NCBI GenBank assembly: GCA_003427395.1
Contig: BFEA01000012.1
Location: 2,102,711 to 2,162,659, forward strand
DNA: 59,949 nt
Source of the DNA: Chara braunii
Taxonomy: Eukaryota > Plantae > Charophyceae
Reading direction: 5' to 3'
The notes beneath the pieces were generated by a model. That model saw nothing but the letters and a program-made list of their open reading frames with translations. It did not search any database and was not told the DNA's origin. Every line of letters begins with the position of its first letter. Position 1 is the stretch's first letter. The translations under genes were made by a program, and so were the position numbers. Below are positions 1 through 59,949 of this stretch, in pieces.

Positions 1-1183
1 TAGCCAGTTGAAGAGAACTCATATCTGGTTACGATATCTTGAGTATTGTGTGGGCGCATGTCGCCAGTTGCTGTTTCGCTGTTTGCATACATGACAAGTT
101 GAATAATCAGAAGTGTGATTTCAACTCAGTCTAAGAGATCGTCTATCCTGGGATGTGGTTCTGCATTCTTTATGGTTACGGCATTCAGTCCCCTCTAATC
201 TATACACATACGTAACTCTCCCTCTTTTTCTTTGGGACGAACAGAACAGGTCACGAAAAGAACATGAATTGGGCCTAATCCATCCTTTTTCTAAGAGCTC
301 ATCCAACTGCTTACGAAGCTCTTCCAGTTCTTTGGGGGACATCATGTAGACGGCCCCTTTTGACGTCCCACTGCCAGGCTCTATCTCGATACTATGCTAG
401 ATAGGCCTTGGCACTACTCCTGAAGGTGCTTCAGATAAATCATTATACTCTTCCAGTAAACTGGCAATAGCGGGATGGAGCTTTTTATCTTCTTTTGGCT
501 TGCCAAAAATCGGCCTAACATAGGCTACGAACACCTGCTCTTTGAGCTGCTCCTTCCATACAAACCTAATAAAAGCAGGAGTGCTGAGGCAGCAATGTGC
601 TAGGGGATTGTCTACCCCAGACTCATCATATAGGCGGACTTGCTTAACTTCACCCGACGAACTAGGGAGTCTGCCCTCGTGCTCTCTACAAGGTGCAAAG
701 TGGCTCGTCTGTACCCAGCACTATGTCAAACGGGAGATTCTCTTCTACCAGAAAAGTCGGACTGAAGAACTTTTTCTACCTTCCCTTCTTCCTCTAGGCG
801 GAAGTATGCCTGGATTCCTTCAAAGTACTCCTCGACTCGCATCCTACTGTTGTCCACAAGGATGCTGACTACAGGATCCTGCAATCGTTGGACTTTTAAG
901 TCGGGCGCCCTGCAACTAATATAACTCCTAGTCGCCCCACTATCTATAAGAGCTCCTACTCTATCTCTAAAAATATCTACATCTGCAAGGATTAGCTGTC
1001 CTTTCCCATCTCTCTTCATCCTGGCCGAGACTTGCCTTCTCTCCTTCAACTCTTCAGCTAAGCCTGTGAGGGAAGCGTCTAGCGAAACTCTGACATAAGC
1101 AGCCTCTGGACAGCTTACTATACACTGGCCAGCAACCTCTGCCATGAAGACATGTGGAGGGGGAGCCTCTATCTCGAGCGCAC

Positions 1184-1195
1184 GCTATGATACCA
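1184..1195 (-). promoter_or_regulatory. Primer-binding site complementary to initiator tRNA-Met
   Basis: Minus strand TGGTATCATAGC (canonical TGGTATCAGAGC, 1 mismatch), 1 nt after the LTR-terminal CA. Confidence 0.8.
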
Positions 1196-1962
1196 GTGAA
1201 ATCAGCCTGCACTCCAAACTTGCTTGCACCATGCACACACAGCAAACTGATGGTAAACCAAACGCTTTCAACTCAAAACTCACAATGAACTTGCACTTAA
1301 AACTCTTTTCAAGTTAACTGTACAAACTTGCGGCTATGGCCGCCGAACGCTGTCTTCACCACCAGCCTCACTCTCCCTCATATACACATGTACAAGGATC
1401 TTCCCTGAATGTCCAAGCTATGCATACACACACAATGTACACCATGTCTGTGTGTCAGCACCTGGGCGGCTATGGCCGCCCTCGTCTTCCTCCTCCTAGC
1501 TATGGCTGCAGTTGTCTTCCTCCTGGCCAGCTATGGCCATCGTCTTCCTCACTGCCCCCTTCCTCTCTGGGCACCTGCAGACCTCCACGCACAAGACACC
1601 AAGGCAGCACTTCCGCATGGCTCACAGGCGAATGCATGCATGACAAGTTTATTTATAGTAACCCGCAGGTGACCTGGCCCTACCCCAAACCGCGTGGGCC
1701 TGGGCCTCTAAAGGTGTGAGCCTGGCTTCTCAACGCGTGGGCCCAGGTCTGGAAGTTCCCACACCGCGTGGGCCTTTCTAGCTCAAACCGCACGGGCCCT
1801 TCCCTTCCAGCCACAAGCAGCCCCTACCCTGGTACTTGCCGACTTGAACAGACCTACAGGGACCTACAGCCTTCTAGAACCTACAGACCTACGGCCTGAC
1901 CCTTAGGCCCCAGTAGACATAGGTGGAGACTTGTAAGCTTGAAGAACGCATAGATAGACGAC

Positions 1963-2020
1963 TGGCGGAAGAGGGATTCGAACCCCCGACATGCGAATTA
2001 TGATTCCGCTGTTCTAACCT
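1963..2020 (-). pseudogene. 5'-truncated organellar/bacterial-type tRNA(CAU), probably elongator Met, inside the LTR
   Basis: AGGTTAGAACA-GCGGA-ATCATAA-TTCGC-ATGTC-GGGGG-TTCGAAT-CCCTC-TTCCGCCA: anticodon arm with CAT, T-arm and 3' acceptor strand present; 5' acceptor strand absent. Confidence 0.8.
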
Positions 2021-2255
2021 ACTAGATAGGCCCTAGCTAGAGCTAGTGGTAACACACTAAACTGCTAAAACACAGATCTGCGGATCAAGGCCTACCAGCT
2101 AACAGACAGATCTACCAACTAACCAAAGGGTTTAGGGACAGGTCATAGGTTCGAATCTTGCTCAGCACACAGAGTCAAAGTACAAGGTTTAGGCACAGGT
2201 TTAGGGATCGAATCTCAGAGTCTGCAAATGTCGGGTCAACTTGGTGAAACTGTTT

Positions 2256-2420
2256 CAGTTACAAATTTGTGCTCCATTATTTGACAATCTGAGTGGTCTT
2301 ATCAAGTGGCCCCTTTTAGGGGCCCTCATCGTTTTACTTATTCCTAACTCGAAAATACGGTTGATACAAAGTACTGCCTTTGGCACCTTTTTTATCACTT
2401 TTTTTCTCAGTCTTCCATTT
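2256..2420 (+). pseudogene. nad4: Mitochondrial nad4 N-terminal fragment (NUMT-like)
   Basis: LQICAPLFDNLSGLIKWPLLGALIVLLIPNSKIRLIQSTAFGTFFITFFLSL resembles the streptophyte Nad4 N-terminus as I recall it (LQF.APF..NLSGLILCPLLG.....IP.S.IRLI). No ATG; truncated. Confidence 0.75.
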
Positions 2421-2489
2421 CGACAGCCTGCCTGTGTGGCCAAGCGAAACTATTGACAAGCGTGTCGACAAGGGTGTGGCGAGCCCCAA

Positions 2490-2857
2490 AAACAAGAGAA
2501 GAGTGACAAATGTCTAACGTAAACCGAGTTGACACGGGAACACTGCAAAAAAATATAAGATAACAAGAAAAAGCACGCTTTTCTGCAGTGGGAGAGGCAC
2601 ATGCTGTTAACGCCTACTTAGTACTTAAATAAACAAGAGAGGAGTGACAAATGTCTAACGTAAACCGAGTTAACACGGGGAACCTGCAAAAAAATATAAG
2701 ATAACAAGAAAAAGCACGCTTTTTTGCAGTGGGAGAGGCACATGTAAACCGAGTTAACACGGGGACCCTGCAAAAACATATAAGATAACAAGAAAAAGCA
2801 CGCTTTTTTGCAGTGGGAGAGGCACATGCTGTTAACGCCTACTTAGTACTTAAATAA
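2490..2857. repeat. Tandem repeat, about 141 bp unit, about 2.6 copies
   Basis: AAACAAGAGA..GTGACAAATGTCTAACGTAAACCGAGTT..GGGAGAGGCACATG starts at 2490 and 2631, with a 5'-truncated copy from 2745. Confidence 0.9.
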
Positions 2858-3241
2858 ATAATCAAAACACTTAACACAAAAAGCCAGGCCAGATATTCTT
2901 CAGTCAGATATTCTTCAATTTCAACATCTCATTTCCAACAAAATTAGGAATCCAAGAAACATAACACATTCTCTTCAATGCCGACACAAGGTTCCAGAAC
3001 TAACTCCCCACACCCTCATTTTACTCCCGCCTCCGTAACCCTCCTCACACTTCTAATTAGCAGAGAGACCGAGCACTGACTCCTGCCTCTAAAAACTCTT
3101 TCAGGGAAACAGGGACTCAATTTTGTTAAGAGAGACTGCAAAAAAAAATTGTACACAGCGTCAAAGCCAGTTGCAAATGAACTGCCCGCCAGAAAATTGT
3201 CCGAAGGCTTGCAAACATAGCATCCAGGGCCGCCTCCGTTC

Positions 3242-3280
<39 letters not shown>

Positions 3281-3424
3281 ATTGCTAGCGAATGGCGAAT
3301 GACGCGCTCGAAGAAGAAATGCAAGGACCCAAGGCAAAGCTGCTCCGAGAAGAAATGCAACTACCCAAAGCAAAGCTGCTCCGATCATTCGATTGAGCAG
3401 AGACAAGAAGGGGGTCGCAGCATC

Positions 3425-3473
3425 TTAGTCCATGCGTCCTTTCAGAGTTCTCGTGATGACCTCATCAGGGGTT
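3425..3473 (-). CDS. PBC1: PBC1 exon 7 (V)[15 protein letters not shown]
   Basis: tgtgcag acceptor; conserved C-terminal LKGRMD; TAA at 3427-3425. Confidence 0.95.
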
Positions 3474-4360
3474 CTGCACAGGCCACAAACAGACAAAACA
3501 AACACTCCGCGCATGAGTCGCTTAAAAGAGACGAAAACCGGGAAGAAAACAAAAAGGAAACATCAGAAAATAGAGATAGGGCAGCACACACAAAGGCATC
3601 GCGGGAAAATAGAGAAAGGGAAAGGCTACCCAGGAGAGAGGCTCGAGTACGGGCGTCATCCCCAGTTCCCATTTTTTCTTCCTAAACCTCGCGAGCACCG
3701 CCACTGCTGCCTGCTGTCGACTGCACACCCTCCCATGTGTAACTCAAAAAGTGGGGGGCTCATAGGTTTCTCATCAGCTTGATGCTGCCTCGTGTCAATC
3801 CCTCCTCTACTTGGCCCGATACAGGTAGACCAGTCCTTGAGAATTTGCTCAGCACCTGAATTTATCTCGCTGATTCAATCATGTCCTCCCTCTCCTTCCC
3901 TTGTCTCCCTCGACTTCACGAAGAAAGCATCCGAATCTGACTGTGAGGAGTTGAGGAAGAAAGGCATCAGGATGAGAAAGAGGGCGGCATCTGATAACAT
4001 GCAGACAATTCCTTGAAAACCACCTCACCTGTTTTCGAAACCACATGATAAGTTCTTTATAAATTTTCTTCGACAGACTAATTGATGTAAAGTTCTTTCA
4101 TGGAAGGGATCACAGATGAAGAAGCAGCAGGACATGTTTCACATACCTTTGTCCGTCCGACAGATGGGGTCCAGTTTCCACAACCCTTTTAGCGCATTTT
4201 CTCTCGTTTCGCTCAGATTTCTCAGGTCAGGTAGAGTCACAGGACCAAAGGCCAAATCCACTCTGGTATATGTTTATTCACTTCGAGACTACAAGCCCAA
4301 AGCTCCGGGCAGACATCCAGGATAGCCCTCCTGCCAGCTGGGTGTATCCAGCCCGGGGCN

Positions 4361-4401
<41 letters not shown>

Positions 4402-7400
4402 CGAAATAAATTGAAAATAAAAATGCTGTAGAACATAGTGCGAGGGTTCTACACCTCGGCATATGGCCCAGCAACAGGCGCTTGCCCGCCCTAAGTGAAG
4501 GCGGGCCCCCTGAATCTGAATGCACCCTGAACTCGCCAATTTTTGCAAATCTTGGTCGGCGCCAGTTGGTTACATCCGCTCTGCACGTGAGAATGGGAAA
4601 GATTCGTGAGCCTTCCAGGCCATTCTAGCAACGTGGGGTAAGCAGAGAACATCGCACGAATGTGCCTGGGTGGTTGGACATGCCTAATCAACTCGGTCCC
4701 AGGCCACTGTCTGAACGGGCCTGGGTGCAGACACCTTGGCGGAGACTGAAGCTACGGAGGCCACTGTTAGATTACTGGTGGGGAATCAATGGTTGGGGGC
4801 AGCCCTATGACGAAGTGAGTTCTGTCTTGAGAGTCCTCTCATTGTGAGGTGTCGCGAGCGCTCAACCTTGAGAGTCGACATTCTTCCTGGAAGCAAGTTG
4901 GTGGGAGAGGGGTGTTGCCTCTGAAGGGCCCTGGACGAAGCACTCGGGTCACGGTCACCATGCCAACACGCTGGGATTAGTAAACGCATGCTATGCTGCT
5001 TGTCCTTGGTTCTGCTTGCTGCGCTATAGAGGGAACGTGGACTGACCTACACGAGACGCATACCGAACCATCTGTGGGTACTTCTGGCGGATCCGACTTG
5101 AATCCTGGCTGTGATCGCTGTCCTGCCTGCGACGTTAAATAATTCCTGAGGACCTTGGGGGCTGTCCTTACTGCCGCTTGATCAGCAAGATCAACCGGAT
5201 GTCAGGCTCGTTGCACGCGAGGATAAAGAACGGGCAGGACTGGTCATAAATGATTTCCTGGGCACAAGGGTGGGCCGAATGCACACCTTCAGACACGCCG
5301 CTGAACCAGAGTCTTAGGACGTCAACATCAGGTGACCACTCAAGAGGGATAGAGGGGGAGGGAAGATACCAGTAAACAGCTCGAATGTTTATTATTGGAA
5401 AATTTCTATTCTGCATGCCCAACTAGCAAATGATTTTATTTTATTTTCGATTAGTTAGTTGTGACGGACGCTGCTAACTGACAGACAGCTGCAGATAGAT
5501 AGTACACATTCCTTGCTGCATTGCAATCTGTCTCAGACTAGTCAAAAGCAGGAATAGAATTGTTTGTAGGAATCTGAGATTTTCTGCTAGTACCGCTTGA
5601 ATAGTTTCTGACAAACTGGACCAAGTATTTATTTCTTTATTTTTAGTTCGTTGGATACCATGCTGCGGTAGGTCCCAGCCAGGACACTAGTGCAGATCGT
5701 GGACCACACATAGCTCATGAGTGGAGATAACAAGGGTTGATAGAGTAGAGGAGGACGATAGGAGATTAACCAGAAGACAGGCACTCAGTCCGGAGACCGC
5801 TTTCCTAGTGTTAGAACAAGGAGAGGAAAGGAGGCTGCGGAGAGAAGCCAGAGAGGGGAATATTGCAGAGGGATAGGGAAGCAGCGGCCAACGCCGAAAG
5901 TCCACTAGCAGCGGCAACAGTAGTAGAGGCTAGAGTCAGTGCTGAGGCAGCCATGGATACCCCCTCTACGCAAGCCTCCTCTCAGGCATCTTCGGCAGGT
6001 GTCAGTCAGGGAATCTCCCAGGCGCCTGTTAGTCAATCTGATGGCCTGCAGGTCAGCCAGCAGCAACCAATGTCAGAATGAGGATTGTGAGATTCAACAG
6101 GCGGATGCTCTCCACACAGAGTTACGGCGCCAGTTGCAGGAGGTAGAAGGTAGGAGAGACAGAGCCAGACTTAGAAAAGCCAGACTAGAGGCAAGGGGAG
6201 AGGAGTTAGGCAAGTTAGAAGCTATAGATGAGTCAGTTCTTGACCCTGTAATGCTGTTCCTTCGGAACTCCCTGTTGAGTGTGGCCTAAGTGCAAGCAGT
6301 GCAGCAAGAGATGCTGGCTGCACTGATAGCTAGTCAGAATCAGATTCTGACCGCACTGCGGGCGCCACAACCTCAGGTCAGGCAGACATAGTATGCTGTA
6401 GCTCCCCCTACGGTTGCAGGTCCCACCATGACACTGCAGCCGATAGGTCAACCCTTTACTCCCCAGTTTGGCATTCCCACATCCGGCGGTCTAGTAGCAG
6501 GTAGTAGTGGGCAGATTCCTGTACAGCCTTCTTCATTTCCCCTACCAGTGGTTGCTGCTACAGGGCAGCCACAAGTGCAACAACCTTTGCAACATGGTCC
6601 GCAGCAGCAGCAACAGCAGTTGCAACAACAGCAGCAATTGGCACCGCAGCGACCGGTCCCACCGGTTTCACAACCAATGCAGCAGGCACAAGGAGTTATA
6701 CCAACCATGCAGTAGACACCCAAGATTCCCTTGTTGAGTCCTAAACCCTTCTCTGGCGACAAGAAGAAGGACAAGGACCTGGATACGGGGAGGAGGACTG
6801 TGCCTACTTATGTGAGGCACAAGCTCACTAGGACAGAGGATGAAGTCATTGTCGCTGTATCCTTTCTAGAAGGATCTGCAGCCAGATGGTTGAATGGGTA
6901 GTACAGCAACAAGGCTACGGTCAGAACTTCGATGGTTGGGCACAAGCCACATCGTTGGAAGAGTTTGCATGGCTAGTCTACAGCAGGTAGCATGATCCCC
7001 AAGGAGCTCAGAAGACCACCGACTCCCTGGCTAGTCTGGGACCCGAAAGATACTAGACAGTTCGTGAGGTAACAGACGCCATAGAGCGACTGATCGTTGT
7101 CCCTGGTGTGCAGTACGAACTGCAAGTCCTCTTGACAACTCATTTGCGATGTCTGCCTACAGATGTTAAAGATAAGTTGGTTGATGAGGCCTCCATTGAT
7201 GTATATGACTTTGCTTCATTCAACAAGAAGGCCTTAGACATTGCAGCTAGGCTTGGGAGTGCCCATCAGGGACAAGTAGATGGGAGAAAGAAGAAGCTCC
7301 CTCAAGATTGGAAGAAGAAGGGCAACCTCGTGTTCGTTGAGCATGACGGTCATACAACTGAGATTGATGACTCATCTGACCTTGGGGAAGTAACAGAGTT

Positions 7401-10400
7401 GGATGGGGGTGGAGACACTTCAAATGGTGGAGTGGTCACTCCTGTCAAGGAAAAAACTAAAAAACGAAGGGGGCCGAAAAACAGAAGGCAGGCCGGCCCA
7501 AGGGTCAATATGACCAAGGTACACCCATATGGGTAAAACTTCGTCTAGAATACGAGGTGTGGCGAGACTGCATCGCACGACGTGCTTGCACGAATTGTGG
7601 CCAGTATGGTCACACCATGGCTAAGTGCAAGAGTAAGCAGGTCGCCACGAAGGTCGCATCATCAATTGTCACGGTCGGATCTTCAAACTCAGGTGGTGGT
7701 TCTGCGAGCACTTCTTAGGGAAACACCTCGGGCCAGTAGGAGTGCTATCCTCTCTTACTCGTGCTGAAGTGGTAACTTTACCTTCTCCATTTCAGACGAA
7801 GGCCAAGGCTATTGACCAATTGATCGCCCCGTAGACAGATCTAGACCAATTGATGCTCTGTTCGATGGATGTGTTTGAGTCCTTAGGAGTTAGAAACTGA
7901 GTGGTTAGAGAAAGACACTAGAGATTCTTGGGTGATGTTGAACAAAGGTCCAAAAGGTGAACACTTCGTGGTAGAAGTCAATGTAGGTGGCCGAAAGGTT
8001 GGCGCCTTCGCAGACATAGGTTCTACGCAAAACTTCATCAGTCGCACTTGTGTGGATAGGCTGCTCTTATGGGACAAGTGCAGCAGCCTAGCAGATCTGT
8101 GACATCTACCTTAGCCAACAAGCACTTTATCGTAGTAAAGGACTACGTCACGACGTAGTCTGCACCTTCTCTTATGGAGGAGGGGAACTGATACACGATC
8201 TCGTTCCTAGCTAGCGGCGAGCTGCCATTCGACATGTTGTTAGGCATGTACTACCTCGAGGTTGCTAAGCCTCACTTCAATTGGTATAGGAAGTTAATGA
8301 TCCACAAGTTACCAGATGGAAGGACCATTCGATTGCAAAAGTTTAGGCTAGCAGACTAGTGGAGAACTACGGTTGCATGTGTGCATCATCTTTCTATAAC
8401 TACTATAAGCAAAATCGCGAGGAAGGTATGTACTTGGTCTTTGTCTCTAAGAAAGGGGAGGCCGTAAAACCACCCCCAAAGATGGTAGTCATTGAGCAGT
8501 ATTCATACCTTTTTGAAGAGCCTAGGGGTGTGGTGGAAAGGGAGATTGTCTATGTGATAGAAGTTGTCCCCGGTAGCAAACTACCTAGAAGACGAATGTA
8601 TAGGATGTCCTCAACAGAGTTAGATGAGCTCCTCCGCCAGCTCAAAGAGCTCACAAAGAAGAGTTGGATTCAGCCAAGTACATCCCCCTATGGAGCAACA
8701 GTTTTATTTGTCCCAAAGAAAGGGGGGACCCTAAGGATGTGCATTGATTTTAGGGGCCTCAATGCCATCACCGTTGAGAACGTGGAGCACCTATCCCTCA
8801 CTGACGGATAGAGTGCAATGATGCTGGTACTTTAATAAGATCTGAAGTCCGAATACCATCAGATTGCAATTAGACCTGAGGACCAGCACAAAATTGCCTT
8901 TCAGACCAGGCACCGTCTGTACGAGTTTGTGGTGATGCCCTTTGGCCCATGCAATGCTCCTAGGGCGTTCCAGCACGCAACCAACCAGATCTTTCACGAG
9001 TACTTAGACAAGTTTATCGTCATGTACCTCAACGATATTCTTATCTTCAGGACTGTAGAGGAGCACGCTGAGCACGTGAAAAAGGTGCTAGGGTTCCTAA
9101 GACAGCACCAGAACAAGGTTAACTAGGAGAAATGCAAATTTGGTCGCACCAAGATCTTGTATCTGGGTCATGAGATTTTCGTGGATGGTTTGAGGTCGGA
9201 CGATGCCAAAGTGGCCAGCATACGTGACTTGCCCAGACATCAGTCTCTGACCGAGGTGAGGTCATTTTTGGGGATGACAGGCTATTATCGTCTATTTGTG
9301 AAAAAATACAGTACAATAGTCTCTCCACTAACTGACCTCACGCGCCTTGATACCCCTTGGGAGTGGACCAAAGAGTGTTAGGCAGCCTTCAAGAGATTGA
9401 CGTATGCCCTAACACACTATGAAGTCCTCAATATGGATTCTGAACAACCCTTTGTTGTGACCACAGACGGCAGCCAATATGGCATAGGCACGGTCCTTGC
9501 GCAGAAGGAGGGGAAAAGTTAAGGTCGATCGAGTACATGAGCAAAAAGATGCCATCTCAAAAATTAGCTAAATCCACATACGAGTGTGACCTCCTAGGCA
9601 GATTCTTTAATGTGAGATCTGACCATGAGACACTGCGCTGGATCAAGACACAGCCCGTGCTCTCCGACGCACTCAAGAGGTGGATTAAAGTCATAAACAT
9701 GTACGACTTCAAGCTCGACCCTCTAAAGGGAGAGTACAACAAAGTGGTTAACGCACTATCACGAAGGGCTGGGCACGCTAGTGACAAAGTTTGGACTATC
9801 TGACGATGTAACTCTATCCATGGTGGAAGCCTATCGAAAGGACGCAATCATGTCTAAGATCGTTCGCAAACTGAAAGGTAAAGATAAGGCTACTTCGGAT
9901 GAGAGTTTGTGACGGTTGACAGCTTGCTGTTCCTTGAGAAGGCTGGGAATAAACGTTTGTGTGCACCAAATAAAGAGTCTTTGCGTAGTCTATTTTTAGG
10001 AGTGTCACGGTGCAACTGGTCATTTTGGCTATGAAAAGACAGCAGCAAACTTAGTGCAGTAATTTTGGTGGCCCACAATGATGGATGATGCAAAGAAGTA
10101 TGTAGAAACTTGCCAGGTTTGTCAGCGCGACAAGCCACGGACGCAGGCACTGCTTGGGCTGATCAAGCCCTTGACCATCCCTGCCAGCGTATCCATGGAT
10201 TTCATGGATACCCTTGCCCAGCAAGAGCAGTGAACGGCACATCTTTGTCACAAAGTATGCTAGACTAATCGCTATGCATGAGACAGCTAGGACTGACGAC
10301 GTCATCAAGCTATTTATGGACAACTGGGTACGTGACTTTGGTCCCCCTAAGTCTGTTGTAAGCGACAGGGATGTCAGATTCACTAGTGAACTGTGGCAAA

Positions 10401-11936
10401 GTACAGCCCAACAGATGGGTACCCGACTCCAAATGACACCGGGGAACCACGCTGAGTCAAATGGCCAGGCTGAACAGATGAACCGGGTAGTGCAGCACTC
10501 GCTTCAGCATTACATTAAACCAAGTCAGGATGACTGGGACTAGAAATTACCCCTCGTCGCCGGCCTGTACAATAGTGCCATGCACAGCACTACTAGCACG
10601 ACTCCCAACCAACTACATCTTCGTTGGAAGACCCGATCTGCATTAGACTTCCTGTTACATGAACAGCAGTCGACTGCATCACCGGGCAACATAGAATTTG
10701 CTGTCAAATACGGACAGCTGTTGCAGCAGGCTGTAGATCACATCAAGAAAGCTCAAGATGCCATGATCGCATGCGAGAATAGACAAAGACGGCTGTCTGA
10801 GTTTCAGGTAGGAGAACGAGTCTAGGTGAAGTCATCTGAGTTGGGGCAGGAATTAGGACTCACGTAAACTGATGCCACAGTACTTTAGCCCCTGGGAAGT
10901 ACTTGATATAGTGGGAGATCAACCAGATGGGCCATCATACGTCATTCGCATCCCTGGACACCTACGTACATACCCTGTCTTCCATGCATCATAGTTGGCA
11001 CCTTTCTCTGTCACTGATAAATTTCCCACCAGGAGATCGATGCTGCCCCCAACCATGGACGGACGTGGGCATTGACAACATCGTTGAACACAACTTGATG
11101 CCTGTGCCCAAGCCTCCAGGCAGAGGACGTCCCCCGAAGCCACAGATGCAGTACCGGGTGCATTTCAGACACCACACTGATCCTCAAGAAGATCAGAGGT
11201 TCACAAGAGAAGAGTTAATGAAGACTGCTCCCCAAATTATCTCAAGTTATGAAACGAATTTGAAAGGGAAGCAGCCTGCTACGTAACGACTTCTCAGAGG
11301 ACTATCGAAGTAAAGGAGGAGGGAGGGTGAGGGTTTGGCCTCTCGGCATATGGCCCTGCAACAGGCATGTGCCCGCCCTAAGTAAAGGCGGGCCCTTGGA
11401 CTCGTCAAAATCTTGGTCAGCGTCAGACAATTGCCACGCGCCAGTTGGTTACATCCGCCCTGCACGTGAGAATGGGAAAGATTTGTGAGCCTTCCAGGCC
11501 ATTCTAGCAACGTGGGGTAAGCAGGGAACATCGCGCGAATGTGCCCGGGTGGTTGGACATGCCTAACCAAATCGGTCCCAGGCCAATGTCTGAACGGGCC
11601 TGGGCGCAGACACCTTGGCGGAGACTGAAGCTACTGGGCACTCGGTCTCACGTGGTCGTCGCAAGGCAAAACGCCCGCAACTTTCCATATAGGAAAGGGC
11701 AGGGCACCAGGGCAGACATTAGGGCACTTGCAAGTTGCAGGCGCAGCGCTGCTGGAACGATTGCTCGCGGGCTGCTAGCTGCACAAGTGCAAGCGCGTGT
11801 GCGCATGCGGACATGCCGGGTGAAGGGTGCTGCTGAGGGCAGCACCATAGCCAGCCCCGCGTGGCCAGGGCTCGGCTTGGTCATAGCCAGTGGAGGTGGT
11901 GGTGGTCTTCGTATATAAGAAAGGTGTGGGTAGAGA

Positions 11937-12001
<65 letters not shown>

Positions 12002-13649
12002 GGATGATGATGTGAGGGCACATACCTGGTCTTGGCGATTGTCTACAAAGGCCAACATCTTTATGTACTTCGGCTCGGCTGCTGACATCAACAGTTGCAT
12101 TGTCAATTTGTAGGCCGGTGTGATTGTAGTCTGGGCGCCGAGCGCCAGATAGGAGGAAGGGCTCTGGATACTTACGTTGGTGAGGGCAAGAGTATGCTCT
12201 CATTGACACTCGGATTCAGTGTTCTGGTTCTCCATTGGTGTAATATCGGTGGAATTCTGCTTCCGGGACAGTGTCGGACTACCTGGCTTTCGATTTGAAT
12301 TTTTGCAATCTGGAATCTGTCATTTCGCTATTGCTCATTTTCCTGTGTTCTGGTTGTCCATTGGTGTAATATCGGTGCAATTGCAATCTGGAATCTGTCA
12401 TTTCGCTATTGCTCATTTTCCTTGCAGTTGCAATGGAAACAACTTTTGGCTCAGAGTCATCTCCAAGTTGCCAGCAAAACCAAAAAGAATAAATTACGAA
12501 ATATCAATTAGAGTATCCCCCTTAGACACCTCTAAGAGCTGTCCACGACCTCTGGGAGCCCCTTGCCCCTCAAATGTCTTCGTGGAGTAAGCTCGGATCT
12601 GTGCTCCATCTGGCATGCACAAAATCAGGATAATAAAAAATCTGAAACCAAATTTTGGAGCCTCGAGTTGTCTGAAATCCTGCCAACCCACAACACATCG
12701 GCGAATGCTCGTTAAACCTGTCTCGGCTCGAGTCTCGGAGCCTCGCAGTGAAACTTCTTGCAGCATGTGTTCTAATTAGCCATGTGGTAGCCTGCCATGG
12801 TTGCACCGCACCAGAGGGTGAAAGGGAGGCAAAGAGAGAGAGGGGAGAGGGACGGGGGAGGGAGACAGGGGGTGAATAAGCAGAGGACGGAGGACATAAT
12901 CCATCTTGGAGGGGGAGAGAGAGAGAGAGAGGGGGTGGGGGAAGGAGCTGTGGCATGGGTGTTACACTATGTGGGCCAGGCACAGTAGTATGTGGGTCGT
13001 GCCAACTGCCATGTGGCTTGAGCGCAGTATTATGTGGGCTGGGGGTGGTACTATGTGAGGTGTGCGTGGTGCTACACGGGCCGGTTGTGCACCCGGGTTC
13101 CCACAATTCGACCCAGCACTGTGTAGCAGCTGTGGTACAGCATCATTTGTGGAACATACGGCGTGAGCTGTGTGTCAATGGGGTAGGTACAGTACTCTGT
13201 GTGTTCAAATCGCATTGTATCTTGAGTGCAGTACTTTTTAGGGCCGGGTGTGGTTCTGTGGACTAGGTGCAGTACCATCATGCTTTCACCGCCTCTCCTT
13301 GCCTGTGGAGCCTCTGGGCTGGATGCACTGCCATATGGTCTGTATATGTGGCCCCGTTCGTAATATGTAGGTTGGATGAATTATTAAGGTGGGTGGGTAC
13401 AAGGATATGCGGGCTGGACATGGTGCCACACGCTATGGGGCCTGGCCCTGGTGTCACGCGATATGCAGGCTGGACGAGGTCCCACGCGCTATACATATGG
13501 AAAGTGCTGGATGTTTGAATATATCTCTATATATTGACTACTGAGCTTGCTTTCCCAGGGCACCCGCGAGGGACCCCGGCCAGGGTGGTGTCCCGCCCAG
13601 GGTACTCCGGGCATGCAAAAAATCCACCGTTTTCTTTTTCCTTTTTTTT

Positions 13650-13696
<47 letters not shown>

Positions 13697-16404
13697 CGCA
13701 TGCATCGGCATCCGGGTGCAGATGAGGAGATAGGGATCAGGACGGTCATGAGGGAGAAGGGAGTGGACAAGCGCCAGACCGCTCCCCTCAACCACCCCCA
13801 ACGACGCCCGGCAATGGTCGGTCACAGCATATGAGCAATGATCTGGAGCAGTGGTATGTTGCCTCCATGCTTAGTTCTTAGCACTTGTTACACTAATCAC
13901 TGAGGGATACTGGTAGCACAGTGGGGGGAAGTGGCAGAGTGGCAAAATTGGAAAATGCATAGAATTGCCCCTGCGATTTATTTTGTGGTTGAAATGATTT
14001 TCTTTAATTTTTTAAATATTTTTCCTAGAAAGATGACGACGAAATCTACAAACCCTCCAATTTTCAGACTTCTTAGCGTATTCTATTGGACATGAAAAAT
14101 CACTGAAGTCGGGGTACTTTTCCCGTTGGCCGACACGTGATAGAGCAGCAAAAATGGAATACGGGACAAATTGGCACAGCATTCATTTCATGATCTGAAT
14201 TTTTTTATTTTTATTTTTAATATTTTCGTGGAAAGACCACGACCAAATCTACAGGCCCCCCAATTTTCAGAGTTGTCGAGTCATCCTTCTGACCGCAAAA
14301 AATCGCGGAAGTTGGGGTACTTTTCCCGTTGGCCCACATGTGGTAGAGCGGGAAAAATGGAAAATGTGACGAAACGGTGCGGCATTTATTTTACAGCCTA
14401 ATTGTCTTTTTCTTTTTCTTTTTCTTTTGATATATTTCCTAGAAAGATCACAATCTAATCTACAGGATCTCAAATTTCAGATTTTTCCGTCAATTCTTCT
14501 GAGAGCAAATCGCCAAAGTTGGCGCTTGAAAATCCTTGGACCAGACCCGCCTGCGCCTTCCGGTCGTCGCCCCCCCTAAAAGCCCGGTCCGTAAGGCCAG
14601 GAAAGCTGAATTTAGGACGACGGGGGTGGTGGTGGTGGTTTAAAATTTTTAATCCTACTATATAATGAACATGATCAGATCGGTATGTTTATACTCACTC
14701 ATTTATATACATATGAATAAAAGAAACAGAGTGCCCACCTTTCTTTCTTATCCTGACATTCTGAATTTGCCTGAACTGACCTTCACCTTTTTTCTTAACC
14801 CTGCCATCTGAATTTGCACATACAGTGCCTCACCTTCTGATATCCTGTTTTTTTTTTGTTTTTTTTTTTTGCATGTTACTTTTGTGCCACTCCTCATTTG
14901 ACGCCTCCTGTCGCTGCTTTTTCTTCCTTATTCTCGACACTTGTCCCACTTTCCTGCATCTCCTCCTCCTCGCAATCCACCTCATGCTCCGCACTTCTTG
15001 CTCTTCTTGTTCTCGGCTGTCATGGCTCCTCCCGTTTTCCATTTCCTATTGCTACACTTCTTTCTGATCCCTCTCCTTCTTCCCTGACTCCCCTCTTAAA
15101 TCGCTCTCAGTGTGCTGAATCCTGATCCACCCCTTTCACTTGGTCACTATCCACCATTCGGCCCTCCTCCACTGTTCTCTGCTTCCCGCTGCGGCTTTGC
15201 CTTCTCGTCTTACTTCCGCAGTCTTTATCGCAGAGGGTCTACTCTCCTCCTCCTCCCCTGGAAGAAATATACTCGAGGCTCGAGAATAGCGTCATGGCAT
15301 GCAAACTGGGCACTTGCAACAGATCCTTATGGAGAAAGACCATCCCCGTGGAGTGATCAGCAAGGACGAATTGCTCCATTGCCTTAAAGACGAGGGTCAA
15401 CCATTTAATGTGACAGAAAGATCATTTTAAGAAACAAGATACCAATCACAACCACGCATGCAGACGATACCCCATGTTAAATGAGTTCTCCATACTTACA
15501 CAATATAAACAATGCCACCCCATCCGCTCAAACAGTCCCGATCCACAGATGAAAGAAGCGCCTGAGATATGGTCTCAAATAGATCCTCAGGTTCCTGCAA
15601 ATGACAATCAAAAAAGCCCATTCAGTCACAAACCTTTGGTACACATCTGCATTGCTCTACACCACATTTGGAAATCAGACTGCATCTTCATTCACCACAC
15701 TCACAAAAGCCACGCAGGCTTGTGATGCTCTGCCTGCAAGAAAAAACAGTGAAAGTAGCTGCAAGGAGAACCTTAATGAGCAGGCTAGATTGGCAGATAT
15801 AAGCACACCAAAAGAGGAATACGACTCACCAAAGGAATGGCGTAAAAACGAGACTTTCATCATAGCCAAGCCCCAATGGAATGAAAGTCCGCCAAAAGCG
15901 ATTACAGGTTACAAGCAGGGGTAACACGCAACATGCGGATACTCAACCCCAAGTCCGCACACAGATTACCAAATATTGGGCACATGGTGCTGGCATTTCT
16001 GGTAAACTTTGACGGTTGCCTACACTATTATCATCTAATGTATAACTACCGAGCACTGTTCATCAGCTGTTCATGGCATCTTTTCAATGTCCCAAGTCCA
16101 TGGCTGATGCTGCCAGACATGTTTTATATGCAGCTGTGGCACTTGAGCACGCCAAAGAACATGAAGAAACTTAAAGAGGATGTCTGAGCAGGAAGTAGAT
16201 CATGGCAGTCTGCAAAGATGCAGTCTTTCCTTGAGGCAGCAGTGAGCGATGTGTGCTCTCTTTCTCTCTGCTTCCCTGCCTTCCACCACTGCATTCTCTC
16301 AACAAACCTATTCAGTTAAAAAACGCACGCATCAACTATCTGTTGCAGGGCTTACATCAGATATAAATCTAAAGCCACTCTGTTAGCTGTGCAGAGGGGA
16401 CACA

Positions 16405-16453
<49 letters not shown>

Positions 16454-16547
16454 CAGTTAAAAAACGCACGCATCAACTATATGTTGCAGGGCTTACATCA
16501 GATATAAATCTAAAGCCACTCTGTTAGCTGTGCAGAGGGGCCACAAC

Positions 16548-16622
<75 letters not shown>

Positions 16623-17211
16623 ATGTGTGTGTGTATGTGTGTGTGTGAGATTGTGTATCTGCTAAAAACTTCACAAACGTGCAGTGAATGTGACAGGCTG
16701 TTTCATCGGACTTCCACCCCACCAAATAGAGAAGCAAACAAAAGTTAAGGAAACAACAAACACAAAAGAGAACCCCGGAACAACCCACACACAATTCAAA
16801 TGAGAACAGAAAAGCAAGCAAAACAAGACACATCTCCCCACTACAATCAGCCCCAGGTGTGGCAGAGGATGATGTGTCAAGCAACAGGGCCCAGACGATG
16901 TCATGCCCGCAGTTGTGTAGCTATACAGTACTGTAGTACAATTTTCGGGAACATTAAAAGCAGCCCGTAAACCAGGGCGGGGATCTTCCCAAATTACTAA
17001 AATTTGAGAAATGCAAACTTTTGATCCACAAAATAGTGGCTGAACAATTCCGGGACAAGCTGAACCATATTATAGCCTTTCGAACTAAACGAAACTATTT
17101 TCTGACAGAACAAGCTTCATACTATAGCTCAGGAAATCAATGAAGGAAGATAGCAGGTGTATGAGTTTGCCTACGTACACCTCAGGCAGGAACTGCCACG
17201 TGCCCTCTGAA

Positions 17212-17276
<65 letters not shown>

Positions 17277-20212
17277 CCCCCCTTTGGTTTTCCCCGGACT
17301 ACATCCCTTTCTACTTTACCCATGAGCCACAGTAGCCTCCCACTCCAGGCTATCACTCGAAAGGGACAGATCTACCGTCTGCTCTGCTGGCTTATGAGTA
17401 CTCCGAGCTACAGTTCATCTTCTTCCTGCTATCTGAAAGTAGGAGGCTTGCTGCTGCGAGGTACCGTGCTCTTTCTTGTTCTTCTCTTGCTCCCGCCTTT
17501 AGTCAGTGGTGGGTTGGCAGACATTGCTGTTGTTCTCTCCTCCTCCTCCTACCTTCTTCCCTGCTGCTCTGCTGCTGGACCATCCAGCCGCACCATCATG
17601 GAGCTATGCTGGGGATTATCCAAGGCTGTGCACTACTGTTCACACAAAGGTCTCCAGGCTTGAGGTCACATCCAAGTGCATTGCTGGTTGGCAGTTGTGA
17701 GTACGAACCTGTCTAGCATGGTACGGTACAAAAGACTGAGCGATTCCTGCTGGGGGTTTTGACTTTCTGGACGCTAGAAAAGTATCCACATCTTTCAGAT
17801 GGGAGTCCAGCTATCGAGGTTGCATGGGAGGCTACATGGACCTACTTGAGTGCTTTTCGTGTGGCCTCCCGGAAGGCTTTCCAATGCCTTCCAAGCTCTC
17901 AGGTTGGCCTGCGGACAGATGAACAACAGATAGAGAATAGGTGTGCCCGACCGACCGGATGCACAGACAGACGAACAAACGGCCACTCCCCAACCTGAGA
18001 ACTTGGCAGGCAGGTTGACAGACAGATGGACAATCGGTAGACAAGAGATAGAGATGGACAGACAACCAATGAACAGACAGACAAACAAACGGAGGGACGG
18101 ACCAATGAACAGACAGACGAACAAACGGATGAACGTACAGATAAACGGACAGACAAACACGCGACCGACCGACCCACCCACCCACCCACCCACCCACCAA
18201 CCGACCGACCGACAGACAGACAGACAGCCAACCGACCGACCAACCTAGCGACAGACAGACCAGACCGACTGACCAACAGACCGACAGACAGAAAGAAAGA
18301 ACGAAAGAAAAGTTTCTGCATGCAGTCATGAGGGGGGGGGGTGCATGAGGGACAGACAGTCAGACAGACAGGCAGGCAGACAGGCAGATCGTGAGAGGAC
18401 GAGGAATCATTGCAGAGCTCACCGCACTACCTAGTTCAAGATTATGCTGGATGAATCTTTTCAGGTAGTTGAAAACCAGTCGGAGATCTGGGCATGCAGC
18501 AGTGCTGCCAAAACCATGGGATAGTGTCCTATACATTCAGCTGAGGGTGCCAGCATGAAGGCATTATGCAATCTGTCCGGATGTGGCCAGTGGAGACAAA
18601 AATACTTTGGAGCAGTTGCTCGCTACCCAACGTCTCCCTTACTGTGCCCGTGGCCACAAGAGAGGACTGTGCTCAATGCACTCTTCAGTAAGAACTGGCG
18701 CAACGAGCTCTTCAGTTCTACTATGGGACAAACCCCCGGGATCAGGAGCTTCCGCAGAGGGAGTAGAATGCTCAACAGTCAGTTTAATCTTGAGTCCATT
18801 ATAAGGCCCCGCAACAAAGAATTTGACGAAAAGCCACTCCCTGGGAATACATATAATGGCGCCTTCTACTCCTCGGAAATCTCCAAGTCAAAGGTTAGAA
18901 CAAAGAGTTCCTCTCAGCAACAACTGATTTTATTCACAGCGTCACACTGTGGCGACTGCATATGCAGAGATGAAAGGAAAACACAAAGCTACCTTCTTCC
19001 CCCGAATACAACGTACAGTCATTATAGCTGTATTTAGACTGAGAGATACCCCAAATACAGCAATAATGACCGTACGTTGTATTCGGGGGAAGAAGGTAGC
19101 AACCACACTCGAACCTCACATTTGATACTGCAGCCAGAATTAAGATCCACACATCCCAAGGGGAAAAGAAAAAAAGAAAAAAACAGCAAAAACAAAACCA
19201 AAAGATCTTTTATCATGGATGTGGCGATGGCTGGAAGGGGAGGCAAGGGGAGCCGGGGGGGTAGGGGGAAGAGGGAAGGGGGAAGGGAAGGATTCCTGAG
19301 GCCACAGTATCTTACCATGTCAGGCCGAAACATCGATTCACATGCACCGTAGAGTGACTCCGAGGATGTGCCAGAGACCACAAAGTCGCTGGAGAATTGC
19401 CTGCTCGTTCCAGAGAGTCCAACAGAGAAGACTAGTCAGAACGCATCACATCTCCAATTGCACAAGGAACTTGCCTACACACATTGCCAAAAGCCTGGCC
19501 AGACTGATGGACTCCAGCATTAAAATTCGACAGCAGTTGAGCTGCTTCCACGAGCGGCAGAGGCCAGACCATTCCGTGCAACCAACGAACAGGAGCCTCA
19601 GCACTCGCTCAGCACAGTCGAGATCTCTCGCTTCATCTCCTCCACAGCAGTCTCGTCATCAGGGCTATGTAATAAGACACCATAAAGCACCCCTAACTAC
19701 GGCCTCTGAATGCTATTTCACACCGGCCAGGAGCAGGCACAAAATTGTAGGCGCGAGGCCTGTCAATATTCCCACTTGCATCCATGTGCTGCTGCCCATA
19801 GGACCAGTCCCTCAGAAGCGAACGTTTCTATGACAAGAGTGATAGGGCTACTGAAGCAACCCCGTGCGTTGAACTCAACGTCCTGGAAAGAGTCTCCAGG
19901 CAAGGGTAAGGTACAAAGGCAAACGCCAAGTGCGTACCACCCTCATAACGCCAGGCCATCACCACAGCCGACCATCCGCTGCTTCCAAATCCAGCCTGTT
20001 CACGTGGGCGTCCACGCAATACATGCAAGGCCAGATTGGAACCGAATTATTTTCAGCTTTAAGTTCCACGCGCCCCTTTTCAGATCCGGTAGTTAAAGCA
20101 GAAAATAATTCAGCCTGGACCACTGCACATCCCGGTGTAGATCACGAATACTCCTGGTAGTTCCTGCCCAACATGTACGTAGGCACGGATTTGAGGGGGC
20201 CAGGGGGAGAAC

Positions 20213-20245
<33 letters not shown>

Positions 20246-21866
20246 GCAACTAAGAGGGCACCTGGCAGGTCCTGCCCAGGGTGTACGTAGGCACCTCCTC
20301 GCTTGACACAGGGCTGGGAGAGAAGAGGAGGGGGGAGACCTGGGAGGGTGCGGTGAGGGGGGGGGATACATTGCACTAGAACATGTACGGTAGTAAGAAA
20401 AGGGAGAAGCTGGCGATCAGATGGAGGATTTCCTCACCCTGGGACCAATAACAATAACATTAGACGCTTAAGGAGACCAGCACTCGCCCACCTTTTCCCT
20501 TGTCCACGCTGGGTTTTCCAGCGGATTGTGAGGTTTTCTTACCTCAAAATGTTTTCCATTCAGAAGCAACACACCTGTTACCTTTTCAAATGTGGTGGGC
20601 GGAGGGTGTTTTGCAGGGCAACGGGGAGGAGGAAATGGGGGGAGGGAGAAGGAGGGGAGCAGGGGGAGCAGGGAAAAGAAAGGGAGAAGCAACCAGGAAG
20701 AAAACACGACCGCACTTCCGAGCGCACCAAAACCGAATCCTTCTAGAAGCAGGACAGGCGGAGGGACGGAGGGACGGAGGAACGGAGGAATGGAGGCATG
20801 GAGGGACGGAATATGAGACTCTTACTTTGCACCAAGAAGATCTGTGGTACAGATAAATGGTTTACCGTCGTCGTCAAGGCCAGCAATGACAGGTTCACAG
20901 AAGTATGGCCCAAACCTGCCATCCCATACATCAAAGAATACAATTGCCGGCCGCGAACACAAACAGCATGCAAAGACGGCAAAAGGGGGGAGGAAGTCAG
21001 TTCCCACACATTTTTCTTTGCAGCTGCACCACAAGCAATGAACCTTCACTGCAGCTGCCGAGAGCAAAACCAGATTAGTAATAAACCCTAAGAGTGCTTG
21101 GAAAAAGACGTCCTCCAAATAAATAAACCCTAGTCATACCTGTGATACGAATTCCGTCACCTGTTCTAGAAAAAAAACATCAAATCCAAAATCCTTAATC
21201 GCACAACCAAGCCTCAGATAACGAAGCACAGCAAGAACACACAAATCGAATCATTAATGTCACAAGCTTCAGATTACGCAGCAGAGCAAGAACACGACAG
21301 AGGTTATCAGAGCTTACAAACGAGATCACGTTCGACGCAACCTGCCCTTGCAGTCAAAGATCCTATCCCACCCCCCCCCCCCCCCCCAAAAAAAAATGCT
21401 CAGATCGGCAGCACCTCTACTGCCCAGCTCTACCCACCATATTATCAACGCATCGCCTCCGAATAACCACCCACCCATCCACACACACACACACACACAC
21501 AGTTACTGCCATTCTCTTTAGGGGTTTGGACCAACAGTCTGCTAGGATTGCAGGGTCGGTGTGAGCAAACTCTGGCCGACGTGGTGAGTCCTTATGCATC
21601 AGTCAAATGCATCCCGGGCACGACCTCCTCGGTGAAAGTCCGACGAAAGAGTTTGGTCCGGTCATGTTTTTCTTCTTTTTTTTTCCTTTTTGTTTCCCTT
21701 TTTCTCTCTTTTTGGACCATTTCTCCATATATGCGTGTCATCCTCGCGCAGGGGCCATGCTAATCTTCTCTGTATCGTGACAATTTAAACGGATTGCCCC
21801 GGAAAACAGTCGTGCATTTCTTTTGGTGTCGTGTATGGGGAAAATGACGACACGCGCGCACAGACA

Positions 21867-21921
<55 letters not shown>

Positions 21922-21937
21922 CTTTTGTGGAGTNGAC

Positions 21938-21989
<52 letters not shown>

Positions 21990-24900
21990 CACGCACACAC
22001 ACGCACACACACACACACACACGAACGCACGCAAACACAGAGCAGGACATAGATTCACCATGTGCACAGGCAATACAAGAGCGCTGCGCAGTGCACGTAC
22101 ATGCTGGCAAATACGACCCTAGCTCCGATCGTACTTGAATCGGCGCTATCATTTTTTTAAAAAAAACGAGAAGCACAAGACTAGTGACAACGTGCTCACC
22201 TCTTCTCATAGAGTATTCCCGACACCAAGCTTGCAAAGGTCTTTGGCTTCATGTCTCTCTCCTCCCTCAGTCTATAGAGCTTGTGACGAAACTGCAAGCG
22301 CTGGTATCTGCCACAATACCACAGAAACACTGAGCCCACCGTACTTTGCTGTTCGTACCCGGTGGTGAAGGATGCTCCGTCCCAGATTACAGAGACCATC
22401 TCCCTCTCAACATTCCAATAAAAGAAAACAGACCAAACACCGAAAAAAGAAAAAAACGCATACACGGATGCACACCCAGAATGCCAAAATGTATTTTGTC
22501 CCTTTTTCTCCCACAACCCCCTGATCGTTATGCTCGTGTAATTTCGTGAAACCAAACGCTTACGACGGTGATGATGATAAAGAGCTTTTGGGTTCCAGAT
22601 GATCACGGAGGCAGTGCTATGCGCAATCACCAGACCCAGAAAAAAAGAAGGAAAAAAAAAAAAGTACGGAAACCTAGGCTACCAGAGTGGCCCGGGACCA
22701 CTTGCCCGGCAGGGCCAAAAAAAAAAAAAAAAAAAAAAAAAGTATTTCTTTAACTTGATTTTTTATTTGCAATTTGGTGAAGAATTTTGACGTGATCCTG
22801 AGGCAAAAGTTGTTCAGTTTATTTTTCTGCATAAGATAGTTTTTTTTCAGATTTTTTGGAGTTTTTTTTTTTTTTTTTTGGCTGGGACCCTCTTTGGCCC
22901 TTGCATGGCCGGGCCGCCCGGGCAAACAAGGCGCCCTTACCTGGGCGGCCATGCTGGTAAACCTAGACAGAAACCGAAAACAAAAACAAACAAACAAAAA
23001 TCTTCAAATGCTGAAACTGCATGAACAGCCCCCTTTTCCTCAATGGCAGTGTATTATCTGTTCCATCCGGGCTGGGCAAGATCATCGCATGAACAGCGGA
23101 CTGACGCCTACCGTCTTCACCCCAATACCGCGCACGGTCATTACACAGCTGTATTGGGTAGGCCTACTATCAATCTAGATACAGCGACAATGACCGTGCG
23201 TTCTATTCCGGTGAAGACGGCGGCCCAGGAAGTAAGGGCCAGAGCGAAGGCACACGTCTTCCTCTCAATTAGGTTTCCCCCAACACTACGCAACCCGATC
23301 ATGAACGTATCTAGACGATCGTTTCCGGTTCGATACAATCATAAGAAGGCTGCATTGTGTTCGGCGGAAGACAACCGCTGGAGGCAAAGACCGATCATTT
23401 CCCGCGTATGTACACTATTATTACCTTCTTTTCCGCCTCGCTCCCGCACTCCCGCTTCGTTCCAAATTCATCGAGTATGCACTTCCCCACCGAATACAAC
23501 GGACGGACGGTCATTATCGCTATATTTTGACTGAAAGATACCCCACATAGAGCGCTATAACTACCGCACGTTGTATTCGGGCGAAGCTATAAGTACCGCA
23601 CGTTTTATTCGGGCGAAGAAGGTAATTAAGGTCTTACTTGGGACCTAAACACTAGAGCACCATGTTCCCACACGGGATGTAAACAATTATTAGTCATTTG
23701 ATTACCTTCTCTGTCCTAAGAAATCAATCGGTGGACAAAACAACACAACCGGCTTCACCGGCAAAGAACGCGTTGTCATCGTCCCCGTATTTAGACTGAA
23801 AGATACCCCACATACCGATATAATGACCGTGCCTTCTATTCGCGTGAGAAGACACTACCCATAACCATTTTTCACAGACAATACTCATGCAGACATGCAG
23901 ACATGCCCTCACCCCTGATCTTCCTCACCATTTGCTACCAATAGCTTATGAACCAAGTATGTGGCTGGAGTCCTACTTGTGTGCGGATTTTCCACCGGCC
24001 TTAATCTTCTTTCTTGCAGAGAGAGAAGCTTCCAGGACAGGCTTTTCAAGTAGGACAGCTCTGGACCAGCGCAAGGCCAAACTAATCGAAGTATAGGCCG
24101 GCTAGAACGAGAAGAAGAAGAATAAGACGGATATATCAAAAGAGGGAAGGTAAACTCTGCCAAAAGGAAGAGCATGCGCCTGCTAGTAGTACACAGGCCC
24201 GAAGCTAGCCCCATCATCTGCAAGAGCAGAGAGCTAGCAACGTCGAAGAACATATCGTCACACTGTGAATCGGAGCGCAAAGGCGGAAAAAGACAAAACA
24301 ACAGAAGGAAAAGAAGGGAAGCCACACCTGTTCATCACCTCTTACGTACAAGGCCGGCCACGTGGATGATGGTTGAGCACCGGGCTGCCCCCATCCCAGT
24401 GTGTCACGAGGACCCACTTGCACGCAGCCAAAAGGCAAAGAGGTGAAGAAAAGGAGGAATATATTGATACATACATATATATGTCGTCAAGCAGAAAAAA
24501 AATTATATATATATCGTCACAAACAGAACTGCCCGGTAAACAGTAGGCAGAGAGAGAGAAGAATATATATATACCCTCTATATATATCGTATTTATATAT
24601 ACATACGATATATTGTCACACTGTGAATCGGAGCGCAAAGGCGGAAAAAGACGCAACAAGGAAAGGAAAAGAAGCAAGGAAAGCCCCACCTGTTCATAGG
24701 TCCCTGTGACACACGGCGATGGGGCCAGCCAGCGTTCAGCCTGTCATCCACGTGGCTCATCTTGTACGTAAGAGGTGATGAACAGGTGGGGCTTCCCTTC
24801 CTTACTTCTTTTCCTTTTCTTGTTTTGTCTTTTTCCACCTTTGCGCTCCGATTCACAGTCTGACAATATATATATCGTCACATGAATATCAGAGCGCAAA

Positions 24901-25857
24901 GCCGAAAAAAACAGAAGAAAACACGAAAAATAATAATAATAATAACAATAACAACAATAGTAATATCATTACCAGTCACCGCTTTTCGCCAATCCGGACA
25001 TTCTTTTTGCCATCAATTTTGCCGTTAATCGGGGGGTCGGGCCTGAATCGGGCCTGAATCGGGCCTGAATCGGGCCTGAAATCGGGACTGAATCGGGACT
25101 GAATCGAGACCAAAATTGATGGGCCAAAGGGACAATCGTCTTCAACAAGACCGCGAGTCTTTCTTCACGGGATCTGGAAGGAGCAGTTGGCGAGTTGATG
25201 AGCACAAAATAAAAGGGAGAAGGGAGGGGTTGGCGAGTTGATGAGCACAAAATAAAAGGGAGAAGGGAGGGGNTGGCGAGTTGATGAGCACAAAATAAAA
25301 GGGAGAAAGGAGGGAGGGGTTGGCGAGTTGATGAGCACAAAATAAAAGGGAGAAGGGAGGGGGACATTGCCCAGATTTGTATTCCCCTTTATGCAATCAA
25401 TTTCTAGTTTGCATTCATGAAGAGGTTCTCGTTTACTCACAGGGTCTGCACGTCCGTTCCCAGCCCCGACAAGCCGATGTAGAGTCTGTCGTGAATCTTG
25501 AAGATACGCTGAAAATCAGTGGCGATCGTTTGAAGCTGCACACCGAAACGCCGATCGCTAGCGATCGCGAAGCAGTTCTTTCCCACCATAGCCACAATGG
25601 CACCGCCATTGTAAGATAGAATCTGCAGCACGGCAAACACCATGAAAACCGCGAAAAAAAAGATGTACTTAAGATAGATGTGCAGACCAAACACGGACAA
25701 GGGCGGGAAGGAAACGGGAAAGGGGGCAAGGCACTCGGTCGATCTAGTTCCATTTCATGAGGTTGATAGAATAGACAAAGCAACGGGTGGCGGGACGTAA
25801 AGCGCAATCAAGCAACGTGGAATTGACATCAGACCACATGTGAGGAACGGGAAGGAA

Positions 25858-25934
<77 letters not shown>

Positions 25935-26650
25935 CGATTTAGTGTGACAATATATACTGTCACATGATATAAGAGCGCCAAAGCGACATATATATATCGT
26001 CCCATGACTATATATTATATATATATATCGTCACAGTTTGTCACGGCCCCTCGTTTGTTGTCCTCTTCTCTCTCTCTGCCTACGGTTTTACCGGGCAGTT
26101 CTGTTTGTGACGATATATATCGTCACAAACAGAACTGCCCGGTAAAACCGTAGGCAGAGAGAGAGAAGAGGACAACAAACGAGGGGATATATCGTCACAA
26201 ACAGAACTGCCCGGTAAAACCGTAGGCAGAGAGAGAGAAGAGGACAACAAACGAGGGGCCGTGACAAACTGTTTCGTCGGAGTTTATATGTGCTTGTATG
26301 TGGGACTTGTCATCTAGGATTTGTTTCCCCCTGTTTTGTTGTGTAAAGGCTGTTTCCTTCCTCTTTTCTTTGCCTCTTTGCCCTTTGGCTGTGTGCAAGT
26401 GGGTCGATATGACACACGGAGGTGGGGGCAGCCGCCGTTCAACCTACATCCACGTGGGCGGCCTTGTACGCAAGAGGTTTTGAACAGGGGGAGTTGTAAG
26501 TAAGAAGATAAAAAATTAATTGATTTTTTCTAGTGTTTTTTCGCTTTTGCGCTCTGACAGCTTTGTGACAATATCCTGTCTCGCGCGTGCACAGACGCGC
26601 GTGAACTAACATGAAGTTGACCTCAAATAATGTCTGAAATAGTAAGACAC

Positions 26651-26725
<75 letters not shown>

Positions 26726-27354
26726 GCTCCGCCTGCCTGTTATAGAGCCTCCCTCTCGCTTTCTCCCCTCTCCCCCCCGAAGTTGTCTGCCAAACTCTCC
26801 GCCTCTCGGATTCTCTCTCGCTCTCTCTCGAACGTCGCCGGCCTCCTGAGTTCCTGATCCGTCCATCCAAATCAGTGGAAACTGGAGCGCCCAAATAAAC
26901 CGACCCTGATGATCATCTTCACTACCGCCTTCGTCGCCATCAACATCATCCTCCAGATTGCCTTCAACAACATCATCACCCTCCGCCTAATTGCCTTCAT
27001 CTCCTTCATCATCATGATTACCCATGAGCCATCGACCGATTATGGTGTTCTTTCTCCGACATTATCGACGGGCTAACACTCGACAACCTCGCCATCACCA
27101 AACGTAGAAGCAATCACATCAACAGCAGTGAATAGCCCCCCATCATGATCGGTGGATAGCGATGAGCGATATGCTTGGGCTTTCGTGCTGTGAGAGAGAG
27201 AGAGAGAGAGCGCTTCTCATCGTCATATTCGACAACACCAACTACTTGTAGTTCGGGACACGGGTCACCCTCCATAGCCACTAACCTCAGTTCATCATCC
27301 TCGACCTTGTTGGGATCGGGACGGGCACCGCGGGAAGCAAACACTTACCGACAT
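3425..27354 (-). CDS. PBC1: 20S proteasome subunit beta type-3, full gene. Exons 27354-27349, 25622-25441, 22307-22200, 20915-20826, 19400-19316, 15594-15500, 3473-3425
   Basis: Exons total 615 nt (204 aa + TAA); all introns GT-AG and phases are consistent. Protein [44 protein letters not shown]...[10 protein letters not shown]...TLKGRMD* is the PSMB3/PBC1 family. Confidence 0.97.
4441..12202 (+). mobile_element. Degenerate full-length Ty3/gypsy (chromovirus-like) retrotransposon in PBC1 intron 6, antisense to the gene
   Basis: Gag about 5860-7720 with knuckle [14 protein letters not shown]; protease FADIGST (about 8005); [21 protein letters not shown]; RNase H; integrase CQVC, VSDRD, SNGQAE; chromodomain-like tail [19 protein letters not shown]; PPT 11313-11327; LTR homology 4441-4755 vs 11328-11634. 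Many stops and frameshifts. Confidence 0.92.
11328..12202 (+). repeat. 3' LTR (right end estimated)
   Basis: Starts TGAGGG directly after the purine tract AAGGAGGAGGGAGGG; candidate end ...CTCTCA at 12202; contains (GA)n. Confidence 0.6.
13920..14640 (+). mobile_element. Non-autonomous DNA transposon remnant, TTAA/ACCAYC family
   Basis: Ends GGTGGTGGT-TTAA. Internal GGGGTACTTTTCCCGTTGGCC shared with 33360-33810 and, reversed, with 35131-36597. Confidence 0.7.
15500..15594 (-). CDS. PBC1: PBC1 exon 6 [31 protein letters not shown]
   Basis: ttgcag acceptor, gtaagt donor; conserved [10 protein letters not shown]. Confidence 0.96.
16312..16610. repeat. About 140 bp tandem duplication, each unit ending in (CT)n
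   Basis: TTCAGTTAAAAAACGCACGCATCAAC...ACAACCTC(CT)n occurs twice. Confidence 0.85.
18989..19099. mobile_element. About 110 bp palindromic MITE
   Basis: CTACCTTCTTCCCCCGAATACAACGTAC...GTACGTTGTATTCGGGGGAAGAAGGTAG. Relatives near 23108-23220, 23275-23375, 23480-23623, 23750-23855, 55944-56057 and 56145-56259. Confidence 0.85.
19316..19400 (-). CDS. PBC1: PBC1 exon 5 (K)[28 protein letters not shown]
   Basis: cag acceptor, gtaaga donor; conserved [16 protein letters not shown]. Confidence 0.96.
20826..20915 (-). CDS. PBC1: PBC1 exon 4 (R)[29 protein letters not shown]
   Basis: cag acceptor, gtaag donor; conserved RFGPY..PVIAGL. Confidence 0.96.
21501..21855 (+). mobile_element. Decayed copy of the hammerhead-bearing short element, between two (CA)n tracts and interrupted by U6
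   Basis: 21501-21660 is a reverse-complement homolog of 59555-59800. It keeps ACCTCC-TCGGTGAAAGTCCGACGAAA but TGATGAG is deleted. 21808-21855 is homologous to 58445-58486. Confidence 0.8.
21711..21807 (-). pseudogene. U6: U6 snRNA retrocopy
   Basis: ACGATACAGAGAAGATTAGCATGGCCCCTGCGCGAGGATGACACGCAT..GAGAAATGGTCCAAA. Several substitutions, A-rich tail instead of an oligo-T terminator, no USE/TATA upstream, and degenerate 15-bp TSD. Confidence 0.9.
22200..22307 (-). CDS. PBC1: PBC1 exon 3 [35 protein letters not shown]
   Basis: cag acceptor, gtgagc donor; highly conserved sequence. Confidence 0.97.
22674..22965 (+). mobile_element. MITE with (CTA)GGCTACCAG termini
   Basis: CTAGGCTACCAGAGTGGCCCGGG...CTGGTAAACCTAG. 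Same family at 34415-34653, 37600-37730 and 44651-46070. Confidence 0.8.
24612..24868. mobile_element. Foldback element with about 75 bp inverted arms in TA-rich flanks
   Basis: TGTCACACTGTGAATCGGAGCGCAAAGG...CCCCACCTGTTCAT pairs with ATGAACAGGTGGGG...CCTTTGCGCTCCGATTCACAGTCTGACA. Partial relatives at 24256-24450 and 26330-26570. Confidence 0.8.
25039..25362. repeat. Minisatellites: 11-bp GGGCCTGAATC x about 6, and about 44-bp TTGGCGAGTTGATGAGCACAAAATAAAAGGGAGAAGGGAGGGG x4
   Basis: Direct reading of the tandem units. Confidence 0.9.
25441..25622 (-). CDS. PBC1: PBC1 exon 2 [25 protein letters not shown]...GTDVQT
   Basis: ctgcag acceptor, gtgagt donor. Confidence 0.97.
27349..27354 (-). CDS. 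PBC1: PBC1 exon 1 coding part (ATG TCG)
   Basis: acaagATGTCG|gtaagt: consensus donor, phase 0, supplies the MS N-terminus expected for this family. Confidence 0.85.
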
Positions 27355-28699
27355 CTTGTACGCAGCTCGCCAAACGCCTCAGATCTCGTCGGGCCCCTGC
27401 TGGCAGCGCTCACCGTCCTCGATAGCTCACCGTTGACCAACAAAAGCCTTAGGTATCAATGAAGCACTGAAAGGCCCGCCTACCTGTTCCACACCAACAC
27501 AGGCTATGGCGCCGTTACGCATAACCCTTCACCTCCACAGGCAGATGTTGCACATGAGCGGGGCTCCTTGACAAGGACAAGGGGCCTTCGCCACGTCCCT
27601 CCGTAACACGCTCCCTACCTAACCAAGTTTACGGTGAGGGAACCGGGGGGCGGTTTTTTACAAGAAACGATGTGTTCTATTTCACACAACGGGGGGTACC
27701 TGGGTGCTTGGTTGGTCTCCATGGAGGAGGACAGCAGAATGGGGGATTGTGGGGTCTGGAAGGAGTGCCACTGCGTTAGAGGTAGCCTAGGGGAGTACGG
27801 CTCCGGGGCAGATTTCCTGAGCTCTGAGGACAAAGGCGGGGGGGGATCCCTTAGGAGCTTGGTTGGGACCCCGCACACGGTCCACTAGCCGCAGGGTTTA
27901 GTTGCACAAAGTCCGTCTCGCTAGTTGAAGGTTTAGTTGCACGGAGTCCATTCCGACCGGTGTGACCCAGGGTGGCCACAGATGGCCACATAATCTGGTG
28001 GTGGAAATTTCTTTTCTGTTTTTTTGTTCCTTGTGAAGTCCACCCATTGGGTGACGGGAAAAGAAAACAAGGTGGGCATCTAGTGCAGGGTTGCAGATTC
28101 TAAATGACGAGGGGGAAAAATAAAAATAAAAAAAAAATGATGAGGGATATCGTTAGAATCTCATCATTTTATTTATTTATTTATTATTTCTAAATATTTT
28201 TTTGTATTAAAAAATGGCATAGCAGAGTCAATAAATCGGAGGTTGTTGTTTTGTATTTTGTCTGCGACTTTTTGAACGACTTGAAGTGGCATCACATTTC
28301 ATAAGGCCTCGCTTGACTACTCTTCAAATGTGCCAAATGATATTGAATCCTTCGATAAAACACGAAAAGGTGCATTGCCATGGCCTCGTTCCACTACTCT
28401 TCAAATGTGCGAAATGATATTGAATCCTCCGCTAAAACACGAAAAGGTGCATTGCCAAACTTTTGTCTTTTGTATTTGAGTTGAAAAGTAGTGAAGCAAC
28501 ATAAAACGTCATATGTTGAGGTCACCTATAGTGGTGCCTGGACCCTTGGGTCCACTACTTATTTTCTACTGGGAATTTTTGGAACCGAGCACCCAGGTCC
28601 GTCCACCATTATATTAAAAAAAACAACCAAACATATAGTTTTAATCTCCTTTCTGTAAAAGTTGCTAAGGTGTCTCCAAAACACTAAGCTTCTCTAAAC

Positions 28700-31600
28700 C
28701 ACTTCAAACCCACTTATATGTTGCTACAGTGTAAAACATTTATCCTCTAGTCGGTTTGGATCATGCAACGAAGTTTAATAATAAAAGTTGCTATAATACG
28801 CTTATTCAACCAATCATAATTTTGAAAACACAATTGTTTATTATTTGCCATATGATTAATAACCCCATTCCTTTTCATGTCTGAGTCAAATAACTCCACC
28901 TTTTGGTCAACGATAAATCATCAAGATACCTCATAATAGGGTCCAGACTTTGTCTCGTGAGGATGAAGTACCATATATGTGATCTCAGTATTTCAGTGTT
29001 CATCTTCGAAAAAATATTACAGTCAGACAATACCACCACAAATATAGTATGGATTAAAATACTCACTCCCTTACATGCGAAGTTTATTTTCATTCATGCT
29101 CTATGAACCATATTGCAAATGGTGTAGGAAGCAATAGAATAAGTCATAGGATTGAAATTCTCCTTTGTTACATCAGTCGTTTCATTTACTTAAAATATCT
29201 TATTATTTTTTTCTTAATAATTAAAGGGTTTTAATTTTACACGAAGTCGTTTTTTTTATATTTGACATTTCATTTATCTCCAACACCTTACTATGTTTTT
29301 CTCAATAACTGAATAGTTTAAATTTAGCACGAAGGCACATCGTTGTTTATATAAACAACGATGAAAAACTTATAAAAAACAATAAATCTTATAGCCAATC
29401 TGTTGAGTGCAAATCAGCAGAGGTAAGTTAATAAAATTATTACCTTTTACACATCATTTTTAATTATATAAAGGTGAATCAATATGTGAATCGACATGTG
29501 ATCGTTGGTTAAATTGAGTTTCACGAAAACCTTTGTCTGTTTTACAATCTCAACAATAAAATATATGTTTGTCTTTTGTTTTGACTAAAACAAATTTTAA
29601 ACTTTTCAGACTTCTCCTGCCTTATTTATATACCGAGTGTCTAAAGGGTCAACCACTTTCATAAATATTAATTTGTTTCATCCTTTCAAAATTGTTGCAA
29701 TTAAACTTTTATTGCTTGTACTCAGTAACCATACAGGATCCTCTTCAGTTTTGCCTCAAATCTTTATGTCCCTAATGCCTCATTTCATAAATACTTTATA
29801 AATAGAACATCTATTTTCATTCATTATCACAAAAAATTGGAGAGAGAAAAATTCACTATGAATCAATCACTCTTCGTTGATTCAATTTATAAATTTACAA
29901 ATGAAGGTTAATTTAAGATTTTCGCTTTAAACAATGATATTACACAAAAAATTGGGAGTAAGTTTCTTTTATATTAATATGATCATCTTTCAAAATAAGG
30001 ACTTTAAATGTATGGGTTCGTAGAAATACAGTGTTCAGATGTCGGACAACCTTGAGAACTTTCATCCTCATCCGTAATATGTTTTTCGAATATAATTTAG
30101 TATAACAATTTAAGGTAAAAATTAGTTTTTTATTAATTTATCAATATAGTGTCATTGTTTTTTATAACATCGGTCATATAAAACCTTCGTTCATCTCGTG
30201 AGAAATATAACATTTTTTTGATAACCTTCAAAATATTTTTGTTTTCGCTTATTATATAAATATTTTTCATAAAAATATAATATATATTAATTTGATAATA
30301 AAATAATAGCGACTATTAAGTTATAAAACTAAATTGATAAATTAGCGAAGTTTAAGTAAAGTTTACACCTATAATTTTCAAATAGTGGTAGGCGACAGAC
30401 TATATCTGATGACACTCTTTTGTAAACTTATTTGAAGAAGAATACATTTTTGCACATTCGTACAATTTTACAGAGCAATCTCCACTTTTATAAAATGCTT
30501 CAGTTTACCATCTTGCACCCGTTGTATACCTTATTCCACCAAGTAAAATCACTTATCATAAAAATATATTTTAACCATTTAAAAACAAAAAATATTATAT
30601 ATATATAATTTATTTACAATAATAGTAAACAGCATTGTCTCAATGAAAGCCTTAAAAAAACGTTCTTATGAACATTGGAGCAAAGAGCAAAGAACAAAGA
30701 TGACAGTGAGCATCGTTTTCTTAACATTTGAGTGAATGAAAATTAATTCAAGACTTCTTATGAATAATCATAGACGTAATAGAGTGAGTATAAATATTTT
30801 GCCCTGCCTATATAAGATTTTTATAAATGTTTTCCACTTCAGTATTCACAATATATACAACTATGTATATATGATCAAGCGACTCGGTTATAAGTTTTTT
30901 CTAAATTCAACAAATACATTAAAATGTTAAGTTGTTCATTCCAAATAACTTTTACTGTTTCAATCACTACAATTACGTTGTCAAAGTTAGGGCCTCCTCT
31001 AACAAAGGTCGAATGGTTTGAGATAATAAGTTTCAATAAATATTTGTCATTTTTATGGGGAGTAATTTTTACAAATAACTTATTAAACCATCAGTACATT
31101 TTTCGTATGGGAAAATAGGGAAAACTAACAGTTTTCACAGACGCCTGAATTTTTGGAGATCGGGCCCGATGATGACTGCCATTGATAAATCTGATCGGCG
31201 ATCGTCGTTTCGTTTCGGCCGCTGCAAAGGTCGGATGCCTACCCGAGGCCCGCTATTTTCCAAGCGGGTACTGGTGGTTTAAGATATTGATAATATAAAT
31301 GGATATTCAGTTTCTGATCTGTCCACTTATGATTTTCATTAAAAAATAAAAAATATATATCTTTATATATATTAGTAAATAATTGAAACCTCAATAGAAT
31401 GTTTTCATAAATTTGTATTGGTTGATCTTTAATCTCATTATAAATCAAAAAATACAATTCGACCGACAATCCATTGTCGTTGAGAGTTTTATCACCAACT
31501 TCAAAATTTTGTAAACATTAATAGTTATCACAGATCAATATGAGGTTTGTTTATCTTTAGTTAAAAGTTTCACTGTTGTAATGATCCAATGACTGTTTTT

Positions 31601-32090
31601 TAAAAATAGTTAATTTTTAACGTTTGCACCTTATATTTTAAAAATTAAAATATCGCTAAAACATAAAATGAAGTATTTTAATAGATCGATGAGTTTTTAT
31701 TTTTTTATCATAGTAAAATGGTTATTATTGAGGTCCCTTCATGAAGACTCGCGCAAAAATAATAAAAGTTTTACAAAATATTATTTCGTCATGAATGATT
31801 TTTTACTTGAAGTCATTGATACCAAATTTGTGATTTATATTTTTGTATTATAAACTTTCGACAAACAATTTGATTATCTTCTTCCCAGATACCAAGTTTA
31901 AATCAATTTTTTTTTTATACGTTATTTCGTATTTAATTTACATTTATACAATTATTTCTCCTATTTTTTTAATTTATGAGTAATATTAATAAGAACAATG
32001 AAAAAAAATTGAAAACCCGATCATCACTTATTGTTAATCAATCCACGTTGATAATTAAGTATAAAACAAAGTCGATACTTACCTATAGTT
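28700..32090 (-). mobile_element. Ancient, AT-drifted L1-type LINE ORF2 remnant (boundaries approximate)
   Basis: NGLSVELYFLIYNEIKDQPIQIYENIL (compare DGLPVEFFELFWD) and KLFVKI..STFVRGGPNFDNVIVVIE..LLNLEKTYNRV (compare AAFVQGKSIFNNIV..MLDLEKIYDRV) align by eye to the RT of the younger LINEs in this window. Confidence 0.7.
31087..31278. mobile_element. 192 bp MITE flanked by TTAA on both sides
   Basis: TTAA-ACCATCAGTAC...GTACTGGTGGT-TTAA; interrupts the old LINE RT. Confidence 0.8.
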
Positions 32091-33569
32091 ATGACTTTGA
32101 GGGTTGCAGTAGGAAAACACTCAAGTAGCGGGAATAGGCCTGTGATCAGGATTGTTTGCGTTCGGGAGAGGCCGAATGCCCGAACGTTCGGCACCCCCTC
32201 TTGACGCGTTCGACCGTTCGGCCGAACGAGGACCCAAATAAAAAATAAACTTCCAAAAAATCTATAAAAAAAATAATGTTATGCAAAAGAATATACTGAA
32301 CAACATTTGCCTCAACGTTACATGGAAATTTTTGACCAAATTCAAACTCAAAATCAAATTATAAAAATAAATAATAATAATAAAAATTACAAAAAATAAA
32401 ATGAGAATAAAATTATGAAGTGGGCGAGCACGTTTTTGACACCGCCATTTTTGGCGATTTTTTTTTTTTTTTACTATGACAAATGCCATGAAAATTTATA
32501 TATGTGTATCTTACGTAATATAGAATTTACAAATAAAGTTAAAAAAAATAATTNNNNNNNNNNNNNNNNNNNNNNNNNNNNNNNNNNNNNNNNNNNNNNN
32601 NNNNNNNNAACAGAATGGCTTCAAAATTAAGACGGAGATACCTTACATCACAAAGAACTCACAAAAAAAACTTCAGAAAACAATAATAATATTTAGGTGC
32701 CAAAATATTTTTTTGCGTTATCCACACCCCCTCAAGTCCGGGCCCCATACGAGGACTCGAATGTCCGAACATTCTGGGGTTAGCTTAGGGGCCTCCGTAC
32801 ATTCGGCCTGATAGTCCTGCCTGTAGCAATTAGAGCCACTCAAGTAGCAAGGAGAGGCCTGCGACGCTTATAGCAGCAAGGAAAACACTTAAACATCAGG
32901 TACGCCCGTACTAATTAAGTGGCAGTAGATGCGTTGGGGACCAGCCGCCGAGTAGCAGAAGTCAAAAGTTAACATTTTTAAAGGCTCGGTAGCGGTAGGT
33001 AGACTGTTATTTGTCCAAGTAACCTGAGTCTATGGCCCGTGTGTATGATAACAAAGTCTGCAATGATGTTTTATCTTTGAAAGGACGCAGGTACCGGTTA
33101 GGGTGGCAAAGAGGTAAGAAAATCACCGCCCAAGAGACAAACGTCTTTCTACGTATGAGAGACCGAGCAGTAGCCTCAACCTCACTTTGCGGTGTATAAG
33201 TTTGCACGACATGCAACTCGAGCAAGTGCTAGCATTCCGAGTGTTATTCCAATCCCGTCGATCATACATTTATAATGGCCTCGACCGTATGGTCGGAGCG
33301 TTAAGTCTTTTTGTGTGTCGTAGGCTTACCCGATATAACACTAACCCAATCGAACCCCCCATTTGCGATTTATTTTTCTGTTAAAATAATTTTATTTATT
33401 TTTAAAATATTTTTTTCATAAAAATCGTGACAAAATATATGGACACTCGTATTTTCAGAGTTGTTGATTCACCCTTTTGAGAGTAAAAAATCGTGAAAGT
33501 TGGGGTACTTTTCCCTTTGGCCCAGACGTGGTGGAGTGACAAAAATTAAAAATGCGATGAAACTGCGCG

Positions 33570-33606
<37 letters not shown>

Positions 33607-35130
33607 CATTGAGAGATAAAAACCTAATCTATAGGATCTCAAATTTTCCAGATTTGTTTGCTAATTCTTCTTAGCGTAAGAAATCGTCAAATTTCACGCT
33701 TGAAATTTGTTGGACCGGACCTGTCTACGCCTGCTAGTCGCCGCCCTCCCTAAGAATCCGGTCTGTAAGGCCAGGAAAAAACGAATTTAGGTTGGCGGGT
33801 TAGTGGTGGTTTAAGGGTATTTAGTCCAACAACCCGCTTGTAAGCGACTACTGTATCTTCAGTTTATGAGTGTGCACTAAGAACTTAGTGGAACCCGATG
33901 AAGTCTAAATATTTGAGGGGACAATGACTATGACGGGAATGAATAGACTAAGGCAACGACTAATGAACAACTTCTTAAACTATAAAAAAAAAAAAAAAAG
34001 CCGATAACGTACAAAATAACTTATTGTGTGTATTTACAGATATTGCCCCGCCAATTCATTGTGATACAAATATCAGTGTTATGACCTTGGAGGTAAGAAC
34101 CTTGAAAAATAATTATAAGTAACAATGTCATTATAAATATGGTAATTCTTTGTGACTTTTCATAAGACTCAACTGATAGTATTCGCTACTCATGATTTCA
34201 GTATTTTAAAATTTTCGCATCAGCATAATCCTTTCTGAAACATCTTCAAACCTCTCTACACCATCAGGATTAAAAAAAAAATCAAACGCAAAAATGAAAG
34301 TGATTGAAAATTCGTATAAAATTAAAAATATTTCTACGAACAAATATATGTAAATTTAATAAAAACTTTGAAGTTTTTATATAATTTTTAATTAAAGACA
34401 ATTGTGTAGATTTTAAGGCTACAAGTCGGATCTCCCGGGTCACCTTGTTTTCCAGGATGGCTCGACCTTGCAAAGATCAAAGAAGGTTAAAAAAAAAAAA
34501 AAAAAAAAAATGTACAAAAAAATAAACTGAATAACTTTTGTCTCTGAGTTATAACATTTTTTTTACCAAATAAAAATAAAAATTATGTTTTTAATAAACA
34601 TATATATTTTGACCCGACATGGCAAGTGATCCCGGACCACTCTGGTAGCCTAGGTAAATTTTGTGTAAAAACAATAAATCAATTTTCATTGCACCAACGT
34701 TGTGATGAATCGATTCACTATAATTTATACTTGAAAAGAAGTTTGAGATATCATAAATCTGAATAGAAAATAAAATTAATAAATTTGATAAATGAAGTCA
34801 ACTTATAATTATTATTATTTTTTAGGTTTAAAGGTTTTACTTTTGCATTGTCAACTTTAAGTCTTAATTTTTTTAACTATATATTCATATGATCGATTTG
34901 ATTTATGTTGAGAGCATAAATATATTGCATTCATTGTCGTTCAAATATATGAATTATGTTTATGGGAGCTAAAATCCTTTATTCTTGTTCTCATGTTAAT
35001 TAAAAAAGTTTTTGTCGACCAATATTAACATTATATTTTGGAGATCAGTACCGTAGAGTATAAACAATGTTCAAATTTGATTGATATTTTAACAACATGT
35101 ACATCCACTGCACTGAATACGCAAATATTT

Positions 35131-36080
35131 AAACCATCACTCCTCCCGCCGGCTTAAATTCGACTTCCCTGACCCTTTGGATCCGGTTTTTAAGAGGGGT
35201 GGCGAATGATAGGCATAGGCGGGTCCAGTCCCGCAATTTTCAATCACCAACTTTGATGATTTTTCATGTTTAAAAAAATTGACAAACAAATATGAAAATT
35301 AAAGATCCTATATATTAGGTTATGCAGGGTCAGCAGCCCGTACGTACGGAGGTCCCCAGGCAAACCTCCGTACGTACGGGCGTTGAGGGTCTAAACCCGA
35401 CGACTTTTGACCCCCGCCAAAAAAAAAATTGGGGCCTAAAAATAATTATTTGTTTCTTGTTTTGTGAGCTTTCTATGTCGTGAGGTAAATGCCTGTAAAT
35501 TTTCAAGTCATTTGGCTAAGCCAACAAAGAATTAAAAATCCCCAAAGATGCCGGTGTCAAAACGTGCTCGCCCACGTATTTTTTCACTTTCAACTTTTTG
35601 TTTTCACTTTAGTTCGGGGTCCAAACAATTTTCTTATTTTTTGAAAATTTTTAGTGGGTTTTGTATTATGTGAAGTACACATCTGTAAATTTTCAGGACA
35701 TTTAGCTACGCCGAAAAAAATGAAAAATCGCCAAAGATGGCGGTGTCGAAAACATGCTCGCGCACTCACTAAATTTAATTCTCTTTTTATTTTTATTTAT
35801 TTTGATTATTAGTATTTATTTTTCGTATTTTATTTTTATTTCAAATTTGGTAAGGAATTCGGATGTAATGCTCAGGCAAATCTTGTTTAATTCATTTTTC
35901 TCCATAGCATATCTGTTTTTCAGATTTTTTTGATGACTTTTTTTTTTNNNNNNNNNNNNNNNGTATTTATTTTTCGTATTTTATTTTTATTTCAAATTTG
36001 GTAAGGAATTCGGATGTAATGCTCAGGCAAATCTTGTTTAATTTATTTTTCTCCATAGCATATCTTTTTTTCAGATTTTT

Positions 36081-36124
<44 letters not shown>

Positions 36125-36597
36125 TCGCGTTCGGCCCGAACGGCCGAATGCATCCCCAAGGGGTCCCATACGTTTGGCCGTTCGGGTTCGGGCATTCGGC
36201 CCGTCCCGAACGCCGATTACCCTGAGGTTATGATCTATCAAGAAAAAATATAATAAAAATAAAAGAAATAGCTTACAGTGTGAAAACGGTTCGCGTCGTT
36301 TCATTATATTTTCTAGTTTTTCCACCCGACTAGTTGTGACCCAATGAAAAAAGTACCCCAACTTCTGTGATTTTTAGAGTTGAGAATAATAAATTAAAAA
36401 CTCTAAACATTTGATAGTTTGTAGATTTGGTTGTGATCTGTAAAAAAAAAAAAAAAAAGTCAATAAAGTAAAATAAAATTGTTTCAATTATGAAATAAAT
36501 CTTCGCGGCAATTCGAAACATTTACCATTTTGCCACCCCGTCGGTTCTTCCCACGAGGCTTCTCCCGTATTTAGAACGGCGGGGAGAGTGGTGGTTT
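35131..36597 (-). mobile_element. Non-autonomous TIR element (TTAA/ACCAYC family) with nested insertions
   Basis: Left AAACCATCACTCCTCCCGCCGGCTTAAAT versus the reverse complement of the right end AAACCACCACTCTCCCCGCCGTTCTAAAT; body homologous to 33360-33810. Confidence 0.75.
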
Positions 36598-37440
36598 TAT
36601 TTATCTCTGTTGTTTCATATAGAGTACGTGAGGGGGGAGTGGTGGTTTGATATATCTATGTTGTTTCATTTAGAGTACGTGGATCAGTAACTTATTATGG
36701 ATAGAAAAATGACAATTACTTTGAGCAAAACAATTGTGTATTATGATACCCTATGATACCATGACAATTCATTTGGGAAAAAAAATTGTGTATTATGATA
36801 CCCTGTGATACCATAACGGACTGTGAGATATATAATTCGAGCACACTGCTAAAACGGGGAACCCATCCTCATTGGATGGTGAAATGTATTGTTTTCTTTT
36901 CCCACTTCTACGTGATATGGCTAATATGACTCTCTTATTTACTCGGTTTGAATAAGGACATTTGTGCGCTTAGCGATATCATCGTTTTACAAATCAAATT
37001 TTAGTTTTTTTACTTTTTTTATTTCACGTATTATTATTTTTTACACAAGAATAATATACAAAGTTATCGTCCACCTTTTAATTTAATGTACATAGTTTTT
37101 TTTTTTTTTTTTTTCAAGGAAGATTTTCATGCCCGACCGAGCATCCAGGTGTGACACCTGGGGTACCTCGGACGTGGATAAAAACAATAAGATTTTTTTT
37201 TTGTTTTGCCTTGAATTCTTTTAGAGGACTACAAATGCGGGCTCATTTTGTTTTTTGCAAGTTGGCTTTCAAAAGGGGGGGGAGAGGGCATAAATTGGTT
37301 TTAAAGAAGGTGCCTCAATATATATATATTTTTTCCTATCTTCGATTCCGTTAGGAATCTAATGTCACCCTCAACAAAAAGTTGTTTATAATGCAATTCT
37401 ACACAATATATGTTTAATTGGATTTTATTTTTATTTATTA

Positions 37441-37481
<41 letters not shown>

Positions 37482-37715
37482 TATTATTATTATTTTATGG
37501 GAGCTGCCCAAGACCGTGCTTGGGGCTAAGCACCCGGGAATACGTTGGATGCACGCGCGCCGTGAAAAACAACCTAGTTTTTTTTTACACTAATAACTTC
37601 GGCTACCAGAGTGATTCGGGTCCACTTGCCCGACCGGACAAAAAAAAATAAAAATAATAATAAATAAAAAAATGGTAAATAATTTCAATGTGATCCTAAC
37701 CCAAAAGTTATTTAG

Positions 37716-40700
37716 TTTTTTTTTTTTTTACAACAATCAGACGGACGTTCCTCTGGAGGGCAGTGGTAAGAGCATTTACCCTCCCAAAGACTCGCCCTTT
37801 TATTACTCCATTCTATTGGTGGGGAGCTGCACCTGCTGGAAAACGGGTCCAGCGTCCCTTATATCAAAGTATAAATCATATGAGTGCTGCCCGAGTGTCG
37901 TGCGGGAAAACCAAGTCATCCTTCTCATCCCACAGGTATCGAGAAAAAATCACCCGTCTGTTCTCTCTGAAAAAGACTCACTTGTATTCTGGGGCCCAGA
38001 CTTTCAATAAGAAAGACTGGGCCAGATCTACCAAGGGAGCCCCTACCTTCTTCTTCCTGTATTCTGCCAAAATCAAAATTCTAACGGATAGGTTGAAGCT
38101 GTTCCGGATCTTGGGGATTGACCATGAGACCCCACAGAATCTACTATCCCTGCGAGCTAACCAAAGGACCCAGAAACTAATAATTCTGAATTTATTTGCT
38201 ATCCGGCTTCTAGGACTATTGCCCTGATTTTCGAAGAAAATAAAGCTCTTGGTCCAAAAATTCATGTCTTGATATGCTGCAAACCACATTCTACCAACCT
38301 AGTCCCAGAATCCTCTCGCCACCACACATTCCCACCAGAGGTGGGAAGAATCTTCCAGGGAACTGTGTGGACATACATCGCATGAAGTGGAGATATCCAT
38401 ACCTTTGCTCGCACACCAGGTTGCAGTAGGTACACAGTTGTGCATGTGCAACCACTGCAAACCTGCGACCTTCGTTTCCAGTGCACTCATAATCAGAGAG
38501 ATGTAGAAATGAACCCAAGTTGGAACTGGACTTGACAATTGAAGAGCAGGGGACTGCTTGCGCCAAGAGTTCCAGACATTGATCTGTAGTGAAGACGCTT
38601 TGGAAAAGAACTTGTATCCTGTTTGAGAAGTGTACTTTGGGAGATGGATGACTGAGATCTCAGAGGTCTCTGCGGTGATCCTCCATCCGACCTTGACCTC
38701 ATCCAGTTTCCAATCCGTGAATGGAGTACCGCCTTTGAGCGGCATTATGACCTGTCTTCCTTGTTTGTTGGTAGTATGTGAAACTCTCACTTCCTGATGA
38801 CTCGACAGTGAGATGTGCTCACTATCCGTATTACTGCGGTACAGAAGGCTGTTTCTTTGCCTCCATACGGAAACCTCCGCTGAGTTATCACTGCCACTGC
38901 TAGTGTTTAAAACTTGGTAGAAGATACCGGGGGTGTCCTGGTCCCTCCACCAGGACCCAACTTCTCCATGTGCCGCAGAGGAGAGCTTATCATTCCAGGA
39001 ATCCGGGATGACTTCAATTAGCAGTGACCGATGAGTGCCCACATTGTGGAGTCCTCTGAGCTTCCTTCTTAGGTACTCTTCTGGCTTCCAGTCCGCCGTA
39101 ACTGTGTACCATAGATGCTCAACTTTCCATACCCCCTTTTGTATCAATTTTCTGGCGAAATTGTCAGGGCTAATGGAGACCGAGAAGGGATGGTCTGAGT
39201 TATTCAGTATGGATGGGTTTTCAAACAAGTTTGCAGTCAGGATTTCAGACAGTGTGGAAAGAGGTACGGATGAAGAGGGGAGTATCCTGGACCAGGCTTT
39301 GAGGATTGGGCCCCATGTGGGGGATTTCACAGATTTCACTAGTGGTGGGTACAACAGGGCATGCCAAACTGCTTCTGGGTTAGCGAAGTCCCATTCCTTG
39401 GCCAGTATAGCCTGTGCTAACTAAATCCAGGGTTGGGGTTCGGTGGAGCTGATTAGTCTAACCGACCATTTTGCTAATAGAGCTGAATTTTGTGCCTCTG
39501 GGTCAAGTATACCCAACCCCCCGTCCTTCTTTTTCTCAGTAATTTTCCATCAGGCTACCTTACTGATACATGATGGAATGTTAGCGTCCCCTTTCCAAAT
39601 GAATCTGGTTAGCAGTTGTCTGATTAGGTTGGCGGATGAGGAGGAGATCTGCCTGATGGCTAAGATGAACCATACCGTTGATAGTATGGAACAGTTTACC
39701 ACCAGGGCTCTTCCAAATAATGAAAGGTGTTTGTTGTTAGACCATTTGGCGCATCTGTCCTTGATTCTGTTGTCAATTACCGCCGCTTGATCCATTGAAC
39801 ATTCTCCAAAGGAAACTTTAATCCCTAGGTACCTCTCTGTTTCTGTGGCGGGTATTAGTTTGATCCCAAGATCAATGGCTAATAAAGCTACGGATTTGTT
39901 CCAGTTCACCATCATTTCTGAGGCCTTTTCGTAGGTAGAGATACATTCCTGCAGGGCTTTCAAAGAAGAGCTTGAATTTTCTGAGATTGCTGAGAAATCA
40001 TCAGCGAGGGCAGAGACTTTCAGTTCCAAGGCTGGAGATACGGTCAATCCCTTGTATTCCTGGTGTGTTCTAATCATGTTCAGTAGCACTTCCATTTGTA
40101 TGACAAACAAGGAGGGTGCCAAGGGGCAGCCCTGTCTTACAGAGCGAGATACTGTGAAAGGTTGTGAGATGAATCCATTGACCGTCACCCTCCTTTGAGA
40201 GCCATGGTACAGACTTTCCACCCAAAGCCTGTATTTGGGGCCTATGCCAAGCCTCTTCAAGACTTCCAGAGTAAATTTTCAATTCACCCTGTCATAAGCT
40301 TTTTCAAAGTTAATTAGTAATATAATTGTATTAGATTCTAGAGTCTGGATTAAATCAATAGATTGAGAGATCACCATAACATTGTCTAACACCTGCGTGC
40401 CCGGTATGAAGCCGGATTGGTCAGGTGAACTAGACCGGTCATTAGATGGGAGATTCTCCTAGCCAGAGTTTTGGCTAGAATTTTACCTGTCACATTGAGC
40501 AATGAGATCGGGCGGTAATTTCGTACGTTCCTGCGATCACCCTTCTTATACAGGAGAGTGATCACCCCTTCGGTAATCCTTTTTCCCAATGTTTTACCCG
40601 TAAGTACACCATTGAAAACTCGGAGGAGGACTGGGGCAAAAATGTCCCAGAATAACTCAAAAAATTCTACTGGAAGACCGTCGGGTCCTGGGCATTTGCC

Positions 40701-43700
40701 TCTGGCCATATCCTTCATTGCTGCAGTTATTTCACTTAGCAACAACGGTTGGTCCAAAAGTGAACTTTCGGCCTATGAAACGAGTCTGTGAGTTGAGCCC
40801 CAAAGGTGTTCCTCCCATTCGAGAGGTACCACTGAGGCTGTTGGGTTTTTTTTCTGAGGTGAGGAGTTTCTCATAAAAAAATACGGACGTAGTCACAGAT
40901 TGTTTTTGATGCACATGGCGGGGTCTGGGTGTTATCGAAGGGATGCGCGAGTTCTCCCATTGGGGGGGAATTCACCTTTCCTTCTAACACTTTGAGGGTT
41001 TTGCTGTTCATTTTTGTCCTTGTGGAGGATATTGTCGATTTGTTTAAATTTGAGCCACGATTCATGTTTTGTGATTTGGATCTCTTGCCATTCCTGAAGC
41101 GACATGGATCTCCTAAGGGCCCAGTGGCTATCGGAAAAGGAGGACTGCCCCATGCGTGCCTCCGCTTTCTCGATGTTGCGGATGAGAGTAATCTCCTCCA
41201 ACCTCCTATTGACCGCTTTAATTCTAGATATGTTGTTGACAAATCCTGAGAGAAGATGGATCCCCTTATCTAGCCAATCCCCATCCTCTGGGAATAGGTT
41301 GGATGAAGATCTCCACTCCTCCCAAAAGTTACGGACCCATTCTATCATGCTTTTATCATCAAAGATACGCATATTAATTTTGAAAGTACCTCTCCCCTTT
41401 GTGAGAGAGGGACCCGCTGTTAACGTGATAGAGTTAGGTTTGTGATCTGATAGGGGGTGGGGGGTAATTTCCGCTTTGTGAATCAATGGGAGAGCCCTTT
41501 CTGTACAAAAAAAATGTCCAACCATCTGTAGACGATTGGAGAATTGCTCGAAAACCAAGTGAAATTGCGTACATCAGGGTTGAGTGTGCGATAAGGGTCA
41601 AAAAGTCCGACTTCTGCAATCATCTCACTGAGGGATGCAGACTCGGATGGATTGGACAGTGGGGAAGAGGAATCCAGAGCTTCATTCGGCACTGTGTTCC
41701 AATCCCCCCCTACAATCAGGAAATCTGAGTTTGGGATAACTGAGATGAGACCTTGAAAAAATTGAATCTTGGCAGTGTGGTCTGTGGGTACACAGAGATA
41801 AAGGTCTATTCCTGAGGACCAATCTGGAGTGATACTTTGGTCCATCTCCTTGTCGGGTCTGTCTCCGACTGAGAGATAGAACTGCACAGGGAGCTATGGA
41901 TCAGAATCCCTATGCCCCCTCTGGTGCCCTCTGCCGGGGCCCAGACCTGGGGACCTGTCCACCAATCCCTCAGCTCAGCAATGAGGTCGCTGTTGAACTT
42001 AGTCTCGTGTAGCAAAATGATTTGAGCATTGATGTAGTGGATCCAGGATTTGAGACTGGATCTTCTATGTTTCCCATTTTCATTTACTAGTCCTCTCACA
42101 TTCCAGGAGATCACCTTTACCTTAGAGGCCATCCGCGTTACCGGACGGGGCCGATGGTTGGATGACTCCTTGGATTGTCAGGGGACCTCCTGACTGTCTA
42201 ACTGCTGCCGCGTTAGCCAGCAAGGCGAGATCCCACGAGGCCTTCAGCAGATCTGCAAAACTGCGTGTGAACAGTTTCATGTCACCCTGGAGACAAGCGT
42301 TGGTTTCTGTAATTATTTCACCTCTGATCCCATCCCCAATTTCGGGATCAATCTTTCCTTCTCATTGGATTCCTTGAACCAACTAAGCGGGGCCCAGTAA
42401 AAATTTGAACCTGCTGAGCCGATGCGGCCTCCAGTTAATGACACTGTGTCCAAGCACAGGGCATGGATAGAGTGTATCTTACCTAAAGCACCAATCTTGT
42501 TGAAGGAAATGAGAGGGTGATTTGGGATGGGGCGAACAACGCACACGTCTTGTACGAGCGACCTGCCCAGGTTGAAGAGTTGTACTGGGTCTGGGACTGC
42601 ATTGACTATGGAGTGGTGGATTGTATAGCCACCTTCTTGATTTCTAAGGAGGAGGATGTACGGTCCCTGGTTGGTAGTCTTCAACAGCACAGGGACTACA
42701 ATATGTGCCCCTGACTGTTGATTCCTCTTCCCCTCTTCCCCTCGAGCGGGGGCATCCATTCGATCCTCCTCAGATTCCTCCTGCCTCGACCTTTTAGGAA
42801 AGCCGGTTCTGAGGAATCTATCTAGGTTCATTCCATCAGACAGTGTTCCGCCTGCATCAGGAGGGACGTTCCTCCCTTGTCCGGATCTGTCATTGGGATC
42901 AAGTTGCCGAGTCGTTCCAGATTGAACTGTTCCAGCATTGGCTTGACCTTGCCCCTTCGGTGGGAGAGGGCATGTTGCTTGGCTGCTAGCGGGAATGGTG
43001 GGAATTTTCAGGAGCCACGAGGGGCCCTGAGATACTGGTTTGGACTGGTTGGGAAGACCCAGGTTGGACGGAGCGTGCTCACCTTGTTTCCTTTAGTAGT
43101 TACCAGTCTTCTTACCCTGCGGTTTTGCGCCTGCTGAGGAGGTAAGTAACTGCGGGTTAAGCCATTGAACCGATCTTCCATATGAGCCTTTGTCTGCCGA
43201 ATGTTTGGGATTAGTGTCAGGTTTAAGCTGTTGTTGTGAAGAGGAAGACTTGGAGGGAGGGGCTGAGGTGTGCTGTTTCCCTTTCTCTGGACGTCCCACA
43301 TGCTCCATGGGAGTGGGACCAGATGGGAAGTCAGCGCCTTCTGCAGCCTTGTCCAGACCTNCANCATCGTCTTCACACAAACAGTCGCCNTCCAGCCTGA
43401 TGTACCGTTTACAACCAGAACACCAAGGGGTGNTGCTGTTGACAAGATCCCCTGNCAAGTATCCTTTGGCCGTGAACACTTTCAATGAGCGGACAAATTT
43501 TTCTTCAGCATTGGGGTGTAACCCGAACTTGATGTTACCGAGGTTAGGGTCTATAGGGTCATTGATTATGTCGTAGTCCTTAGTTATTTTCCCCATGACC
43601 ATTTCGATGCCCGATCTTATATACATTGAAGCATCAATCGGGAATCTCATGGCCATGACCCAGTAGACCTTCTTCTTCTCCTCTTCTCTGTGTGCCAGCC

Positions 43701-44560
43701 AGTTTGCCTTTGGCATCCAGGGACGAAACAGAATCCGATAAGTCTTACCTTTTTCCACGAATCTCTCCATTCCTTTCTGAATCATCCATTCCGAAATTAG
43801 GGGAAGCTTCAGGATGTAAGTCAACTGCATCTTGCTTTCGAAATTAGTGAGACCTCTGTGTGTCAGAAGTTTGTCATCTGGTAACAGGGCGTCCTCAATT
43901 GATCTGAGCAGATCAATCTTCTTGTCATTGGGGAGATTCTTTGCTTCACCTTGAAAAAGAATAGCTACCGCGTGGTGCTTTAGGAATTCTTATTCTACCC
44001 TTCGAATGAATTCCTTCGGACGAATTTCGATACAACTGTCCTCTTCATTAACCGAAGCCTCAATGTAATCAGACACGTCAGGTGTGGATTGATTGAGATA
44101 CCATCCCCCCACCATTGCGGCCAGGTGTGTGAGCTCTTCATTTGGCAAAGGTTGAATCGTGGTGGGGCCCTGTTTTTTTGAGGATTCAACGTTAGATCCG
44201 TTGATGCCTGGTGTGGCTTCCATATCTGCGTATGACCAGGTAGCAGTCTGGAGGTATTAGCGAGTGGAAGATTAATGGGAGTAGAGAGAGAGGGTTCTCA
44301 GTAAAGAGGAAAGGCTCTTGGTGTATGTGGGGTTGGGGATGCAGAAGTCGAGGTGTGAGTCAGAAGCGAGGTGTCGGATACCAGGTGTTGTCGAGATCCG
44401 ACTTGGATGACTATGTGCCGTATGGGAGGATTGACAAGAGTGAGAACACAACCCAGTGTCAAGGATTGGAGGTATGAGCATGTATGGAGCAAAGGGGGCA
44501 ATTGGAGGATCACTCCATGCGGGAAGGGAGGAATGGGCCTGCGCAGACGAGTGTATGGGG
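37716..44560 (-). mobile_element. Near full-length L1/Tx1-type LINE (ORF1 44223->42122, ORF2 42132->about 37978), disrupted
   Basis: APE endonuclease ISWNVRGL, LHETK, GGDWN, SDH; RT PGPDGLPVEF, RPISLLN, RQGCPLAP, LADD; C-terminal CDVC..EDSSHLWWEC zinc finger; poly(A) (plus-strand T-run 37716-37729). A few frameshifts and stops. Confidence 0.93.
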
Positions 44561-44650
44561 TGGTATGACAAGAATAGGGGTAGGAGATGTCCGACGAAAA
44601 AAAAAAAAAAAACGTGTTTAGTGTTATGCGGAAAAAGGATTTGGATAACA

Positions 44651-44926
44651 CTAGGCTACCAGAGTGGCCCGGGGTCACTTGCCCGGCCAGGCCAAAAAGA
44701 TAAAAAAAAATAAAATATTTTAAAATTTTATTTTATATTTTAAATTTGGTAAAAGATTTCGATGTAAGTCTGAGGCAAAAGTTGTTTATTTTATTTTTCT
44801 ACATAACATATTATTTTTTAAGATTTTTTGGATTTTTTTTTTTTTGTTGGGACCTTCCCTTGTCCTTGCACGGGCTGGTAACCCGGGGCCCGGGCGGCCC
44901 GCCTGGTAGCCTAGGCATAACATAAG

Positions 44927-44957
<31 letters not shown>

Positions 44958-46070
44958 TCGGGACCTTCTTTGGTCCTTGCACCGTTGGGTCGCCCGGGCA
45001 AAATAGGGTGACCCAGGTGGCTCCGCTGGTTGCCTAGCTAATAACTTTATTTTTATTGTATATTGCACTAGGCTACCAGAGTGGTCTAGGGTCACTTGCC
45101 CGGCTGGGCCAAAAACATTAAAAAAATAATAATAAAAAATAAAGATTATTTTTTATTTTAAAATTTATGAAGAATTTCGATGTGCAACTGAGGCAAAAAT
45201 TGTTCAGTTTATTTTTTTGCATAACATAGTTTTTTGTGGATTTTTTGAATTGTTTTTATTATTTTGTTGTTTTTTGTTAGAACCTTCTCTGGTCCTTGCA
45301 TGGGCTGGTAGCCTAGATATTGCATAAATTTGTATTGGATTTTTTTTTTTAAATAATTGTTGTACCTATGCTACCATAATGGTCCGATGCCACTTGCCCG
45401 CCCGAGCAAAAAAACAATAAAAAAACAAGGTTGTTTTTCCGGGCGCCCGGATACCCAACTTGTGCCTGGATATACGCCCAAGTACTGGGAGGCCCTAACG
45501 CCCCCCCCCTATTAAAAAAAAAACGAAAGTAAAAAAAATAAAAAATAAAAATGTTATGTAAAATTGCAATACAAACAACGTTTTGCAAAGGGTCACATCA
45601 AGATTCCTCACTGAATCGGGGATTTAAGAAAAAAATCACACCAAAGAACCCCCATTTAACCCCCCCTTAGCCCCTTTGAAAACAATTTATGCCCCCTATT
45701 TCCCCCCCCTTTGACAACTAACTCTAAAAAAATCAAAAAAACCCGGATTTTTGGTTCTCTGGCAGAGCGCAACAAGGCAAAAAAAAAAAAAAAAAAAAAC
45801 AGCACGCCCGGGTATCCCGGACGTCAGCCCCCCCCCAAAAATTAAGAGTGATTTTTTAACTTTATTTATTATTTAAAATTTGATAAAGAATTTCGATGTG
45901 ACCTTGAGGCAAAAATTATTCAGTATATTATTTTGTATAACACAGTTCATTTTCGTATTTCTTTTATGTATTTTGGTTTTTTGTTTTTTTAATAGGAATG
46001 TCTTTGGTTAATGCCTGGCCGACCCATTAAAGAGTATAAGGTCACACGGGCGGCCCGACTAGTAACCTAG
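44651..46070. mobile_element. Cluster of tandem/nested GGCTACCAG-type MITEs
   Basis: Repeated CTAGGCTACCAGAGTGG...GAGGCAAAA...CTGGTAGCCTAG units (44651-44913, 45068-45315, plus partial copies). Confidence 0.8.
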
Positions 46071-46920
46071 TATTGTGCATAATAAAAATGCTAAGTCGGA
46101 CAAATATATGCATTGAATATTTTTCTGTATATTGTAGACGTTCATGTAGCAAATTAAATTATTTATAGCAAAACTGTTATTCAATTTTTTTTCTTTTCTT
46201 TTTCGAATGTATTAAAGGGGGTTTCCCTAATAAGTAGCCATTATATGACCTTTGATAGATATGGATATAGAAGGAAGTTCATTTTATAAGTCAGATTATT
46301 TTTGTAATGCTATCATAATGGAATATATAACCTATCCATACAAATATGGTATAAAAATCGTCCTTTATAATAATAATAAACATGTTGCATGTATTATATA
46401 TGTATAATGTACGTATTTTAACACAAAATATGTATCCATACAAATATCGTATCTAAATCGCCCTTTATAGTAACTGTTATAATATATATGCTGCATGTGC
46501 AATATATGTATAATGTGAATATTTGAACACAAAACTTGTGAAGTCTTTTAGAAACTTATATAAATAAGGTTATTAATGCAAACTCATATTATAAATTATA
46601 CCATATATGCAATATCCTTGCAATGTAGAACAGAATGTTATACATAATATAATGATATTCCTCTTTTTTTTTTTACTTTATCCTTTATGTCGATAACATA
46701 CATATAAAATATATGATGTATGTGTATTAAGTAAGCGTCAACATAATTATACACATTAATTATAAAATACATTAGTAATTTGTCAATTGTACAAACTCTA
46801 CACAAGATAATGATCTTATAAAATGAAACTATAATATTAAAACAGTATTATTGTTATGCCACAATTCATTTTACTCATTTTTACATGTGATAAAAATATA
46901 TACTGTTTTTTTTTTTTTAG

Positions 46921-49900
46921 TGGGAACAAGTCAACAACAAGCTTTGACATATGGTTACGAGTGAGCACCGAAGGCCACATGGGCTTCATATTCGAGAAGC
47001 CTGCCTCCACATCCGTATCTGATGCCATAAGCTGAAGCGTGGGGATGAGTTTCTCAATGACCAACCTGCATGCGTTTTTTCATTGGATGTCGTAATGACT
47101 TTTCCAGAGAGGCATGAACAGCAGCAGAGAAGGGATGACACAACAACCAGGTAACATGCTTTCCGGGTTGAGACGCCCAAGTTCTGGTGAAAATCGCTTA
47201 CGAGGCGAATCGTCAGAGAAACAAAGAAAAATTAGTGAAGGAGGGGTTGATATTTCGTTAGACCTCCAACCAGAGGACTCAGATAGCTTTACTGGTTCAC
47301 ATGCCACCTCTTCGGCAACAGGTAAGCGGAAGTCACTGCGCCATCGTATGGATGCTCTATCCAAAGGTTAGTCTGTAGTGAAATCAAGAATTATGCCGAT
47401 AGTATGTACCTCGGTAAGGAATGGACTGTGGTTTATTGCGTGGATTGGCTTAGATGGTGCACCACTGCTTTTCAATTTTGTTTGCCCAGAATCCCCCATG
47501 CCACACTCAACAGCTACAATGGCTATAACATTGTTTCGGGACAAATTTGTCTCTTCAAATTGTTGAAGTATCGATGCCTATATTTTTTTTGGATATTGAT
47601 GGAAAAAAATATCATTGTTATACCCCTCTGTTTGATTGCCGCTTTCTTCCAGACCAACTAGAGCAGTTGGAGCAGGAAGGTCTCCGACTGCTCCCGTTAA
47701 CCTGGCTTCTGGAAGCGAGGAAATCGGAATTGCACCGGATAAAAGTCCCCCCCTCTATGATGGCGGAATTCCTGTTTGATCTGAACATGAAGTTGGGGAA
47801 GGATAAAAAATTAAAGTTGGACTCCTCTTTTCTGAAATGTTTTTTAATAGAAGCATGACCATCCTCCGCTCCTACTGACGTCTCCCATATCCAAGTTGCT
47901 AGAGCAGTAGCCCCTTATGGGCAGACTTAGATTGGCCACTCTGAATGTACGTGGGCTAGGAGATTCGGCATGCAGAAATAAGAAAGATTGGCTAAAGAGT
48001 GGGATGCATGACCGTAGAATCGATGTTTTATGTATCTAGAAAATTGAACTCTCAGACGATAAGTTGAGTTGGGATCATAATGGGACGACCCACGAATCTG
48101 GTCGTCAGCCAGAGGCTAAAAAAGGGGAGTCGCACTCCTAATTCGCAGAAATCTACATGCACAAATAATTGATTTTTGTGTTGATCTTGGGGAAGATTGA
48201 CATGGATTAAACTATGGATCGAGAATCAGAAATAGATCATTGTTTCGGTCTATGTTCCGACAGACCTGGCTGAACGTGCTGTGTTTTTTTAAAACCTCCT
48301 GTTGTTTATCTCGGTGTATGACCACCTCGTAATTGCAGGTGATTGGAACACAACGATCGATAAAAATGAGGGAGTTCGGGGAGGGCGGGACATGATAGCC
48401 TTGAAGGATTTAATATATGATTTGGATCTAATTGAACCCTATCCTCTCCTTCATCCAGGTAAGCCAGCATACACCCGGTTTTCGAATGTTCGAGAAGGGA
48501 CAGACACAGTCAAAGAATACTAGATTTTTTTCTACTCTCGCCCTTGGTCTTGCATGCCACTGTGCAGATTGACAAAACACAAAATCCCATATCTGGCCAT
48601 AGACATGTCATTGCTACTGTCAATGCTAAAAAATTGGAAAGAGACCCTGACTATTTTAGGTTAAATATGCAACTCCTTCATGATCGAGGAGTGGTAGAAT
48701 GAATGACGTATTTCTGGAAGGATTGGGAGGCGAATGTAGACTCATTTCCTTCAAATGACACATGTTGGGAGTCAGGTATTCAAGTCTTTTCCAGACATTT
48801 CTAAGCAGAAGGATAAGGAGCAAGGTTTGATTCGTAAAATCGAATATGCTGAAATACGGATGGACAACCACCTTATCTCAAACTTGGTATGGGGCCCCAT
48901 AAAGAGGAAACACCTTGTCGAATGGGACGCCTACCAGTTGGAACAATCTAAGGTATGGGTTAAACTCCTGAAGGTTAAAGGCATCGAGATATACGATCGT
49001 ATGACCTGTAAAACTTTTCAAAATTTCTTGCCCAAACGTCTCACACACTCAATTTGCGAATTAACGCACCCTTTTGATCGTGACTCTCCGAATGTACCAG
49101 ACCAGACTCAATTGTGTGCTTATGGTGCTATATACTACCAAAACATTGCTCACTAGGAGACGAGATGGAGATAGTACTGAAGATCTTTCAGAAGATTTCT
49201 CTCACAGGGACCACTATGCTAAAAAAATCTCCCCCCAAAAAAGACTGAACATGGATCGCCCAATTACTACGAAGGAAGTATGAGAAACCTTGAGTTATAT
49301 AGCTAAGGGCAAGGCCCCTGGTGATGATTGTCTGCCGGTCGAACTATATCTAGTAGTCTGGGAGTCCATCAATGTTTAACTAACGGGGATTTATAATCAG
49401 GTACTAGTAAGAGGTAATTTATCTATGAGCATGAGGAATGTGATTATTTCATTACTTTACAAGAAAGGAGATAGATGAAAGATTAGGAACTGGAGATCGA
49501 TTTTGGTCCTCAACGTCTCATACAAGTTGTTCGCCAAAATTTTGGCTAGGCGTGTGGGTAATTACCTTTCATCCCTGATTACTAACGATCAAGCGGCCTT
49601 TGTACAAGGTAAATCGATCTTCAATAACATTGTTACTACCATTGAGGCCCTGGAGGTGGTGGAGAATGCACAGACAAACATCTTTGTTCTGATGCTTGAT
49701 CTTGAGAAAATATACGATAGGGTTAACTGGACGTATGTACTAACAACTTTGAGACACGTGGGATTTGGCGATAACCTGTGTAATTGGGTAGTGACATTGT
49801 ACTCCCTGTTGACAACCTCGATGAAATAGTAATCTTTCAATAGCCCTTCCCTCTGACCCGCTCTCTTCGACAAGGATGCCCTTTGACACCCCTTCTTTTT

Positions 49901-52900
49901 GTAATCCAAATAGAGAACCTTTTGTGTAATATCTGATTCAACCTCTCGATCTCTGACATTAAGGTCGATCCCTCTCAGTGTAAGGTGAAAACCCTAGCAT
50001 ATGATTTATGTGCAATTTTTGAAAACTCACTGAGGTCAATGAATACCTTGAAAACCTGTCTGGATGAGTACTTAGAGTTATCGGAAGCCTCTGTAAATTG
50101 GGCAAAATCAGTGTTTTTTATCCTCAATATTCACAAACTTATTGTAAATTGGGAAATGAAATGTATTGTTGCAAAAAATTCTGAACATTTTTTAGGCGTT
50201 CAAGTTTTTATTCTTTCGTGTAGCGTTGACAAGGGTATTTGCCGGGGATTTTTAACGTCGGACGTGGTCCGACCTTTTCGTTTAATTGAAGGACATGATG
50301 AGATTGACGTTTGTCAAAAGTTATTCAGACCTGACCTATGAATGACATACTAAAAGTTTTCGAAGTTGAGTCCAAACGTGTGTGGCGTCCGATAGTGATG
50401 GCAGTAAGCGGTCGTGCCTCGCCTTTGGCGAAGCCGCAGGAATGTGTGCGCATGGGAACGGTAAAGCTAGTCTTACTCTACCTAAAATAATGACGCGTGG
50501 CTGTTAAGCCGCGCGATTTAGGGTCTAAGTAGGCTAAAAAGAAGGACGCGGCGAGGGTAGGACCACGACGCGGAAGGAATAAAATGTTTTTTTAAATTAT
50601 TTGAGCCGCGAGGTTTGACTTTGAGCTAAGAGGCCGACAGGTCAATGTCGGGGCTATACCCATGACTTAAAGGTTGGCTTTGGGGCCGCCCAGCTGAGAC
50701 GCCTACCGGGTGGACGACAGAGCGACAGGTTAGAGGGACTAGAACTAATGTTGGGTTTCACGCTTGGTTGAGACTGTCCTAGTTGACCGGCGTCTGCTCC
50801 GCACCTAGGAGATCAACGCCCTAGGAACGGACGACGCTCGGGTCCACTTGGCGTTAACCAAGTGTATCTATACTACAACGAACGAGCAAACGCCCTCGAT
50901 TGACCTACCTCGGCAATTGCATTTAAAAGCTTTCACACGTGGGTCAGTAGCTCGGTAGGGATACGCCCCTCGTGTTCACTTGGCATTAACCAAGTGTATC
51001 TGTACTACAACGAACGAGCAAACCCCCTCGACTAACCTACCTCGGTAATTGCATTTAAAAGCTTTCGCACGTGGGTCAGTAGCTCGGTAGGGATACGCCC
51101 CTACGGGTGGTGACAACCCCTTAGGGAAGGAAAGCTTATACCCCTCGGAAACCTATCCTGTCGTAGGGGACCGAGGGATGTACAGTTGGTGCACCCGGCT
51201 AGAGCGGCGAAGGGACGATGCGACCCCGGTCGTCTTGGCGGTTCGCGCGGTTATTATGCGTCCTCGCATGGTTATTATGCGTCGTTCCTAAGTTGTCTCT
51301 TAGTTTTGTTATGTTTAAACTTCTGCGTGACATGGCTGGGAGGACTCTTGCCTTTGCGAAAAACGCGAGAGCCGATGCGCTCGACAGCGTAAACCAGAAG
51401 GGTATTTTCCTCCAACGCTCCTTGTAGCGAGTAGCGATGTGGGGTAAAGCTACACACCTATCCCTCTACGGAAGGGTACTGGTTATCAATAGTGCCCTAT
51501 TCTCCCTCCTTTGGTTTGTGATAGTTGTTAGGCCTTTGGACAAGCATTTATGCTTCCTAATAAGGAGGAGGGCAACCCGTTTCATTTGCCTTATGCAACC
51601 AATGATGAAGGCTTCATGTCGATCTGCTTTGCTTCTCAAAAGTAGAAGGAGGCTTGAGATTGATTCACCCTCGAAGAAAGAGTATTGCTATGCTGGTCCG
51701 ATGGGTTATTAAAGCAATCTGCTCACTGAAAGATTCTCACTGGCTAGCTCTTGCGGAGGAAATCTTAGCTGTCGAATGAAACCTCGCACGTCCCTCGGAT
51801 GTTTTAACATATTTTTTTCTCAACTCTTACCAAAATCGTATAATCAAGTTTGAGTTATGAAAGGCTGTGATGTATACATAGAAGCAACTCAAGCCAAATG
51901 TTTGGTTGAGTCCTACCACGGAGAATGAAATGCTGATGCAACCCTTATTTGAGAACCCTGCAATCAGAAAAATTGATTGGAACTGGTTTTCCGCCGACTC
52001 CTCATGAAATAGTCTTGGAAAAAGTTGGATAGACTGGGGGGTCATAAGGATTGACAATATTTAGAACCTCTTGGAGGGATAGTGGTATTCGACAAGGGCA
52101 CTGGAAAAAATGTTGGGCTCGGTTTGATATATGGAAAAAAGGTTAGTGGAACTAATTGACGCTATCCCCATCCAATTGAAGGGTATCCTGGGCCCAGAAG
52201 GAATTGATCCACCTGGGACCTAATATATTTTCACTTCGATAGGCTCCATCCCTATATTTTGGAAATTGGTGGGTATTGATTCCACATGGAATAAGGAATT
52301 CCAATGTTGGGAAGGTGTTAATACCTTAAAGCCTTGTCAACTGATTCAACTATAAAATCCAATACATCCTTCCCTCCCCTACATGTCGGTGTGACCCAGA
52401 TCAGGGTATGAGAATCCTGTGATGAAGAACAAAATTGGACTTGTAAAGTTCTTGCACATAACGTTGTATTAACAGAAGTCGAATTTGGACCCGAGGATGT
52501 GTGGATGAAAGGGGGCAGTGGTGGATAAGATTTTCCTCTCATATCCTATACGGTGCACCAGGGTTACACATCACAGACACCCACACCGTCCCGGTCACCC
52601 ATTGATCCAACAGTCTCCATGTGGAGTCAGATATTGGATTGCGGGAGAAAAAAAATTGAGAATGCAATCTCCAAATATTGGAACCAGTTATCGCAGGCAC
52701 CTAGCCTCAGGTTAGCAGTAAATCTTTGACTGCTTTCCCTGTTGGCCACACCGTCGACGGTAAATCTGGCACAGAGGGGCATAAAGGTTGATCTAGCTTG
52801 CAAAAGGTGTAACTGTGCATTTTAGTTAACCCCACACCTTTGGTTTGATTGCCCGACTTCAAGCCGTATATGAAAATGATGGAGCATATTCTGGGATGAT

Positions 52901-53719
52901 ATCATCAGGAAAATATTGACATGTGACCGTGAGTGAGTCCTATCGGGGGGAGTCTCAAACAACTTGGAGCTCGATAAAGGCTGAGGTTATATCGCCTAGA
53001 CAGCAAGAGCGGTGGGCTATAAGGTGATTTGGAAAGAAAGAAACGAGTGTTCGAAGGAAGGGAAATGATAAACAAGGAGATAAGAACAATGTTTAAATCC
53101 TCTCTACGACGCCCAATTCAGGCTGACTAGAGAAGGAAAGGAAAACGGGGTTCGATGCTGTGGTTCGGTAAAACTTGGGGCCTAGGGGGCAAGTTGGCAA
53201 AATTGGAGGGAGGCAAACTGGTTCTAACAGACTGTTTTTGGACCAACTAGTTCTAGATTGCGAACCTGGTTGCTCGGTTCGGTTTTCCGTGAGAGGAAGG
53301 CAGTAGGACCAGGATGATGAAGAGAGCGACGGAGGTGGCTTTCGGTCCCTTGAGTCCGATCTGCCGTTTTAGGCAGTACGGGATTAGCTGTAGGGTATGG
53401 TAGTAGGAGTTGATGAGATAGGTATGATCTAACTTAGGTGGTCGGGGTAGTTTGTTGGTTTGTGAGGGTTTTTGGTTTGTGGCGTTTTTTTTTTTGTTCA
53501 GTGTTCCTTTTGGGTTATTGGGCTTTTCAGGTTTGAGACAATTGTTGTTAGAGGTTGAGATTTCAGGACAGCGTCCTAAGACAGGTACATTTCTGTTCCT
53601 AGATATTTCTTTGCTCCAAGGTAAAATGTGATGTTCGAGCTATGCTCGTAAGCTAAACTGGCTGATGCTGCCAGGATAACTCCGGGTTGAATTGTGAAAA
53701 AAAAACAAACAAAAAAAAA
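46921..53719 (+). mobile_element. 5'-truncated, degenerate L1/Tx1-type LINE (ORF1 tail; ORF2 from 47917)
   Basis: MGRLRLATLNVRGLG, AGDWN, RT LDLEKIYDRVNW / RQGCPLTP, LSLYGRVLVINS, zinc-finger remnant at about 52800, poly(A) 53697-53719. Confidence 0.9.
50227..51386. mobile_element. Solo LTR (1160 bp) inserted in the LINE RT
   Basis: TG...CA ends; GCGT duplicated at 50223-50226 and 51387-51390. Removing it restores the frame LSCSV-NQKG. Internal about 130 bp tandem duplication at 50846-51102. Confidence 0.85.
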
Positions 53720-54483
53720 CGGTTCTTTTCGGATCTTTTAAAAAAGAGTGTTGGCTTTAGACACTACTGTTACTTGATGGGGGTTGGGGAAGATGAAAAG
53801 GGAGGCACAGTTACTGGCAGATGCTCGGTCCTTGTGTTAGCCGGGGCCCCACCGGCGGCCCCAACCCTGCACCCTAAGATGCTAGGGCAAAGGGGCAAAC
53901 ATGCCACTACCCCTCTCCACCGAGAGAGGTAACCTCCCTTCATCCAAGAGAGGTAGAAAGCTATGCTTGCAGGGGTCCCCTGTATAGCCGTAGGAGTCTT
54001 GGTAGGTAGTGAAAAGAAAGATAGGTTCCATGACATGGCAGAACGCCAGTTAAAAGATATGTGAGGTGAGAGAAAAATATATGGCTGTCCCCCAATGAGG
54101 AGAAGGCAGCTTTTTGGAAAAAAAAAAAGAAGGAGAACAGGTGGCACCAGACGCTAACCTTTTCCCAAAGAAAAAAAAAAGGGAAAAAAAGATGCTAACC
54201 TTCAGCCACCCCTTTCATCCTTCAAAATGACTGCAGGCCGTTTGGGCCGACATGCCCGTGTGCCCTCCACCTGTGCTTCCTCTGCGCGCTTTCAGTTTGC
54301 CGATGGCTGGCTGACTCTGCAGACCTGCCAAGGCCCTGTGTTCCTTGGGAAGTCTGTCTGCCAGGACTGCTGCAAGAACCAACATGCACGAGGGGACGTC
54401 GGGAAAGTCTGTCAGCGTCTTGAGAAGCGGTGCCCATCTTTCTCAGGGTTCCCGCCGATTTACAGGAGCAGGGGAAGGGGGTA

Positions 54484-54503
54484 GGGGGCGGGGCGGGGCG
54501 GGG
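54484..54503 (+). promoter_or_regulatory. GC-box cluster about 190 bp upstream of the LOLITA ATG
   Basis: GGGGGCGGGGCGGGGCGGGG; function inferred from position only. Confidence 0.3.
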
Positions 54504-54688
54504 AATGTATAAGTGGAAACACTTCAGAAAAGAAAGGTTGGCTTTTGCTGTCGAATGCGGCAGGAAATCGTCGTCGAGCTGGGGTCGAATCGAAGCAACT
54601 GGAACTGGACCTGGGTTCTGCAAAGCCCGAGCCACTGCTCTTTCCATACGTGAACGTGAATTCATTATCATCGAGAGAGGCAGGGGCA

Positions 54689-54741
54689 ATGATCCTGTGT
54701 ATTTTGATAACTAACCGCGCCGGGAGCGTGCTGTTTGAGAG
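54689..54741 (+). CDS. LOLITA: LOLITA (TPLATE/TSET complex small longin-domain subunit) exon 1 MILCILITNRAGSVLFE(R)
   Basis: ATG at 54689, donor gtaggt at 54742. Joined to exon 2 it gives MIL.....N..G.VL.ERFYGVPAEE...W.SFL.KLGA.NL, the plant LOLITA N-terminus. Confidence 0.85.
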
Positions 54742-54907
54742 GTAGGTCTCACGTTTCGTTTGGTCTCGTCTCGTCTCGTCTCGTCATCTGAGAAAAGCGG
54801 GCGATATGTGGGTTGCGCTCTTCTCGTCGTCGCTTTTGTGCTAGACGTGTAGCTGTCTACCCTTCACCCTCTCTCTTCATCTCCCTGTCCGCCTCTCAGT
54901 CTGTCTA

Positions 54908-54944
<37 letters not shown>

Positions 54945-55222
54945 TTCTCTCTCTTTCCCTCTCTCTGCCTCTCTGTCTTTGTCTTTATGTAGGTTTTTTT
55001 TCCTCTCTTCACCTTGATTAGATTGTCTTTGTCTTTATGTAGGTTTTTTTTCCTCTCTTCACCTTGATTAGATTGTCTTTGTCTTTGACACGAGGTCTGA
55101 CTGAGGTCGTGTGGTGATCGACAAGGAGTTTCAGCATGTAGACACTCTTCGGAGAACCTTCTTCTTTATAAGTTGTCGACAATCTTTATGCAGTTGCCTC
55201 CCTGCTTCGACTTGCCCCCCCC

Positions 55223-55570
55223 NNNNNNNNNNNNNNNNNNNNNNNNNNNNNNNNNNNNNNNNNNNNNNNNNNNNNNNNNNNNNNNNNNNNNNNNNNNNNN
55301 NNNNNNNNNNNNNNNNNNNNNNNNNNNNNNNNNNNNNNNNNNNNNNNNNNNNNNNNNNNNNNNNNNNNNNNNNNNNNNNNNNNNNNNNNNNNNNNNNNNN
55401 NNNNNNNNNNNNNNNNNNNNNNNNNNNNNNNNNNNNNNNNNNNNNNNNNNNNNNNNNNNNNNNNNNNNNNNNNNNNNNNNNNNNNNNNNNNNNNNNNNNN
55501 NNNNNNNNNNNNNNNNNNNNNNNNNNNNNNNNNNNNNNNNNNNNNNNNNNNNNNNNNNNNNNNNNNNNNN
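55223..55570. other. Assembly gap (others at 32554-32608 and 35948-35962)
   Basis: N runs. Confidence 0.99.
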
Positions 55571-56548
55571 GTTGGGTAAAGGGCAGGCGATGAGGGGGGA
55601 TTGGTTTCTTCTTGGGATTCGGTGTATTTTACGCGTAATGTGCGAAATTGCAAGTGAATCTTCAGCTTGAAGGTTGACAAATACGCTTCAAGTATGTCAT
55701 AAAGAGATGGCGGGGATTGCAGTCCAAATGTGTCATAAATGGCGATTGTATCTGCGGCTAGAAGGTGCAAAGATGCACGCTATATTTGTTTTGGTCTTTT
55801 TCTCACATTCGGTGAGCGATGGAGCGAGGCTCCTTCTCATTTATATGGTATCGATAGATCGAGTCGTTGCTTGCTCGAGAATGTGTTTTATAGATTAATT
55901 AGTTAAGTTTGTTGCTAGGTGGATTGTATAACATATATGTTGACTACCATCTTCCCCCCCCGAACATAACGCACCCTGAAAATGAACGTATAGAAGTCGT
56001 CTTTCCGGTCCGATGCAGTCAAAATGAGGGTGCGTTGTGTTCGGGGGAAGACGGTAGTTTTGTTTTGCTTGATCGGTGATTAATTAGAAAAGATTCCTTG
56101 TTTCACATACAGTGATCTCCGGCTGAAGGGACAAATTACGAGTACTACCTTCTTCCTCCGAATACAACGTACGGTCATTAGAGCTGTATGTATTTAGACT
56201 GAAAGATACCCCAAATGCAGCTATAATAACCGTACGTTGTATTGGGGGGAAGAAGGTAGTGAGACAGGACCGAAGAAAATGGATGTAATGGATGATACTA
56301 TAGCAAGATAAATAAAATGGACGGTTCTGATTTCATCTGAAATCAATCATTCGACGTGGGTTTGGGGGCTGGGGGCGTCTGATTTGGCATCGGGGTAGGG
56401 GTACATCTGTACTTTGTGCATCGGGGTAAGGGTACCTCTGTACTTTGTGCATCGGGAGCATCGAAGTTTCCTCAGGTCTCTTAGCTTGCCGTCGTCGGAT
56501 TCCGAGAAGATGGGACTCGCCGCACCACTGTCGAAAGGCGAAAAAAAT

Positions 56549-56638
56549 GAGTGCATCTTCCTCAGAAAGTGGCAAGATGCATCTGTTACTATTGCTAGCA
56601 ACGGATGCATCTTACCGCTTTCTGTGGAAGATGCATTC
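56549..56638 (+). other. 90-nt near-perfect hairpin; second copy at 57477-57555
   Basis: 43-bp stem with 3 mismatches and 3 G-U pairs; 4-nt loop TTGC. Confidence 0.8.
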
Positions 56639-57744
56639 CTCCTTTTCACTTTTCAACAGTGCTCTGGCGAGGCCCGATGAATCGTGATTGTGGCGGTAGA
56701 GTACTGGGGTGTATGTGTGTCGGGATCCGGCTTGTCCCGACAGGCCCCGTCTCCTTTGCGTGCTCTCCTTTCGCCTTCTACGTCTCCTTGGCTCGCTGAT
56801 TGCTCTCTTCTCTCTCTCTCTCTCGCTTTACTTTTCTCTCTCTATCTCTCTCCTTTTTTCTCTCTCTCTCTCTATAGCCTTGGTTTCTTTCTCTCAGCTC
56901 GCCTCTCTTGCCTGTCCTAGAGTAACGTCTCTCCTTTGCGAGCCTCCTCTTCCCTTCTCCGTTCCCCTTGGCTCCCTCTTTGCTCCAATCTCTCTTTCTC
57001 GCCCTGATTACGCTCTCCCTCTCTCTCTTCTCTTCCCTGTCCTATCTGTACGCTCTCTCTCTCTAACACTTTTTTTCCCTTCCGCTCCTCCCCCCCGCCC
57101 CCTTCCCCGTCCTTTTTTTTTCTCTACTCTCTTTCCCGTTCATTCCCTTTTTGCCCTTCCTTGCTGTCTCGCCTTTCTCTTCCTGTCCTTTCCTTTCCTG
57201 TCTTTCACTCGTCAGGTTTGCTGTATTTTGCGTTGCTATCCCTCTGATTTTTGAACGCTTTCGTTTTGTCTCCCCTTTGTTTGATCTCCTCATGTGCGAT
57301 GCATCGAACTCCTCTCTCTTTCTCTCTCTTTTGTGTGGTGCAGCGTCGTCTTCCTCTCCTTTTCCTCTTTCTCCCGCACTTCCTTGTCCTTCATCTCTCC
57401 CTTCGCTCTTCTTCCTTTCTTTTCTCTCCTTCCTTTCTTTTCTCTCCCTTCTTCCTCTCCTCTCCTTGTCTGTCTCCTCAGAAAGTGGTAAGATGCATCT
57501 GTTACTATTGATAGCGACGGATGCATCTTACCGCTTTCTGTGGAAGATGCATTCCTCCTTTTGTCTCCCTCTCGTGTCTTCTAAGCGCCGGATTCGAACT
57601 CTTTCCTCTTTTTTTCTTTTTTTTCTTTTGTTTCTTTTGTTTCTTTTTTTTTTGTCTTCTTTTTTTCTTCATTTCTTTTTTTCTTTTTTTTCTTTTTTTT
57701 CTTTTTCTCTTCCATCCCTTCGGCCCTTCCGTTTGTTCGGTCTG

Positions 57745-57922
57745 TTGGGCTGATGGAGTGGGGGTGGGCTGTGCGCTGTGGGCTGATGGAGTGGGGGTGG
57801 GCTGTGGGCTGTGGGCTGATGGAGCGGGGGTGGGCTGTGGGCATTGGTGAAGAAAGTCCCGTTGCTCTCTTGATGGAGTGGGGGTGGGCTGTGGGCTGAT
57901 GATGACGATGGGTGCGTGTTTT

Positions 57923-57988
<66 letters not shown>
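57745..57988 (+). repeat. About 33-bp G-rich minisatellite followed by about 64 nt of poly(G)
   Basis: TGGGCTGATGGAGTGGGGGTGGGCTGT units; G-run 57925-57988. Confidence 0.9.
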
Positions 57989-57991
<3 letters not shown>

Positions 57992-58043
57992 GAGGGGTGT
58001 GGGTTATCCGGGGAGAGGAGGGCGTGGGGTGTTCCTCTGACAG

Positions 58044-58157
58044 ATTCTATGGCGTTCCGGCGGAGGAGAAGAAGCCGTGGACTTCGTTCTTGAAGAAGCT
58101 CGGGGCGGAAAACCTGCAGTATGCGAGAGAAGAGGAGGAACTCGTTGCGTCCCATAG
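58044..58157 (+). CDS. LOLITA: LOLITA exon 2 FYGVPAEEKKPWTSFLKKLGAENLQYAREEEELVASH; later exons lie beyond the window
   Basis: cag acceptor 58041-58043, gt donor 58158; phase matches exon 1. Confidence 0.9.
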   Translation: MLWRSGGGEEAVDFVLEEARGGKPAVCERRGGTRCVP

Positions 58158-58444
58158 GTACCTCATTCACAATATTTATTTAGGAACTCGTTTCATTTAC
58201 AGTAGTATTTACTGTATTTATTTATTCAGGGAGTACTCGCTCCTGGTCTTTCCAAGATGCATTTGCCCTCCAGATTCAGGAGATAAAAAAAAGTCTCAAG
58301 TCTTTTAGTGTGAGTATGCCCGTACTCTATTGCTCGATCAGGACTCGGGTGCCTTTCTTCTCGTACCGGGAAACGGAGCAAAACTTTTCTCTGCTTTTTT
58401 GTGTGCGTGTGTGTTGTTGTTGTTGTTGTTGTGTGTGTGTGTGT

Positions 58445-58527
58445 TGTCATATTCGCTATGCACACAACTCCAGAAAAAGCATGACTGTGCAGACTGTTTC
58501 GTCAGCCTTTCACGGACTTGTCAGGAG
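58445..58527 (-). mobile_element. Partial copy of the hammerhead element, next to (GT)n and cut by (GA)n
   Basis: Minus CTC-CTGACAA-GTCCGTGAAAGGCTGAC-GAAACAGTCTGCACAG; G8 is mutated. Confidence 0.75.
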
Positions 58528-59566
58528 AGAGAGAGAGAGAGAGATTGGTGACTGTGTCGGGGACATTCTTGTGCCCAGTCGACCTGTAGTAATGGGAGGA
58601 CGGGAAATGATTGATTGGTCATTAATGGATGAGAGATCTTTATTTTGAAAAATCATTTGGGTATCAGACGGATCTTGACCGTTGGTTTGAGGTAGAAACG
58701 TTTTATTCGTGCTGATCATTAAGTCTATCAATCAGATAAAATCAAATCAATCAATCAATCAATCAATCAATCGATCGACCAATCAATGAGCAAATCAATG
58801 AGCAAATCAATCAGTCAACCAGTCAATCAGCCAATCGATCGATGGGTCAGCCGTCTGTGTGTGCCATCAAGAATCATTACGGACAGCAATTCACAGATGT
58901 GTCGGGATGATGATCCGGTTATAGTCGGGATCTGGATGCATCTACATCGGTGTTTCATTCCGACGATTGCGGACAGATACGGATGCATCCCTATCCCGAT
59001 CGTAACCGATGCATCCCCTCGGTTACCATGGATAGGGAAGATGGATGCATCTGGATATGGATGATGCATCTGGATGTGGATGATGCATCTGGATATGGAT
59101 GATGCATCTGGATCTGGATGATGCGTGCGTATTGATATCCACTGTGTTGGTGGTGATGGTCCGTTGACGATGATGGATATGGATAATGATATCTAGTCGA
59201 GAAAGTTTCTTGTACTTTCGAAAATACAGGCAAGTTAATTTCTTCTACTTGGGAAAGGAAAGCCACCTTCGCCATCTACTGCTGCTAACCGAGTGTTGTT
59301 TTCGTCTCGGTGCTCTTTTGCTCTTTGGTGGTTGGTCTTTTATTTCGTTCCCTGTATGAAAAAGGACGGTAGCGAAGAGAGAGAGATTTAAGAGGACCTA
59401 AGAGATTGACGATGATGGTGACGATGACGGAGAGGAAGCGAGATGAGAAATGAGAGTCGGAGGTAAAGAAGGTGGGCGAGAAGAGAATCATTCTTGTGGG
59501 AGGGAGGGTGGGAGAGGGAGGGTGGGAGGGAGGATGAAGAGTATGAAGTAGCAGGACTGTGCCGAA

Positions 59567-59623
59567 CAGACTGTTTCGTTGGATTTTCACCGACTCATCA
59601 GGAGGTTGAACCCCGACAGTCTG
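59567..59623 (-). ncRNA. Type III hammerhead ribozyme
   Basis: CAGACUGUC^GGGGU-UCA-ACCUC-CUGAUGA-GUCGG-UGAAAAU-CCAAC-GAA-ACAGUCUG: all core nucleotides present, stems I-III form, GUC cleavage triplet. Confidence 0.88.
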
Positions 59624-59813
59624 CACAGGAATACTCACACCAACCCCGCAATCGTAGCAGACTGATAGATAAGGAATCGCCACATCGCCCAGAGTTAGCG
59701 ATACCCATTCCTAAGAGAGAAGTGGCTGACTTTACTCACACCAACTCCGCAATCCTAGCAGACTGTCGGTCCAAACCCCTGACAAGAACGGAAGTAAGTC
59801 TGAGAAACTATTT

Positions 59814-59817
<4 letters not shown>

Positions 59818-59882
<65 letters not shown>

Positions 59883-59894
59883 ATGCGTGTGAGA

Positions 59895-59949
<55 letters not shown>
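59818..59949. repeat. (GT)n/(GA)n compound microsatellite
   Basis: Direct reading. Confidence 0.95.

Follow-up and report, generated by a model that had tools for sequence, protein, structure and literature searches.

A short, non-coding, hammerhead-carrying repeat family at (CA)n microsatellites in Chara braunii

Described hammerhead-bearing elements and the Chara braunii locus

Chlamys elements, a group of Penelope-like elements, insert at (CA)n microsatellites and are frequently 5'-truncated, and one of them, Chlamys-2_cBra from Chara braunii, carries a canonical hammerhead near its 3' end (Craig et al. 2021, PMC8557442). Elements that both target (CA)n and bear hammerheads are already published for this alga. 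Non-autonomous Chlamys elements exist, non-coding derivatives such as MRC1 of Chlamydomonas having 3' ends in common with autonomous elements, while inverted, 5'-truncated copies, located at the 5' side in Chlamys, are typical of Penelope-like elements (PMC8557442). Animal non-LTR retrozymes are short, non-coding, hammerhead-bearing and thought to be Penelope-dependent (Cervera and de la Pena 2020; Li et al. 2026, 10.64898/2026.07.22.740005), and have been argued to be non-autonomous Penelope-like derivatives (bioRxiv 10.64898/2026.07.22.740005); their hammerheads are of type I and they occur in circle-yielding tandem arrays. Plant LTR retrozymes combine a type III hammerhead with a lack of coding capacity and contain two direct repeats of 300-400 bp, each with a ribozyme, together with a tRNA-Met primer site, a polypurine tract and 4-bp target duplications, mobility relying on Ty3/gypsy machinery (Cervera et al. 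2016, PMC4918200). De la Pena and Cervera (PMC5680766) have put forward a link leading from Penelope-like elements to plant retrozymes and viroid-like RNAs.

Here we describe five related pieces, designated copies A to E (Table 1), in a 59,949-nt stretch of the C. braunii contig BFEA01000012.1, referred to below as the window. The copies resemble Chlamys elements in their location at (CA)n, 5' truncation and hammerhead near the 3' end, and perhaps in an inverted partial copy at the 5' side. Unlike Chlamys elements, however, they lack ORFs for a reverse transcriptase, a nuclease or a gag-like protein, and no pseudo-LTR or head-to-tail copy is present in the window; the likeness is one of anatomy. 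With animal non-LTR retrozymes the copies share their short, non-coding, hammerhead-bearing character, but the hammerhead is of type III and the units are single and dispersed at microsatellites. They are similar to the plant LTR retrozymes in ribozyme type and in the absence of coding capacity, although each copy has one ribozyme rather than two, and the 300-400 bp direct repeats, the tRNA-Met primer site and the 4-bp target duplications of those retrozymes are missing.

When 50 ORFs were scanned against Pfam only LINE domains were matched. The window contains two LINE copies, its two reverse transcriptases being LINE-type and one LINE ORF 351 aa long, whereas a Penelope-like reverse transcriptase and a GIY-YIG gene are both absent from it. 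The scan revealed no ORF domain near any hammerhead copy, consistent with the proposal, made in an earlier note on this DNA, that the family is non-coding. No host-gene domain was detected in the same ORFs. The further suggestion of selection against sense-strand intronic cleavage, which was based on three copies and on their putative antisense position in putative host gene models, is not upheld.

Table 1. Position of the repeat copies and associated features in the window.
Feature	Position	Strand	Description
Copy A	59530..59817	-	Longest copy, 288 nt on hammerhead strand; 5' end adjoins (CA)14, 3' end adjoins C-rich repeat
(GT)14/(CA)14 flank	59818..59845	.	At 5' end of copy A
Complete type III hammerhead, copy A	59568..59622	-	Predicted; Rfam RF00008 Hammerhead_3, model 1-54 fully aligned
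Internal direct repeat of copy A (33 nt), first unit	59632..59664	+	Second unit 59733-59765, 94% identical, 101 nt on
Arm 2	59757..59812	+	Inverted degenerate partial duplicate of hammerhead 5' half; CUGACAAG replaces CUGAUGAG; stem II absent
Copy B	21502..21867	+	5' flank (CA)11, 3' flank long (AC)n array; split by U6 retrocopy
Copy B hammerhead remnant	21626..21672	+	Stem II, GAAAG and start of tail; nhmmer E 5.5e-13
U6 snRNA retrocopy, full length, with A-rich tail	21675..21808	-	Inside copy B, on strand opposite to hammerhead
U6 target-site duplication	21807..21822 and 21659-21674	-	~16 nt; 12/16 positions match
Copy C	58445..58527	-	5'-truncated stub; 3' two-thirds of hammerhead and full 3' tail up to (AC)n
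Copy D	16648..16722	-	5'-truncated stub; hammerhead stem II to 3' tail, at imperfect (AC)n
Copy E	26257..26288	-	32-nt scrap; stem II 3' strand, GAAAC and 12 nt of tail; no (CA)n run adjoining

Homology, ribozyme and ends of the five copies

Comparison of the pieces with the window by blastn aligned copies A (59530-59815) and B (21490-21860) over 70 bp with 84% identity (E 1e-16), and copies A and C (58440-58530) over 55 bp with 76% identity (E 7.5e-6), the matches of copies D (16647-16720) and E (26261-26281) extending over only 21-26 bp. A nhmmer profile constructed from the cores of A, B and C alone found copies E and D, at E 1.4e-4 and 3.9e-4 respectively, and nothing else at E <1 in the whole window. 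The 22-nt core consensus, allowing up to 3 mismatches, matched the window four times, compared with no match in 100 shuffles, and copy E has an exact 14-mer in common with the core. These data show that the five pieces are decayed copies of one short, non-coding, hammerhead-carrying family, and that the family is real. The retrieval of both left-out pieces by the profile bears out the view, expressed earlier, that all five are homologues, and the unit length of 250-300 bp suggested at the time was roughly right with respect to copy A. The assembly gaps (32554-32608, 35948-35962 and 55223-55570) touch no copy, the nearest being 2.9 kb from copy C, and there is a single N, at 21934, inside the (CA)n array 3' of copy B. 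Four of the metagenome contigs scanned with the family ribozyme pattern were matched, with only the universal hammerhead core in common.

Hammerheads were assigned to type III on the basis of the CUGANGA ... GAAA core, an NUH cleavage site and three stems, of which I and II are closed and III is open. Copy A retains unbroken CUGAUGA and GAAA boxes and an intact GUC cleavage site; its stems I and II are closed, the latter with a single C-A mismatch, and the open stem III comprises 9 bp, extendable to ~14. The motif scored 46.7 bits, below the Rfam gathering score of 48.5 (E 2.4e-9 locally and 4e-7 window-wide). It is a predicted type III ribozyme, and the only complete one among the five copies. 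Rfam searches and alignment identified no complete hammerhead in B, C, D or E, where the cores are deleted, mutated or truncated; copy B has lost CUGAUGA and stem I, and in copy C the core is mutated to CUGACAAG. The description of the family as hammerhead-carrying in the earlier note is substantiated by the complete motif in copy A. This motif lies, however, on the complement of the strand that was written out there, and the element RNA most likely corresponds to the reverse complement of that sequence. No copy in the window looks active, all being decayed.

Together, the (GT)n/(CA)n runs make up 273 bp, or 0.46% of the window, and are distributed over five loci. A family copy adjoins four of these, in each case in the same orientation, the hammerhead strand reading (CA)n/(AC)n. 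As had been noticed before, the microsatellite is present beside four copies and on both sides of one; the doubly flanked copy is B, and the copy with no run is E. On the hammerhead strand the copies have a common 3' end ~45-50 nt after the ribozyme, adjoining (AC)n, while their 5' ends vary. Copies B and C both finish at GAAWATGAC beside (AC)n and copy D ends in a similar manner, the exception being copy A, whose 3' end lacks (AC)n. A fixed 3' end combined with variable 5' ends is what target-primed reverse transcription produces. Copies C, D and E, three of the five, are stubs of <85 nt that start ~10-28 nt 3' of the cleavage site, an interval derived from three copies whose detection needs the ribozyme core. 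No homology was found beyond the 5' break points of these stubs, where alignment scores were at shuffle level, and a continuation of any of them past these points was therefore rejected; the 5' end of copy C adjoins a (GA)n run. The 5' ends of A and B are 19 nt apart and both are at (CA)n, which argues for a defined short unit.

The inverted arm and a nested U6 snRNA retrocopy

Copies A and B contain an inverted partial duplicate, 27-31 nt long, of the 5' half of the ribozyme, which does not include the 3' tail of the element. This feature was missed in the earlier assessment that no terminal inverted repeat was evident. In copy A the local alignment between arm 2 and the hammerhead 5' half spans 27 nt, and 2 of 2000 shuffles scored as high. 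Arm 2 is predicted to pair with the true ribozyme, generating a long hairpin, the fold of the whole of copy A having a predicted energy of -99 kcal/mol (z -3.3). The possibility that the plus strand of copy A encodes another functional hammerhead was considered and rejected, as there was no Rfam match at E<=10 and both core and stem II are degenerate. Similarly, a conserved fold of the 3' tail was dismissed as RNAalifold returned zero pairs. Scanning of viral and prokaryotic genome contigs for the arm-2 motif gave no match.

Copy B is interrupted by a U6 snRNA (21706-21808, minus strand; Rfam RF00026, 78.4 bits, model positions 1-105), which was absent from the earlier note. The retrocopy has an A-rich tail of ~35-45 nt and does not finish with a U-tract terminator. 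Both sides of its target-site duplication align to a single stretch of copy C, which is uninterrupted there. Judged from these alignments, the U6 retrocopy is a separate nested insertion that entered copy B later. The possibilities that U6 is a part of the element, or that the two form a chimera, were rejected, since U6 has an A-rich tail and a target duplication of its own and the site is uninterrupted in copy C. The tail and duplication of the retrocopy show LINE activity on small RNAs.

A candidate mechanism and competing explanations

The best fit, by analogy with the described systems, would be a non-autonomous element related to those Chlamys elements that target (CA)n and bear a hammerhead. 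We consider it somewhat more probable than the alternatives combined (roughly 0.55) that the five pieces, old and now inactive, derive from a short (~200-290 nt), non-coding, (CA)n-targeted retroelement, likely mobilized by Chlamys-type machinery. From the anatomy of the copies we infer a mobile element, an RNA that is cleaved and a partner enzyme, as follows. The element RNA would correspond to the strand with the type III hammerhead ~45-50 nt from its 3' end. Nicked (CA)n microsatellites would serve as the target that primes its reverse transcription, every insertion having the same orientation. DNA synthesis would begin at the fixed 3' end and often halt early, generating two long copies (A and B) and three stubs (C, D and E). 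A Chlamys-type Penelope-like element would most likely supply the enzyme. The role of the ribozyme is probably to trim transcripts that are multimeric or arise by read-through, and in the long copies the inverted pseudo-hammerhead arm may trap the ribozyme in the long hairpin. The start of all three stubs shortly past the cleavage site would fit templates that were already self-cut. Several observations count against this explanation: an animal Penelope-like element inserts in vitro without the need for ribozyme cleavage (PMC11167929), the window lacks a Penelope-like reverse transcriptase or GIY-YIG gene and any head-to-tail copy or pseudo-LTR, and copy A has no (AC)n at its 3' end.

The earlier note had offered a retrozyme or a non-autonomous Penelope-like element, and it is the latter that fits the fixed 3' end, 5' truncation, (CA)n association, orientation and, less clearly, the inverted duplicate. 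If the copies were true retrozymes, tandem or repeat-bounded copies would be transcribed, cut at two hammerheads and circularized, the circle serving as the template for reverse transcription. The type III hammerhead, which has the topology found in plant retrozymes and viroids, and the prediction that a whole copy folds into a rod-like hairpin are consistent with such a pathway. Each copy, however, has a single ribozyme, and the window contains no tandem array of the unit or LTR-like direct repeats, the longest direct repeat being 33 nt. A tRNA-Met primer site is absent near every copy, the sole near-match in the window, at 1184, being far from the copies and at chance level. With one ribozyme per copy, and lacking such repeats or a primer site, the loci cannot release unit-length circles; these features, together with the absence of an ORF, show that the family is not a plant-type retrozyme. 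In addition, the copies keep to one 3' end and are shortened from the 5' side, instead of displaying permuted junctions. The retrozyme option put forward earlier thus loses its footing, and we regard it as very improbable. A similarly low probability is assigned to a LINE-dependent, SINE-like element in which (AC)n is not the target but the element's own 3' tail, produced by reverse-transcriptase slippage. The two LINE copies in the window and the LINE activity on small RNAs evident from the U6 retrocopy are in keeping with this proposal. It is difficult to reconcile, however, with the (CA)n at the 5' ends of A and B and its absence from the 3' end of A, and with the lack of a tRNA-, 5S- or 7SL-like head in a tRNA search and in Rfam scans inside the copies. 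Indeed, the local LINE signature provided by U6 consists of an A-rich tail and a ~16-nt duplication, and the hammerhead copies have neither.

The pieces could also be the severely 5'-truncated 3' ends of a coding, hammerhead-bearing Penelope-like element, for example Chlamys-2_cBra, in which case there would be no separate family. Such an origin, although unlikely, is less remote than the two discussed above, as three of the five copies are short stubs; the proximity of the 5' ends of A and B, both at (CA)n, would not be expected if truncation were random over several kb.

Returning to the preferred reading, a non-autonomous Chlamys relative, the value of the window alone is modest, as it provides decayed copies, one intact ribozyme and no sign of activity. 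If the family proves abundant and Chlamys-dependent, it would join a ribozyme type found in plant retrozymes and viroids, the type III hammerhead, with non-LTR, microsatellite-targeted, Penelope-like insertion, and, if true, this bears on the proposed descent of plant retrozymes from Penelope-like elements. A more far-reaching version, which we offer tentatively and think doubtful, is that streptophyte algae harbour a family of Penelope-mobilized (CA)n mini-elements with a type III hammerhead and an inverted arm, in which cleavage would decide between a full-length copy and a dead stub of <=100 nt, and which would represent a living intermediate to plant retrozymes and viroid-like RNAs. For annotation, the hammerhead copies and the nested U6 are repeats and not genes.

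Homology of the copies and their ribozyme

The five non-coding, hammerhead-associated pieces grouped into one family by the earlier note (copies A-E in the table) are similar to very different extents. Pairwise blastn within the window aligned copy A with copy B (84% over 70 bp, E 1e-16) and with copy C (76% over 55 bp, E 7.5e-6), and gave matches of 21-26 bp only for D and E. An nhmmer profile limited to the A, B and C cores, from which D and E were left out to guard against circularity, recovered both E and D (E 1.4e-4 and 3.9e-4, respectively), with no further window match below E 1; a five-copy profile matched exactly five places. The 22-nt core consensus, allowing up to three mismatches, found four matches in the window compared with none in 100 shuffles, and a 14-mer in E matches the family core exactly. 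These profile, consensus and 14-mer matches indicate that all five pieces are genuine relatives, as had been proposed. The window holds five copies in 60 kb; no copy overlaps an assembly gap, and no family member was found in the public metagenome, viral and prokaryotic collections scanned.

Coordinates of the element copies and LINE remnants in the window (for copies, the strand is that bearing the ribozyme)
Feature	Position	Strand	Details
Copy A	59530-59817	minus	
Copy B	21502-21867	plus	
Copy C	58445-58527	minus	
Copy D	16648-16722	minus	
Copy E	26257-26288	minus	
Decayed LINE	38299-44700	minus	RVT_1 39550-40260; zf-RVT C-terminal domain 38299-39354
Second LINE fragment	48293-50340	plus	endonuclease-like GDWN motif ~48.3 kb; RVT_1 49503-49829 (E 3.7e-10)

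The hammerhead family in the window is real but decayed. Using E-value thresholds, Rfam Hammerhead_3 covers the full model in copy A (59568-59622, minus strand). The match scores 46.7 bits, below the gathering score of 48.5, with E-values of 2.4e-9 locally and 4e-7 across the whole window. With gathering thresholds a U6 snRNA is the sole Rfam report in the window, and no additional hammerheads were detected there at E<=5. The copy A ribozyme keeps the CUGAUGA box, the GAAA box and the GUC cleavage site, and displays type III topology, in which loops close stems I and II while stem III is open. Its stem II contains a single C-A mismatch at a place that is C-G in other copies. The hammerhead of B lacks CUGAUGA and stem I, the core of C is CUGACAAG, and D and E are truncated within the motif. 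The hammerhead attributed to the family is therefore present in A, but on the strand opposite to that written out in the earlier note.

Microsatellite association, ends and polarity

Runs of (GT)n/(CA)n, counted at five units or more, occupy five loci totalling 273 bp (0.46% of the window). Four of these loci hold an element copy and B is flanked on either side, in agreement with the association described in the earlier note; copy E lies away from any such run. The CA strand is the hammerhead strand in all four microsatellite-borne copies. Units of 141 bp (and 84 bp) are locally duplicated in tandem, with 95-97% identity, at 2490-2828 and 16311-16592, the latter directly upstream of copy D and its microsatellites.

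In the hammerhead-strand orientation, B and C share a terminal GAAWATGAC that directly abuts (AC)n, their 3' ends lying 45-50 nt beyond the ribozyme GAAAC; D ends alike at an imperfect (AC)n, and A has no (AC)n at its 3' end. The 5' ends of A (~190 nt upstream of the cleavage site) and B (~100 nt) are 19 nt apart, and (CA)n adjoins both. The three stubs start downstream of that site (C by ~10, D by ~23 and E by ~28 nt), and no homology was found past their break points. A constant 3' end with varying 5' truncation is the mark of target-primed reverse transcription, and makes the hammerhead strand the likely RNA template. That the stubs start just past the cleavage site suggests templates that were already cut, a pattern drawn from three copies whose detection requires the core.

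At the 5' end of A and B, in the hammerhead-strand sense, is an inverted degenerate duplicate of the ribozyme 5' half (arm 2), with alignments of 27-31 nt that 2/2000 and 8/2000 shuffles equalled in score. Arm 2 of copy A has no Rfam hammerhead match at E<=10 and was rejected as a working ribozyme. Through it the whole of copy A is predicted to fold as a long hairpin (-99 kcal/mol, z -3.3). Copy A also contains a 33-nt direct repeat, its two occurrences 101 nt apart, and no conserved fold was found in the 3' tail of the family.

Retrozyme or Penelope-like element

The earlier note left open whether the family was a retrozyme or a non-autonomous Penelope-like element. The defining features of plant retrozymes are hammerheads embedded in repeats, together with a primer site, a polypurine tract and 4-bp duplications (PMC4918200). 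The first two of these features fail here, as the window contains no LTR-like direct repeats or tandem units of the element, and no tRNA-Met primer site close to any copy; on these two features a plant retrozyme is not supported. Animal non-LTR retrozymes are tandem with a type I hammerhead, whereas the window copies are single units of type III, and this candidate likewise does not fit. No tRNA-like head was found on the copies, nor protein domains adjoining any of the five. A metagenome contig, Ga0233425_10007717 (14.9 kb), carries four type III hammerheads (53-67 bits, above the Rfam threshold) within 2.5 kb on one strand (10258-12786), unrelated to the family save for the universal core.

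The anatomy of the copies fits the Penelope-like kind, the other option offered, for which 3'-end identity with an autonomous element of the same genome would be the defining criterion. Green-algal Chlamys elements target (CA)n and (C)n, are frequently 5'-truncated and commonly carry an inverted truncated copy on the 5' side, while their non-autonomous derivatives have 3' ends in common with autonomous families (Craig et al. 2021, PMC8557442). In Chara braunii itself, canonical hammerheads are borne by Chlamys-2_cBra, in a 3' position, and by an endonuclease-lacking type kin to spike-moss PLE-X families (Craig et al. 2021, PMC8557442). In an anole Penelope-like element an AC-rich stem-loop is the start of reverse transcription, and ribozyme cleavage is dispensable in vitro (PMC11167929). 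What the window contributes is a U6 nested in copy B, a corrected strand for the ribozyme and the clustered stub ends.

A nested U6 copy, LINEs and other repeats

A full-length U6 snRNA, overlooked in the earlier note, lies within copy B (21706-21808 minus, 78.4 bits, model 1-105). This sequence has no terminal U run and leads into an A-rich stretch. The insert is bracketed by 16-nt stretches (21807-21822 and 21659-21674, 12/16 identical), which both align to one single stretch of copy C, uninterrupted at this point. On these grounds we interpret the segment (21659-21822, minus) as a LINE-type retrocopy that inserted later into B, with a ~16-nt target-site duplication; the A-rich stretch, the duplication and the intact copy C led us to reject U6 as part of the element. 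As upstream promoter context is absent, the U6 copy is a pseudogene. The window holds two decayed LINE copies, that at 48293-50340 being interrupted by stops and frameshifts. A (TTA)24 run (37425-37498) may be the 3' tail of the other. The plant-like U6, the zf-RVT LINE and the type III ribozyme all accord with Chara braunii as the source.

A near-perfect palindrome of ~85 nt (26073-26160) gives sub-threshold matches, on both strands, to several miRNA-precursor models. Overlapping it, and adjoining remnant E, a 72-bp unit occurs twice at 100% identity (26115-26258). Homopolymer runs of G41 (4361-4401) and G65 (57925-57989), and a T-rich tract of 98 nt (57609-57706), could be either genuine low-complexity sequence or errors of assembly. 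The conceptual translations of 56336-56652 and 57066-57580 (minus) are almost identical, and a dispersed repeat therefore lies between hammerhead-element copies.
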